This document shows positions 1 through 64,000 of a DNA stretch of 64,000 bases, piece after piece. Source of the DNA: Hemiscyllium ocellatum (taxonomy: Eukaryota). Under the pieces are notes generated by a model, which did not search any database, was not told the origin of the DNA, and saw nothing but the letters and a program-made list of their open reading frames with translations. The stretch is from the NCBI RefSeq assembly GCF_020745735.1, contig NC_083409.1, forward strand, positions 18,496,341-18,560,340, written 5' to 3'. The position numbers were made by a program, and so were the translations under genes. Numbering within the stretch: position 1 is the first letter of the stretch; the number at the start of each line of letters is the position of its first letter.

Positions 1-1700
1 CTGGATGGTACCACGAGCCAATGTCTAACCAACCATTCTTCATCTGGGGGTCCATGGAGGGGCGGTGGGGTGGGGGGGTGGGGGGTGGTCTCCACTTCCT
101 CATCAGTGCTCCATTCTGAAGATAATAGCATTCTGAAACCCCTCCAGCCTCGACCTCAGTATGAGCTGGCAGTGCTTATTTATTTCATTCGGGATCTGCT
201 TTTTGGATCTGCTGTAATTAGTGACATCATACCAAACACTCCATCTGAATTGTCTTCACCCTTTTGGAAAGTTTCAATGATCCTTTCACTTGCTGTGGTG
301 TCACATCAACCCTTATTGATGGATTTTGTTTAACCATTGCCCTGGTTACCCCACACGAAGGAGAGAGACCAGGAACCTGTTCCTGTCATTGTTCTGTTTC
401 TTGGCCCTCCTTTGGACATTCTGTAATTATCGGGGAAGCTACTGCCTTCAGTCCTGACAAACCATTCCCCAGAAGGAAATCGACTCCCTCAACAGGGAAT
501 GTTTTCCCCACTCCGACAATTACTTCTCCTGATAACAAATCACATTCCAGTTGTACTTTATGAGTGGAAGTGGAATATATTCTCCACCAATCCCATTGAT
601 GAACACCTTAGAATCCATCGAGCTCTCTGGAGGGAAAATCAATTCTTTCTCCAGTAAAAGTGATTGTATTGCCCCTGTATCTCTCAGTTTGATTCTGGGT
701 TTAGCTGAAGAAAAAGGAGTCACCATTCCTTTTGATAAAAATCCTGTCCACCTCTTATCTACCTTCCAACTTCCTTTACTGATGACAGAATTCACCTCCA
801 GCCTTTTTGTTATAGTTACAGCTACAACCTGCTCCATGGGATTATCTGTTTGCATTCCCTCCTCTGACTCATTTTAATTAACTCCCATAAATCTCCTGGG
901 TCTACCTCACAGCTTCCAACATTCCATACGCACATGGCCCACCTTATTCCAAGAGAATCATTTCAACTTCTGATCATCGCTTCCACCCTCAGCAATTTCC
1001 TTCTTAATCTGAAGAGTAGTTCTTGGGCAGGTCCCTCCTGTCCATTCTCTCCCCTGTCTACCTGCCTTCCACACACACTCCCAATTTTTATTTTTCTTCC
1101 ATTTCTGGGCCTGATGGGTAAAAGGTTTCTGGATTAATCACCCATCAGGTGACTTCTCCACCTCCTGATGCTGCTGGGTTGTTGTGCTCTTCCAGCCTCC
1201 TGTTTGTTGACTTTGGATTCCAGCATCTGCAAGGTTTTGGCTTTAATGAAGACTATAATCATTAACCATTCTAGCTGCTTGTCATGCTGTTCTTCCCCTT
1301 CAGGCTTTTACATGAATTCTGATTCTAGAAGGGAAGGAAGTTTTAAATTCTTCTAAGAGAATAATTTCTCCGACAGCATTGTAAGTATTCTCAGCTGTTA
1401 ATGCTCTATCCACCTGTCAACATTATTTTGCTGAATTCTCTCAAACTCAGTAGAAGTTTGTGGAGGCTGTTTCTGTAAGTTCTGAAACATCTGTCTGTAT
1501 GTTTCTGGGATCAACGCATCTGTGCTTTTCACCTTTTGACTTCCTCGTGATCCTGAGAATGTTCCTCTGGCAGGGATCTAGAAACTTCTTGTGCTTCCCA
1601 AGTTAATTTTGCATGGGCAAACTCCATTGTTTTTCCTCGCCTCACTTGTTTAAATATCTTCTCAAAAGACATGAAAAATGTCTCCACCTCCTTCTCTTCA
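1..1700 (-). mobile_element. Degenerate Gypsy LTR retrotransposon (Gmr1-like) gag - zinc knuckle - protease segment
   Basis: Minus-strand translation gives gag motifs (EVETFFMSFEK; IILLEEFK), a decayed CCHC knuckle (WNKVGHVRMECWKL, ~900-960), aspartic protease LRDTGA (ORF 520-855), then PSCGVTRAM and CYYLQNGALMRKWRP. Stops and frameshifts throughout; a short repeat interrupts it at ~1140-1250. Confidence 0.8.
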
Positions 1701-1704
1701 TAGT

Positions 1705-3300
1705 CATAGAGTCATAAAGCAAACAAACAGGCCCTTCTGCCCACCATGTTGATGCTGATCAGGAAACACCAAACTGCACTAATCCCATTTACCTGCACTT
1801 GGTCCATAGTCTTCCATGCCCTGGCATTTTATGTGCTCATCTGGATGTGTCTTAAATGTTGTGAGAGGAGCTGCCTCCATCACCTTCTCAAGCAGCACAT
1901 TCCATATTTCTACCACCCTCTGGGGTAAAAAAACTCCTCAATTCCCTTCTCCACCACCTTTTCATCCCATTAAGCTTATTCCCTCCGGTCATAGACATGT
2001 CTGCCATGGGGAAAAGATGATCACAATTGACTTTGTCTATGTCCCTCGGAATTTTGTATATCTTAATCAGATTCACCACCCCCTTCCACCACGCGCCCCC
2101 CCCCGCCACCCCTACACTCTTCATCTGCTCCACAGGAAACAAACCCAGTTGATCAAGTCTCTCTCCTCATAACTAACACTTTCCATCCCAAGCAACATCC
2201 TGGTGAATCTCTTCTCCACCCTCTCCAGTCCAATCATGTTCTTCCAACAGTGATATGTACACAGTGTTCCAGATATGGCCTAACCAATGCTCTGTAAATT
2301 AACAACGACACTTCCTTACTCCGATCTTCTACACACTGGCTAATGATGGCAAGCATCCCATGTGCCTTCTTTACCACCCTGTCTAGCTGTGCTGATACCT
2401 TCCAGGATCGATGGAGTTGTACACCAAGGTCCCTTTGTTCCTCACTACTCCCAAGGAACATAAGATCATAAGAACTAGGAGCAGGAGTTGGCCATCTGGC
2501 TCTTCGAGCCTGCTCCACTGTGCAATAAGATCATGGCTGATCCTTTCCTGGACTCAACTCCACATACCTGCGCTCTCATCTTATCTTTTAATTCCTTTAT
2601 TTTTCAAAATAAATCTGAGCTCTAAAAATGTTTACTGAAGAAACATCAACTACTTCATTGGGCAAGGAATTTCATAGATTTTGACCGTCTGGGTGAAGAA
2701 GTTCCTTCTCAATTCAATCCTAAATCTGCACCCCTTAATTTTGAGGTGATGCCCTCTTGTCCAAGTTTCACCTGCCAGTGGAAATATTCTCTCTACTTCT
2801 GTTTTATCTATTCTCTTCATAATTTTATATGTTTCTATAAGATCTCCCTCATTCTTCTAAGTTCCAATGAATATATGTCAATCTACTCAGTCTCTCCTCA
2901 TAAGCCAACACCCTTAACCCTGGAGTCAACCTTCTCTGCACCCCTTCTAGTGCCAGTACATCCTTTCTCAAGTAAGGAGACCAAAACTGCACAAAGTACT
3001 CCAGGTGTAGCCTCACCAGCACCCTGTTCAGCTGCAACATAACCTTCCCGCTTTTTAAACTCAATCCCTTTAGCAATGAAGGACAAAATTCCATTTGCCT
3101 TCCTAATTGCTTATTGTACCTGTAGACCAAACCTCTGTGATTCATGCATAAGGACACTCAAGACACATAACTTTCATTGTGTATATCCTTCCCTTATTAG
3201 ACCTCCCAAATTGGATCACCTTACACTTGTCAGGATTAAATTCCATCTGTCATTGTTCTGCTCAATTACCAGCTGATCAATATCAGACTGTAGCCTGAGA
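1705..3300 (-). mobile_element. Nested CR1-clade LINE 3' fragments
   Basis: CATAGAGTCATA-type tail at ~1705; ORFs 2234-2518 and 2849-3157 encode CR1 RT C-terminal motifs (LYRALVRPYLEHC; LEYFVQFWSPYLRKD). Confidence 0.85.
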
Positions 3301-3307
3301 CCCAGTA

Positions 3308-4048
3308 ATCCAAGATGGCAGCAGAGTAGGACTCTTCAGACCAAGTTCATCTGATCCGTCTGTTTCCTTTTCTGCTTTTTCTTCCATTGGTTTTTATTTT
3401 CTTTTGTGTTTTTCTTTTGTCATTCTCTCTTCTTTTCTCTCCCAGCCATGGACTCCAAGCCTCACTCGCCAGACGTCTGACCAGTGCAGCCCCAGTGTTG
3501 CAGCCTCTTGACTTGGTGTGGCAGAGTCCTGACCTGGCAGAGAGACCTCCCAGCTCGGTGAGGCAGACTCTCGGTCTGACGTGTTGGGCTCTCAGTTTAA
3601 TGTGGTGGCCTCTCGGCTCAGAATGCTCGACTGTCACTCCAGCGTGATGGACTCTTGGCCTAGCATGGCGATCTCTCAATGGTCCAGCGTGGTTGTCTCT
3701 CGACTCACAGGATGGTCTTTTGCTGTATATGGTGGTCTTTAAGCCCAGCACAGCCTCAGCTTGCCTGCTGGTCTCGAAGTGAATAAATCAAAGTATGATC
3801 CCACGGTAGCCAAACACTTAAGAAAGACTGTAATGATTGAACTTCCAGATTTATTTCTTTATTTTCTTCTTAAAACTAAAAGGTCAAGATGTCTGTAATG
3901 TGTAACTGTTAAATTTATTCTTTCTTTATATCTTGTTCTTAAGATTCTGTACCTCGGTCCTTGTTCCTCAGATGGCTCCTTCCAAGTTGACATCACATAC
4001 TTTTGTATTTGAGTCCATGTAACAATAAAATAAAATAAAATCAATATC
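3308..4048 (+). mobile_element. Non-coding SINE-like / non-autonomous retroposon inserted in a CR1
   Basis: Begins with CAAGATGGC (YY1-like), then a T-rich tract and degenerate internal repeats; ends TGTAACAATAAAATAAAATAAAATCAA. CR1 sequence resumes on both sides. Confidence 0.4.
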
Positions 4049-5982
4049 AACAACACCACCAATTTACATGGCATCTGAAAACGTTCTTATTATACAATCA
4101 CAGTCAATTCATTAAGGTATATTACAAACAGAAAGGGTCGCAGCCCCAATTCCTGTCATATACCACTGGTCACAGGCTTCCAATTACGAAGACAACCCTT
4201 CACCAACTTGTCAACTTGCCTTGGATCCCATGGGCTCTGACCATCTGGACCAGCCTTCCATGTGGGGCCTTTGTCAAACAAATCAATACTGGCATCCCGA
4301 CCTCTCCAAGTATTTCCTAGTCCTGTACTTCAGGACTTTTTCTAATAATTGCCCTCACACTGACATCAGACTAACTGGTCTGGAATTGCCTGGCCTATCC
4401 CTGCTGTTCTTCTTGAACAAAGGAACCACATTGACAATCCTCCAGTCTGGCACTTCACCTGTGGCCAGCGACGTATTAATCAAGGAAAAGGTAATCAAAC
4501 TTTCAAGACAATGAAATGAAAACTACAGTTAAGTTAAACCTAAAGACGCGTTAGAGAAATGAACCCCTTCTCCCTGTTATTTAAGTACAATAAAGCAATA
4601 ATGTTAGAATAGAAAGGATTTTATTTTGCCGTGTTTTGAAATTGTGTTTTCTGTCAGTATGTTTTATTTTATCTTCATTTCTTTTGTGCACTGAGGTCTT
4701 ATTATTCAATCTAAATCATCAGCATTGCGTACTTATGCTCTACAGCTGCTGCAGACCAACTGCATTTCTTCAGCAGTTTCTGTTTGTGTTTCAGTCTGAG
4801 ATCTGTGTTGTCCAATAATACCAGCAGTTGGGATGGGAATAGTTGGCTAGCATCATGATTGTCACTCTAATTAGAAATTGACACTTCGTATTTGACAAAT
4901 CCAACAAATCCTTACATTGTTTTCACATCTGTCAGTCACCACATCACTGCCACCGCTCTTACCTTTCCAGAATCCAGGCAAAACCTTTTGCTCTCAGTAT
5001 GTGATTTATGTACTTAACTTGGGCATCTTTAATTGCAAACTTTCTTGTTCAGCTTAATGACTCTTTCTTTCTTGTTCAGCTCCTGACAAGCTACACCCAG
5101 CAGGCCACTAGATGATGGTTGTGGTCAGCAATGCTTTGTATCTAGAATAGCCCACTTTCTCCCTATCCTTCTCACTCACACTCTCAACTGATTACCCGGG
5201 CATCGCGGCAGCTTGCCGTGTTTGAGGAGAAATTGACTCGAAATTGAATCAACTGTTGGTATTTCATGTGGCCATTCAATTGAAAAAAACAAGTATATTT
5301 ACACTGAAGTTAATAAATTATAAATGTATAATAATTGGACAGAATGATATATTAAACTTTGCAGCATTTGAGGGATATAACTTTTGCTGGTTTGTCAAGA
5401 ATGCCGGTTCGTAAGGTACAGGTTACAACAACATTTGCTGCGCATCTTTTATAATAGACTCCCGTATTTCTCCCACTACTGATGTCAAGCTAACTGGTCG
5501 ACAAAAACCACTGTGTTCTCTCTGTCTTCCTTCTTAAATAGTGGGGTTATGTTAGCCACTTTCCAGTACATAGGAACTGCTCCTGAGTCTAGATTTCTGA
5601 AAGATGACGACGAGTGCATCTATTCTTTCTAATGCCACTTTCCTAAGTATTCTGGGATGAGGGGATAAGGCTGCCAAAGATATTTTATGGCTCCTCTTTG
5701 TCCTCCTATTTTTTAAGCACCTCCCCACACTTTCTCTTCTCCTGAAGGGCCTCCCCTCTTTATGATGCTCTGTACTTGATATGTGCTTATTCCTTTTTCT
5801 TTCTCAAACTATCCATGTCCTTTGACATCCAGGATCCCAGGAGCTGCTGTCCTTGCCTTTCTTTCTGAGCTGATCCTGAACTACATTAAAAAGATCCCCA
5901 CTTTCCAAATGTACACTGACCTCCAAGTAACTGCCCCCAGTCTATATTTGCCAGATCCTGTCTAATGAAATTGAAATTGGCC

Positions 5983-6078
5983 TTGAAGAAGGGCTTATGC
6001 CCGAAGCGTTGAATCTCCTGTTCCTTGGATCCTGCCTGACCTGCTGCGCTTTTCCAGCAACACATTTTCAGCTCTTGA
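5983..6078 (+). mobile_element. Short Penelope-type terminal-repeat element with decayed minimal hammerhead core
   Basis: TTGAAGA-A-GGGC-TTAT-GCCC-GAAGCGTT followed by the family body TGCCTGACCTGCTGCGCTTTTCCAGCAACAC. Confidence 0.65.
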
Positions 6079-6689
6079 CTCACTTTAGACACTTAACTTC
6101 TGCGCTACCCTTATTCCTTTCCATAATAATTAGGAAACGTACGAAGTTATGTTCCCTATCTCCAAAATGCTCACCCATTGACTCTTCAACATTACTCGGA
6201 TTGAGCCCAGCACTGCCCATGTCTAGTGGGACTATCTACGTACTGGCACCAAAAGTTCTTCTGGTTGGACTTTAAAAATTCCATTCACATGAAGTCAAAT
6301 ATAAAGTTTATGTTAGAGAAGTTGAAATTCCTTGCTAATATAGCCCTATTCCTCTCACGTCTCTCAGTGATTTGCCGACATATCTGCTCCTCTCTCTCCA
6401 TCTGACTATTGGGGAGCCTGTAGTATAATCCCAGCAAAGTGATTGTCCTTTTGTCTAGCTCTACCCAGATGGCGTCATTTGAAGACCCTTCCAAGAAATG
6501 CTCCTTCAGTAGCAATACTGCAATCATGGTTTCTTTTATCAATAATGCAACACACCCACCTCTCTTGCACCCTGTCTATCTCACCTCAGGCTTGTCTACC
6601 CTGGAATGTTGAGCGGCCAGTCCTATCTTTGTTCAATCATGTCTCAGCAATTGCAACAATATGATATTCCAAAAAGACAATGCAACAGC

Positions 6690-7790
6690 ATATGAAATAG
6701 CATCAGAGGTATGGTTAGTCAGTTTGCAGATGAAACCAAAAATGGAGGTAGAGTGGACAGCAAAGAAGGTTAGGAGAAAGTGAGGACTGCAGATGCTGGA
6801 CATCAGAGCTTAAAATGTGTTGCTGGAAAAGCGCAGCAGGTCAGGCAGCATCAAAGGAGCAGGAGAATCGATGTTTCGGGCATAAACCCTTCTTCAGGGA
6901 TTTCTTTTAAGCAAAGAAGGTTACCTCTGATTACAACGGGATCTTGATCAGATGGGCCAATGGGCTGAGGAGTGGCAGATGGAGTTTAACTCAGATAAAG
7001 GCGAGGTGATGCATTTTGGGAAAGCAAACCTTAGCAGGACTTATACACTTAATGGTAAAGTCCTAGAGAGTGTTGCTGAACAAAGAGACCTTGGAGTGCA
7101 GGTTCATAGCTCCTTGAAAGTGGAGTCATAGGTAGATAGGATCGTGAAGAAGGTGTCTGCTATGTTTTCCTTTATTGGTCAGAGTATCGAATACAAGAGT
7201 TGGGAGGTCATGTTGTGGCTGTATAGGACATTGGTGAGGCCACTGTTGAAATATTCTGGTCTCCTTCCTATCGGAAAGATGTTGTGAAACTTGAAAGTGT
7301 TCAAAAAAGATTTATTAGGATGTTACCAGGGTTGGAGGATTTGAGCTAAAGTGAGAGGCTGAACAGACTGGGGCTGTTTTCCCTGGAGCGGCAGAGGCTG
7401 AGGGGTGACCTTATAGAGGTTTACAAAATTATGAGGGGCATGGATAGGATAAATAGTCAAAGTCTTTTCCCTGGGGTTGGGGAGTCCAGAACTAGAGGAC
7501 ATAGGTTTAGGATGAGAAGGGAAAGATATAAAAGAGACGTAAGGGACAACTTTTTCACGCAGAGGGTGGTACATGTATGGAATGAGCTGCCAGAGGAAGT
7601 TGTGGAGGCTGGTACAATTGCAACAATTAAAAGGCATTTGGATGCACACATGAATAAAAAGGGTTTGGAGGGATGTGGGCCGGGTGCTGGCAGGTGGGAC
7701 TAGATGGGTTTGGGATATCTGGTCGGCATGGACAGGTTGGACCAAAGGGTTTGTTTCCATGCTGTACATCTCTATGTCTCGCTGACTCTA
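6690..7790 (+). mobile_element. CR1 LINE 3' portion (RT C-terminus and 3' tail)
   Basis: WAEEWQMEFN, CEVMHFG and NFFTQRVVHVWNELPEEVVEAG motifs (ORF 7431-7703); ends in the CR1 tail CTGTACATCTCTATG. Confidence 0.9.
6775..6903 (-). mobile_element. Short Penelope-type element with minimal hammerhead core, inserted in CR1
   Basis: Minus strand reads CTGAAGA-A-GGGT-TTAT-GCCC-GAAACATC-GATT, then the ~100-bp family body ending GCAGTCCTCACTTTCTCC. Confidence 0.7.
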
Positions 7791-8209
7791 TATTCCCAAG
7801 TGCCGTTCAATGTTCTCAGTTCAATCACATTACTGGTCAAGCTCCTTACATTGAAATAGCTGCAATTCAGCTTTCTGATCCTCCTGTATTCTGGATCGTG
7901 TCCTAGTGGTCACTCAGTGGTTTTTTGAGTAGCCCTTACTTTCCCATGAAGGGAAACATTGAGCATTAACTTTAGGGAATTTTAGACCAATTAGTCGGAC
8001 ATCAGCAGTGGAGAAAAAGCTCAAATTCATTATAAAATATTTTATAGCTTCGCAGTGAGAAAACAGTGACAGAATTGGACAGAGTCAGCATGGATTGTCA
8101 AAAGAAAAATCATGCTTAACAAATCGACTGGACTTGTTTGAGGATGTAATGAGTGGATTTGACAAGGGGGAGCCAGAGGATGTGGTTTATTTGGACTTTG
8201 TAAGGGGAA

Positions 8210-11200
8210 TAGATAGGTGGTTCTGTGGTCAAAAACGAGACTCCCGAATAGCTCTGAAGGGGGAGGGTGGACAGATAGCTGTGCTGGTGCATGTAGGCTG
8301 CAATGATATATGTAATAAACGAGATGAGGTTCAACATGCAGAATTTAGGGAGTTAGGAACCACATTAAAAATAAGGACCTCAGAGGTAGTAATCTCAGGA
8401 TTGCAACCAGTGCCGCATATTAGTCAGAATAGACATGGAAGAATAGGCAGGATGAATGAGTGGCTTGAGAGATGGCACAGTGGGGGGGGTGGGGGGGTTC
8501 AGATTTTTGGGACATTGGGATTGGTTCTGGGGGAGGTGGGACTACTACAAATCAAGAATGCCTGCACCTGGGCAGGACTGGAACCAATGTCCTCCAGCCC
8601 ACTTTTGCTCACGTTCTTGGGGACGGTTCAAAATAATGTAGCAGAGTGATGGGAACCAAATGAGGAGGTTAGTGGACAGTAATGAAGTAGTAACTAAAGC
8701 CTGTAAGGAACTAAGTAATGAAATCAGCGTGACTAAGGGTAAGAATAGGTAGATGATGAACGCAAAGGGGCAGGTGGTCTGAGGTGCATTCTGCGGCACG
8801 GTGGCACAGTGGTTAGCACTGCTGCCTCACAGTGTCTGAGACCCAGGTTCAATTCCCGATGCAGGCGACTGACTGTGGAGTTTGCATGTTCTCCCCGTGT
8901 CTGTGTGGGTTTCCTCCGGGTGCTCCGGTTTCCTCTCACAGTCCAAAGATGTACGGGTCAGGTGAATTGGCCATGCTAAATTTCCCGTAGTGTTAGGTAA
9001 GGGGTAAATGTAGGGGTATGGGTGGATTGCGCTTCGGCGGGTCGGTGTGGACTTGTTGGGCCGAAGGGCCTGTTTCCACACTGTAAGTAATCTAATCTAA
9101 TCTAATCAAAAAGTGTCGTAGGTAAGGCAGAGGAATTTAGGGCTTGGATTAGTATCTGGGAGTATGATGTTATTGCTATTACTGTGACTTGGTTGAGGGA
9201 AGGGCAAGATTGGCAACTAAATATCCCAGGATACAGATGTATCAGATGGTTTCGAGAGGGAGGTAAAAGGGGTAGAGGAGTAGCATTACTGGTCAGAGAG
9301 GATATCACAGCTGTGCTGAAGGAAGGCACTATGGAGGACTTGAGCACAGGGGCAATTTGGGCAGACCTCAGAAACAGGAAGGGTACAGTAACAATGCTGT
9401 GGCTTACTATAGTCCTCCCAACAGCCAGCGCGAGGTAGCGGTCAAATATGTAAACAGATTATGGAAGATGTAGGAGCAACAGGGTGGTAGTGATGGGAGA
9501 TTTTAATTTTCCCAACATTGACGGGGATTCACTTAAAGTTATAGGTTTATACAGAACAAAATTTGTAAGGAGCACCCAGCAGGATTTTACATAGTATGTA
9601 AATAGTTCAACTCAGGAAGGGGCCATACCGGACCTGGTGTTGGGGAATGAGCCCGGCCAGGTGGTTGAAATCTCAGTCGGGGATTACTTTGGGAACAGTG
9701 ATCACAATTCCGTAAGTGTTTAGAATGCTAATGGACAAAGACGAGAGTGGTCCGAAAGGAAGAGGGCTAAACTGGGGGAAGGCACTATAGCAAAATTCGG
9801 CAGAAGCTGGGGAATGTGGATTGGGAGCAGCTGTTTGAGGGTAAATCCACATTTGAAATGTCGGAGGCTTTTAAAGAGAGGTTGATTAGAATGCAGGACA
9901 GACATGACCCTGTGACAATGAGGGATTGAAATGACAAGGTTAGGGAACCCTGGATGACAGGTGAAATTGTGAGACTAGCTAAGAGGAAAAAGGATGCATA
10001 CATAAGGTCTAGGTGGCTGACAACAGGCAAAGCGTTGGAAGAATATTGGGAAACTAGGACCAATCTGAAATTAGGAATTAAAAGGACTAAAAGGGCTCAC
10101 AAAACATCATTAGCAAAATTGGTTAAGGAAATCCCAAAGCCTTTATTCATATATGAGGAGCAAGAGGGTGACTAGAGAAAGGGTTGCCCACTCATAGACA
10201 GAGGAAAGTTATGCATGGAGTCAGGGAAAATGGGAGAGATTCTAAATGAGTGGTTTGTTTTGGTACTCACCAAGGAGAGGGAAAAGCTGGACGTTGAAGT
10301 TGGGGATAGATGTTTGATTACTCTTAGTCAAGTTGGTTTAAGGAGGGAGAAAGTGTTGTGTATTCTAAAAGGCATTAAGGTGGACAGGTCCCCAGGTCAG
10401 GATGGAATCTATCCCCGGGTACTGTGGGAAGCAAGAGAGGAGATAGCTGGGGCCTTAAGAGATATCTTTGTAGCAATCTTGAACATGGGTGAGGTCCCAG
10501 AGGACTGGAGAATAGCTAATGGTGTCCCCTTGTATAAAAAGAGTAGCAAAGATAATCCAGGTAATTATCAAGCGGTGAGCCTGACGTCAGTGGAAGGGAA
10601 GCTGCTGAATCAGATACTGATTTGGAAGAAAATGGATGTATCAGTGATAGGCAACATGATTTTGTGCAGGGAATTTCATGTCTTACCTACTTCATAGAAT
10701 TTTTTGAAGAAGTGACGAATTGATAGATTGCGGAACAGCTGTAGATGTCATACACATGGACTTCAGTATGGTGTTTGATAACATTCCCCATGTAGCCTGA
10801 TAGAGAAATTAAAGTCGCATGGGGTCCAGTATGTACTAGCTAGATGGATATAGAACAGGCTGGGCAACAGGAGACAGAGAGTAGTAGTGGAAGGGAGTTT
10901 CTCAAAATGGAGAACAGGAATCTGTGCTGAAAACACTCTTGTTTATATTATAGAAATATAAATGATCTGGAAGAAGGTATAGGTGGTCTGATTAACAAGT
11001 TTGCAGATGACACTAAGATTGGTGGAGGAGCAGGGGACTATCAGAGAATGCAGCAGAATATAGATAGATTGGAGAGTTGGGCAGAGAAACGGACAGATGG
11101 AGTTCAATCCGGGCAAATGTGATCTGATGAATTTTGGAAGATCCAATTCTGGAGTAAACTATATGCTGAATGGAAAGCCCTGAGGAAAATTGATGCACAG

Positions 11201-11860
11201 AGAGATCTGGATGTTCGGGTCCATTGTACCCTGAAGGTGGTAATGCAGACGGCATGCTTTCCTTCATCGGTTGGGGTACAAGAGTAGGCAGGTCATGTTA
11301 GAATTGTATCGGAATTTGCCTTGGCCACATTTGGAATATTGCATACAGTTCTGGTCGCCACATTACCGAAAGGATGAGGATGCTTTGGAGACGGTGCAGT
11401 GGAGCTTAACCAGGATTGTTTCATATGGAGGGTGTGAGCTATGAAGAGAGGTTGAGTAGATTAGCATCATTTTCAATAGAAAGTTGAAGATTGAGGGAGG
11501 ACCTGCTAGAGGTCTACAAAATCATGAGAGCTATAAACAGGGTGGATAGCAAGAAGATTTTTCCCAGAGTGAGGGTTCAATTACTAGGCACCATGGGTTC
11601 AAGGTGAGAGGAGGAAGGTTTAAGGGAGATATGCGTGGAAAGTTTTTTACGCAGAGAGTGGTTGGTACCTGGAACACGTTTCCAGCGGAAGTGGTAGAGG
11701 CGGGCATGATAGCATCATTGAGATAGATGCATGAATTGGCAGGGAGCAGAGGGATACAGATCCTTGGAAAATTGATGATAGGTCTAGATAGAAGCAATGG
11801 ATCAGTGCAGGCTTGGAGGGCCGAAGGGCCTGTTCCTGTTTTGTAATTTTCTTTGTCCCT
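8210..11860 (+). mobile_element. Near full-length degenerate CR1 LINE (ORF1 esterase, endonuclease, RT, 3' tail)
   Basis: ORF1 SGNH-esterase motif VHVGCNDI (ORF 8095-8649); endonuclease YDVIAITVTW and VVMGDFNFPNID; RT-proximal SPGQDGIYPRVL and GNYQAVSLTS (ORF 10215-10697); KFADDTK at ~10996. Many stops; a V-SINE interrupts it at 8793-9107. Confidence 0.9.
8793..9107 (+). mobile_element. Young HE1-like V-SINE, (TAATC)n tail
   Basis: tRNA-like head GCGGCACGGTGGCACAGTGGTTAGCACTG with B box GGTTCAATTCC, V-domain GTGGAGTTTGCATGTTCTCCCCGTGTCTG, tail GGGCCTGTTTCCACACTGTAAG(TAATC)n. Confidence 0.9.
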
Positions 11861-11879
11861 TGTTCTTGGACCTGAAAAA

Positions 11880-13140
11880 GCTCAAAGGAACAGAGTGATC
11901 TTGGGGTACTTGTCCACTGATCCCTGAATGTGGCAAGACAGGTTAACAGAGCAGTTATGAAGGCACAGGGGACACTTGCCTTGGTCATTTCAGGTATTGA
12001 TTAAGCAGAACATTGGTGAGGCCACAGCTGGAGTACTGTGTGCAGTTCAGCTCACCACACCATAGGAAGGATGTGATTGCACTGGAAGGGGTGGAGAGGG
12101 GAATCACCAGGATGTTGTGTGGGATGGAACCTTTCAGTGATGAAGAGAAATTGGATCAGCTCGGGTTGTTTTCTTCAGAGCAGAGAAGGTGGAAGGGGCA
12201 CCTGATAGAGGTGTATAAGGTTATGAGGAGAATGGACAGGGAGGAGACAAAGCAGCTGTTCTCCTTCATGGGAGAGTCAATAATAAGTTGGTTTACATTC
12301 ATTGTGAAAGATAGGAAGTTTCAAGATGTTTTGAGGAAAATGTTTTTACCCAGAGGGTGGTGGGGGTCTGGAACGCACAGCCTGGGAGGGTAGTTGACGT
12401 GGGAAACCTTAAAAACTTTAAAATGTACTTGGGTGAGCAGTTGAAATGTCATAACTTTCTAGCTGTGGGCCTCATGTTGGAAAGTGGGATTGGTATAGGT
12501 TTAGTGTAGTTTGGCTGGTACATAGTTAATGGGCTGAAGGGCCTCTTCTATACTGTGTGATTTTATGATTGTATTGTGTGCAGTTTTGGTCTCCTTATCT
12601 GAGGAAGGATGTTCTGGTTGTGGAGGGAGGGCAGCAAAGGTTTATCAGACTGATTCCTGGGAGGACAGCACTTAGATTTGATGAGAAACTGGATCAGTTA
12701 GGATTATATTCACTGGAGTTTAGAAGATTGAGAGGAATCGCACTGAAACCTTTAAGATCCTAACAGGACAAGACTGGAAAAACACAGGAAGGATGTTCCT
12801 GATCACTGGGGAATCCAGAACCAGGAATTACAGTTTAAAGAAAAGGGAAAGGTTATTTCAGACTGAGCTGAGGAGACATTTCTTTAGCCAGAGAGTGGGA
12901 AGCGAGTGGAATATTCTATCACAGAAAGCGGTTGAGACTAAAACATTAAAAGTTTTCAAGAAGTAGATATGCCTAAAGGGACTTAGGACTAAAAGGATTA
13001 AGGCTATGAGGAAAAAGTGGGAATGGGGACTAAGTTGAATGATCAGCCATGGTCATATTTAATGGCAGACCCCATTCGAAGGGCTGAATGGCCTAGTCCT
13101 GCTGCTCGGTCCTTTGTTTCTGTGTTTGAGAGACTGTCCA
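11880..13140 (+). mobile_element. Two tandem CR1 3' fragments
   Basis: ORFs 12013-12393 (VRPQLEYCVQF...RKDV) and 12569-12763 (YCVQFWSPYLRKD). Confidence 0.85.
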
Positions 13141-13164
13141 TAAACATGGAAACATGTGGAATTA

Positions 13165-14550
13165 TAGAGTCAAAGAGTCATCGAGTCCTACAGCACAGAG
13201 ACAGGCTTTTTGGTCCACACTGGTCCATGCTGACCAAAATGTCCATCCACAATAACCCCATTTCCCTGAACTTGGCCCATATCCTTCGGAGCCTTTCCTA
13301 TCCAAGTATTTGTCCAAATGCCTTTTTAAAGTTGTTAATATACCTGCTTTAATCACTTCCACTGGCAGCTCATTCCATATGTGTGCCACCCTCTGTGTAA
13401 AAAGTTGCCCCTCAGGTTCCCTTTTATTCTTTCCCCTCTAACCTAAAACCCATCTCATCCTCAATTCCCCAAACCCTGGGAAAAAGACTGAGTGCATTCA
13501 CCCTATCCATGTCTCTCAAGGTATTATACACTTCTAAAAAAAAAACCCCTCAGTCTCCTACACTCTCCGAAAAAAGTCCTAGCCTGTCCAACCTCTCACA
13601 AAAACTCAGACTGTTGAGTCCTGGCAACATGCTTGTACATTTCCTCTGAACTCTTTCCAGTTTAATAATGTCCTTCCTATAACAAGGTGACCAAATACTC
13701 AAAGTGGGACCTCACCAATGTTCTGTACAATGGTAACATAACTTCTCAACTTCTATACTCAATGCCCTGACTGATGAAGGCCAGTGTGTCAAAAGCCTTC
13801 CTCACTGCCCTGTCGAACTGTGACTCAACTTCCAGAGAACCGTGTACCTGAACTCCAAGATTTCTCTGTTTCACTACAGTCCTTAAGGCCTTACCATTCA
13901 CCATGGTACTCCCACCTCGATTAAACTTCCTAAAGTGCAAGACCTCACAATTATCTCTCTGAACTCATTTTGTCATTTCTCTGTGGGCGGCACGGTGGCA
14001 CAGTGGTTAGCACTGCTGCCTCACAGCGCCTGTAGACCCGGGTTCAATTCCCGACTCAGGCGACTGACTGTGTGGAGTTTGCACGTTCTCCCCGTGTCTG
14101 CGTGGGTTTCCTCCGGGTGCTCCGGTTTCCTCCCACAGTCCAAAGATGTGCGGGTCAGGTGAATTGGCCAAGCTAAATTGCCCGTAGTGTTAGGTAAGGG
14201 GTAAATGTAGGGGTATGGGTGGGTTGCGCTTCGGCGGGTCGGTGTGGACTTGTTGGGCCGAAGGGCCTGTTTCCACACTGTAAGTCTAATCTAATCTAAT
14301 CTAATCTGCCCATTTCTCCAGCTGATCAAGGTCCTGCTGCAATTTCTGATAACCTCCCTCAATGTCTATTGTAATGTCATCTGCAAACTTACCAATCATG
14401 CCTTGCAGATTCTCATCCAAGTTATTGATGTAAATAGCAAAGAGTAATGGGCCCAGGACCGAGCCCTGAGGCACTCCACTAGACACAGGCCTCTCGTCTG
14501 ACAAGCATCCTTCCACTGTTACCCACTGCTTCGTACCATCAAGCCAATTA
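13165..14550 (-). mobile_element. CR1 3' portion interrupted by a V-SINE
   Basis: SGVPQGSVLGPLLF...KFADD (ORF 14301-14516) and WNELPVEV (ORF 13162-13389). Confidence 0.9.
13985..14306 (+). mobile_element. Young HE1-like V-SINE
   Basis: Nearly identical to the copies at 8793, 23944 and 26835; (CTAAT)4 tail. Confidence 0.92.
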
Positions 14551-14759
14551 AAGAAAAGTATTTGTCTTTGGTCAGGAATTAGTTTGGAGGTAGGAGGCAG
14601 AGAGGAAGAATAGTGAGTGCATCCTCCAGTGAGGAAGATGTGAATAGTGGTATCCCCAGGGATCTGTGCTGGGAGCTCAGCTTTTTATGATATTTCTCAA
14701 TGACTTGGATGAAGAAACAGAGAACCAAACATAAAAGATTGCTGATCACACTGACTGAG

Positions 14760-14950
14760 GCAGCTTGGAGGAGGTTACAGAGATAGGGAGGGTGGAGGGC
14801 AGAGAGGGATTTGTGAACAAGGATGAGAACTTGAAAATCAAGGAGTTGCTGGAAAGGAGCCAATGTAGACACAGGGTGCAGGGGGTTGGGGGAACAGGGC
14901 TTGCTGCAAGTTTGGATACAGGCATCAGAATTTGGGATAACTGAAGGTTA
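14760..14950 (-). mobile_element. L2-clade LINE 3' fragment
   Basis: Translation LHWLL...LIFKFSSL / ILVHKSLSALHPPYLCNLLQ resembles the L2 ORF2 C-terminus. Confidence 0.65.
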
Positions 14951-15276
14951 CAGAGGGCGATTGCTGTGATGTGTGCTAGCACAACATTGGAATGGTCATG
15001 TTTGGAGTCCCACAGACATGACTGAGATTTTCAGTGGCTGCTCTGTTTAATATGGAGGATTTGGGGCTCAGATCATTCTCAGAGATGTAGCCACGTTTGT
15101 AAAGAGTCTGGTTGTGCAGCAGACCCCCAGGGAGAGGGATGGAGCTTGGACCAGGAGGTGAAGAGGATGGCTTTGATCTTCTCAATATGTTTCACAGTGA
15201 GTCCAGGCTTTTCAGTCCTGACTGCTCTTAGCTGCTGTGATTGTCACTGATCGGACACTTATTATTAGAGATTCTG

Positions 15277-15423
15277 ACCACAGCAGAAAGCCCCAGTGTA
15301 AAAAATAACTGCAAGGACTGTCAGATTGCAAAGTTGAAACTTCACCAAAAGAGGAAGTGAAAGAAGTAGCTCGTAGCAGCTGGGTGTTTGTTACTGAGAC
15401 GGGAGAAAACTGTGAACCATCTG
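15277..15423 (+). promoter_or_regulatory. Candidate B-lineage enhancer (RUNX, IRF, EICE, E-boxes)
   Basis: ACCACA 15277-15282, AAAGTTGAAACT 15330-15341, GGAAGTGAAA (EICE consensus GGAAnnGAAA) 15353-15362, CAGCTG 15377-15382 and CATCTG 15418-15423, in non-repeat sequence. Confidence 0.35.
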
Positions 15424-15599
15424 CACTCCCTGGAATCTGACAGCACAGGAGGCTGGTTCTGGGATATAATTTTTACAGAAACAGCACATTGATGGAAAAG
15501 TGTCAGTCACTCTCTCACAAACACATGCCTGCACTCGAGATCAGAAACAGAATCCAGCAGCAGCACTGTCTCCAAGCTGTGAAACCTGCACAGAATTGT

Positions 15600-16135
15600 T
15601 CCCTCATTCAGTTTTAACTGGCAGGATAGACCAAGCAGGGGAGGCAACACAGTGATGTGTACAGTCGGAAGGGAGTTGCCCTGGGAGTCCTCACCATTAA
15701 CTATGGAACCCATGAAGCCTCATGACAGCAGGTCAAACATGGGGAAGGAAACCTCCTGCTGATTACCACATAGCACCGCCCTCCCCTCCAACCTCAACTG
15801 AGCAGTCAGTCCTCCTCCATGTTGAACAACACTTGGAGGGAGCACTGAGGGTGGGAAGGATGCAGCATATACCCTGAGTAAGGGTCTTCAAAGTCCACCA
15901 TCAAAAGCTGCTCAGAAGCATCACTACTGAGCAAGCTGGTCAAGTTCCACCTGATTCAGCTGCTAGACTGGACCTGGGGCAGGTGGTGAGGGAACCAACA
16001 AGAGGGAAAAACACACTCACTATCACCCTCACCAACCTGCCTGCTGCTGGTGTATCTGCCCATGACAGTATCAGTAAGGGTGACCACCGCACAGTCCGTG
16101 TGGAGACAAAATCCCATCTTCACATTTAAGTTACC
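15600..16135 (+). mobile_element. Endonuclease fragment of a second non-LTR (CR1/L2 group) LINE family
   Basis: Degenerate APE motifs GVALGVL, KHGEGNLLLITT, EPTRGKN...LTNLPAA...DSIS..DHRTV. Confidence 0.7.
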
Positions 16136-17389
16136 TTACATTTTGTTGGGTAAGAGATACAGGATGTCAGGAAGAAATTTGTGTTTAGCAGCAATTGGTA
16201 ATGACTTGGAAATTAGTGCCCATTCAGGTGAGACAGGTGAAGACACTCAGTGATTGCAATGGCAGATTGGATGGGCTCTTGACGGAAATAAACCTGCGAG
16301 GCTCTGGGGGTGAGTAGGGGAGGGGGTGGGACTGACTGGATTGCTCCATGAAATGACAGCATTTTCCTGACAGGCTGAATGTTCTCCCCCTTTGCTGGAA
16401 ATAGGTCTCACTCAATGAGGGGTTCACATTTAGAGAGTTTGGATGCAGTAAATACAGGACAAATTGTTTGTCCAGGCAGGAGAGTCAGTAACCAGAGGGC
16501 ACACATTTCAGAAAGAGTCTGAAGAACAAAAGAGAAGATAGGAACATTTTTTATCCAGCGAGTTCATGATGTCTGTCTGCAAGGTGAGTGGAAGTGGATT
16601 CAACAGCAACTTTTAAAAGGGTGTTTGGAGAAATAGCTGTAAAGGAAACAATTACAAGATTATACAGGAAGGGCTGGGTAAATAGGACTCATTGGATTAA
16701 TTTGACTAACAGTCACAATAGGCCCAGTGACCTCTGTCTGTGCTGTATAAGAACTTACACACACTTAGTCTCACCTTTACACAAAGACTGGGAGAAACAG
16801 ACAACCCAATTTACAGAAGAATGCTTTCTCAAACACTCTTGAACCAACTCAGGGAACAGGCCCAGACTAGATTTACTAGAGTAAGTCAGCTAATCACTGA
16901 CAAGGGAACAGTAAACCAAAAGCAATGGGACTGAACAATATATTCAATAGCACACCAATCGAGAGGAGGAGGGATGAAGGGCAGGAGGTCAGAGAGCCTG
17001 AAGGCTCTGCTGTCAATGGTGGGATGGAGGAAGCAGCAATGGACAGGAGACCAGAGACAGAAGATGGAAGGGGGAGGGAGGGAATGTGAGTCTGCAGTAG
17101 GACACAGATTGAGGGAGGAGGGAGGCCATGGAGGCAATTGGCTGGCAGTGAGTTCATTCTTGAACGACTTCAGATGTCAGACAAGGAATGGACCACTCCA
17201 TATTAGACAAGTTGGGGTTTATGGAATGTGACTTCAGGAAGCTGGGAGAGGACATTGGAATCAATAGTTAGGACAAGCAGGAATTAGTGTTTCTGTGGCC
17301 AGGGGACTGAAGTCGTGCAGAGACAGACAGCGTTGTTGAGACTGAAATAAGAGAACTTCATGATGGAGTGGATTTGGGGTTTGCAGCTC

Positions 17390-19030
17390 AAGTACTGGAC
17401 AGTCCAGTGGGAAGTAGGCCCATGTTTACTGGTCTCTCCTGAAGCATCCAGTGAGAAGGAGGTCCATGTTTATTGGTGTCTGTTGGAGGTTCCAGTGGGT
17501 CAGAAGTCCATGTTTACTGGTCCTGTGGGAAGGTGGCTCATGTATACATCATCATAGAGTCATAGAGGTTTACAGCATGGAATCAGGCCCTTCAGCCCAA
17601 CTCATCCATGCCCACCAAGTTTCCAAAACTGTACTAATCCCATTTGCCTGTGTTTGGCCCAAATCGCTCTGAATCCTTCCTATCCATGTTGCTGTAAAAA
17701 TCTCCTTGAAATGTAGTAACTGTACTCCCCTCTACCACTTCCTCTGGCAGCTCATTGCACATACACACCAACCTCTGTGTGAAAAGGTTCGCTCTCAGTT
17801 TCCTTCTAATTCTTTCCCCCCTCAACTTAAACCTATTCCTTCTAGTACTGGATTCTCCTACCCTGGGGAAAAGACTTTGGCTATTTACCTTATCTATGAC
17901 TCTCATGATTCAATAAACCTATATAAGGTCACCCCTAAATCTCCTGCATTCCCTGGAAAAACATCTTGCATATCCATCCTCGCCTTATAATTCAAGCCCT
18001 CCAATCTTGGTAACATCCCTGTTGATCTTTCTTTTATTCAAACCACTGTCATAACTTCCTTCCTATAGCAGGGTGAGCAGAAAAATACACAGTGACCAAA
18101 CGTGGCCTTCCCAATGCCTTGTACCGCTGTAACATGATGTCCCAGCTCCTGTACTCCCTCCTTTGACCAGTGAAGGTGAGCGTGCCAAATACCTTCTTCA
18201 TCACCCTGTCTACCTGTGACACCATTTTCAAGGAACTAAGTACCTGTACCCCTCGGTCTCTCTGTTCAACAACACTCCCCATGGCTCTACCATTAATTGT
18301 GTAATTCCTGCCCTGGTTTGTCTTACCAAAATGCAACTCCTTCTTTTTATCAAAATTTCCATCTGGATTTGTTGACTCACTGGCCCAGTTGATCAAGATG
18401 ACATTGCACTTTTGGATAACCTTCTTCCCTGTCCACTATGCCAACAATTTTAATGTCAGCCAAAAATTTCCTGACCGTTCCTGCTATTTTGTCTCCAAAT
18501 AGTTCATATAAATGATGAACAACAGTGGATCCAGGATCGATTCTTGTGGCAGACGGCTGGTCACTGGCCTCCAGTCTGAAGAACAAGCCTCTTTCACCAG
18601 CCTCTGCCTCCTATCATCAGGCCAATTTTATATCCAATTTGCTCGGTCTCCTTGGATCCTATGTGATATAATCTTACTGAGCATTCTACCATGAGGAACC
18701 TTGTCTAAGGCCTTGCTAAAGTCCAAGTAAACATAGTGTACTGCTCTAGCTTTATCTAGGTTTGTGATTACTTCTTCAAAAACTCAGTCATCTACTGGTC
18801 TGAATTGGAAAGTGCAATGAATAGGAGGCCCATGTTTACGGATTTCTCTTGGAGGATCAAATCAGAAGTAGGCCAATGTTCACTGGTTTCTGTTGGAGGT
18901 TCCAGCGGGAAGAAGCCCATATTTACTGGTCTCTTCTGGGAACTTCAGTGGAAGGAAGCCCATGTCTCTCTATCGAGCAGCCTTGTGAACTGAATTCCAT
19001 GTTTAGTGGACTCTGTTGGAGAGTCTAGTA
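17390..19030. repeat. ~40-bp degenerate minisatellite (AGGCCCATGTTTACTGGTC core) split by a CR1
   Basis: Units at 17390-17545 and 18790-19030 flank a minus-strand CR1. Confidence 0.75.
17546..18790 (-). mobile_element. 5'-truncated CR1 LINE
   Basis: CATAGAGTCATAGAG tail at the left end; ORFs 17634-17906, 18049-18396 and 18377-18586 carry CR1 RT motifs. Confidence 0.9.
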
Positions 19031-19479
19031 CGTCATGAACACATGGTGGGCGTGGGATCAGTTCCTTTCTGTTGTAACTGTGTGATGCTCCAGCCCTCAT
19101 CCCAGTCAAACAGCCTGATTCAGAGACTGATCATGGAAGGGGAAGGAAAGGGAAAAGGATTGGAACATGTTGTGGATGGACAGGCTGGATCACTGGGTCA
19201 GAAAATGTCATTTTCTCTCCAGCTCACACTGATGGCCTGAGGATCTCCTCTCTCTGCTGGGCCTTCATGGAATGAGGTCCAAACCAGTCCCCAGTGAGAA
19301 TAGGGCAACAGAACAGAACTGCCTTTCATTTGACAAGAATCTGTCCGTCGTCCTGAATGAGGTCAAACCCTGGTCAGTGTGAGAAATGGGGAGTTACTCC
19401 AGGAAAAGACATGTTTTTGGGTCAAGGGTTAACATCCATTAGTGGGGCAGAGCAGAGGAAGATTTATCCTGAATTCAAC

Positions 19480-20050
19480 TGTCACCACCTGGGACACTGT
19501 GAGAAAGACAGAGAAGCAAGACAAAGAGAGAGGTAAAGGCAAATTGTGTGTGTGATCGAGCGATAGAGGGAGGGGCATCTGAGACAGTGTGAGATATGTG
19601 AAGGGGCCAAGAGAGAGGTAGAGGGAGGTAGAAGTGGTGTGATTGAGGGATAGAGAGAGAGAGAGAAACAAGATGTGATTGATCGGGATGGATAGAGAAA
19701 AAGAGATAGGATGGGTGTGATACCAAGAGTGAAGGGAATCAAGAGAGAGTGGGTAGGGTTGAGTGTGTGTGAGAGAGAGAGAGACATGAGTATGGTAAGA
19801 GACAGAATGACAGAGATGGAGGGAGAGAGACTGTAGATTGGGATGCAGAGAGGGAGGGATAGACAGAGAGAGGAATAGAGAGGGGCAATTAACATTTGGA
19901 GGTTTTCAATTGAAGTGAGCAATGGAGCGAGTGATGGTGAGAGAGAAAGATGCAGAAATAGAGATTATAGAACGGAGTGAGGAAGTGTAAGTTGGAGAGA
20001 GTGGCTTTGAGACAGAGTGAGAGAGAGAGAGAGACAGAGAGAGACAGAGG
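19480..20050. repeat. GA-rich polypurine low-complexity tract
   Basis: Long imperfect (GA)n/(GAGT)n runs; ORFs over it are S/L-rich artefacts. Confidence 0.9.
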
Positions 20051-21069
20051 GACAAGTCCTGGTCACAACATTCTTGGAAGGATGTGATTGTACTTGAGAG
20101 GGTGCAGAGATTCACCAGGATGCTGCCTGGGATGGAGGGTCAGCTGTGGGGAAAGATTGGAATGGTTGGGGTTGTTTTCCTTGTAGCAGTGAAGGCTGAG
20201 AGGGGACCTGATAGAGGGGGATAAGATTATTCAGGGCAGTGATAGGGTGAGTAGGAAGGCACTTTTTACAAGAGTCAAGGACTCACTAACCAGGGACAGA
20301 GATTGAAGGAAAAATAGACATGGACACAAAAAAACTGCGGCAGGAGTAGGCCATTCGGCCCTTTGAGACTGTTCTGTCATTCAGTATGATCATGGCTGAT
20401 CCTCTCTCTTGAATTCACCTTCCTACTTTCTCCCCATTCCCTTCATGCTGTTAAAATGCAAAACCAATATCTCTCTCTTTCTCTTAAATATATTCAGTTC
20501 CTTGTCCTCCATAGCCTTCACTGGAAGATAATTCCATAGATCGACCATCCTCTGAATGAAGAAATGTTTCCTCATCTCAGTCTGAAATGGTCTTCCCCAT
20601 ATCCCCCTGAGACTGTATCCCCCGGTTCCAGACTCTCCAACCAGGGGAAACCTCCTCCCTGCCCAGCCCTGTTAGAATATTATACATTTCAATCAGATCC
20701 CCTCTTATCCTTCTGAGTCCAGGCCCAATCGAGTTGGAGAGTGAGAGGAGAGTTAGGGAGAAATGTTTTCACTCAGAGGGTGGTGGGAGTCTGGAACTCA
20801 CTGCCTGAAAGGCTGGTTGAGTCACAAACTTTCGTGACATTGGAGCAGTGTTTAGATATTCCTTTGTGTTGCTGTAGCTCCCAGGGTAACGGGCCAAGAG
20901 CTGGAGGATCATCAGATCTTTGTTTAACAGCACAGACACAATGGGCCAACTGGCCTCATTCAGTGCTGTCCACATCAATGATTCTCTGAGACAGAGAGAG
21001 AGATAGAGATAGAGAGAGAGAGAGAAGAGGAAGTGTGAGGGGCTGACGTGGTTGTCTCTGCCTGATGCC

Positions 21070-21123
21070 ATTTACATACTGAGGAACACCCAGTCAGACT
21101 CTCACAGGCTGCAGCTTTATAAA
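21070..21123 (+). promoter_or_regulatory. Ig light-chain V promoter: octamer variant and TATA box
   Basis: ATTTACAT at 21070-21077 (one mismatch to ATTTGCAT) and TTTATAAA at 21116-21123, upstream of the leader ATG at 21184. Confidence 0.65.
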
Positions 21124-21183
21124 GCAGAGCCCAGTGAAGGGAGAGTTTATCAGGAACCAGGCACAGGGACAGGAGCACACACC

Positions 21184-21232
21184 ATGATTTCGCACATCCA
21201 GCTGATCTGGCCCCTGGAATTCTGTGTCGCAG
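21184..21232 (+). pseudogene. IGKV: Ig kappa (NS4/type III) leader exon
   Basis: MISHIQLIWPLEFCVA-G followed by GT donor at 21233; matches the recalled shark NS4 leader MISHIQLIWPLAFCVAG. Confidence 0.92.
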
Positions 21233-21418
21233 GTACAAATCTCTCTCCTTCCACCTTGAATCTTTCGCTGCTCTCCATTTCACTCCAATTCCACTGACTT
21301 GTGATTGAAGGGAAAATGCTGAAACCAGAGGAATGCTCAGTGTCTCCAACAATCTCTCATTTGACAGGCTCTTTCTGTGAAAGTTCTGACTTCACTGTGT
21401 TTCTCTCTGAGCCCTCAG

Positions 21419-21706
21419 GTATCAGTGAGGACATCATCATGACCCAGTCTCCCCCACTGCTGTCAGTGGGACTGGGCCAGACCGTAACCATCATCTGTAC
21501 GGCCATTAGCAGCTACCTTGCTTGGTACCAGTAGCGAGAAGGTCAGAAACCCTCTCTCCCGATCTACAATGCAGCAACTCAACTCACAGGAGTCTCTGAG
21601 CAATTCACCGGCAGTGGATCAGGGACCAGTTTCACCCTGACAATCAGCAACATTCAGAATGAGGATGTTGCTGACTATGACTGTCAGCAGCATTACAGCT
21701 GGCCTT
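21419..21706 (+). pseudogene. IGKV: Ig kappa V exon, pseudogene (in-frame TAG 21532-21534)
   Basis: AG acceptor 21417-21418; [94 protein letters not shown]. Cys23, Trp35 and Cys88 present. Confidence 0.95.
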
Positions 21707-21734
21707 AACGGTGATACAGGGCCATCCAAAAATC
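21707..21734 (+). promoter_or_regulatory. V 12-spacer RSS, defective
   Basis: Heptamer AACGGTG (consensus CACAGTG), 12-bp spacer ATACAGGGCCAT, nonamer CCAAAAATC (consensus ACAAAAACC). Confidence 0.88.
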
Positions 21735-22128
21735 TCAATATGCACAGCACCACCACCTGTACTAACACATTCCACATTTTTGTGACATATACACAGTTCC
21801 ACCTCCTGCACTGACACATCCACAGTTATATGTAAATGAAATTGAACAAATTACCCCATACCGGGATTGTCACTGTACATGACACACTCCAGTCCCTGTG
21901 GTGTCCACCGCTCACTGAAGGCCTCAAGTTTCCCTCTTGCATTCCATGGCCACATGTGAAGAGCAGCTGCAAGATTTAACATCGAAAAATAAAGTTCACA
22001 AACTGCACAAGCCCAGCTGAACACTACCGAGAGAGACAGAGGGAGGGCAGGGAGAGGGTGAGACTAAGTAAGAGACAGAGAGAGAGAGAAGGAGCGGTTG
22101 AGAGTGATGGAGGGAAGCAGAGAGCTGA

Positions 22129-22167
22129 GGTTTTTGTACAGCCTCTGCACTGGGAGCTCTCACTGTG
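22129..22167 (-). promoter_or_regulatory. J 23-spacer RSS, consensus-perfect
   Basis: GGTTTTTGT 22129-22137, exactly 23-bp spacer, CACTGTG 22161-22167. Confidence 0.97.
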
Positions 22168-22202
22168 GCTTACGTTCTGTAATGGAACCAAGCTCAGACT
22201 GA
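22168..22202 (+). other. IGKJ: Ig kappa J segment with altered FGxG motif
   Basis: LTFCNGTKLRL-(S), donor GTAAGT at 22203; phase-1 splice to C gives ...KLRLSRENSQP. Confidence 0.95.
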
Positions 22203-23234
22203 GTAAGTAAACCTCAATCCTCTGTTATTAACCCTGTCAATACTGAAATACAATTTATAAAACACAAATACTGAATTGTTGAAGTGTTGCAGTGATGGAA
22301 ATGTTTGATTGAGGAACACCGCATCCCATACGGTGTACACCTGTATTTCTTTAGTCCTATAACCCCATTAAAAAGCAAGATATAAGTCAGTAAGTTTTAC
22401 TCACCGTGTGGAGGAGCTCTGTCCATTTGCAGCCTGTGGTCCCATTCCTGCAGCATGGAATGAAATCAGTGAGTAGCCTCCTGCCAGTCTCAGTGTGACA
22501 GACACGGGGCAGATTTTAATGTGAGCTCTGGCTCCCTGTCCCAGTCTCTGATCCCACTGACCTCAGCAGCAGCACAGTAAGACACCGAGCTCCTACCTCC
22601 CCCAGCTTTAACTCTGCTCAATCACATAATCACAGAATTGTCACATTGCACGAGGAGGCCATTCTGCCCATCCTGTCTGAACTGGCTCTCCGAATGAGCA
22701 ATTCACTGAGTGTCATTCTCCTGCCTCCTCCCTGTCACCCTGAACATTGTTGCTTTTCAAATATCAGTCTCATTCCCTTTGGAATGTTTTAATTGAAGTT
22801 GCCTCCACCACGCTATCAGGCAGTGCATTCCACACCTTAACCACTCACTGGCCAAAATGTTGTTCCCCATCTCACTTTTGTGACTTTTCCCAATTGCCTT
22901 CAATCTGTGGTCTCTCAGTCTCAATCCTTTCTCAATTGGGAACATTTTCTTCCTATTTACTGTATCCAGGCCCCTCCGGATTTTAATTCCTCGAAGAAAT
23001 CTCCTCTCAGCCTTCTCCAAAGAAGTCAGTCCCAAATTCTCCAAACTATCTTAATAACTGATATTCCTCACCCCTGGAATGATCTTTGGGAATATTTTTT
23101 GCCATTTCTACAAAATTTCACCTGCTTCCTGAATGATTCACATTATCTATGTCCCTCATGATTTTATTAACCTCTGTATTGTCACCCCTCAGACTCTTAC
23201 ACTTGAGGGAAAACAGTCTCAGCTTTTCCAGCCC

Positions 23235-25560
23235 CTCATAGTCATGGAGTCATACAGCGTGGAAACAGACATTTCAGTCCAACTTGCCTGAGTTAACCAG
23301 ATCTCCTAAATGACCTCATCCCATTTGCCAGCATTTGGCTTACATCCCTCTAAACCCTTCCTATCCATGTTCCCATCCCAATGTTGTAATTTTATCCGCC
23401 TCCGACACTTTCTCTAGCAGCTCGATCCAGACACACACCACCCTCTGTGTGACAAGTTACCGCTCGGGTCCCTTTTGAAACTTTTGCCTCTCACCTTAAA
23501 CCTATGCCCTCTTGTTTTGGACTCCCCTTACCAAGGAAAAGACCTTGGATATACACCTTGTCCATGCCCTTCATGATTTTCTGCACATCCATAAGGTCAC
23601 CCCGAGGCCTTAGACGCTGCAGGGAAAATAGGCCCATTTCTTCAGCCTCTCCCGACAGCTGAAACTCTCCAATTCCTGGCCACATCCTTGTAAATCTTTT
23701 CTGCTGCCTTTTAAGTTTAACAACATCCTTCCTATCTCAGGATGATCAGAATTGTTCACATTATTCCCAAAGTGGCCTCACCAACTGCTGTACAGCTGCA
23801 ACACGATGTCCCAACTCCTATACTCAATGCAGTGACCAATAAAAGTAAGCATACCCAACACCTTCTTCATCTCCCTGTCTACCTGTGACTCCACTGTCAA
23901 GGAATAATGCACCTGCACCTGCACCTTCACCCCTCGCTCTCTTTAGATTAGATTACTTACAGTGTGGAAACAGGCCCTTCGGCCCAACAAGTCCACACCG
24001 ACCCGCCGAAGCGCAACCCACCCATACCCTACATTTGCCCCTTACCTAACACTACGGGCAATTTAGCATGGCCAATTCACCTGACCAGCACATCTTTGGA
24101 CTGTGGGAGGAAACCCACGCAGACACGGGGAGAACGTGCAAACTCCACACATTCAGTTGCCTGAGTCGGGAATTGAACCCGGGTCTCAGGCGCTGTGAGA
24201 CAGCAGTGTTAACCACTGTGCCACCGTGCCACCCATGTTGCTTTGTTGAGCAACACTCCACGGGTCCCAACCATTAACCGTAAAAGTCCTGCCCTGGTTT
24301 GGCTTTGCAAAGTACAGCACTCACATTTATTGAATTAAACTCCATCTGCTATTCCTCAGCCCACTGGCCCAGTTGGTCAAGATCCCATTGTACACTTAGA
24401 CAGCCTTCTTCACTGGCCACAATGCCACCTGAAAATTTATCTGAACATACTCTCACAATTCTGGCCCCTCCTGCCTGTTACATTGCTATTACCCCAGTCT
24501 ATATTCAAAAATTAAAGAGCCATTTATAATGACTCTATCACGTTTGCAAGTATCTGCAAATTCCTTGCATTTGTATTCCTCTGCATCCTTCCCATTGGGT
24601 GGTGACTTATTGACTGCAGTGAAGATTCTGTGGTCCTTGGTGTTCCTCTCTGTTATTCCCTCCTGGCTCCCACAGACCTGCCAAGTTAGTTTAAACCCTC
24701 GCCAACAGCACTAGTAAATCACCCCAAAGGAACTCAGTCCCAGCTCGGTTCAGGAACAACACTGTCTGGTCTGTCCAGGTCCCATCTCCCCCAGACCCAG
24801 TCTCAATGTCCCAAGAATCTAAAGTCCTCCAACCTGGATCCTCTTTCAAGCTTCACATTCACCTGTGTTATCCTCCTATTTCTATTCTCACTTGGATGGG
24901 GCACTGGGAGCAATCCGGAGATTCCAATTTTTGAGCTCCCAGTGCTCATTCCCTCCAGAGCCCCCTAAATTCTGAATGCAGGACCACATCCCTTTCCTCC
25001 CTCTGTCATTGGCACTGATGTTGACCATGACTGCTGACTGTTCCCCCTCTCCCCTCAGGGTGCTCTGCAGCCGCTCAGAGACATCCTTGACCCTGGCACC
25101 AGAGAGACAACACACCATCCTGGATTCCCATCTATTACTGCAGAAACACCTATCGATTGCCCTCACTCTTGAATCTCCTCTCGCTATCCTTCTTCCTTGT
25201 GCCCCCCCGTACAGCGGAACCCTCCACCTTGGTGCCAGGGACTTGGCTCTGGCTGCACATCAGAGATGAATCATCATTCTCATCAGGATTCTGAACTGAA
25301 TCCCAGTTGGAGTGTGTGATGCACTCAGGGGATTCCTCTACTACCTGCCTGGTCCTTTTGGACTGTCTATTGCTCCCCCATTCCCTCTCTCCCTGCATAT
25401 TCTGAAACTGTAGAGTGACCACGTCTAGAAACATGTTCTCCATGGAGCTCTCAGCCTCACGGACGCTCCGCACTGACACCAGCTACTGGTCAAGCTCCGG
25501 AACCCGGAGTTCCAACTGCTGTCACTGACCACATTTCCTGCACTTATGGTATTCCAGGAG
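23235..25560 (-). mobile_element. Internally deleted CR1 (3' RT part 23235-24420; ORF1 part ~24700-25560)
   Basis: ORF 24888-25166 SRMVCCLSGARVKDVSERLQ...VMVNISAND (ORF1 esterase); RT 3' motifs at 23491-23685. Confidence 0.85.
23944..24234 (-). mobile_element. Young HE1-like V-SINE with small V-domain deletion
   Basis: Reverse complement of the 13985 copy; lacks the segment between the two GGAGGAAACC repeats. Confidence 0.9.
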
Positions 25561-26681
25561 CTAGGAAGCATTCTGAAGTTCCCACCTAAATGCGCACTCT
25601 CTTCACCCTTTGATCATCTCTTGGCAAAGTTCTGATGACAAACAGCTCCAGTAGGGCTCACAGTCCACTGGGTTCAGTGTTCCAGGGTTTTGGGGAAACT
25701 CTCCAGAAGACTTTAAGAAATAGGTGCAGAAATCAGCCATTCAGCCCATTGAATCTGCTCTGCCATTTGATCTTGGCAGATATGCTTCTCAACCCCATTC
25801 TCCTGCCTACTCCACAGGAACGTTCGATCCCCTTAACTCTCACGAACCTATCTATCTCTGTCTTAAATACACTCAGTGGCTTGGCTTCCACTGCCCTCTG
25901 TAACAATGAGTTCCACAGATTCACCACCCTCTGGCTGAAGAAATTCCTCCTCATTTCAGCTCGAAAGGGCTGGCCCTTCATTCTGAGGCTGTGCCTTAGT
26001 TACCGAGTCTCTCCTGTTTTTGGAAACATCTTCTCCCCATCCACTCTATCCAGGCCGATCAGTATTCTGTAAATTTCAATAAGATCCCTCCTCATCCTTC
26101 TAAACTCCAGCGAGTACAGACCCAGAGTCCCCGAGCACGCCTGATATGATAAGTCCTTCATCGTCTGGATCATTCTTGTAAACCCCTCCAATGCCAGCCC
26201 ATGGTTTCTTAGAATATGGGTCCAAAATCTGTCCACAATATTCCAAATGCAGTCTGACCAGAGCCTTACACAGCCTCAGCAGTACATCTCTGCTCTTGTA
26301 TTCTGGCCCTATTGAAATGAATGCTATCATTTCATTTGCCTTCCCAAGCACAAACTGGACCTGCCTGTTAACCTGAAGGGAATCCTGAATGAGGTTCGTG
26401 CTTTAGATTTCCAAAAGCTTTTCTTATTTAGTAAACAGTCTTTGCATCTCTTCTTCCTCCCAAAGTGCATACCCTCACACTGTCACACATTGTATTCTAT
26501 CTGCCACTTCTTTGCCCACTCTCCGAGTCTATCCAGGACCTTTTAGAGCCTTCCCACTTCCTCAACACTATCTGTCCCTCCACCTATCTCATGTCACCTG
26601 CAAACTTAGCAACAATGTCTTCACTTCCTTCATCCAGATTGTTAATGTATAACGTGAATATTAAGGTCCCAACATTTTGTC

Positions 26682-26754
26682 GGGGAATTAGCTCAAATGG
26701 TAGAGCGCTCGCTTAGCATGCGAGAGGTAGTGGGATTGTTGCCCACATTCTCCA
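26682..26754 (+). tRNA. tRNA-Ala(AGC), probably a pseudogene copy
   Basis: 73 nt GGGGAATTAGCTCAAATGGTAGAGCGCTCGCTTAGCATGCGAGAGGTAGTGGGATTGTTGCCCACATTCTCCA; anticodon AGC 26715-26717; acceptor, D, anticodon and T stems pair. T loop ATTGTTG instead of ATCGATG (B box damaged); TTTT at 26761-26764. Confidence 0.9.
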
Positions 26755-26834
26755 CAGTGCTTTTCCTGGGGACACGCTTGAGACGCAGGCAGTGTGACCT
26801 CGCGCGAAGCCTGCTGTATGGCTCCTGTCTTTAA

Positions 26835-27135
26835 GGGCGGCACGGTGGCACAGTGGTTAGCACTGCTGCCTCACAGCGCCAGGGACCTGGGTTCAATTCC
26901 CGCCTCAGGCGACTGACTGTGTGGAGTTTGCACATTCTCCCCGTGTCGGCATGGGTTTCCTCCGGGTGCTCCGGTTTCCTCCCACAGTCACAAAGATGTG
27001 CGGGTCAGGTGAATTGGCCATGCTAAATTGCCCGTAGTGTTAGGTTAGGGGTATGGGTGGGTTGCGCTTCGGCGGGTCGGTGTGGACTTGTTGGGCCAAA
27101 GGGCCTGTTTCCATACTGTAAGTAATCTAATCTAA
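26835..27135 (+). mobile_element. Young HE1-like V-SINE forming the 3' half of a tRNA-Ala/SINE composite
   Basis: Same young subfamily; ends AGTAATCTAATCTAA followed directly by AACATT, which also lies at 26671-26676. Confidence 0.9.
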
Positions 27136-29479
27136 AACATTGACCCCTACATGACTCTACCAGTCACCAACGGCCATTTTTCCTCACTCTCTGCTTTATG
27201 CCAACCTGCCAGTCCTCAGTCCATGCCAGTGCCTCGGCCCTCACACTTTATGCTCTTATCTAATGTCAAAGGCCTTCTAGAAATCCAAATACATTACTTC
27301 CTTTGACTCTCCTTTGTGTGAATGGCTCATTGCGTTCTCAAAGAATTCTAACAGATTTGCCAGGCATGACCTCCCCTTGATGAAGCCCTAGTTTACACTT
27401 GCACCTCCAAGTCCTCTGCAATTTCATCCTTAAATTGAAGTCTAAACCCTTACCAACAACTGAGTCCAGGATAACTGGCCAATAATTTCCCATCTTCTCC
27501 CTCCCTCCCTCCCTTCCTTCTTAAACAGGGCTGCTATGTGAGCCACTTTCCAGTCCCTTGCCCCCATCAAATCCCTGCCCACCACACTGTCATACCCTGA
27601 CTCCATTGATTCCTGAAAGATCATCTCCAATACCTCCATAATTTACTCAGTGATCTCCTTCAGAACACACTCATGTAGTTCATCTAGTCTGGGTGATTTA
27701 TCCACATTCAACCTTTCAGCTTTGATTCAATTCCTCTGCTATTTCTTCACTTCCTATAATACTTTCTCCAGCCTCATTTTCCGGCGATCCAATGTCTATT
27801 TTTGTCTTCCTCTTGCTTTTTATACATCTGATAAAACTCGTGCAATCTTCTTTTGTATTCCTGGCTAACTTACCCCCACATTTCCCCCTCTCCACCTTTA
27901 ATGCTTTTTTATTTATCCTCTCCAGGTTTTTAAAGGCTTTTAACCCTCTGGCTTCCCACTTTTCTCTATCACATTGCGTGTTTTTTTCTTTTGCTTTTAT
28001 GCTGTCCGTGACTTCCCTCACCAGCCATGGTTGCCTTGTCCTCCCCTTAGTATGTTTCTTCTTTTTTGGGATGAATTCCTACTCTGCTTCCTGAATTACC
28101 ACCAGAAACTCTGCTGTTTGCTGCCCCACCATTTTACCTGCGTGGCTCCCCTTCCAATCAATTCTGGCCAGCTCCTTCCTCATGTCTTTGTCGTTACCTT
28201 TACTCAACTGAAATACTGATCCATCTGATTGCAGCTTCTCCCTCTCAAACTACAGCCGGATTTCTATCATATTATGGTCACTTATCCAGAGGGATACTTT
28301 AACCTTCAGCTCATTAATCAAGTTTGCCTCATTCCACATCACTGAATCCAGACCTGCCTGTTCCATAATGGCTCAACCACAAGCTGCTCCAAAAACCATC
28401 TCGTAGACATCCATGAAATCTTTTTCTTGAGACGCGCTACCCAGTCCACCTATCCATTGAAGTCTGCCCTGACATTTTGTATGCGGCTTTTCTGTCTCCT
28501 GATTGATTTCCTTCCCCACACCCTGATTACTGCTTGGAGACCTGGACATAACTTGCATCAGATTCTTTATTTCTGGCGGTTCCTCAACTCTACCCACACA
28601 GATTCTACACCTTCTGACTCAAAATCACTTCTTGCTTTGATTTAATTTAATTTCGTACTAACAAGGCAACTCTTGCCCGTCAACCCATCTACCTCTCCTT
28701 TTCATAGGACATGTATTCTTGGATATTTAGTTCCCAGCCCAGATCCCCTTACATCCATGTCTCTGTGATACCCACGACATCGTACCTGCCAGATTCAATC
28801 TGCACTACCAGCTCATTGCGTATACTGTGTGCTTTTATGTACAACACATTCAGCCCTGCATTGACTGCCTTCCTTCTCATCATTATCCTCTTATCTGCTG
28901 TGCTTGATGCTCGACTCTTGTTCCTTTCTGTACTCTCTATTGTAGTATGTCTTATAGAAACTTGAATAACCTCTCTTGAGCCCTCCTCCACTTTAACTAG
29001 TTTAAATTCCTTGGAAACTCAATTTACCTCGATTTATGGCATCACTTTGTCTACCTTACTCGGAATGCTTCGTGCATTTAGATACAAACCCTTTAAGTTT
29101 GTTCTATCATTGATTTTCCCTGCACGTTTATGGTTCCTTTAATACTCAAAAATTCTATCCCTTCCTTTTATTTTCTGATAACAATCAATCCCATCCGTAA
29201 CCAGCAATCCTACCTTCTCCTTTACCTTCCATTTTCTCATTTTCCATCCAACTGAACCAAATTCCTTTCTCTTTGGGTTGAGTTCAGGACAATATTTATC
29301 CGTGGACCAACATCGTGAAGAATGCTCTTTGACCTCATTGCTTCTAGTGGGATCTTGCTGTGAAGAAACTGGCTGTCCCTTTCCTGACATTGCAACAGTG
29401 ACTTGTTTTAAAACAAAATGTAAATGACTTTGGGAGAGCCTGAGGTGTTAGGGGCTCGATTGAAATACAATTACAGTTA

Positions 29480-30150
29480 TGGAGATGTACAGCACGGAAA
29501 CTGACCCTTCAGTCCAAGTCATCCATCCTGACCAGATACCCTAAATTAATCTAGTCCCATTTGCCAGCATGAGGCCCATGTCGCTCTCAACCCTTCCTAT
29601 TCATATACCCATCCAGATGGCTTTTTAAATATTGTAATCATACCAGCCTCCACCACTCCCTCTGGCAGCTCATTCCAAAAATGCACCACCCTCTACATGA
29701 AAACACTACATCTTAAGGTCCCTTTTAAATCTTTCTTCTGTCACGTTCAATCTATGCCCTCTAGTTCTGGACTCCCCAACTCTGAAGAAAAGATCTACTC
29801 TATTCACCATATCTATTCCCCTCAAGATTTTATAAACCACTGTGTGGTCACCCCTCAGCCTCCAACAATCCAGGGAAAATAGTCTCAGTCTATTCATCTT
29901 CCTCCGATAGCTCAAACTCTCCAACTTTGGCAACACCCTTATAAAACTTTTCTGAAGCATTTTAAGGTTCACAATATTTTTCCTACAGCAGGGAAACCAG
30001 AATTACACACCGTATTCCAAAAGTGACCTAACCAATGTCTGACACAACCACAACAGTTCCCAACTCCAATACTCAATGCACTGCCCAATAAAGGAAACCA
30101 TCCCAAGTTACTTCATCACTCCCCTACCTACCTGCAACTTCACTTTCAAG
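29480..30150 (-). mobile_element. CR1 3' fragment
   Basis: ORF 29706-29972 LSYRRKMNRLRLFSLDCWRLRGD...VYKILRG. Confidence 0.85.
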
Positions 30151-30179
30151 GAACATTTTTTTTGATTGAACTGGGAGTC

Positions 30180-30410
30180 TTTCAGATGTGAAAGGTGCCA
30201 TTCCATGGCACTGTTGGATGAAGAGCAGGCAGTTCCTTCTGGTGGCCTGGTCAATATTTATCCCCCAATAAAAATCACTAAAAATCTATTTCTCTGCTAA
30301 TTATCACACTGTGTTTGGGATCTCACTGTGCAAAGTCTGCTGGAAAGAGCCATTGGGACATCCTGAGTTGGGGACAGGTGCTACACAAATGCAGGTCTTT
30401 CTTTAAGGTT
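30180..30410 (+). mobile_element. DeuSINE-like (Deu domain) SINE fragment
   Basis: CCATGGCACTGTTGGATGAAGAGCAGG...CCTGGTCAATATTTATCCC resembles the recalled Deu core; related fragments at ~29330-29460, ~49800-49930 and ~59000-59060 (-). Confidence 0.55.
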
Positions 30411-31247
30411 AGAGTCTCCTGATCCTGAACCTCTCCCATTGTCTGCGCACTCTCACCTTCCAGGAGGCATGGGGTCATTAGGAGCAGTGACCCTGCCTGA
30501 CCCCGGGACACTGAGGCTCTTTGCAGCTTCACCCTTGATCTCAGCCCAGTGTGGTGTGCAGCAAGGTTTGAAATGTATTCTGGAACATTCTACACAGACA
30601 CCCCAATGTGACTCCTTCCTGAAATGTTTGGATCCAAGTCTGCTCCAATGTTCTCGGATAAAGTTCTCCTCATCTGTGGGTAATCCAAGGTTTGTTAAAG
30701 AGGGATCGAGCTCCATCCCACTTTTTAGCTCTTGCTCCATAGCTCTGGAGGTTTTGATGTTCTAAGTGAATATCGAAGTGTTTTATCAATGTGATGAGGG
30801 TTTCTGCCTCTCCCACCCTTTCAGACAGTGAGTCCCAGATCCCATCAGCCTCTGGGTGAAAACAATTACTCCTCAATTCCCCCCGAACCCTGTCCCCAAT
30901 TCATTTCAATCTCTCCCCATGGTTATTGCCCTCTCTGCTGATGGAAATCAGTCCTTCCTACCAATTCTATCTCGGCCCTCATCATTTTACACGCCTTGAT
31001 CAAATCTCCCCTCAGCCTTCTCTGTTCCAAAGAAAACAGTCCCAGCCAAACCAATCATTCCTCAAAGCTAAAACTCCCCATTCCTGACAAAATCCTCCAC
31101 TGTCCCCATCACTAGGGGGACCATATCCTTCCTGTAATGTGGTGACCAGAACAGTACACTGTTCTCTCACTGCGCCCTAACTGGGGTTTTATACAGTTCC
31201 AGAATAAACAAATTTCTTGCTTTCGCTCTCAACCAAAAAGGAGACAA

Positions 31248-31595
31248 GGGAGGTGATGGTCTAATAGTATTATTGCTGAACTGTTAATCCAGAGATCCAG
31301 ATAATATTCTGGGGACCCGGGTTAGAATCCTGCCACAGCAGATGGTGGAATTTGAATTCAATAAAAAAATCTGGAATTAAGAATCTAATGATGACCATGA
31401 AACCATCGTTGATTGTCAGGAAAAAGCCATCTGATTTCCTAATGCCCTTTAGGGAAGGAAACTGTCATCTTTACCATGTGACACCAGACCCCCAGCAATG
31501 TAGTTGACTCTAAAATGCCCTCTGGAGATTAGGGATGGGCAATAAATGCTGCCGATCCAGCAATGCCCTCATTCTGTCAATGGAAAAAGAAAAAC
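31248..31595 (+). mobile_element. Second tRNA-derived SINE family
   Basis: Head with B box GGGTTAGAATCC; core CAGATGGTGGAATTTGAATTCAATAAAAAAATCTGGAATT; tail GGGCAATAAATGCTG. Partial copies at ~41170-41420, ~43888-44125 and ~49575-49705. Confidence 0.75.
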
Positions 31596-32898
31596 AGTTT
31601 ATCCCATGTGTCTTCTGAACCACCTCACTGACCTGCATTCATTAATCACCATGGCCACATCTTCCACCTCCACACACATCTGACTTCCAGCCTCAAGCTG
31701 ACGAGAGACATTCCTTCATTATCTGAGAAATGGACAGAAATATTAAACACAGGAGCATCAGTAGGCCATTCGGCCCCTCAAGCCTGCTCCACCATTCAAT
31801 ATGATCATGGCCGATCAGGCAACACTGTCCCCTGTTCCTGCTTGCTCCCCACATTCTTTGAACTCATTAATCTTAAGAACTGTATCTAATTCCTTCTTGA
31901 ACACATACCGCATCTAATTCCCTCATGCTGGTAAATTGATGAGAAGTATTGAGTTGTTTTTTGACACAATGATCCGTTGGGCCTTTTGGGTCGCTCTGAC
32001 TCTGACTCTATTATTAAATGTTATGAATAACTGGGTACCAAGGACTGATCCCTGTGGTACCCCAACTGGGAAATATCTGCCATTCAGAAAAAGACTCGCT
32101 CTTCCTGTCCTGTCTGCCAACCAGTTCTCAATCCATGTCAGTACATGACCCCAATCCTCTTGTTTGTTGGGATTTCTTCGATTTAGTTGGACATAGTTAA
32201 TCCTGTCTTTGCCTTCCTCAGATCCTGTTCAATGCCACCCCTGCATTTCCAATCCTCCTCTGGGCTTTCTGCAGATAACTCCAGATAACCAACATCACCT
32301 TCCCTGTTTGGTCTTCCCTACTCTGGCTGCCTTTTGACATCCCAGGCTGAGAGTCTAGATTAGGGAGTCCCACCCTTACTCATTGTGGGAACAGATTCTG
32401 AACAATCTCTGTCTTTTCTTTTGAGGGATTCCACTGCCCTGACACTGATTTCACATGATGGCGTTGGTTCCAGTCCACTTTTACTAAATTATCGCACAGT
32501 TTAGTAAAATAATTCATTCCCAAGTGAAAACGTTAACACTTGCTGCATGGTTCTCCATTTCCATCCCTACTCTCAATCTCACTGAGTTCTGATCACTGTC
32601 ACTAAACTGGTCCCCCATTGAGAGCCCTTCCAGCTGCCCACATTCATTCCCTAAACAAGAGTCCAAACCTGTTCCTTGTCTTTCCCCATCACCTTTTCAG
32701 GGCAATTACGGATGAGAAATAAATGCTGGCCCTGCTCGTGACACTCACTCCCAAGAAGCAATTTAAACAATACTTGTTTTTTTTTGTCGGGTTTGGTAGG
32801 TATTGGATACAAATGTTCAAACATTTTACCAGTGAATGTTCTGAGAGTTGAAGTTTCTTCAAATGGCAGGGATTAAAATTGTTTCTTTTGTCTTTCAG

Positions 32899-33227
32899 GC
32901 CGTGAGAACTCTCAGCCCAAGCTGACCCTGCTGCCCCCCTCCCTGGAGCAGGTCAATGCCAAGGGCACTGCCACCCTGGTGTGCTTTGCCAATCACTTCT
33001 ATCCCGATGAGCTGGAGGTGCAGTGGAAGAAGGATGGTGCAGTCATTTCGGACGGGGTTCAGACCAGCAACTACCTGCGAGCTTCGGACAGCACCTACAG
33101 TGTCAGCAGCCTGCTGACCCTCTCTGGGTCTGACTGGGAGTCCAACGCTCGCTTCTCCTGTGCCCTCACCCACGTGACCCTCCCCTCTCCCCTCAGCAAG
33201 AGCATAACGAGATCAGAATGTGTGTAG
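32899..33227 (+). CDS. IGKC: Ig kappa (NS4/type III) constant exon, open and intact
   Basis: TTTCAG acceptor; (S)RENSQPKLTLLPPSLEQVNAKGTATLVCFANHFYPDELEVQWKKDGAVISDGVQTSNYLRASDSTYSVSSLLTLSGSDWESNARFSCALTHVTLPSPLSKSITRSECV*. Both domain Cys, the Trp and the penultimate interchain Cys are present. Confidence 0.97.
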
Positions 33228-33750
33228 AGTGTTCAAGACAGTCTACGGAGGAGACACAACTTTAAATAGAACAGGGCTGAGCTGGCAGGACAAAGGTCAT
33301 TGTCAGCACTAAATGTCAACGCCCCTTCTTCTCAGGACTGACCGAGGGGACACTTCTGAGGTTTTGGAGTTAAGGTAGTTCATTGGGACAGCGTAGAGAG
33401 AGTCTTACCCTATGTAAAACCTCATGCTGTCCTTGTCCTGGGAGTGTTTGATGGGTCAGGGTTGACTTGTGATGCTAAGTAAAATCTCTTGAAGATGCTG
33501 AAAACTGTCAGCTGTACAAAACAATCTGAACCTCAGAAGTCTCTGCTTCAGTAAACCAGATCTCCTTCCTGCTCAGCCACCAGTTCCAATTTAAGGTTTT
33601 GTCACTGTTTAAAGGGACAGGATTCTCATGTTACTGAGAAAACCTCCACAAGTGTTTTCCTCAAGCACCATTGTGGCTGTGAATTTGAGCAGCTTCCTCT
33701 GTCTGGGCTGTTAATTTCAGTGTTTATTCTCCCAAAGTCAATCGAAACGG

Positions 33751-33756
33751 ATTAAA
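33751..33756 (+). terminator. Probable poly(A) signal of the kappa transcript (ATTAAA)
   Basis: ATTAAA ~520 nt after the C stop, followed by a GT/T-rich tract (GTCTCTGTTTCTGTGTGCTTTG). Confidence 0.5.
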
Positions 33757-34139
33757 GTTGAAGGAGATTCAGTCTCTGTTTCTGTGTGCTTTGGAAATGG
33801 ATCACTCCCTTCAGCTGATTGGATGCATTTCAGCATAGCATTGTCACAATTAGCTGTTTGGTCTGTCAATCAGTAAGACTTTCGTTGTAGTATGGACTGA
33901 CAGCCAATCATCAATCATTTTCAAATGATCCCCTTGATCTGGAAACTGTGGAGTTAACAAGTTTCCAAACAGAACAGAAACTGAAAGCTGTTGGGACTCA
34001 GTAATTACAATCTGAGGCATTCCGCCTTAACTCTTTTGATCCAGGTAGAGTTGCTGGGATAGTACTGTGCGTTCTTTGCTGCATGCTGGATAGTACCTGT
34101 AATGTTCTAAGGCCAGTCACTGAGAATGGAGGCTGTGTG

Positions 34140-34670
34140 TCTCTCTGAGTATGAGTGTGAGTGTGCGTGTATTACATAATGCTACCTAAGGTGTCAGTGT
34201 GAGTGTGGGTGTGTTATTCAGAGACATCAACATGCAGCACTGAGTAACATGTTCACACTCAGAGAGACACCTCCAGGCAGCATGGACTGTGAGTATGTTA
34301 CTCAGTGCTCAGAGTGTGGTGGTGGAAAAGCATAGCAGGTCAGACAACATCCGAGGAGCAGGAGAATCAATGCCTTCATCAGGAGAATTCCTTCATCACG
34401 ATGTCCAAAGCGTTGATTTTGCTGCTGCTCAGATGCTGTCTGACCTGCTGTGCTTTTCCAGTACCACGCTCTCGACTCTAAGCTCCAGCATCTGCAGTCC
34501 TCACTTTTGCCTTGTTACTCAGTGCTGCATGGCACTCTGAGTGTGTGTGTTACTCAGTGTTGCCTGTAGATATCTCTCTGAGTGTGTGTGTTATTCTGTA
34601 CTGCCTGTCAGTATCTCATTGAGTGTGAATGTGTTACTCTGTGCTGCCTGTAGGTGTCTCTGAGGTATTT
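34140..34670. repeat. ~40-bp minisatellite (GTGTGTGTTACTCAGTGCTGCCTGTAG...CTCTCTGA) with an inverted unit and an inserted palindromic element
   Basis: Direct units at 34515-34670; reverse-complement unit at ~34232-34283. Confidence 0.7.
34316..34510. mobile_element. Inverted pair of short Penelope-type elements
   Basis: Arms ~34316-34371 and ~34411-34467 are reverse complements; TCATCAG (CTGATGA on -) at 34376-34382. Confidence 0.7.
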
Positions 34671-34794
34671 GTCTCTGAGTGATGGATAGAGAATGGGCTT
34701 TGTGATGGGAATTGAAGATTTGGCTTTAATCGTCTCAAATCATGAATGAAAAATAGTTCAGTCTGAAATGGCGCCTCAGTGAGATGGCCAAAGT

Positions 34795-34875
34795 TAAAAA
34801 TCACACAACACCAGGTTATAGTCCAACAGGTTTCTTTGGAAGTACACGCTTTCAGAGCTCCTTCATCAGGCAGCT
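34795..34875 (-). mobile_element. Penelope-type terminal repeat (AAATCACACAACACCAGGTTATAGTCCAACAGG family) with decayed hammerhead core
   Basis: Minus strand CTGATGA-AG-GAGCTC-TGAAAGCG. Same family at ~45001-45070 and ~47660-47750 on +. Confidence 0.65.
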
Positions 34876-35339
34876 AGTGGGGCAGGATCATAGTTGACAG
34901 AATTTACAGTGAAATTGAGATGGCAACTGAGAAAGGTGAATATTGAGAGTGTGTTCTCAGTAAGGGAGGGATTTCAAAGGCAGTGGGCACTGTGCTCCCT
35001 AATGTGTTGCCTGATTACAAGGGGATTTTCTGGATCCAGGGTCATTGCAGTAGTGGCTGCCTGCCCAGCCAGTGCTGACTACCCATAGTCATATTTCAAT
35101 GGTCAATTAGCTCTACACTATGTGCAGTAATATTACCTTACAGAGAGGGGAGCTGTCTGAACGAGGGTGGTTGAATTCTTGCAGCCCCAAGAGGGGTTGC
35201 AGTGGATTAATGAAGGGTACGACTAACATGAAGGTGCCACCTTCTCTCCCCCTGCCTCAGCTGTGGTGACCCTTGGATTAAACTCACCACCATTTGGCTC
35301 TGTCTGTAATGAGTGAGTGGGACTATGCTCTTCTGGGAT

Positions 35340-36381
35340 TAGATTAGATTAGATTACCTACAGTGTGGAAACAGGCCTTTCGACCCAACCAATCCACACC
35401 GACCTTCCAAACAGAAACCCACCCGACCCATTTCCCTCTGACTAATGCACCTAACACTATGGGCAATTTAGCATGGCCAATTCACCTGATTTGCACATTT
35501 TGGACTGTGGGAGGAAACAAGGGCACCCGGAGGAAACCCAGGCAGACACAGGGAGAATGTGCAAACTCCACACAGACATTCACCCGAGGCTGGAATCGAA
35601 ACTGGGAAACTGGTGCTGTGAGGCAGCAGTGCTAGCAGGGATGATGACCACGTTGCTGGGTGATGGAGGGAAGGTCAACCTCTCCCAAAGGCAGCACAAG
35701 CTGGATTGAAGGAGTATCAAGAGTAAGCATGAGGAGATTGAGGGTGACAGAAGGAGGGGGATGGTTGGCAGGTTGTTATTCAGAGTCAGGTCCCAGAGTA
35801 TCAGTCCTTCTGACACTCCCCTTTTTATCTGTCAGCCAAGGCTCCCTGATTGGACAAGGTTAAACCCCATCAGGGAACTCATATTTTATCAGAAAAAAAA
35901 ACACTTTATCGAACAAGGAGCTCAAGAGCTAAAGGACACTGAACAATATGAATGGTTTGAAAGATTCCTTTACGAACATCGCAAATGAGATTTGGGAAAG
36001 AACCTCTTTCACTCAGACTGTGGTGGGAATCTGGAATGGACTGTCATAGAATCCCTACAGTGTGGAAACAGGCCATTTGGTGCAACAAGTCCCGACCAAT
36101 CCTCTGAAGAGAAATTCACCCTAGATCCACTCCCCTTGGCTATTTCCCTTGACTAACACACCTAACTAACACATCCCTGAACACTATGGGCAATTTTAGC
36201 ATGTCCAATTCACCTAACCTGCAAATCTTTGGATTGTGGGAGGAAACTGGGGCATACAGAGGAAAAACACACAGACACGGGGAGAATGTGCAAACTCCAC
36301 ACAGATACGTGGGGCTGGAATCGACCCGGGTCCCTAGTGCTGTGAGGCAGCAGTACTAACCACTGAGCCACCATGCCACCC
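35340..36381 (-). mobile_element. Two older V-SINE copies (35340-35636 and 36047-36381)
   Basis: V-domain and tRNA-head matches on the minus strand. Confidence 0.85.
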
Positions 36382-37329
36382 ATAAAAAAGCCCAAAGAGT
36401 TGAGCTTTCATTCAGCTCCATGAGTCTGATGTGATACAAACTATAAACTCACAACCCTCTGTCAGGGAAGGTAGTGGAGGGTAGATACCTTACAACCCTT
36501 GAATATCATAACATTCATGGATTTGGGACATCGGCAGGAAATTGGGATGAAAGTGCCTTCAGTTGTAATTATGTTCATGCAGACTCAATGGGCCGAAGGG
36601 CCTTTTCTATGCTGTATCCATGCTGAGAGGGCTGTGCAGGTTAATGGTGATTAGTATAGCCTGTCGAAGGTGGCAAATGCATGATCAAGGGTCAGAGGAA
36701 ATGGTTCAAGCTTCAGTGAAGGCCCAAGTAGGAGCTTGGGAGGAGGGTCAAGGCTAATGGAGACAAGGCCAATGGAGACTGAGCGAGGGGACAGAGTGCT
36801 GGTTGGCATCTCCAGGGGTTGTAGTGAGGCATATGGGGACAAGAGGGGAGTGTGTAGGGAGCGAGTACAGTTTCAGATGAAATGCGACCTTTGCCAGCAG
36901 CAGCATGGCCTTCAGCACCAGCGGGTGTCCCTGACTGTGTCAGGCTCACTGACTGCTCTCTGTGTGATTCCACACAGCCACTCGTCTGGTCACCACGCAA
37001 AGTTTTGCTCATGTTTATACTACTGGCTGCAGCACAGTCTGCACCCAGCATCTGCATCTTCTGTCGATGCCACTGTCTATACACACCGTCTGCAGCCTCC
37101 GTTTACACCCTGTGTCCAAACCCACTGTCTACACCGCTGTCTGCACCCTCCATCCACACCTCCTATCTTTCTGCTGTTGTCAGATTGTATACAATGATTC
37201 CATTGAGCTTACGGCATTTTAGAATTTTAGAACTGGCAATGATTGTCCTCTCACCCTGACCTTCAAAGTCTGTCTTCCATAATGAGGTGTTTAATGTTAA
37301 TTACTGAATGCCATTTGATTTCTGTGATG

Positions 37330-37820
37330 GCAGGACTGATGTATAAAGAGAGTTGAGTTGGTGAGGATTGTGTTCATTGGAGTTTAGAAGAATGAAGGAA
37401 GGGAATCTTGTAGAAAGCTATAAAATTGGAACAGGACGAGACATGTTAGATGGAGGAAGGATGTTCCAAATGGTGGGGAAGTCCAGAACCAGGGCTCATA
37501 GTTTAAGGTTAAGGGGTAAACTCTATAGGATAGAGATGAAGAAAAATGTTTTCACCCAGAGAGTGGTGAGCCTGTGGAATTCGCTGTCACAGAAAGTTGT
37601 TGAGGCCAAAACATTATGTTTTCAAGAAGAGGGTAGAGATAGCTCTTGTGGCTAAAGAATCAAGGGATATGGGGTAGGGAGGGATTACAGTGTAGTGCTC
37701 GATGTTCGGCCATGACCATAGATAGATTCTTGATGACTGAAGGGATGAAATGTTATCAGAGAATGTAGAGTTGAGGTTAAAATCAGATCAGCCATAAGGG
37801 CCGAGTGGTCTCCTTTTGTT
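37330..37820 (+). mobile_element. CR1 3' fragment
   Basis: ORF 37368-37655 SLEFRRM...KNVFTQRVVSLWNSL. Confidence 0.85.
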
Positions 37821-38071
37821 CCTTGCCCATATGTTGCCTCATACACTTACACACAATCGAAGACTGTCATTTGTATTTTCTACCTGCAGATTAAGCTGCA
37901 TGTGCAATAGGCCTCATCTGTACAGTGTTTTCTCCAGCCTTTCACCATGATATGGTTAAGATAATGGTCCCATAATCAATCCATTAACTTTGTAAGTTAA
38001 TTTAGTTAAAGCAATAAAACACATTACAAATCATGAAGCAGACATTACAGCAAGCAAGAATGGACTGCACT

Positions 38072-38993
38072 GAGGCTCAGTGGTCAGCACTGCTGTCCCA
38101 CAGCACCAGGGACCCAGGTTCGTTCCAGCCTCGGGCAACTGTCTGTTTGGAGTTTGCACATTCTCCCCATGTCTCTGTGGGTTTCCTCTGGATGCTCCGG
38201 TTTCTTCCCACAGTCAAAAGATGTGCAGGTTCGGTGAATTGGCCAAACTAAATTGTCCATGGTGTTCAGGGGTGTGTGGGTTAGGTGCAGTAGTCAGGGA
38301 ATATGTGAGTAATGGGGTGGGGGAGTGGGATGCTCTTTGGAGGGTCAGTGTGGAGGCCTATTTCCACACTGTAGGGATTCAACGAATTGATCTTGGTCCG
38401 TGCAGCTTGCAGGCTCACAGATGACTAACTGGTGGGTAGAGTTCAACACCGTACATACACAGGGGTGGATTTTCTTAAAGGTAATGTGTTCACACAGCAC
38501 ACAGCTACTGAACATCAAGGCAAGATAGTTACATTCTCTCTTGTTGGAGACAGTCATTGCCTGGCAGCTGTGTGGCACATATGTAACCTTATTCATGTTC
38601 CAAACCCACATCTCTATCAGTAAAATGCTTTGGAACATCCTCTGGTGACAAAATGTGCAATACATTTGGGGTGGCACGATGGCTCAGTGGTTGGCACTGC
38701 TGCCTCACAGCGTCAGGGACCCGCCTCAGACAGGTCTGTGTGGAGTTTGCACGTTCTCCCTGTGTCTGTGTGGGCTTCCCCCGGGTGCTCTGGTTTCCTC
38801 CCACGGTCCTAAAGATCTGCAGGCTGGTAAACTGGCCATGCTAAATTGCCTATAGTGTCCAGGAATGAGCAGGCTAGGTGGATTAGCCATTGGAAAATAC
38901 AGGGATAGCATCGGGGTCTGGATGGAATGTTCTTTGGAGGGGTGGTGTGGACTCGATAGGCTGAATGACCTACTTCCACACTATAGGGATTCT
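38072..38993 (+). mobile_element. Two older V-SINE copies (38072-38380 and 38668-38993)
   Basis: V-domain GTGGAGTTTGCACGTTCTCCC; tail CCACACTGTAGGGATTC. Confidence 0.85.
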
Positions 38994-39101
38994 GTGATAC
39001 AAATGTAAGTTCCTTCTTTCCATTCTAGCCCTGAAGCATGCATGTGGTTCTGTCTCATATCCACTCAAGAGATGGCAACCCTTTGAAGACAGGAGCAGCC
39101 T

Positions 39102-39222
39102 CTATTCTTTTGGAAAGTACTTCTTCCACTCTGTGTCCTTCACAGCCTTGTAGACAACAACAATGAGGTCAGGAAATAACCCAAAGCTATAATCTTCTGG
39201 ACTCTTCATTAAACTGTGGAAC
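39102..39222 (-). pseudogene. RNASEL: RNase L terminal coding exon (KEN domain C-terminus)
   Basis: Acceptor TGTACTTTTCAG; 1 nt + FHSLMKSPEDYSFGLFPDLIVVVYKAVKDTEWKKYFPKE*. Aligns without gaps to recalled human [37 protein letters not shown], with the same phase-2 intron. Confidence 0.8.
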
Positions 39223-39544
39223 CTGAAAAGTACAATTAAGGTCCAAGTCAATGAAGATATTTCTCAGCAATCCCTAAATGCTGAGTTTTAATACTCAGCA
39301 GGCCCCAGGAGTCAAAATAACTGAGTAGATCATTGCTCTGAATTGCTCATAAATGTCACCTTCACATTTCAGGAGGCTTTGATCAAAAAGGTTGCTTACT
39401 CCTCTCCAAAATACAGCTTAAAATCAGCTCCAACTCCCAACCATCCAGCTGAGAGCAGAGGCCTGTACAAACTGGAACCTGGTCAGTGGGAGCACTGTCA
39501 CCTCTGTCTCAGAAGCTTTGACTATTTAAAATAATGTCTTACTC

Positions 39545-40370
39545 AGAGAGTCATTCAGCACAAAACAGACCCTTCGGTTCAACTCATCCGTGCCAACCAG
39601 ACATCCTAATCTAGTTCCATTTGCCATGATTTATCCCATATCCCTCTAAACCCTTCCTATTCATGGACCCATATAAATGATGTAATTGTACCAGCTTCCA
39701 CCACTTCCACTGGCAGCTCATTCCGTGCATGCACCATCCTCTGCATGAAAAGTTGCCCCTTAGTTCCCTTACAAATTCTTCCTCTATTACCTTAAACCAA
39801 TATCCTCTAGTTTTGGACTGACATACCCTGGGAAAAAGACCTTGGATGTTCACCTTATCGATGCCCCTCATGATTTTATAAACCTCCATAAGTTCACCCC
39901 TCAACCTCCAACACTCCAGGGAAAGTAGCCCCAATCTATTCAGCCTCTCCCTGTAGCTCAAACCCTCCAACCCCAGCAACATCCTTGCAAATCTTTTTTT
40001 GTCCCCTTTCAAGTTTAAAAACATTATTCCTTTCGCAGGAAGACCCGAACTGAGCCCTGTATTCTCAAGGTGTCCTCACCAATGGCCACTTTGGTGGACA
40101 GCCAGAACATGACATCCCAACTCCTATACTCAATGCACAGACCAATAAAGCAAGCGTACCAATCACCTTCGTCACTATTCTGTCTATCCATGGCTTTCAA
40201 GGAACTGGGAGCCTGCACTCCAAGATTTCGTTGCTGAGCAACACTCTCCAGGAACCTGCCCTGATTTGCCTTCCCAAAAAGCAATGTCTTACACTTATCT
40301 AAATTAAACTCCATCTCCCACTCCTTGTCCATTGGCCCATCTGAACACACATTGATCATACATTACAAAC
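39545..40370 (-). mobile_element. CR1 3' fragment
   Basis: ORFs 39611-40024 and 40024-40359 (WEMEFNLDKC...LFSLECWRLRG). Confidence 0.85.
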
Positions 40371-40379
40371 TGGAACATA

Positions 40380-41070
40380 TGGAAGGCATTGGTGAGACAC
40401 AACTGCAGTCTTGTGTCCAATTGTGGTCTGCTTATTAGATTAGATTACTTACAGTATGGAAACAGGCCCCTCGATCCAACAAGTCCACACTGACCCTCCC
40501 AAGAGCAAACCACACAAACCCATTCCCTTATACCTAACACCATTTGAGGAAGGATGTGGTGGCACTGGAGGCCGTTCCGAGGATGTTCCCCAGACTGATT
40601 CCAGGGATGAAAGGGCTGTCCCACGAGGAGCAGTTAAATAGATTGCGCTTGGACTCACTGGAGTTTAAAAGAATGAGGAGGGATCTGATTGAGGGATAGA
40701 AAATGTGAAAGGGGATTGAGAAGGTGGATATTGAATAGATGCTCCCCCTTGTGGGACAGTCTGGAACAAGAGGGGATCGATATCGAGTGAGAGGAGGTCG
40801 GTTCAAAACTGAGCTGAGGAGAAACTACTTCTCCCAGAGGGTTGTGAATCTGTGAAACTCAATGCCCCAGAGTGCAGTGGAGGCAGAATCAATCAACAGG
40901 TTCAAGAACAATGTGTTTCTGATTAAACATGAGATAAAGAACAATGGGAAGCAGGCAGGAGAGTGGAGTTGAGACCAGGATAAGATCAGCCATGGTCCTG
41001 TTAAATGGCGGAGTGGGGTCGAAGGGCTGAATTGCCTCCTCCCGCTCCTAATTCCTATGTTGAGCACACA
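40380..41070 (+). mobile_element. CR1 3' fragment with a minus-strand V-SINE tail at ~40436-40540
   Basis: RRNYFSQRVVNL motif; TAGATTAGATTACTTACAGT tail insertion. Confidence 0.8.
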
Positions 41071-42640
41071 GTCAAGGCTGACACTGCAAAACTGAGGGAG
41101 CTGTTGTCTTTCAGGTGAGATACAAAACAGAGGTCCTGCCACAATCTATCAAACTGTACTATCTCCTCCAGTGACAAATGCTGGAATTTGAATTCAAATC
41201 ACAAAGCAAGCCTCATTAATGGTGACCACGATAATGATCCCTGAATGCTGTCCAGCCTCAGCCTTACCCAGTCTGGAGTTCATGTGACTCCAGCCCCACA
41301 GCAATCTGGTTAACTCTCAGGTGCCTTCTGAGAGGCCACAGCAAGGCCAGCAGTTCAAGGGCAATTAGTCTAGGGTAACAAATGCTGATCTACGCCAGTG
41401 ACACCCACCTCCCAGAAAACAGAATGCAACAGAGATTGGTGTCAGCCACATTTGTCAGATCAGACTCCCAATGAGATGGGGAGATGGTTAAAGTGTATTC
41501 AGCTCAGTATGGAACAGGTCCCCACTTGTTAACACATCATCACTGACAAAATAAGGGGAGAACACAGAAAACTAACAACGAGAACACTCAAATGTGGGAA
41601 TATCAGTGAGAATTCAGGCAACTGAAGGAAGATATGAAGAACTGCAAAGGAAGACAAAAAGGAAACAAGAGTTACAAAAAAGTGATTGAGAAAGAGACCT
41701 GCAAGGGGTCACAAGAATAACACAAATGCTTTACACGAAAATTAGAAAATCAAGGAGGCTCCAGTGCAATGTGAGCCCTTTAAAAACAAACTGGGAATTC
41801 CATGAATGAGACAAAGGGAATGGCCGATACATACAATAATCAGTTGTGTCAGTCTTTACAGTCAAGGAACGGGATAATGCAGCTTCCATTCCAGGGAGGT
41901 TAATAATGAATGGAAGACTGGAATTCACGAAACTTGATACTTGCCATGAAACAACATTGGAAAATGAGCGGCTCTAAAGGCTGACAGATCTCCAGGACCT
42001 TAGGGGTTTAAAGGAAGGGGGGGAAGAAGTTTCAGAGGTTTTTTCCCATCAGGTTCCAAAGCAATAACGATTCCTTTAGTTTGGAAAATGTCTTGCTGTA
42101 ACTCCACGGGTTGAAGAAAGATGAGAGAGGGAACCAAGGAAATTATATCCTGGTCAATCTAACATCTCTTTTAGGGGTTTCATTGGAATCTATAATGAAC
42201 AGCCGAGAGAATCAACATGTAGAGAATCGGAAATAGCCCATGTAGATTTGTGATGGGTAAGTTCTAACTAACAAACCAAATGCATTAAATAAAATAGTTG
42301 ATCGGATGTATAGGCTTATCAACTTTCAAAAGTACTCGATCATTTACCACAAAACAGTCTGCTGACCAAAGTTAAAACCCATGGGATTGAAGATGAATGT
42401 TTGACTTGGTTCGGAGGCTGGTTTAGTGATAGATAACAGAGAAAGAAAGTGACGAGTGGTGTTCCACAAGGATTCTGTGGTGAGGCCTTAACTACTTACT
42501 GTATGTATTAATGAGAATCATAGTTCCACATTGACACAAAGACTGATGGAATAGTAAGTGGTGAAGATGGTGTTTTTGTTTAAAACTCACTTGGAGGACA
42601 TGGGTGTTGCTGTCTGGGCCAGATTCCTAGTTGCCCTTGA

Positions 42641-44400
42641 GAATCATAGAATCATTATATGGTGTGGAAGCAGACCATTCAGCCCATCAACTTCACACCA
42701 TCCGACCAAACAGCATCCCATCTAGATCAGCCCCATCCCTGTAATGCTGCATTTCCCATGGCTAATCCACCCTGCCTGCACATCCCTGGACACTACGTGC
42801 AATTTAGCATGGCTAATCCACCAAACCTACACATCTATGGATTGTGTGGAGGAAACTCACTCAGACATGGGGAAAATGTGTAAACTCCAGACAGACATCA
42901 TCCCAGGGTGGAATTGAACCCAGGTCCCTGGCGCTGCGAGGGAGCAGCACTAACCACTGACCCACAATGCTGTCCTTTGCAAGGTGGTCGTGAGCTGCCT
43001 TCTTGAACCGCTGCAGTCCATGTGCTGTAGATAAACCCACAATGCCCTAAGGGAGGGTAGTCCAGGATTTTGACCCAGCGACACTGAAGGAACAGTAGTA
43101 TATTTTTAAATCAGGATGCTATGTAGATTAGGGTGGAACTTGAGGGTGGTGGTATTCTGTGTATCTGCTGCCCTTGTCCTTCAAATGGGAATAGCCTTGG
43201 GTTTGGAAGGTGCTGTCTCAGGAGACTTGGTGGATTTCTGCAGTGCATCTTGTCGATGGTGCACGCGGCTGCTACTGAGCATCAGTGGTGGAGGGAGTGA
43301 ATGTTTGTAGATGTGGTGCCAATCAAGCAGGCTGCTTTGTACTGGATGATATCAAGCTTCTTGACTGTTTTTGGAGCTGCGCCCATCCAGGCATGTGGGG
43401 AGTAACCCATCACACTCCTATTCAAAGCTTTACTGATCTTTTCTTAATTTATTTACAGGTTTGGGCATCACATGGTATGCCAGCATTTTTTGCCCAGAAT
43501 CAAGTGGGGTGGCACAGAGACTAGCACTGTTGCCTCACAGCGTAGGGACCTGAGTTCGATTCCACCCTCAGGCAGCTGATTTTGTGGTGTTTACATATTC
43601 TCCTGTGTCTGCCTGGGTTCCCTCCAGGTGATCTGGTTTCCTCCCACAGTCCAAAATGTGTGGGATCGTTGGAATGGCCATGGGAAATGCAAGGTTATAG
43701 GGGAGTGGGTCTGGTTGGGATGCTCTTTGGAGAGGCGGTATGGGCTGAATGGCCTGTTTCCACATTGTAGGGATTCTATTGATTTCTTCACTCAGTGGAT
43801 TGTGAATCTTTGGAATACTCATTCCCAGATACTTAGTCAGTACTTAGTAATTTGAATAAATTCAAGATAGAGATCACCTGCATGTGGGGAGGCAGTGGCC
43901 TAGTGGTATCATCACGAGATTGTTAATCTAGTGAGCCAAGTCATGTTCTGGGGGACCTGGGTTCAAATCCTGGTAAAGGCACAGAGTGGAATTCAAATTT
44001 TAACATCTCAAATTAAGATTCTAATGATGACAATTGTTTGGGGAGAGTCCCATCGAACCCACTAATGTCCTTTACACTGCTGTCCTGGTGTCATACTAAC
44101 TAACATATCACTCCAGACCACAGCAATGAAGAATCATTAAATCCCTACTGTGTGGAAGAAGGCTGTTCAGCCCATCAAGGCAAAGCAGCATCTCACCCAC
44201 AGCCATCTCCCTCTCCTATCCCTGGAGCCTTACACGTCCCATGGCTGATCCACCTAACCTGCACATCTTTGGACTGAGAGAGGAACCCCCCGCAGACATG
44301 GGGAGAACATGCAAACTCCACACAGACAGTTGCCTGAGGGTGGAATCGAACCCAGGTCCCTGGTGTTGTCAGGCAGTGGTGCTAGCTACTGTGATACCCA
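42641..44400. mobile_element. SINE/LINE cluster: V-SINEs 42641-42975 (-), 43506-43779 (+), 44131-44400 (-); LINE fragment ~42990-43420 (-); SINE ~43888-44125 (+)
   Basis: Direct similarity to other copies in this window. Confidence 0.75.
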
Positions 44401-44804
44401 TTCCACATCAGAGAGCCAAACGTCTAACCCCTTATTCCCAGACTGGGTCTCTGCTTTAGAATTCCCAAGTAGGGACAGATCCTCCCAAAATCTATCCTGT
44501 CAGGTCCCTGGAGAATTTGACATGTTTCAGTGAAATCTCCTCCCAACCTTCTAAATTCCAGGGATGAGATCTGCAATCTCCTCCTGGCTTCCCAGAGAAT
44601 CTGAGGATAAATCCCGTTCCTCACCCAGTCCCCCTCTTGATCCCGAGACAATCCTCTCAACCTGTCACATGAACTGTTGCTGGGTTTGATCATCTCAGTA
44701 AGAGTTTTAAGGAGGGAAAGAGAAAGAAAGGCTCTTTCTGCTTTGAATCAATGCTAAAAGTTGAAAAAGCAGGAAAATATTGCCAGCAACTATTGTTCAC
44801 ATAC

Positions 44805-44929
44805 TCTTTCTATTCATCAAAGTGCTGGATGAGGTTTCTTATGAATTTCAGGCCGTCACTGGTGGTGTCCTTATATTCTTTATTCTTGCCTTGTCTCTTG
44901 TTCATGTCATTTAGGAGAACGGAGTCAAC
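44805..44929 (-). pseudogene. RNASEL: RNase L penultimate exon (KEN catalytic core), disabled
   Basis: VDSVLLNDMNKRQGKNKEYKDTTSDGLKFIRNLIQHFDE*K+GA, donor GTATGT. Matches recalled human INECVMKKMNK...[21 protein letters not shown]. The acceptor reads CG rather than AG; in-frame TAG at 44810-44812. Confidence 0.85.
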
Positions 44930-45255
44930 CGAGAAGGAAACAAACAACAGAGTTTGTTTTCTCTGTTGATTGAATTCACCTTGTTTGCTCCTCTGCTCAC
45001 CTGAAGAAGGGGCGAGGCTTGTGTCTTATAATAAACCTGTTGGACTATAATCTGGTGTCGTATGATTTTTGGCCTTGGGGATTCCTGGAAACAAGGTGTT
45101 CAGTAAAGATAGGAAAGAGAGAAAATTGCGAGAAGTGGTGGGATGTACTGGAGCGTGACAGTGCTGACCAACCTTAGGCCCTGAGATATGATGGAGAGGA
45201 AGGGTGAACTCTACTGGGCTTTAACTCACTGTTACCAGAGTAAAACAGTGATTAG

Positions 45256-45410
45256 CAAATTCGATGCTTCGGGCCATCCTGATGAAGTGCTCTGGCCCGA
45301 AACGTCGAATTTCCTGTTCCTTGAATGCTGCCTAACCTGCTGTACTTTAACCAGCAACACATTTTCAGCTCTGATCTCCAGCATCTGCAGACCTCACTTT
45401 TTACTAAAAC
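45256..45410 (+). mobile_element. Short Penelope-type element with the best-preserved minimal hammerhead core and a short 5' inversion
   Basis: CTGATGA 45279-45285, stem II A-GTGC-TCTG-GCCC, GAAACGTC 45299-45306, then GAAT. AAATTCGATGCTTCGGGCCA is an inverted copy of TGGCCCGAAACGTCGAATTT. Confidence 0.75.
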
Positions 45411-46039
45411 AGAGATTACCCATTTCACAAGAGAGTAAATGGAACTAACAAACCAGGTGCGTGTGAAACACCCACCCCATCCCTGAGAGAGTGGGGGACA
45501 AGAACAGGGACATCCTCAGACAGAAAGGGTACCAAAAATGATATCACCCTGAGAATGAAAGGTGGGGATAGTGACAGTGACACTCCCCCAGAGAGTAACA
45601 CTGACACATTTAAAACTGTATTATCACAAGTGAGAATTCAAACAGCCGCCCGCTCCGTCATACGGTGTTGAAGATGCACTGTCCTCATCAAAACATGTTT
45701 GCAAACCTCTTCACAACACGTAAGGGGAGAGAAACATTGAAAACTGTATTATCACGAGTGAGGGTCCATTTAAAACTTGGACCATGATGTTAAATGTTCT
45801 CAGCTGCAAACAACACTGGTGTTTTGACATCATTATCTTATTAAGCAATTTTAAAACCTTGGCCAAACATTTTCCTGCAGACTGTATTTAAAATATCACG
45901 AGTCTTTCCCCATTGTTGGTTTGATCAGTGACGTAGCAAGGAAGCAGCAGCTGCCCCATGAACTCCAACAAAAGAATGAGAACAGGCTCTTCATACGGAG
46001 CTGGGTCCCGAGAATCCAATTCAACAGCAGGGACCAAAG

Positions 46040-47130
46040 AACAAGGAACAATACAGCACAGGAACAGGTCCTTCAGCCCTACAAGCCTGTGCTGACACAT
46101 TTGGCCCTTCCATACTGAAACTATCTTCACCTACAGGATTTGTATCCCTCTATTCCCTTCCTATTCATGCATTAGTGCAGGTATTTCTTGAATACTTCTA
46201 TCATGTCTGTTTCCACCCCCTCCTATGGCAGTGTGTTCCAGGTACTCAACTCCCTTTGTGTGAAATTCTAGCCTCGCACATCTCTTTTAAATTCCCCCCT
46301 CCCCCGCACCTTGAACCTCTGTCCCCGAGTAAGTGACCCCTCCATCCTGGGAAAAAGCTTCATAATTTCCACCCTACCTATGCCATTCAAAACTTAATAA
46401 ACTTCTATGAGGTCACACCTAATTTTCCCTCATTCTGGTGAAAACAAACCCAGTCTATCCAACATTTCTTCAGAACTAAAATCCCCCATACCAGACAATA
46501 TTCTGGTAAACATTTTCTGCACCATCTTCAAAACATCCACATCCTTCTGATGGTGTGGCAACCAGAACTGTATACAATATTCCAAGTGTGGCCTAACTAA
46601 TGTTCAACAAGCTGCAGCATAACTTGTCTATCCTTATACTTAATGCCTCTTCCAATGAAGGCAAGCAGGCCATAAGCCTTTTTCACGACCTTACCTCCCT
46701 GAGCTGCCACCCTCAGTGACCTGTGAACATACACACCCAGATCCCTCTGCATATCAATACTCCAAAGGATTCTGACATTCACTGTATAATTCCCACCCGT
46801 ACATCACCTTTCAAAATGCATCACCTTACATTTGTCTGGATTAAACTACATCTGCCATTTATCTGTCCATGCATCCAACTGATCTATATCCTGCTGTGCC
46901 CTCTGACAATCCTTCTCATTATCTGTAACTCTATCAATCTTTGTATCAACTGTAAACATTTAATTAGACCGGCTACACTTTCCTCTAAATCATTTATGTA
47001 GACCACATACAGCAGAGTTCCCACCACTGATCCCTGTAGGACACTAGGAATCACAGCCCTCCATTCTGAAAACCATCCTCCCATCACTGCCCTCTGTCTC
47101 CTCTGACTCAGCCAGTTCTGTATCCAATGC
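46040..47130 (-). mobile_element. 5'-truncated CR1
   Basis: WIQNWLSQRRQR...VLQGSVVGTLL (ORF 46884-47153) through to the 3' tail. Confidence 0.88.
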
Positions 47131-47659
47131 TGGGAACATTTTAGACAAGACACCTTGTTGCCAGCTCATTACTGCAACTTGATCCAGTTCATTCAGAAAG
47201 AGAAAAAGGACATTGTGCAGATTGTTGAACAGGCCCCTACACCTGGGCGTGAGGCAGGGGCCCAAGCTCCAACACACTGGCCTCACTTCACACCAACCTT
47301 CACACATGAACTCCAGCCATCAATCCCTCTGGGACCGGGACGGGGTGAGGGAACAGGGACAATGTCAAAAAGTCGATAAGGAGTAAAGCAAGATGGAGAG
47401 AGTGTGCTGGAAAGTGTTTGATGGAGGATCCATTCTTTGTGATACCCAATACTGACATTGTCCATCCATATCACAGAATGAACAAAACAGCACACCGTGA
47501 AGACAATCAAAAGTCTTATCAAAGCACTTCTTTTTTTGAAAAACCATAGCATGCAGGACATTTTTATTGTGGTGTGATCAATATCATGGTCCAAAGATCC
47601 TCACAGAGCCCCAGTTTATTTGTACTGTTCAGTAATGTGGGGATTCCGATGGGGGGCTG

Positions 47660-47750
47660 GGGTTATCCTGATGAAGGAGCAGCGCTTCGAAAACTTGTGA
47701 TTTCAAATGAACCTGTTGGGCTAGAGCCTGGTGTTGTGTGACTTCTGACT
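47660..47750 (+). mobile_element. Penelope-type terminal repeat with minimal hammerhead core
   Basis: CTGATGA 47668-47674, A, stem II GGAGC-AGC-GCTTC, GAAA 47689-47692, then ACTTGTG...AACCTGTTGGGCTAGAGCCTGGTGTTGTGTGA. Confidence 0.7.
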
Positions 47751-48777
47751 TTTTATTGTTCGGGCATCGTGAAACAGCTGCCTTCGCATAACTATAGAGT
47801 ACTTGCACTGCAACTGACGATTGTGGGTAATTACTCCATCCATTGGCCATGAACAAACCCACAGTCACCCCACTGGATTTCAGTGGGAATGACCTGTCAG
47901 TTGCTTCCTTGATATTACTTGATTCACCACCATTCTCTCCAGGGCAATTAGGGAAGGACTGACACATCAACGCCTGCCCCCACATCCCAGGAGAAATCAA
48001 AATAAATGGCGGATAATTCAAATGATCAAACTGGTGAGGCTTGAATTCATCTCTTTGAAAGATTGGAGTCTCGGCCAGAAATAGAGCCATGACATGGGTG
48101 AACCTGGTTTGTCAGACAGGAAGGTGGAGTGTCCTTCAGATTGGCACGGGGATCAGCAAAAACTGAATTACACTCAAAGATCTACTAAATGGCTATCAAA
48201 GCATGTCCCAATCTGCAGAGAACAGCACTTTAGGCTTCGCGTCCCCATCTCCATCCTTGCTTGTTGCCCTTCCCTAACTGTCCTGGAGAGGGCAGTGGTG
48301 AGCCATGAATTTCTCGAAGAGGATCTGACAGAGGGACAAGGTCATGTCCTCGGCCTGAGCACAACTGCCTGACCTGCTGTGCTTTTCCAGCGGCACACGT
48401 TTTGACTCTGAGCACAACTATCCCTCAGGAGAATGAGCTGTGACACAAGAGGAAACGTGGAATTGTTGGAAAGGCACCAGCAGCCTGGTCAGCCTGCAGA
48501 GGGGCAGAAACAGATTTGATGAATGAGCTGATATCCTCCCGAGCTGAGATGCAAACTCAGGCCTTCAGAGCCACACAGTTTACATTGTTACTGACCGTGG
48601 CTCCATGGGCAATGTTCCTGCCTCATAGTCAAAAGATAATCAGATTGAAAGCCACCTCAGAAATGAGAACACAGAATCCAGGCTGAGACTGTGGTGCACT
48701 GCTGAAAGTTGCACAGTCTCTGGCACCATCATTTGAGGCTCCACCACCACAACAGGGGACTTGACAAGATCCCATTC

Positions 48778-49290
48778 TGTACAGGAGTTGGGAGGTCATG
48801 TAGCAGTTGTACAGGCCACTGTTGGAATATTGTGTGCAATTCTCGTCTCTTCCTATTGGAAAGATGTTGTGAAACTTGAAAGGGTTCAGGAAAGATTTAC
48901 AAGGATGTTGCCAAGGTTGGAGGATTTGAGCTACAGGGAGAGGCTGGACAGGCTGGGGCTGTTTTCCCTGGAGCGTTGGAGGCTGCGGGGTGACCTTATA
49001 AAGGTTTACAAAATTATGAGGGGTATGGATAGGATAAATTGGCAAAGTCTTTTCCCGGGTGTCGGGGAATCCAGAATGAATGGGCATAGGTTTAGGGTGA
49101 GAAGGGAAAGATATAAAAGAGACCAAAGGGGCAAATCTTTCACACAGAGGGTGGGATGTGTATGGAATGAGCTGCCAGAGGAAGTAATGGAGGCTGGTAC
49201 AATTGCAACATTTAAGAGGCATCGGGATGGGTATATGAATAGGAAGGGTTTGGTGGGATATGGGCCGGGTGGTGGCAGGTGGGATTGATT
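48778..49290 (+). mobile_element. Relatively young CR1 3' fragment
   Basis: ORF 48761-49288 LERVQERFTRMLPRLEDLSYRERLDRLGLFSLERWRLRGDLIKVYKIMRG. Confidence 0.9.
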
Positions 49291-51769
49291 GGGTTTTGGT
49301 ACAGATTAAAGATAAATGGCCAAAGGCTAAGAGGGAACATAAGGAAAGCGTTTTCGCCCGGAGGGTGGTGGCAGTCTGGGACTCACTCCCTGTAAGGGTG
49401 GTTGAGGCAGAAGCTCTCCCATAACATTGATGTACTTTGATGTGCAACTATGATGCCAAGGTATACAGGGCTACAGGCCAAGTGCTGGAACATGGAATTA
49501 GAATAGTGAGGTGATTGTTTTGACTGGCTTTGGCTCTTGGGCCGAAGAGCCTTGTTCTTGTAGACCTGTTGTAGATGTCTGACTCTGCGAGGACTCCAGC
49601 AATGTGGCTGACCCTTACCTGCCATTTGAGTAAGCCACTCAATTTCAGGGCAGTTTGGGATGGAGAACAAATGCTCGTCTTGCCAGTGACACCCTCATCC
49701 CAACCTCAGTGATAGCACCGTCACCTGAACCTGCAGGTTTCAAGCCCCACTCCAGACACTGGGGCACTATCCTGAGGCTGGCAAAGGCAAAGACGCCATC
49801 TGCTGGATGATCGGTTAAACCACTGCCCTCTCAGGTCGATGTGAATATAAGGTATTTGAGACCATTTCAGGGAAAATCTCCCCAGTGTGCTGACCAATGC
49901 TTCTCTTATAACCAATGGCATTAAAACAGATACATAAATAAAATACTGCAAATCTCAAATAGAAGATCGATGCTGGAGAAAGGCAACAGGTGCAGCCTCT
50001 GTGGGGAGAGGAGGAGTTAATTTTTTGTTTTATCAAAAAGGCAGCACATTTTTATTTTATTTTATTTTAAGTTGTCTTACATTATTTTATTTAAATCTCG
50101 TTGAAAAAAAATTAGCCTGCTTGATTGGTACCACATCCACACACATCCATTCCCTCCACACCGACGCTCAGTAACGGCTCTGTGTACTATTTACAAGATG
50201 CACTGCAGAGATTCACCAAAAATCCTAAGACAACATCTTCCAAAGTCATGATTACTTTAATCAAGGACAAAGGCAGCAGATACAATGGGAACATCACCCC
50301 AACAAGTTCCCCCCAAGCCATTCACTAGATTGACTTGGAATTATAACACTGTTCCTACATTGTCACTTGGTCAGAATCCTGGAATTCCCTTCCTAAATGC
50401 ATTGTGGATATACCTACAGCACACAGACTGCAGGGGTTCAAGAAGGCAGCTAATCACCACCTTGTTCAGGGCAATTATACATGGACAGTAAAAAGGCTGG
50501 GAAAATAAGAGTAGGCGTGCTTAAGGACCAGAAAGTGAGACTGTGATGTTTCAGTTTTTCCTGAACATTGGTGTGACCACATCTCAAATACTGAGGGTAG
50601 TTTGATCTCCTTATTGAAGGAAAAATATAAATGCATTGGAAGTGTTTCAGAGGAGTTTTACTCGATTGATCCCTGGAATGAGTGGGCTGTGTGATGAGGA
50701 AAGGTTGGAAAGACTGGTCTTGTTCTCAGTGGAGTTTAGAAGAGTGAAGGGTTTTCCTATCCCACAGTATTCTCCAACTCCCTATCTGCCTCCCTCATGG
50801 GTCATATCTTATTGAACTGTGCTGTCCTGAGGCCGATAACTTCCTTCTGGAACAAAGTCTCCGGGTATCTCCGCCCCTCCCAAATGTATCATTTTCTTCA
50901 ACTCAGCCTCCAAGTGGGAGTTCCGGTAGTACATATATATAGTACATATACTACACATGTATTTACGCTGAATAATTTCAATTTAATAAATATATTGAGC
51001 TCACTTACAAATGAAAAATATCCATTCCTTCATTGGATCAGTAATTGTCTTCAATCTCTGTTTTGAAGTTTCAGTACTTTCAATTTATAAACCTTCCCTA
51101 ATGGACATGTCCTGAAGCAATCTATTTAGACAGTCTCTCATACAGAACAATTCCCAGCTGATCTGCTTACCAGACTACTATTCTCTTGTTTATCATTTTG
51201 TTTCATTCAAACCAAGTGCATGTGCAGGCTCCCAGCAGCTGAAGTGACAGTTCCAAATCAGTTTGGAAAAGCAAAGGTAGGCTCCGTCCCCGAATTCTCC
51301 GAACTTCCACACTGAGCAAACTTCCCAGCATTCCCCTCTGTGTTGGCTGCACTCAGTGCTAGCTGCAGTATTAAGGCTGCCCTGTATTTATTCTGTTTCT
51401 GATTTATATCACTCCATTCTGTTGTGCTGGATCTCGGTTAAGCTCACTAATTTCTCAGTTGAGAGCTTCCTTTCTTCAGCCTGAGAGAGACATTACATGT
51501 GCAACCAGCAAATGGGACTTCAATGTTGGAATCTGTTTTCAGGATTGATGGGCTCGATGGTTTGATTCAATGAGATGAGATATGAAGTACCTGTGACTCT
51601 TGTTGCAATCCACCCTTCTCTGTCTAACCTCTTCAGGAGTCGTCATTTCAGGTGTAACCCTTCTTCAGGACTCAGGGTGGGTGTTGGGGGAGCTGTGTGG
51701 TGAGGTGAGGATAGGTTGAGAAAGGTAGAGAGTATGACCTGATTGGTTGATGGGAGAGATGAATCTGGA

Positions 51770-53975
51770 TGGCGTTATCGCGAATAATATGAAATTGAGT
51801 AATTTTGGTGTGGGGGGGGGCAGCTGACAGGGATGTTCCCTGTTGCCCCTACTGTTTACCTTGGTACTTGAACCACTGGCAGGGACTGTCTGAAAAGACC
51901 CTGAAATAACGGCACCGAAGGTGGGAGTTGTGGAAACAAAAATCACTCTCTATACGGACAACGTCCTCCTGTTTTTAGCTAACTCTGAAAAGTCCATACC
52001 CTGGCTAATAAAAAAACATTAAATTATTCGTCAACTTTTCAGGATACAGAATAAATTTTCCAAAATCGGAAGTCCTGCCTGTGGGGGGATTGGTGCAGGT
52101 ACTGAAGCTGGAGGACGGAATGGAGTTTCCTTTTAGATGGTCACAGAAAGGTTTTCCCTATCTGGGAATTTTTATTACCCCTCACTTCCCGCAACTGTAT
52201 GGAGCTAACCTTGTGTCGCTGTTTGAGAGGGTAAAGCAGGACTTGCAGCGATGGAAGGGAATACCCAGATCATGGCTCGGCCGTATAGCCTTGATTAAAG
52301 TGAATGTTGTTCCTTGGTTGTTATATCCTGTGAGGATGCTCCCTTTGTTATTACCCAACCAGGTGCTGCGGAGGTTTGCGGGATGGCTTGGGTCATTTAT
52401 TTGGTGCTGTCGGCACAACTTAATTAAATTTACCAAGTTGCAACTTCCGCAGGATATGGAGGGTGGGCGGTGGACTTCCCAGATCTGAAGAGTATCAAAG
52501 CAGCACCCTGTTGCTATATGTAGGTGAATGGGTGCGTAATGACTCAAAGTCGATGTGGCTTGATGCAGAGGCCTAGCAGGTGAGATGTCCCTTTAGAAAC
52601 GTACTGTTCATGGACAAGATGAGATCGGTAGGTGCGCATTGTGAAAGTCTGATTATCATAAATACGGTAAAGATGGAGGATAATGCGGCAGGGTGGAGAC
52701 TATTTGTAGTTACCCCGTTAGTGGGAGCCCCAGGATTTAGACTGGGATCAAAGGACTCCAGCTTCAGAGCATGGGAGCATAATCGAATCCCCTGTCTGGG
52801 AGATTTATTTGACTGAGGGGTCTTGATGTCTTTTCGCCAATTAGGTCAGAAATACGAAATCCCTAATTGGGATCTTTTCCGATATTTCCAGGTTAGGGAT
52901 TACATACAGAAGAAGACTACGTTTTTGGCCCAGCCCAACAAGTCGGATATAGAATGAAGAGTGCTCCGATGAGGGGGCACTCTTTCAGTTAGTACCTCAT
53001 ATCATCTGCAGAGAGGGAATGCCGTGGGGGAATTGGAGAGAGTCAGGGAGATTTGGAATCAGGAGGTAAGGGAAGAAATCTCATCAGAAATGTGGGACAA
53101 TGTATGAGGGAATGTAAAAAAAAATTCAATCTACAATAAGGCACAAGCAATGCAATTGAAGATCCTCCCCAGGACCCAAATGGAGCCAGAGAGGTTAGCA
53201 AAGTTTAAGAAAGGGTCTTCCCCGAAATGTCCCAAATGTAAAAACAGTATTGACATCCTTACACATTGCTTTTGGTCCTGTTACAAGATCCGTGAATCCT
53301 GGGGGGGGCCATAGTGAATGAACTGGAGACAATCCTGGGAATGGAAGTTTGGGAGGATCTGGTGTCTCTCCTTTTGGGAACGACCAAAACTTCCCTCTTT
53401 GGGTGAGCACGGGAAGAGGTTATTCAACATTCTTACACATTGTGTGAGGAAGGACATCCTAATGAATTGAATATCAGCAAAGCCTCCAGGTCTTTCAAGG
53501 TGGCACAGACTTGTGATGGAGCACGTCCCTCAAGATTACCTGACAGTATGGGGCACCACGGAATGGAGCAATTTTATAAGACATGGCGGCCCTTTCTAAT
53601 TTACATCAACATGGATCTGTCGGCAGTACTGATTAGGGCCTTTATAGAGGCACGAGGGCTGTATGTGGTGGTCCGGGGATCACGGGAATTTGGTGGGTGG
53701 TCTCATAAATATGGGTATAATCACTGTTGTTCCTGTGGACAGGAGCTTTGATGGAGAGTGCGGCAAGTGGAGTCGTGTAATATAGTACAAGTAGTGCAAT
53801 TTAATTTTAATGGATTGTACTTAAAGTTAGTGTTATTTTATTTAATTTGAGTTTGTGCTGATTTGTTTTAAGTTAAGCAAAATTTGAGACAACTGTATCT
53901 TGAACAGTAGCCGGCGGTTTATTCACATTACTGTATTATAAGATAATTATTTTCAATAAATATTTACTAAAAAAA
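51770..53975 (+). mobile_element. 5'-truncated degenerate L1-clade LINE
   Basis: RT motifs QGCSLLPLLF and ITLYTDNVLLF; FPYLGIFI and WLGRIALIK (ORF 52081-52488); C-terminal CPKC...HCFWSC; AATAAA 53955-53960 and A-run 53969-53975. Confidence 0.88.
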
Positions 53976-54823
53976 GAGGAACATTCGAGAAAATTAACAG
54001 ACAGAAGCACCATGCAATAGAAATGATCAAGAGTGGTGAGAAAGGAGGGAGAAAAAGAGATTCCTGTAGTATGGAGAGAGAGAGAGAGAGCAAAAGAGAA
54101 TGAGTTCTGAAGGGGAGAGAGAGAGAGTTCTGAATGAGAGAGAGAGAGAGAGTTCTGAAGAAGTTCTGAATTAGTGCAAGTGATCTCAAAAGCTGCTCAA
54201 AGTTTTCAACGTTTTCCTGAAAATCACAAATACAGTCCATTTACATGAATAAAAATCAATTGTCCTTTCTGAAATAATTTAAAACCAAAAAATAAAATCA
54301 AGACTTATAATGAAGTAAGTGCAAGTATTTAAAATCCTCAATACTTCTGCCTTCCACTTCAGTCATGCAGATATAGTCCTCCTCACTCAGAGGGAGTATT
54401 CAGTGTCTGGTATCAGCCATTGTTCAGAGTCTCAGAGCTAACATACACCAAACACATATCATCGCACCACTAGATATACTTTTTAAAAAGGTAAACGTAG
54501 GTGTAAATACAATAACAAAATTAAATGTGCAATCTTCTTTGAATTCAAGTCCATGCTACAGTTTGGATAAATAAATGGGATCGGGTTGTATATAAATAAG
54601 ACAGGAGAAAGGTTGGCACTTTTGGTATCCACATCCTGCCAGTCGGCTGACTCCAGTAAGGATCGATATCCCAAACCACCTACTTATTGAGGAAATTCTA
54701 TGCCAGATGTCAAAACTCAATCAGAGAGAGGAGTTTAGAGGCCGAGGTGGATTCTCCTCTGCTCGGGTCATGAGGTTTGGTTTTTTTCTGGAGTCCACAA
54801 GTTGGCCGATGGCATGGCCCATG

Positions 54824-54988
54824 TTAGGATAACATGAGTCTTAACTGTTGCCCCTGAATCTGATTCAGTACATTTATTGTGTCTTTTATCAGAACTTCAA
54901 AAATATAATCTGCCAACTGCATCTTCACACAAAGCTCATCCTCATCATAATTCACCCATTGGGCTTCTTCCTCATAAAGCTCTTGAAC
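54824..54988 (-). CDS. CEP350: CEP350 terminal coding exon
   Basis: Acceptor TTTTTTCTGGCAG; VQELYEEEAQWVNYDEDELCVKMQLADYIFEVLIKDTINVLNQIQGQQLRLMLS* (TAA 54824-54826). Closely matches the recalled human CEP350 C-terminus VQELHEEEAQWVNYDEDELCVKMQLADGIF. Confidence 0.92.
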   Translation of the reverse strand, partial: VQELYEEEAQWVNYDEDELCVKMQLADYIFEVLIKDTINVLNQIQGQQLRLMLS

Positions 54989-57151
54989 CTGCCAGAAAAA
55001 ACAGAGGGGGTGTTATTGTTTTTATATCAAGATTTATTTGTTACAGCTCTTTCCTCTCGTACTGAGCAGCGTTTGCCCTGAAATCACTCAGACTGCAGGC
55101 CTCCCACTTTTCTTGTGTCCAGTATCACACAAGTGGCTATTCCCACACAGCAAGTGGAGCTTGGACAGGAGTTCTGGAGGGCTCGCTGCGAGATCAATGG
55201 AGAGTCACTAGTTATTCTTGTACAAAACAATACCAAGTCTGAGAAGGTTAAGGACTGGCTACATAAATTAGGGCTGACCTGAATATTTCCAGCATTTTTT
55301 ACTTCTATTTGATAAACGAGGCCTGCATTCTCTTGAGTAAAGATGACTAGGGAATGGATCTATAGAAGTGACTGAGATGATTAAATGATTTGACAGCGAA
55401 GGAAGTGAGAAACTAGTTCCTTTAGCGAGGCATGCCAGAAATAGGGCATGCAGGAAAATAAGACTTAGGTTGATTAGGGGGATGATGTGAAGAAGCCTAT
55501 TGTCACACAAACAATACTAAAATAATCTGGTTCCTTCCAGCCTTAAAAACTATTGTGACTGTTACAGCATTTCAATACGAGTGTTGACAGATATTTGTAA
55601 GGTCAAATAACAGTTCGGAAAAATTAGGAGATCAATATACAGAGGTAGATACAAATCAGCTATGATTAGGAGTATGAGAACAGACTGAAGGGTGCTGCTG
55701 GCTTAATCCTGTTCCTACCTGGTTTTGAATTTGATTCCAATGCCACAACTCCTCAAACCAGTGAGATCAATCACCAATATTGCCAGTTACATAATAAACG
55801 AGTGGAGATGTTTTTTCTTAGTATGCACAACCAGAAAGGAATACGCACCACAAGGAAAGAGCTGGTGAGTGTAACTGAATTACATGTTTTAACTTTAGGC
55901 TGGCCCTCTGCCCTGGTGTAGCTGTGGCCTGACGTATCACTACTTGAGCTGGTCCAGAGCAGAGACTTCCAACCCTTGCCTAATGGACGCACACTATCAG
56001 CTGGAAATGTTTGATCCAAAGAGGGAAAAAAAGCAATGATTTGAATTTTTTGGCGTACCAAGCACCCAATTTTTTAAAACTTCAGTGTTGGGATGCATGT
56101 TGCCCCCATTTCTCCACGGAAAGATAATTTGTCTTGAAGTGCTGCAGCCTGTGTGTTGAAGGTACTCCCACAGCACTGCAAGCTCAGGGATTCCAGGAGA
56201 TTAACCATGTAAATATAAAAGGAAAGGTGATATCTGACCAAGTCAAGATGGTGGTGTGGCCTGAAGATAACGGTGTTCTTACAAACCTGTTAAACTCATC
56301 AATTTGCTGACACATGTTGTGCTGTGACACACCAACAGATGGGAAGGACTGGAAAGGTCTGCAAAAACTGTCTTCTAATTTTTCTATACTTTTGATTTTG
56401 GACTCAAATGGGAATAAAGCAATTTTAAAACTCAAGGATTGTTCAGGGATTGCTGGCACTTTTCAGTAGCAAGTTCCCTGACACACACTAAGTGCTGCTC
56501 ACTTTCAAACAAGCTCCAGCCAAGGGCTGTGTTCAACGGGAGCTTCAGTCAATAGTAAGTAGCTAACTAGTCACTAGGCCACAGACAAATATCCTTCAGA
56601 CAACAACGGAGATTGTCTCCCAGGTAACTGATCAGCTGGGGCTGTATACAAGTGAATTGAGAAATCACCAGATCTCCACAAGTTAAGGATCTGTCTCTGC
56701 AGTAAAAAGCCTGAAGAAAACCAGCTTCTTTTCCCTTCAGCACTTGCTGTAAGCTGTGGCTATTAATTGATAAGTCGCAGACTTGTACACGTGTGAACTA
56801 GTCACCCTGTGCCTCCTGAAAACAAATGGAAGCATCTGGAGAAGGAAGATCAAGGAACAGCATTTTGATCAGCACAAGGATTATCTCAAGAAAAGCCATC
56901 AATAGGTACCATGGAAGTACATTCCCAGTCTTTCTCTTTATGCAAAACACCCAGTGCACTTTGTCCCTGTTTTCTGTCTGTGTATGTGTAATGAGGAATG
57001 CATGTGGGAGGGGTTGTAGTTTTAGTTAGTAGTTATATGCCAGTGGTTGGTAATTATTTGCATTTTTTTGTAACAAACTGTAACTCTTGTTAAGCAAAGA
57101 ACCCTGACCTGTACTTTCTGTAAAACTGGGTCTAAAAGACAGGTAAGTGAG

Positions 57152-57306
57152 GAACCAAGAGAGAAAATGCTGGACAATCTCAGCAGGTCTGGCAGCATCT
57201 GTAAGGAGAGAAAAGAGCTGACATTTCGAGTCTAACTGATTCTTTTCTCTCCTTACAGATGCTGCCAGACCTACTGAGATTTTCCAGCATTTTCTCTTCT
57301 GGTTTC
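57152..57306. repeat. Long hairpin formed by inverted short Penelope-type element halves, in the last CEP350 intron
   Basis: 57152-57216 is nearly the reverse complement of 57241-57306; the loop keeps GACTCGAAATGTC (-), a hammerhead 3' half. Confidence 0.8.
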
Positions 57307-57618
57307 AGATTCCTGCATCTGCAGTAATTTGCTTTTATTAGGTAGTGAGGAATTCAATGTACTTCTGAATTTCTTTGAAACTTTTGTGGCAACTAATGAA
57401 TTTCAGCAAATTACTCCAGCGACGGCCAAGTTTTCAATTCAGTCAGAAAGTTGAAGCATTTTCTGGACAAATGCAGGATAGCCAGACAGGTCAGCCAAAG
57501 GCAGATAAAGCCTTTGTCATTTAAAATAATAGAAAATTCAGATGTACGATGAGGTGTTCATAATTGTGATGCAATGGTACAATATAAAACTGAACAGTTC
57601 CTAAACTGAAGCACCTAC

Positions 57619-57741
57619 CAAAATATGGTCCACCCGATCACGTTGTTTGGTGCCAAATTTCTTCAACTTCTGCCAAGTCGTCTTCTGATGTTGCTCTTCA
57701 TTCAACCCAAATAACTTCAAAACTTCATTAGAAATGAAGAT
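57619..57741 (-). CDS. CEP350: CEP350 coding exon (penultimate)
   Basis: Acceptor CTTCTACCCACAG, donor GTAGGT; 123 nt, phase 0/0; IFISNEVLKLFGLNEEQHQKTTWQKLKKFGTKQRDRVDHIL. Confidence 0.92.
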
Positions 57742-59469
57742 CTGTGGGTAGAAGCACAGGAGAAATGGCAGCTGTTGCACACACCCTAAATACACAGACA
57801 AACCCACTCCCAATCCATTATTCTTCCCTAAAACTGCTCAACGAAGACTTTGATGCTTCGACCTTCTGCTTCTTCCCCCATTCAGAATGATGTAAAATTG
57901 GATGGAACTCAAAGCGTGTTCAATGAAACAAAAATCTGCTAAATGCTTTCAAACTTAATTATAACTGAAATGAATAACATTAGTGAGATCCAAAAGCACA
58001 GACAATACAACTTTAAGGTAACATGCGATGCTCCCAAATTGAGAGAAGGTTTGACATGTTCCTTTGCCTAAGACCTCGGCTGAGAAATGATTAATTATTC
58101 ACTGCATTACATGGTTCAGCACTTTGCCTACAGCATCTGCGAAGAAGACTCTGCTTCGTCAAATTCCAAAAATGTTCTGTCTTTAATTGACTGTAGGCAG
58201 CCAACTGAAGATCAGCGCTGTGGGAAGTCTCACAATAAATATTGGGGCTGACATGGATTCATACAGCACTCCCAGCATTTCAGGATGGTCAAATCATTCT
58301 CAATTTAACAGATGAGTGCTTCAAAGCTATATGACCTAGCCACTGACCACTGCCTCACATGGCTCCAGGCAGGAAGATTTTGATAGGTTTCTCGGCTAAC
58401 ACCATCAAAGGCAAGTAACATGCACAGAAATGTTGGTGTGTGAAACAGTTCAGACTGAAGATACATTCGAGTCGAGTTATAAAGACAAAGCAAAGGAAAT
58501 GAACAGTTCCAAATTTGCTCTGTGGATGAAAAGCTGATTTACACATGCCCATTCTCAGTCCCTGGCAAAGTGCAACACTTCACAAACTGTGCACAAGGGG
58601 AAGTCAGGCTAGACATTGAGCAGCTTGATGTTGACTTTAGACTGTGGTAAAAAGTTCACATTGCAGTGTTGCAAGTCTGAGTTACTGGAAGGAGTCATCC
58701 AGTGTACACTTCAATGTCAGTGCCACAGTAAAATAGAAGTTGCATTGTTGGAATTGTAAAGAACTTGGTCTACATGCTGGACAATACTTTGTAACCAATG
58801 CTCAAGTCACCCACCTTAACCTCAAATTGTCAAAAACAACACATCACTTATCTCACTTGTACCATGTTGTTCCCAACCTTTGAAGTACAGCCACTATTAT
58901 AATATCATCAAAAGCTGCAACAAACTTTCACACAGCAAGTTCCCACAAATTAGAGAAATTGTTCAGTAAACGCTGAGCCATAATGACTCATGTAGTAGAT
59001 TGACCAGGACCATGAGGGAGAACTTCACTCCTCTTCAAAGTAGCACTAAAAATCTTTTTTTAAAAACTCACCCAAGGGGGAAAATGGGGCCTCACTTTGA
59101 AAACAATACTTCAGTACTGCACCAGGACTGTCATCCAGGACTTCACTTCAGCGTTTGCTTAATCCCCTCTGCTGACTGAGGAAGAGTGCCACTGAGCCAT
59201 AGCTAACACTCAGAGCTATTACATTGTGTCTCCAGTTTGGAGTAAAATGAGCTTCCTCGAGGATCAGAATAAAATGGGGTTCCTCAGTTCCTGACCTTAC
59301 TTCCATCATAAGGTCAGAAGTGCGGATGGTTGCACAATATTCAGTACCATTCATAGACTGTTTCAATATCTGAGGAGTTATGTTCAAAGGCAACAAGGTC
59401 TGGACAATATGTAGGTTTGGACTGACAAGAGGTAAATAATATTCGGACCAAAACTGCCAGTCACTGACC

Positions 59470-60490
59470 ATTCCCAGTAGGAGGCCTGTGACCAGTGGTG
59501 TGCCACAAGGATCGGTGCTGGGTTCACTGCTTTTCGTCATTTACACAAATGATTTGGATGTGAACATGGAACATAGTATGGTTAGTAAGTTTGCAGATAA
59601 CACCAAAATTGAAGGTGCAGTGGACAGTGAAGAAGGTTCAGAATACAACAGGATCTTGTTCAGATGGGCTGAGGAGTGGCAGATGAAGTTTAGTTTAAAT
59701 AAATGTGAGGTGCTGCATTTTGGAAAGGCAAATAAGGGCAGGACTTATACACTCAATGGTAAAGTCCTGGGGAGTGTTGCTGAGCAAAGAGACCTTGGAG
59801 TGCAGGTTCATAGTTCCTTGAAAGTGGCGTCACAAGTAAACAGGATAGTGAAGGTGGTGTTTGGTATGTTTGCCTTTATTGGTCAGAGCATTGAGTATAG
59901 GAGTTGGGAGGTCATGGTGCAGCTGAATAAGACACTGATCAGGCCTCTTTTAGAGTATCCTGAGCAATTCTGGACTCCCTGCTCTTGGAAGGATATTGTG
60001 AATCTTGAAAGGGTTATGCAAAGATTTACAAGGGTGTTGCCAGGGTGGGGGGTTTCTGGTACAGGAAGAGAATGAATTGGTTGGGGTTACATTCCCTGGA
60101 GCACCAGAGGCTGAGAGGCGAATGTGAAAAGATTTATAAAATTATGAGTGGTATGGACAGGGTAAATAGACAAGTCTTTTCCCTGGTGAAGTCAATTCCA
60201 AAAATAGAGGGCATAGGTGAGAGGGGAAACATTTAAAAGGTACGTAATGGGCAACTGTTTCATGCAGGGGGTGGTGTGTACATGGAATGAGTTGCCAGAG
60301 GAAGTGGAGGGAGCTGGCATAATGGCGATATTTAAAAGGCATCTGGTGGCGGATATGAATTGGAAGGGCTTAAAAGGGAAATGGACCAAATGCTGGCAAA
60401 TGGGACTAGATTTTATCTCGGATAACTGGTCTGTATGGACAAGTTGAACCGAAGGGTCTGTTTCTGAGCTGTACATCTCTACGACTCTAA
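59470..60490 (+). mobile_element. CR1 RT/3' portion in a CEP350 intron (antisense to the gene)
   Basis: ORF 59488-60075 SGVPQGSVLGSLLF...KFADNTK. Confidence 0.92.
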
Positions 60491-60499
60491 GAGACAATT

Positions 60500-61195
60500 T
60501 AACCAATGGCCCTTGACATTCAATGGTATTACCATCACTGAATCTTCCACAATGAACATCATGGGGGTTATCATGGACCAGAAACTCATTTGGACTCATT
60601 ATATAAATACTTTGGGCTACAAGGGCAGGTCAGAGGCTTGGAATACTGTGGTGTATAACTCACCTCCTAATTCCCCATAGCAAATCCACCGAGTACAAAG
60701 CACAAGTCAGGAGTTTGATGGAATCTGCCCCACTTGCCTGAATGAGTGCAGCTCCAGTAACACACAAAAAGCTCGCCACATCCAAGGCAAAGGAGCCCAC
60801 TTGATTGGCACCACATCCGCAAGCAGCCATGCCCTCCACCACCCTCCACTCAGTAGCAGCAGTGTGTACAATCTACAAGATGCATTGCAGAAATTCAGAG
60901 ATCTTCAGCCAGATCCTCCAAATCTGTGACCATTTAGATCAAGAAGGACAAGAGCAGCAGACCGCCACCTGCAAGTTCCCCTCCAAGCCACTCATCATTC
61001 TGACTTCGAAAAATATCATTGTTTCTTCAGGATTGCTGAATCAAATTCCGGAAATTCCCTCCCGAAGGGCATTGTGGGTCTACCTACAGCTCATGGACTG
61101 CAGTGGTTACAAAAGATAGCTTACCATGTTCTCAAAAGCAACTAGGATCGGTGAATAAATGCTGGCCAGCCGGCGATGCCCAGACCCTCTGAGTC
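60500..61195 (+). mobile_element. 3' end of the second LINE family
   Basis: YKAQVRSLMESAPLA-type C-terminus; tail GAATAAATGCTGGCCAGCCGGCGATGCCC. Related pieces at ~50130-50495 (+) and ~47760-47990 (-). Confidence 0.7.
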
Positions 61196-61544
61196 ATTTA
61201 AAAAATGGTCATTGAGGAGTTTAGAATTAAAATGGGGTTCATTGGTACTCAATGAGCATCGAGGAATTTTTTTTGTTCATTCATGAAATGTGGATGTCAC
61301 TGACTGGCCAGCCCTTATTGCACCTTCCTGGTTGTCCTTGAGAAGATGGTGCAGAGCTAGACCCACAATCTCATTAGGGAGGGACTTCTAAGAAGCAGTG
61401 ACAGATTTCCAAGTCAGGATAGTGACCACTGTTTACAAGTTGAGTCACTCACTTACTCAATCTACATACTTTAACTCCAACCAGCATCACGTTTGTCACA
61501 TTATTACTGACAAATAGGAAAAAAGGATTACATGGAGTTATTAC

Positions 61545-61691
61545 CTTCACTTCATTTAAATTCTGTGGGTTCCTCGCTCGTTTGAAGAACAAAGAGCTAA
61601 TTTGGCTTGGCTTCATCCACGGGGCTGGGCTGGCATAGAGGTCGTCAGAAAAGATGTCAGCAAAGATTTCCCTCGTCACATTAAAGATAAG
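61545..61691 (-). CDS. CEP350: CEP350 coding exon
   Basis: Acceptor TTTTACTACTTCCAG, donor GTAATA; 147 nt, phase 0/0; LIFNVTREIFADIFSDDLYASPAPWMKPSQISSLFFKRARNPQNLNEVK. Confidence 0.9.
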
Positions 61692-63455
61692 CTGGAAGTA
61701 GTAAAAGAGTAACAAAGAAAATATTATATTAGATATGTCCTCTCCACCCAAAAAAAAGCTTGTTAGATCACGACAGTGAAAATAAAAGGGAATACTGTTC
61801 AAAATATATAAAATAACAACTGTTTGATTCACGATCTGAATCAAGGATAAATTTAGAATTTCATTGATTGCAGTAGAGAAGGCAAAAGAGAGATGACAGA
61901 AGGGGTTTAAAACGATTGCAGAACTACCAAGGCTAGGTGCAGATGTATTAGACAAGATTACCGACATAATACTAAGGAAGGCACCACAACATAAAAGCAG
62001 GCAAATCTTTGAAACAAAATGAATGACATCTGTGGGACATGCTGTAAATAGAAAACAAACTATCATGGCTCCAATTATTACCTCCTAAAATTCGACCAGA
62101 GGGTTGGAGGGCAGCGAACTCCTCATTCAATAAGAAGAAAAACAGGAATTTCTCAATCAGTTAGTTTTGTGTCATTTGTTGGTAAATTAAGAGTAAACAG
62201 CATGGAGTGAAAGACGAGCAGTTAAAGAGACAATAGCAATTAGCATGAATTTCTAATTAGCAGGTTGTGAACTAGCAAGCGATTTGACAAGGCTGTATTA
62301 GTAAAGGAGCAGATTAGTGGGAAAAAAGTGTACATGGTTTACATGGATTTTCAGAAAGTATTTCAAGTAGTTACCTCTGAGAAGACCAAAGGCAAAACTC
62401 AGGGGCACCTCAAATGAAGGGGAGCACAGTCAAGTGAATAGAGGTAGTTGGGAAAATGCAGGTCAGGGTAAAATAAAGATTTCACACAAGAAAGGTGTGG
62501 AGAATGGAAGGGCTCCACAGGAGCCCATACTCAGATCGTCCTTAATTGTTATCGTAATAAACACAATCTTGACTTGGGAATTTAAGAGAAAGGAATCAAA
62601 TGATTCCAACTTGGGTTGAAGGGACAGAGATGGAACTGTACTGCAGTGACAGTTACAGAAGAATATTTACCGAAAGATGGAATTGAAGTTAAGAGTGGGA
62701 TGAAGTAATACATTGTGTGGATAAGAAAAGGAATTACACCTGAAATGGTAAGATCCTAATCAGATGAGAGCAAAGGCCACATAGACACAAACAATTACAG
62801 CCACGTTAAGCTGCATAAGATCTTAGAATACTTTGGTCAACTTTGGGAATCTCAACATCGTGCAAATTCTCAAGATGTTATCAGGAAAAGAGGTACAGAC
62901 ATGATCACAGATTGAGAAGTTCAACCTTTCAGGCTTTCTTTATCTGAAAATTACGGAATGACCTGTGATTCTAGCTTCTAGATCAAGATTCTAGAGAGTT
63001 TTAAGAAGGTGAATAATAATCAAATATTGTATTATCAACCAATGGAAACAGCAATAGAAAGACAGAAACGATAGAGAAAAATTTGAAAAAAAAACACTGA
63101 GTGGCTGGAAGGGACACTATATATTATGTAAATAGAAACGGAATCTACAGATTCTCAGACTGGGCAAAGTTATGACAGATGGGATTTAACGGATAACAAT
63201 ATGATGAGGATGAGGATGATAAATTAATAATGGGAGAGTACAAACAGTGGAGGAGAAAGGGGCTTTGGATTTTTAGGGAAGGGGCAAAATGGTAAATTGA
63301 ATTCAATGCAGTCATCAGCATCAAGATAATGTTTTTAACATGCTCTGTTATACATATCATCAATCAGAGCTGCAATGGAGCACTCTTAACCCATATGTTT
63401 CTTGCTTAACAAAGAAAAAATAATTTGGTTTTCAAATGCAAAATCTGGGTCTCAC

Positions 63456-63695
63456 CTCACAATAAGCTCTTCTGCTGACACTCTCATCATCCTTCCATTT
63501 ATAATTCCCGAAGTCTGGGGGTATTTGCAAATCCCCCAAATCATGGCCAAGTTCCTGCCATTTGTACAGCTCCTCAGCCGCTCCATGAACCAGTGTCACA
63601 ATCTCGACTGCATCTTCAGGAAAAGCAAAGTTAATTTCCCCTTGGATTTTTCGGGGCACATCTTTTCGGGACTGGGGCTCCTGCACTGGGCTGCC
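63456..63695 (-). CDS. CEP350: CEP350 coding exon
   Basis: Acceptor TACTTTGCAACAG, donor GTGAGA; 240 nt, phase 0/0; GSPVQ...LVHGAAEELYKWQELGHDLGDLQIPP...ESVSRRAYCE, compared with recalled human LVHNAAEELWKWKELGHDL. Confidence 0.9.
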
Positions 63696-64000
63696 CTGTT
63701 GCAAAGTACACAAACTGTTGGTCAATCTAGATACTGAAGGTCAGGAACAAAAATGATGGAATTCATTTCAAAACATTAATGAACAATACATGGTTTTAAT
63801 AAACTGTGAAATCAAAGCATGAAAACAGGAGACAAACAAACGACGACCTTTGTTTTATATCTCAGAATATGTCTGACAAATCAGACACAGGCTGGAATTC
63901 ATTTCCAATTTATTCTCAGCCATGTAATTAAAGTCAAGGTTTCCACATGGAGTGAGATCCAGATCATTAACAGTATATTTTTTAAGACTGAGTACTCAAA

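What the first reader, a model, noticed from the sequence alone, without database searches (positions are those of the whole stretch)
21184..63695. Ig kappa cluster physically linked to RNASEL and CEP350 (human 1q25, MHC paralogon)
Order seen: V-J-C (+), then RNASEL (-), then CEP350 (-), within ~43 kb. In human both genes are on 1q25 with MR1 between them, part of the 1q21-25 MHC-paralogous region, while mammalian IGK lies on 2p11 beside RPIA. A kappa cluster on this block could support the proposal that antigen-receptor genes were linked to the proto-MHC. Alternatively it is a dispersed orphon-like cluster, which would fit its decayed V.
Basis: partly seen in the sequence, partly recalled or inferred. 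Interest (0 to 1): 0.72.

Follow-up and report, generated by a model that had tools for sequence, protein, structure and literature searches.

The report
Shark kappa duplicon with RNASEL fragment
A decayed shark antibody kappa light-chain mini-gene really does lie beside pieces of RNASEL and a CEP350-like gene, but the RNASEL piece is a dead, truncated copy, so this window cannot by itself show an ancient link between antibody genes and the proto-MHC.

Summary

- **The kappa cluster is a pseudogene.** V has an in-frame TAG and a spoiled RSS heptamer. J reads FCNG instead of FGxG. The C exon is intact.
- **"RNASEL" is only a fragment.** It holds the last two of six coding exons, with a lost splice acceptor (AG to CG) and a premature TAG. 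No ankyrin or kinase exon exists anywhere in the window.
- **The fragment is a genomic copy.** Window 34981-45144 is collinear, at 84-89% DNA identity, with the 3' end and downstream flank of the intact RNASEL gene of Chiloscyllium punctatum.
- **The CEP350-like exons are intact**, but I could not name them through any database.
- **The tight adjacency is not general.** RNASEL has no Ig exon and no match to these exons within 10 kb in a skate, a sawfish or a sevengill shark.

Earlier unchecked notes from this scan report the same triad at three other places on the same chromosome piece. My reading is one unit of an amplified kappa array carrying passenger fragments. A location in a 1q25-like block is plausible. 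Descent from the proto-MHC is untested.

The parts
21184..21232 (+). Kappa V leader exon (ATG at 21184, donor GT at 21233)
   Evidence: Read directly from the sequence.
21419..21705 (+). Kappa-type V exon, pseudogene. In-frame TAG at 21532-21534 (WYQ*), short CDR1, YDC instead of YYC.
   Evidence: Pfam V-set E 4e-4 on the second half. PDB hits to kappa V regions at about 1e-19 to 1e-20.
21707..21734 (+). V recombination signal: heptamer AACGGTG (first C lost), 12-bp spacer, nonamer CCAAAAATC
   Evidence: Read. The importance of the CAC start of the heptamer for RAG cleavage is established knowledge, not tested here.
22129..22167 (+). J recombination signal: nonamer GGTTTTTGT, 23-bp spacer, heptamer CACTGTG (intact)
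   Evidence: Read.
22168..22202 (+). J segment LTFCNGTKLRL. The FGxG glycine is replaced by Cys (TGT at 22178-22180). Donor GTAAGT at 22203.
22203..32898 (+). J-C intron of 10.7 kb, swollen by interspersed repeats, including a tRNA-Ala-derived element at 26682-26755
32899..33227 (+). Light-chain constant exon, intact. Acceptor AG at 32897-32898, stop TAG at 33225-33227.
   Evidence: Pfam C1-set E 1.6e-21, sequence, PDB.
34981..39101 (-). Copy of the 3' flank of RNASEL, lying tail to tail with the C exon
   Evidence: blastn against the C. punctatum RNASEL locus L001: 35818-39835 at 84% and 34981-35829 at 89%. The second match reaches the end of that scaffold.
39102..39222 (-). RNASEL last coding exon (residues 774-812 of P0126) with its stop codon
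   Evidence: tblastn 95% identity, E 3e-18. PDB RNase L 4o1o E 0.003. Alignment.
44805..44929 (-). RNASEL penultimate coding exon, disabled. Acceptor AG changed to CG (44931-44930). AAG changed to TAG at 44812-44810.
   Evidence: tblastn 93% identity, E 1.5e-18. Base-by-base alignment to L001. Pfam Ribonuc_2-5A E 0.005.
44930..45144 (-). Remnant of the upstream RNASEL intron. Homology to the true gene ends at about 45144, roughly 0.7 kb upstream of the exon in L001 coordinates.
45145..54823 (.). Repeat-rich spacer (reverse-transcriptase ORFs at 46.4-47.2, 48.7-49.3 and 52.0-52.5 kb) joining the RNASEL fragment to the CEP350-like tail
54824..54988 (-). CEP350-like terminal exon (54 codons plus TAA)
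   Evidence: Atlas neighbours carry DUF4378. RNA-like runs of six coded organisms hold 6-10% of its words.
57619..57741 (-). CEP350-like exon (41 codons, AG/GT borders, phase 0)
61545..61691 (-). CEP350-like exon (49 codons, AG/GT borders, phase 0)
63456..63695 (-). CEP350-like exon (80 codons, AG/GT borders, phase 0). The gene continues beyond the window.

Best explanation
The window shows one unit of a segmentally duplicated kappa light-chain mini-locus array in a hemiscylliid shark. Earlier notes from this scan name the epaulette shark.

The unit contains three things:
1. A V-J-C minicluster that can no longer rearrange or encode a chain. The V has a stop and a broken heptamer, and the J has FGxG changed to FCNG. 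The C exon is still open.
2. Tail to tail with it, a roughly 10-kb genomic copy of the 3' end of RNASEL. It holds the last two coding exons plus the downstream flank. It is cut off inside an intron and carries a lost splice acceptor and a premature stop, so it is a dead passenger.
3. The intact last four exons of a CEP350-like gene.

**Inferred history.** A founder kappa cluster lay a few kb downstream of the true RNASEL. Repeated duplication of that neighbourhood spread kappa clusters together with pieces of their non-Ig neighbours.

**Shown:** the anatomy, the defects, and the DNA-level origin of the RNASEL fragment.

**Inferred:** the founder arrangement, the multi-copy nature of the unit (which rests on earlier unchecked notes), and the CEP350 identity.
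For: - RNASEL is reduced to residues 732-812 of 812. No ANK or kinase exon is anywhere in the window.
- These exons are 93-95% identical, not identical, to the annotated H. ocellatum RNASEL protein P0126, so a second copy exists.
- Two disabling changes relative to the intact C. punctatum gene: AG to CG at the acceptor, and AAG to TAG.
- Window 34981-45144 is collinear with the C. punctatum RNASEL 3' end, intron and 7.8-kb downstream flank at 84-89%. This marks a DNA duplication, not a retrocopy. The flank runs on to the kappa C exon 1.75 kb further.
- Only 1.9% of the stretch's 31-mers occur in that true locus, yet two other coded organisms hold 21-23% of its sampled words. This suggests that related species carry a much closer copy of the fragment.
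- V, J and C defects and signals.
- Earlier notes list the same triad at +1.18, +2.03 and +5.78 Mb, and shortened CEP350 copies at -0.73 and -5.35 Mb. These are leads, unchecked here.
Against: - I could not read the rest of the chromosome, so the copy number of the unit and the position of the true RNASEL and CEP350 relative to this window rest on earlier unchecked notes.
- The C. punctatum scaffold ends before any C exon would appear, so the founder arrangement is inferred.
- The CEP350-like exons are intact here and could belong to the working gene.
Confidence: 0.72

Rival explanations
1. Ancient linkage. Kappa genes have sat in the block orthologous to human 1q25, part of the chromosome 1 MHC paralogon, since early jawed vertebrates. 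This would support an origin of antigen receptors in the proto-MHC.
For: - The flank of the true RNASEL is continuous with a kappa cluster.
- In the skate, RNASEL lies tail to tail with a DUF3694 + RabGAP-TBC gene (RABGAP1/RABGAP1L type) 7.4 kb away. First-reader notes report RABGAP1L-type exons interleaved with kappa clusters in this genome.
- RNASEL, CEP350 and RABGAP1L are all on human 1q25. This last point is from my own knowledge.
Against: - No Ig C or V exon and no match to these exons lies within 10 kb of RNASEL in Amblyraja, Pristis or Heptranchias.
- What is linked here are duplicated fragments.
- Published analyses place the Ig/TCR origin on the chromosome 9/12/14 paralogue, some IgL beside TCR alpha-delta, and lambda on the chromosome 9 paralogue.
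- One lineage's location can equally be a secondary landing site.
Confidence: 0.12
2. Orphon. This is a single decayed kappa cluster that was dispersed away from the working array and landed by chance near RNASEL and CEP350.
For: V and J are both damaged. The J-C intron has swollen to 10.7 kb with repeats.
Against: - Earlier notes place kappa clusters from 9.9 Mb before to 5.4 Mb beyond the window on the same piece, and the same triad at several other places.
- The neighbours are themselves duplicated fragments, not resident genes.
Confidence: 0.1
3. Assembly artefact. The joins between the Ig cluster, the RNASEL fragment and the CEP350-like exons were created by collapsing or mis-joining repeats.
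For: The region is repeat-rich and apparently multi-copy. The joins at 33228-34980 and 45145-54823 have no outside support.
Against: 10 kb (34981-45144) is collinear with an independent assembly of another species. Eight runs from two studies of organism A hold 42-47% of the words of 39080-45079.
Confidence: 0.05

Closest known systems
Cartilaginous-fish Ig light-chain miniclusters (kappa / type III, NS4-like)
   Same: - One V, one J and one C within a cassette, with about 0.46 kb between V and J.
- V signal with a 12-bp spacer and J signal with a 23-bp spacer.
- Kappa-like V sequence and a C1-set C exon.
   Different: - This copy is dead: a stop in V, a spoiled heptamer and FCNG in J.
- Its J-C intron is 10.7 kb.
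- No named shark isotype sequence was retrieved. The homologue search returned only four unnamed or mislabelled partial proteins.
RNASEL (2-5A-dependent ribonuclease)
   Same: The last two coding exons and the intron between them match the shark RNASEL gene in sequence, order and spacing: 5.6 kb here against 5.4 kb in C. punctatum.
   Different: There are no ankyrin repeats, no pseudokinase and no first half of the KEN domain. A splice acceptor is lost and there is a premature stop. It cannot make RNase L.
CEP350 (centrosome-associated protein 350)
   Same: - An open C-terminal coding region of four exons.
- The last exon's nearest Atlas clusters carry DUF4378 (PF14309).
- PF14309 is one of two Pfam families used to pick out plant TRM proteins.
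- A paper says the TRM motif also occurs in human CEP350.
- Earlier follow-ups called sister copies CEP350.
   Different: No named database hit was obtained here. The CAP-Gly domain would lie outside the window. Whether this is the working gene or one of the shortened copies is unknown.
Non-Ig genes and gene fragments carried inside duplicated antigen-receptor loci (for example non-Ig genes and pseudogenes interspersed in mammalian IGL and IGH loci; from my own knowledge)
   Same: Antigen-receptor cassettes multiplied by segmental duplication carry neighbouring sequence with them.
   Different: The passengers here are RNASEL and CEP350-like pieces. Paper searches found no description of them beside shark light-chain genes.

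Membership tests
Ig kappa light-chain minicluster | V-set exon with split leader, J segment and C1-set exon in one cassette on one strand | tested here: met
   Leader 21184-21232, V 21419-21705, J 22168-22202, C 32899-33227.
Ig kappa light-chain minicluster | Kappa-type signal geometry (V 12-bp spacer, J 23-bp spacer) and kappa-like V sequence | tested here: met
   Spacers counted. The best PDB matches of the V are kappa chains at 1e-19 to 1e-20. Sigma shares this geometry (from my own knowledge), and no shark isotype reference was available.
Ig kappa light-chain minicluster | Open V and J and cleavable signals (a functional gene) | tested here: not met
   TAG at 21532-21534, heptamer AACGGTG, J with FCNG.
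RNASEL | N-terminal ankyrin repeats and pseudokinase domain | tested here: not met
   Motif scan and tblastn with three shark RNASEL proteins find nothing upstream of residue 732.
RNASEL | KEN ribonuclease domain, complete and open | tested here: not met
   Only the last 81 residues are present. There is an in-frame TAG and a CG in place of the acceptor AG.
RNASEL | Derivation from the RNASEL locus (shared introns and flank) | tested here: met
   Collinear at 84-89% with the C. punctatum locus L001 over 34981-45144.
CEP350 | Significant similarity to named CEP350 proteins | tested here: inconclusive
   The length filter left no candidates. Pfam and PDB gave nothing. The only lead is the Atlas neighbourhood of DUF4378/TRM-type clusters.
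CEP350 | CAP-Gly domain | not testable with these tools
   It would lie upstream, beyond position 64000.
Human 1q25 / chromosome 1 MHC paralogon block | Several resident orthologues of 1q21-25 genes, including paralogon hallmark genes, around the locus | tested here: inconclusive
   The window holds only one RNASEL fragment and a CEP350-like tail. The skate RNASEL has a RabGAP-TBC neighbour that I could not assign to RABGAP1L rather than RABGAP1. No hallmark gene was examined.
Human 1q25 / chromosome 1 MHC paralogon block | Kappa-RNASEL adjacency conserved in other chondrichthyans | tested here: not met
   No Ig exon within 10 kb of RNASEL in Amblyraja, Pristis or Heptranchias. Larger distances could not be tested.
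Orphon (dispersed solitary Ig segment) | Isolated from the main array | not testable with these tools
   The chromosome outside the window is not readable. Earlier notes argue against isolation.

The most novel reading that the evidence does not exclude
The whole kappa array of hemiscylliid sharks grew out of one cluster seated in the RNASEL-RABGAP1L interval of the block orthologous to human 1q25. That seat would be ancestral rather than a late landing site. One light-chain isotype would then sit on the chromosome 1 MHC paralogon, beside lambda on the chromosome 9 paralogue and other Ig/TCR genes on the chromosome 14-like region. That is the pattern expected if antigen-receptor genes were already in the proto-MHC before the two genome duplications.
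Probability: 0.1. Interest if true: 0.75.

Novelty: new variant of a known kind. Interest (0 to 1): 0.42.

Why it matters
[quoted passage not shown] This window shows how one such array grew: by copying a kappa cassette together with pieces of its neighbours.

The RNASEL fragment has a sharp breakpoint and two private defects. It can serve as a marker for tracing the order and age of the duplications, and for locating the founder cluster.

The window also gives a caution for synteny arguments about the proto-MHC. Gene fragments scattered through an amplified array can mimic conserved linkage many times over, yet they count as only one event.

Tried and rejected
**Read laying**
- No read-level test of copy number, joins or expression was therefore possible.

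**Naming the CEP350-like exons**
- Homologue search with the 102-aa piece: no candidate within the length filter.
- Atlas on exon A: nothing useful.
- PDB: only chance hits to AimR.
- Pfam on whole pieces and on exact exons: nothing.
- Findings search by sequence: blank.

**Naming the Ig isotype**
- Homologue search with the Ig C exon returned only four partial proteins. Two are mislabelled as bacterial, and none carries an isotype name.

**Fetching other loci**
- The look-up of encoding contigs gave no DNA for S. canicula, H. ocellatum, C. plagiosum, Mustelus and S. torazame, because the files are too large.
- It had no record for P0007 and P0006.

**Matches considered and rejected**
- A weak RNASEL match at 42127-42041 (residues 660-688, E 2.4): out of order with the real exons.
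- Window 45321-45400 matching L001 10116-10194, which would imply an internal deletion that keeps the RNASEL 5' end: a second match at 48365-48411 marks it as a dispersed repeat.
- Window 52241-53941 matching L001 15540-17134: opposite orientation and carries a reverse-transcriptase ORF, so a LINE.
- RabGAP-type exons were sought in the window with the skate neighbour. Only repeat matches were found.
Full report
**Observation**

The window is vertebrate DNA rich in interspersed repeats, with no N runs.

*The Ig cluster on the + strand*
- A leader exon starts with ATG at 21184 and ends at 21232.
- The V exon runs from 21419 to 21705.
- The V recombination signal is AACGGTG, a 12-bp spacer, then CCAAAAATC.
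- About 0.46 kb further lies a J signal: GGTTTTTGT, a 23-bp spacer, then CACTGTG.
- The J segment runs from 22168 to 22202 and has a GTAAGT donor.
- A C exon runs from 32899 to 33227.
- The C exon is a clear C1-set domain (Pfam E 1.6e-21).
- The second half of the V matches mammalian kappa V regions in PDB at about 1e-19 to 1e-20.
- The 12/23 spacer geometry is the kappa arrangement.

*Why the cluster is dead*
- V carries an in-frame TAG at 21532-21534 (WYQ*).
- The heptamer has lost its first C.
- CDR1 is short, and the YYC motif reads YDC.
- J reads FCNG where FGxG is expected.
- The C exon is intact.

**The RNase L part**

Two stop-free pieces on the - strand hit RNase L in PDB at consecutive positions: 640-668 and 675-711 of 4o1o. 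A whole-library search with the last-exon piece returned an 811-aa shark RNase L, P0001. It has ankyrin repeats, a kinase-like domain and the Ribonuc_2-5A domain. That protein led to RNASEL proteins of 14 chondrichthyan species, including Hemiscyllium ocellatum (P0126) and Chiloscyllium punctatum (P0125).

tblastn of these proteins against the window finds only two exons:
- residues 732-774 at 44929-44801, 93% identity;
- residues 774-812 at 39221-39105, 95% identity.

Nothing matches residues 1-731, and a motif scan finds no ankyrin or kinase signature in any frame.

Base-by-base alignment with the intact C. punctatum gene shows three changes in the penultimate exon:
- its acceptor AG has become CG;
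- a lysine codon AAG has become TAG (44812-44810);
- Leu has become Gly in the conserved LLKFIRN stretch.

The window therefore holds a disabled 3' fragment of RNASEL. Its exons are similar but not identical to the species' annotated RNASEL protein, so it is an extra copy.

**Origin of the fragment**

The C. punctatum RNASEL locus was fetched as L001 (scaffold BEZZ01001581.1). It has six coding exons. blastn shows the following matches:

| Window | L001 | Identity | Content |
|---|---|---|---|
| 43369-45077 | 38967-37241 | 84% | penultimate exon and intron |
| 45078-45144 | 36780-36714 | 91% | short continuation |
| 35818-39835 | 46215-42275 | 84% | last exon and flank |
| 34981-35829 | 50766-49916 | 89% | flank, ending about 50 bp from the scaffold end |

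The intron between the two exons is 5.6 kb here and 5.4 kb there. This marks a genomic duplication, not a retrocopy. It begins inside the intron about 0.7 kb upstream of the penultimate exon and includes at least 7.8 kb of RNASEL's downstream flank.

In the window that flank continues for another 1.75 kb into the kappa C exon, tail to tail. The simplest reading is that the true RNASEL also has a kappa cluster a few kb downstream, and that duplication of this neighbourhood carried part of RNASEL along. An earlier first-reader note reports such a tail-to-tail pair about 5.8 Mb away. I could not check it.

**Age of the copy**

Only 1.9% of the 31-mers of 39080-45079 occur in L001, and 0.08% occur elsewhere in the window. 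Yet runs of two other coded organisms hold 21-23% of the sampled words, against 42-47% for the window's own organism. A share of about one fifth corresponds to roughly 5% divergence. Related species therefore seem to carry a copy much closer to this fragment than the true RNASEL locus is. If so, the duplication predates their split. The organisms are coded and no reads could be laid, so this remains an inference.

**The CEP350-like part**

Four exons on the - strand all have AG/GT borders and are all in phase 0. Together they encode 224 residues ending in TAA:
- 63695-63456
- 61691-61545
- 57741-57619
- 54988-54824

They are intact. I could not obtain a named match:
- The homologue search is limited to proteins of similar length and found no candidate.
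- Pfam and PDB gave nothing.

The one lead comes from the Atlas. The terminal exon's nearest clusters (scores 0.91-0.93, 203-212 shared features) are eukaryotic clusters, some carrying PF14309 (DUF4378). PF14309 is one of the two Pfam families used to pick out plant TON1-recruiting-motif proteins. That motif "is also found in human CEP350". It is not a membership test.

RNA-like runs of the window's organism hold only 10% of the words of the terminal exon plus 350 bp downstream. That is about the same as RNA-like runs of five other organisms (6-8%), while DNA runs hold 57-63%. So the exon is conserved across species. This copy may not be the main expressed gene, but the evidence is weak.

**Other species**

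The intact RNASEL loci with 10-kb flanks were readable for three species:
- Amblyraja radiata (L002)
- Heptranchias perlo (L003)
- Pristis pectinata (L004)

None has an Ig C or V exon or a match to the CEP350-like exons. In the skate, the tail-to-tail neighbour 7.4 kb downstream is a 1048-aa gene with DUF3694 and RabGAP-TBC domains, the RABGAP1/RABGAP1L type. I could not tell which of the two it is.

First-reader notes report RABGAP1L-type exons interleaved with kappa clusters elsewhere on this chromosome piece. For S. canicula, H. ocellatum, C. plagiosum and Mustelus, only gene lists were returned. No other called gene lies within 10 kb of RNASEL in any of them. Ig segments would not necessarily be called as genes, so this says little.

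**Context from this scan**

These notes are unchecked leads.
- Kappa clusters are noted from 9.9 Mb before to 5.4 Mb beyond this window on the same piece.
- One follow-up speaks of a roughly 200-copy array.
- "CEP350-like, RNASEL-like and Ig kappa side by side" was noted at +1.18 Mb and +2.03 Mb, RNASEL with an Ig cluster at +5.78 Mb, and shortened CEP350 copies at -0.73 and -5.35 Mb.

The scan has therefore met this triad before, elsewhere in the same genome.

**Literature**

Searches found no paper on shark light chains with RNASEL or CEP350.
- A 2025 paper finds all shark IgH isotypes and some IgL genes beside TCR alpha-delta (a chromosome 14-like region) and a lambda cluster on the chromosome 9 MHC paralogue. 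It says the distribution of miniclusters is not well known.
- A 2023 paper concludes that Ig/TCR genes arose on a precursor of the chromosome 9/12/14 paralogue, with the chromosome 1 paralogue on a separate chromosome.

**Reading**

The physical linkage is real at the level of this assembly, but it is the signature of a duplicon. A kappa cassette was copied together with a piece of RNASEL and the tail of a CEP350-like gene.

It does suggest that the kappa array of this shark lineage grew beside the true RNASEL, in a neighbourhood whose members are on human 1q25. The human map positions are from my own knowledge. Whether that seat is ancestral or a later landing site cannot be decided here. The three other elasmobranch RNASEL loci show no Ig exon within 10 kb, which argues against a conserved tight adjacency. 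It says nothing about linkage at megabase scale.

**Limits**

- The rest of the chromosome was not readable.
- CEP350 identity, the copy number of the unit, and the two unsupported joins (33228-34980 and 45145-54823) remain to be tested.

Noticed in passing
window 26682-26755 (+): ARAGORN calls a tRNA-Ala (AGC) inside the J-C intron. An earlier first-reader note describes it as part of a retroposed tRNA-SINE unit. The neighbouring 26.8-27.1 kb stretch matches many dispersed copies in the C. punctatum locus.
   Followed up: partly
window 8874-9088 and 14071-14285 (+): Two 215-nt direct repeats, 97% identical and 5.2 kb apart, bracket reverse-transcriptase-like ORFs at 10.2-12.4 kb. This looks like a fairly young retroelement with terminal repeats, 7-12 kb upstream of the kappa V.
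   Followed up: no
proteins P0129 and P0130: The closest database proteins to the shark C exon (84% and 78% identity) are filed as partial proteins of Aeromonas veronii and Salmonella enterica, on contigs of 507 and 990 bp. These are almost certainly shark DNA contaminating bacterial assemblies.
   Followed up: no
L002 31490-34115 (Amblyraja radiata CM021375.1): The skate RNASEL lies tail to tail, 7.4 kb from a 1048-aa DUF3694 + RabGAP-TBC gene (RABGAP1/RABGAP1L type). This may be the ancestral neighbour that kappa clusters separate from RNASEL in hemiscylliid sharks.
   Followed up: partly
window 39102-39222 and 44805-44929 versus flanks: The two dead RNASEL exons are about 96% identical in DNA to the C. 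punctatum gene, while the surrounding intron and flank are 84%. The sample is small (about 240 nt). The gap may reflect a period of constraint or gene conversion after duplication.
   Followed up: no
window 45321-45400 and 48365-48411: Two short stretches match (91% and 85%) the same 80-bp piece next to the first exon of C. punctatum RNASEL. It is probably a short dispersed element.
   Followed up: no

What the first reader, a model, noticed from the sequence alone, without database searches (positions are those of the whole stretch)
39102..44929. Hidden RNase L (KEN nuclease) exons between an Ig kappa cluster and CEP350
Two short minus-strand exons, missed by the ORF track, splice in frame (GA+G = Glu) to give VDSVLLNDMNKRQGKNKEYKDTTSDGLKFIRNLIQHFDE*KEFHSLMKSPEDYSFGLFPDLIVVVYKAVKDTEWKKYFPKE*. 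Seen: the exons, a GT donor, an AG acceptor on the last exon and a phase-2 intron. Known: the RNase L KEN domain has Y-x5-D-x2-KFIRN-x3-H (human Y655, R667, H672) and FPDLxxxVY, whereas IRE1 reads LLRAMRNKKHH. The intron positions match my recollection of human exons 6 and 7. The OAS-RNase L antiviral pathway is patchy in fishes (absent from teleosts), so its state in sharks is of interest.
Basis: partly seen in the sequence, partly recalled or inferred. Interest (0 to 1): 0.85.

Follow-up and report, generated by a model that had tools for sequence, protein, structure and literature searches.

The report
Dead RNase L tail fragment
The two exons really are leftovers of the antiviral RNase L gene, but only the last two exons were copied next to an antibody light-chain gene and the copy is broken, so this is an ordinary dead gene fragment and not a hidden gene.

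Summary
Minus-strand exons at 44929-44805 and 39222-39102 are RNase L KEN-domain exons. They are 95-97% identical in protein, and about 97% in DNA, to the last two coding exons of the annotated bamboo-shark and epaulette-shark "2-5A-dependent ribonuclease-like" genes. In the PDB they match only RNase L, never IRE1.

The "hidden gene" reading does not hold.
- The intact Chiloscyllium punctatum gene has seven coding exons within 25 kb. This window holds only exons 6 and 7.
- DNA homology to the intact locus stops inside intron 5, at window 45144. The 19 kb further upstream contain no ankyrin, pseudokinase or early KEN exons.
- The exon-6 acceptor is CG instead of AG.
- A conserved Lys codon (AAG) is now TAG.
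- The invariant Leu of the DLLKFIRN motif is Gly.

Public DNA runs show many variant copies per individual. The CG acceptor is shared by at least 90% of the depth in two related species, while the TAG marks a subfamily seen in only one species.

The fragment lies tail-to-tail, 5.9 kb from an Ig kappa C exon whose own V segment is also dead.

RNase L in cartilaginous fishes is already published and annotated. The scan has noted the same tail fragment at many other places in this genome.

The parts
44805..44929 (-). Relic of RNase L coding exon 6 (penultimate), 125 nt. It encodes the KEN segment with the Y...KFIRN...H motif.
   Evidence: Pfam Ribonuc_2-5A positions 44-78. 96.9% DNA identity to L001 37398-37526. 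97% protein identity to Chiloscyllium RNase L-like.
44930..44931 (-). Destroyed splice acceptor: CG where the intact gene has AG.
   Evidence: Alignment to the intact C. punctatum locus reads TTCTAG|GTTGAC in L001 against TTCTCG|GTTGAC in the window. No alternative letter reaches 10% of depth in four DNA runs of two species.
44810..44812 (-). In-frame TAG replacing a Lys codon (AAG) that is conserved in the bamboo- and epaulette-shark genes.
   Evidence: TAG-bearing contigs make up about 54-80% of depth in two runs of organism A and none in two runs of organism B.
44852..44854 (-). GGC (Gly) where the intact gene has CTC (Leu) in the D-L-L-K-F-I-R-N motif. All 16 cartilaginous-fish RNase L proteins compared have Leu here.
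39223..44804 (-). Relic of intron 6, with an intact GT donor at 44804-44803 and an intact AG acceptor at 39224-39223. It carries SINE and LINE insertions. Parts are collinear with the intron of the intact gene.
   Evidence: Collinear blastn HSPs: window 43369-45077 = L001 38967-37241 and window 35818-39835 = L001 46215-42275. Reverse-transcriptase-like ORFs at 39611-40359.
39102..39222 (-). Relic of RNase L coding exon 7 (last), including the stop at 39104-39102. It encodes the FPDL...VY...FPKE tail of the KEN domain.
   Evidence: Pfam positions 96-125. Pig RNase L 676-711. 96.6% DNA identity to L001 42897-43013.
44932..45144 (-). Remnant of intron 5 up to the point where homology with the intact locus ends (the upstream edge of the copied segment).
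   Evidence: Window 45077-44932 = L001 37241-37395 and window 45144-45078 = L001 36714-36780. Nothing matches beyond that. L001 exon 5 lies about 1 kb further on, at 35579-35713.
34981..39101 (-). 3' flank shared with the intact RNase L locus. It runs towards the Ig kappa C exon.
   Evidence: 89% identity without gaps to L001 43016-50766, where the public contig ends.
32900..33228 (+). Ig kappa-type constant exon, open. It is convergent (tail-to-tail) with the RNase L relic, with 5.9 kb between the two stop codons.
   Evidence: C1-set E 1.6e-21. Sequence shows the acceptor and the stop. It is the only C exon in the window.
21427..22205 (+). V and J of the same light-chain cluster. V (21427-21705) has an in-frame TAG at 21532-21534, YDC in place of YYC, and a decayed heptamer. 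J (22168-22205) follows a 23-spacer RSS (22129-22167) and reads FCNG in place of FGxG.

Best explanation
This is a non-functional, DNA-level partial duplicate of the shark RNase L gene. A genomic segment of at least 10 kb was copied together with the adjoining Ig kappa light-chain cluster. The segment starts inside intron 5 of RNase L and runs through exons 6 and 7 and the 3' flank towards a convergent Ig kappa C exon.

The copy never had a promoter, ankyrin repeats, a pseudokinase domain or the first third of the KEN domain. It lost its exon-6 acceptor early, because almost all copies in two species share that change. It has since drifted, gaining a nonsense codon and a Leu-to-Gly change specific to its subfamily. 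It makes no RNase L protein.

Shown: the truncation, the lesions, the retained introns, the multi-copy state and the tail-to-tail Ig neighbour. Inferred: that the Ig cluster and the tail were amplified as one unit, and that the functional gene lies elsewhere in this genome.
For: - Only exons 6 and 7 are detectable, with either a Mustelus or a Chiloscyllium full-length RNase L as tblastn query, or with the seven intact exons as blastn queries.
- In the intact C. punctatum gene all seven coding exons lie within 25 kb. The window offers 19 kb upstream and holds none of them.
- Collinear homology to the intact locus runs from window 45144 to 34981, including intron and 3' flank, and ends abruptly in intron 5. 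This is therefore a genomic duplicate and not a retrocopy.
- The acceptor is AG>CG, Lys AAG>TAG, and Leu CTC>Gly GGC.
- Unitigs from four DNA runs show many alternative letters per individual (up to 9 distinct contigs at one place), summed word depths of hundreds to thousands, and equal variant density in exon and intron: 9 in 123 nt, 9 in 107 nt and 7 in 92 nt. This points to a multi-copy family evolving neutrally.
- The CG acceptor shows no variant at 10% or more in either species. The TAG is confined to organism A. Organism B copies instead carry TAA one codon later.
- The exons differ from the intact gene by 8 of 246 nt. That fits constraint on the intact branch only (P = 0.05-0.35).
- An Ig kappa C exon lies 5.9 kb away, tail-to-tail.
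- Unchecked scan notes place the same tail beside Ig kappa and CEP350 pieces at more than 12 other sites on this chromosome piece, and one follow-up reached the same verdict.
Against: - Transcription or use in a chimeric transcript is therefore not excluded by data.
- I could not read any second copy of the cassette. Co-amplification with the Ig cluster rests on this one arrangement, on multi-copy read evidence for the exon region only, and on unchecked notes.
- The copy number (tens) is a rough reading of uncalibrated contig depths.
- The species of the window is not known to me, and the location of its intact RNase L gene was not seen.
- Exons are clearly better conserved than flanks against the intact gene (3.3% against 11-13%, P = 3e-6 under equal rates). 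That could also reflect gene conversion or a period of constraint.
Confidence: 0.86

Rival explanations
1. This is the original RNase L locus of the species, decayed in place. The 5' exons were removed by a deletion or rearrangement and the rest pseudogenised, which would mean loss of RNase L in this shark.
For: The 3' flank is shared with the intact C. punctatum locus for the whole 7.8 kb of flank that the public contig holds. No zebra-shark or whale-shark RNase L-like protein appeared among the hits, so losses within the order are conceivable.
Against: The exon region is multi-copy in every DNA run laid. In run X4 of the same organism, three contigs carry the intact AAG AAA reading. Intact genes are annotated in the three closest species, at 95-97% identity to these exons. 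Non-coding divergence of 11-13% from C. punctatum, against about 2-3% between organisms A and B as judged from word shares, fits a paralogue better than an orthologue. Scan notes report an open copy 12.7 Mb away (unchecked).
Confidence: 0.07
2. This is a live RNase L gene whose upstream exons lie beyond the window across a very long intron, and the TAG and CG are assembly errors or alleles.
For: Shark introns can be long. The donor, the last acceptor, the reading phase and the catalytic Y/R/H of exon 6 are intact.
Against: Intron homology to the intact locus stops 213 bp upstream of exon 6, rather than continuing. The TAG and CG readings recur at high depth in independent runs from different studies. 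The intact gene keeps exon 5 only 1.7 kb upstream of exon 6.
Confidence: 0.03
3. The tail is exapted. It could serve as 3' exons of a chimeric transcript from the upstream gene copy on the same strand, or as a convergent transcription or terminator element for the Ig kappa gene.
For: The exons are more conserved than the flanks against the intact gene. The fragment is kept in many copies. Scan notes describe in-frame 'mini-CEP350' copies nearby (unchecked).
Against: The acceptor needed for inclusion is destroyed in nearly all copies. Different subfamilies carry different stop codons. Variant density among copies is the same in exon and intron. The adjoining V segment is itself dead.
Confidence: 0.04

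Closest known systems
Cartilaginous-fish RNase L (annotated '2-5A-dependent ribonuclease-like' of Chiloscyllium punctatum, C. plagiosum and Hemiscyllium ocellatum; family described by Chu et al. 2023, PMC10400998)
   Same: Exons 6 and 7 are 95-97% identical in protein and about 97% in DNA. They share the same intron position and phase, the same 3' flank, and the KEN motifs Y...KFIRN...H and FPDL...VY.
   Different: There are no exons 1-5, so no ANK repeats, no pseudokinase and no first third of the KEN domain. The acceptor is dead, there is a premature stop, the conserved Leu is replaced, and the sequence is multi-copy.
IRE1 (ERN1/ERN2) KEN domain
   Same: Same Pfam family (Ribonuc_2-5A).
   Different: No IRE1 chain in the PDB matches either exon at E<=10, while RNase L does. 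The sequence is near-identical to shark RNase L.
Truncated, unprocessed pseudogenes created by segmental duplication, as found in antigen-receptor and other tandemly amplified loci
   Same: It is a partial genomic copy with introns retained and a breakpoint inside an intron. It is carried along with a neighbouring amplified gene and is decaying neutrally.
   Different: Nothing essential. The particular passenger (an innate antiviral nuclease tail beside shark light-chain clusters) was not found in the papers searched.

Membership tests
RNase L (2-5A-dependent ribonuclease) | N-terminal ankyrin repeats that bind 2-5A | tested here: not met
   tblastn with full-length Mustelus and Chiloscyllium RNase L, and blastn with the intact exons, find no ANK-coding sequence of this gene anywhere in the 64 kb.
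RNase L (2-5A-dependent ribonuclease) | Pseudokinase domain that mediates dimerisation | tested here: not met
   Same searches: nothing matches residues 430-690.
RNase L (2-5A-dependent ribonuclease) | Complete KEN (Ribonuc_2-5A) nuclease domain | tested here: not met
   Only Pfam profile positions 44-78 and 96-125 of 127 are encoded. Each piece is below the gathering score (18.2 and 15.5 bits against 23.3).
RNase L (2-5A-dependent ribonuclease) | Sequence descent from RNase L rather than IRE1 | tested here: met
   95-97% identity to annotated Chiloscyllium and Hemiscyllium RNase L-like proteins. The PDB hits to this fold are RNase L only.
RNase L (2-5A-dependent ribonuclease) | Open reading frame with usable splice signals | tested here: not met
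   TAG at 44812-44810 replaces Lys. The acceptor is CG instead of AG at 44931-44930.
Unprocessed (duplicative) pseudogene fragment | Intron and flank homology to the parent locus, truncated at a breakpoint | tested here: met
   Collinear homology window 45144-34981 = L001 36714-50766, ending in intron 5.
Unprocessed (duplicative) pseudogene fragment | Disabling lesions and neutral drift | tested here: met
   Three lesions. Variant density among copies is equal in exon and intron. Exon divergence fits one-branch constraint.
Unprocessed (duplicative) pseudogene fragment | No transcription or translation | not testable with these tools

The most novel reading that the evidence does not exclude
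The RNase L tail, the Ig kappa cluster and (according to scan notes) a shortened CEP350 copy form one segmental-duplication unit, amplified tens of times over more than 25 Mb of a bamboo-shark-like chromosome. If so, the founding kappa cluster sat tail-to-tail with the functional RNase L gene. The dead tails would then be neutral time-stamps, with a shared CG acceptor and subfamily-specific TAG or TAA, that could order and date the birth and death of shark light-chain clusters.
Probability: 0.5. Interest if true: 0.35.

Novelty: new member of a known kind. Interest (0 to 1): 0.14.

Why it matters
RNase L is already known, annotated and functionally tested in cartilaginous fishes, and this copy cannot make the enzyme.

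It has two modest uses.
- It warns annotators that KEN-domain hits in shark light-chain regions are passenger fragments and should not be counted as RNase L genes or as gene-family expansion.
- If the co-amplification with Ig kappa clusters holds genome-wide, the tails give a neutral marker for reconstructing how shark light-chain clusters multiplied.

Tried and rejected
- phmmer of the 39-aa last exon against 1.84 billion representatives gave one true hit (Mustelus RNase L-like) and two low-complexity repeats, P0002 and P0003, which I ignored.
- The genomic loci of the Mustelus, C. punctatum (new assembly) and C. plagiosum genes could not be fetched because the files are too large. Isoform X2 was not on record. 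Only the older C. punctatum contig, L001, was readable. It ends 1.8 kb short of where a C exon would lie, so I could not check that the intact gene also has a kappa neighbour.
- I searched the Ig C exon for homologues in order to fetch other cassettes. The search returned only short partial proteins, two of them filed under bacterial names, because of the length filter.
Its Atlas neighbours are labelled Ribonuc_2-5A at 0.92, but it has no alignable similarity to RNase L. I treat the Atlas lead as false.
- A retrocopy was rejected because the intron is retained.
- Sequencing error was rejected because TAG and CG recur in independent runs.
- No paper describing RNase L fragments in shark Ig loci was found.
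Full report
**Observation.**
- The penultimate exon runs from 44929 to 44805 (125 nt, 41 codons plus two bases) and is followed by GTATGT.
- The last exon runs from 39222 to 39102, is preceded by TTTTCAG and ends in TAG. The junction GA+G gives Glu and keeps the frame.
- Pfam Ribonuc_2-5A matches the pieces at consecutive profile positions, 44-78 and 96-125 of 127. Each piece is weak on its own, at 18.2 and 15.5 bits.
- Against all PDB chains, the KEN-family matches are pig and human RNase L at consecutive residues (pig 641-668 and 676-711). No IRE1 chain appears at E<=10.

**Identity.** A phmmer search with the last exon found an 811-aa Mustelus asterias protein with ANK, Pkinase and Ribonuc_2-5A domains.
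- A search seeded with that protein listed full-length "2-5A-dependent ribonuclease-like" proteins from about 15 sharks, rays and a chimaera.
- The window's exons are 97% and 95% identical to the Chiloscyllium punctatum protein. They are equally close to the C. plagiosum and Hemiscyllium ocellatum proteins.
The exons are RNase L by descent.

**Why it is not a gene.** The older C. punctatum contig with the intact gene could be read as L001.
- tblastn places seven coding exons between 17811 and 43013 of L001, a span of 25 kb. The window's pieces correspond to exons 6 and 7.
- Neither tblastn with two full-length proteins at permissive settings, nor blastn with the seven exons, finds any other RNase L exon in the 64 kb. 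The window extends 19 kb upstream of exon 6, whereas in the intact gene exons 2-5 lie 1.7 to 15 kb upstream of exon 6.
- Collinear DNA homology covers intron 6, the 3' flank (to the end of the public contig) and 213 bp of intron 5. Window 45144 corresponds to L001 36714, and homology stops there, about 1 kb short of exon 5.
- Because the intron is retained, this is a genomic duplicate and not a retrocopy.

**Lesions.** The base-by-base alignment (coordinates checked) shows three changes.
- The exon-6 acceptor is TCG|GTT where the intact gene has TAG|GTT. The AG is therefore CG, at 44931-44930.
- The Lys codon AAG, present in the intact gene, has become TAG at 44812-44810. All eight bamboo- and epaulette-shark isoforms read Lys there.
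- CTC (Leu) has become GGC (Gly) at 44854-44852, within D-L-L-K-F-I-R-N. All 16 cartilaginous-fish proteins compared have Leu there.

They cannot function without the rest of the protein.

**Multi-copy state and age.** Logan contigs of four DNA runs were laid on 44700-45100: two runs of organism A from different studies, and two runs of a close relative, organism B.
- The contigs are short (56-140 nt) and numerous, with summed word depths of hundreds to thousands and up to nine distinct contigs at one variant place. That is more than two alleles can give.
- Variant places are as dense in the exon (9 in 123 nt) as in the flanking intron (9 in 107 nt and 7 in 92 nt). Among copies, the exon is therefore not protected.
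- No alternative to the CG acceptor reaches 10% of depth in either species. That lesion therefore predates the amplification and the split of A and B.
- The TAG accounts for about 54-80% of depth in organism A and none in organism B. Organism B copies mostly carry TAA at the next codon (44809).
- In run X4, three contigs read AAG AAA, as expected for the intact gene and undamaged copies.
- Copy number looks like tens, but contig depth was not calibrated against a single-copy gene, so this is only an inference.

**Divergence.**
- Non-coding homology to the C. punctatum locus is 87-89% identical without gaps. The exons differ at 8 of 246 nt.
- That is significantly fewer differences than the flank rate predicts (P = 3e-6). 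It is nonetheless compatible with constraint acting only on the intact gene's branch (P = 0.05-0.35).
- All amino-acid changes that can be polarised on this copy's branch (Gly, stop, Val) are derived.

**Context.** An open Ig constant exon lies on the plus strand at 32900-33228 (C1-set, E 1.6e-21).
- It is convergent with the RNase L tail, with 5.9 kb between the stop codons.
- Its V segment (21427-21705) has an in-frame TAG, YDC in place of YYC, and a decayed heptamer. Its J (22168-22205) follows a good 23-spacer RSS but reads FCNG.
- It is the only cluster in the window.
- The tail's 3' flank, which points at this C exon, is shared with the intact gene's 3' flank for the whole 7.8 kb of flank that the public contig holds. 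This suggests that the parent RNase L gene also has a kappa neighbour, but the contig ends before that can be seen.
- Unchecked notes of this scan report the same RNase L tail beside kappa C exons and CEP350 pieces at more than a dozen places across about 25 Mb of the same sequence piece. One follow-up concluded "dead RNase L tail fragment". I used these as leads. My own evidence covers the truncation, the lesions, the multi-copy state and this one tail-to-tail arrangement. I did not verify CEP350 in this window.

**Known biology.** Chu et al. 2023 (PMC10400998) report RNase L in all major jawed-vertebrate lineages except ray-finned fishes. They report concerted OAS/RNase L losses in ray-finned fishes and in frogs and salamanders. 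They also show that Callorhinchus milii OASa plus RNase L attenuates yeast growth in a manner that depends on nuclease activity. The presence of the pathway in cartilaginous fishes is therefore established, and this fragment adds nothing to it. I found no paper on RNase L fragments within shark Ig loci.

**What could not be done.**
- The RNA test failed.
- No second cassette could be fetched for direct comparison.

**Verdict.** The object is a truncated, disabled, multi-copy passenger fragment of RNase L next to a decaying Ig kappa cluster. It is of low interest, with a modest side value as a marker of light-chain cluster duplication.

Noticed in passing
window 21427-22205 and 32900-33228 (+): The Ig kappa-type cluster beside the relic appears to be decaying as well. 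V has an in-frame TAG (21532-21534), YDC in place of YYC and a degenerate heptamer. J reads FCNG. The C exon is still open. J and C are 10.7 kb apart, with transposon insertions between them.
   Followed up: partly
window 45022-45077: A short element about 55 nt long, with summed contig word depth near one million in all four DNA runs of two species. It is one of the most abundant dispersed repeats of these genomes. It also lies within the last block of homology to the intact locus before the 460-bp gap.
   Followed up: no
It has no Pfam or PDB match. Its Atlas feature neighbours are plant clusters labelled Ribonuc_2-5A (0.92), but it has no alignable similarity to shark RNase L, so that label is probably spurious.
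   Followed up: partly
proteins P0130 and P0131: Partial proteins filed under Aeromonas veronii and Salmonella enterica are 77-83% identical to this shark Ig constant exon. They look like vertebrate (shark-like) contamination in bacterial assemblies.
   Followed up: no
one search hit list: Full-length RNase L-like proteins appear for about 15 cartilaginous fishes, but none for zebra shark or whale shark, the other annotated members of the same order. This could be a limit of the search or a lead to a lineage-specific loss.
   Followed up: no
L001 36781-37240 and 46216-49915: Relative to the window's copy, the intact C. punctatum locus carries an extra 460 bp in intron 5 and about 3.7 kb in the 3' flank. 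These are insertions there or deletions here, and could serve as markers for ordering the copies.
   Followed up: no
window 44809: Most copies in the related species (organism B), and one diverged contig in organism A, read TAA at the codon following the Lys that is TAG here. Two subfamilies therefore acquired different stops at adjacent codons.
   Followed up: partly
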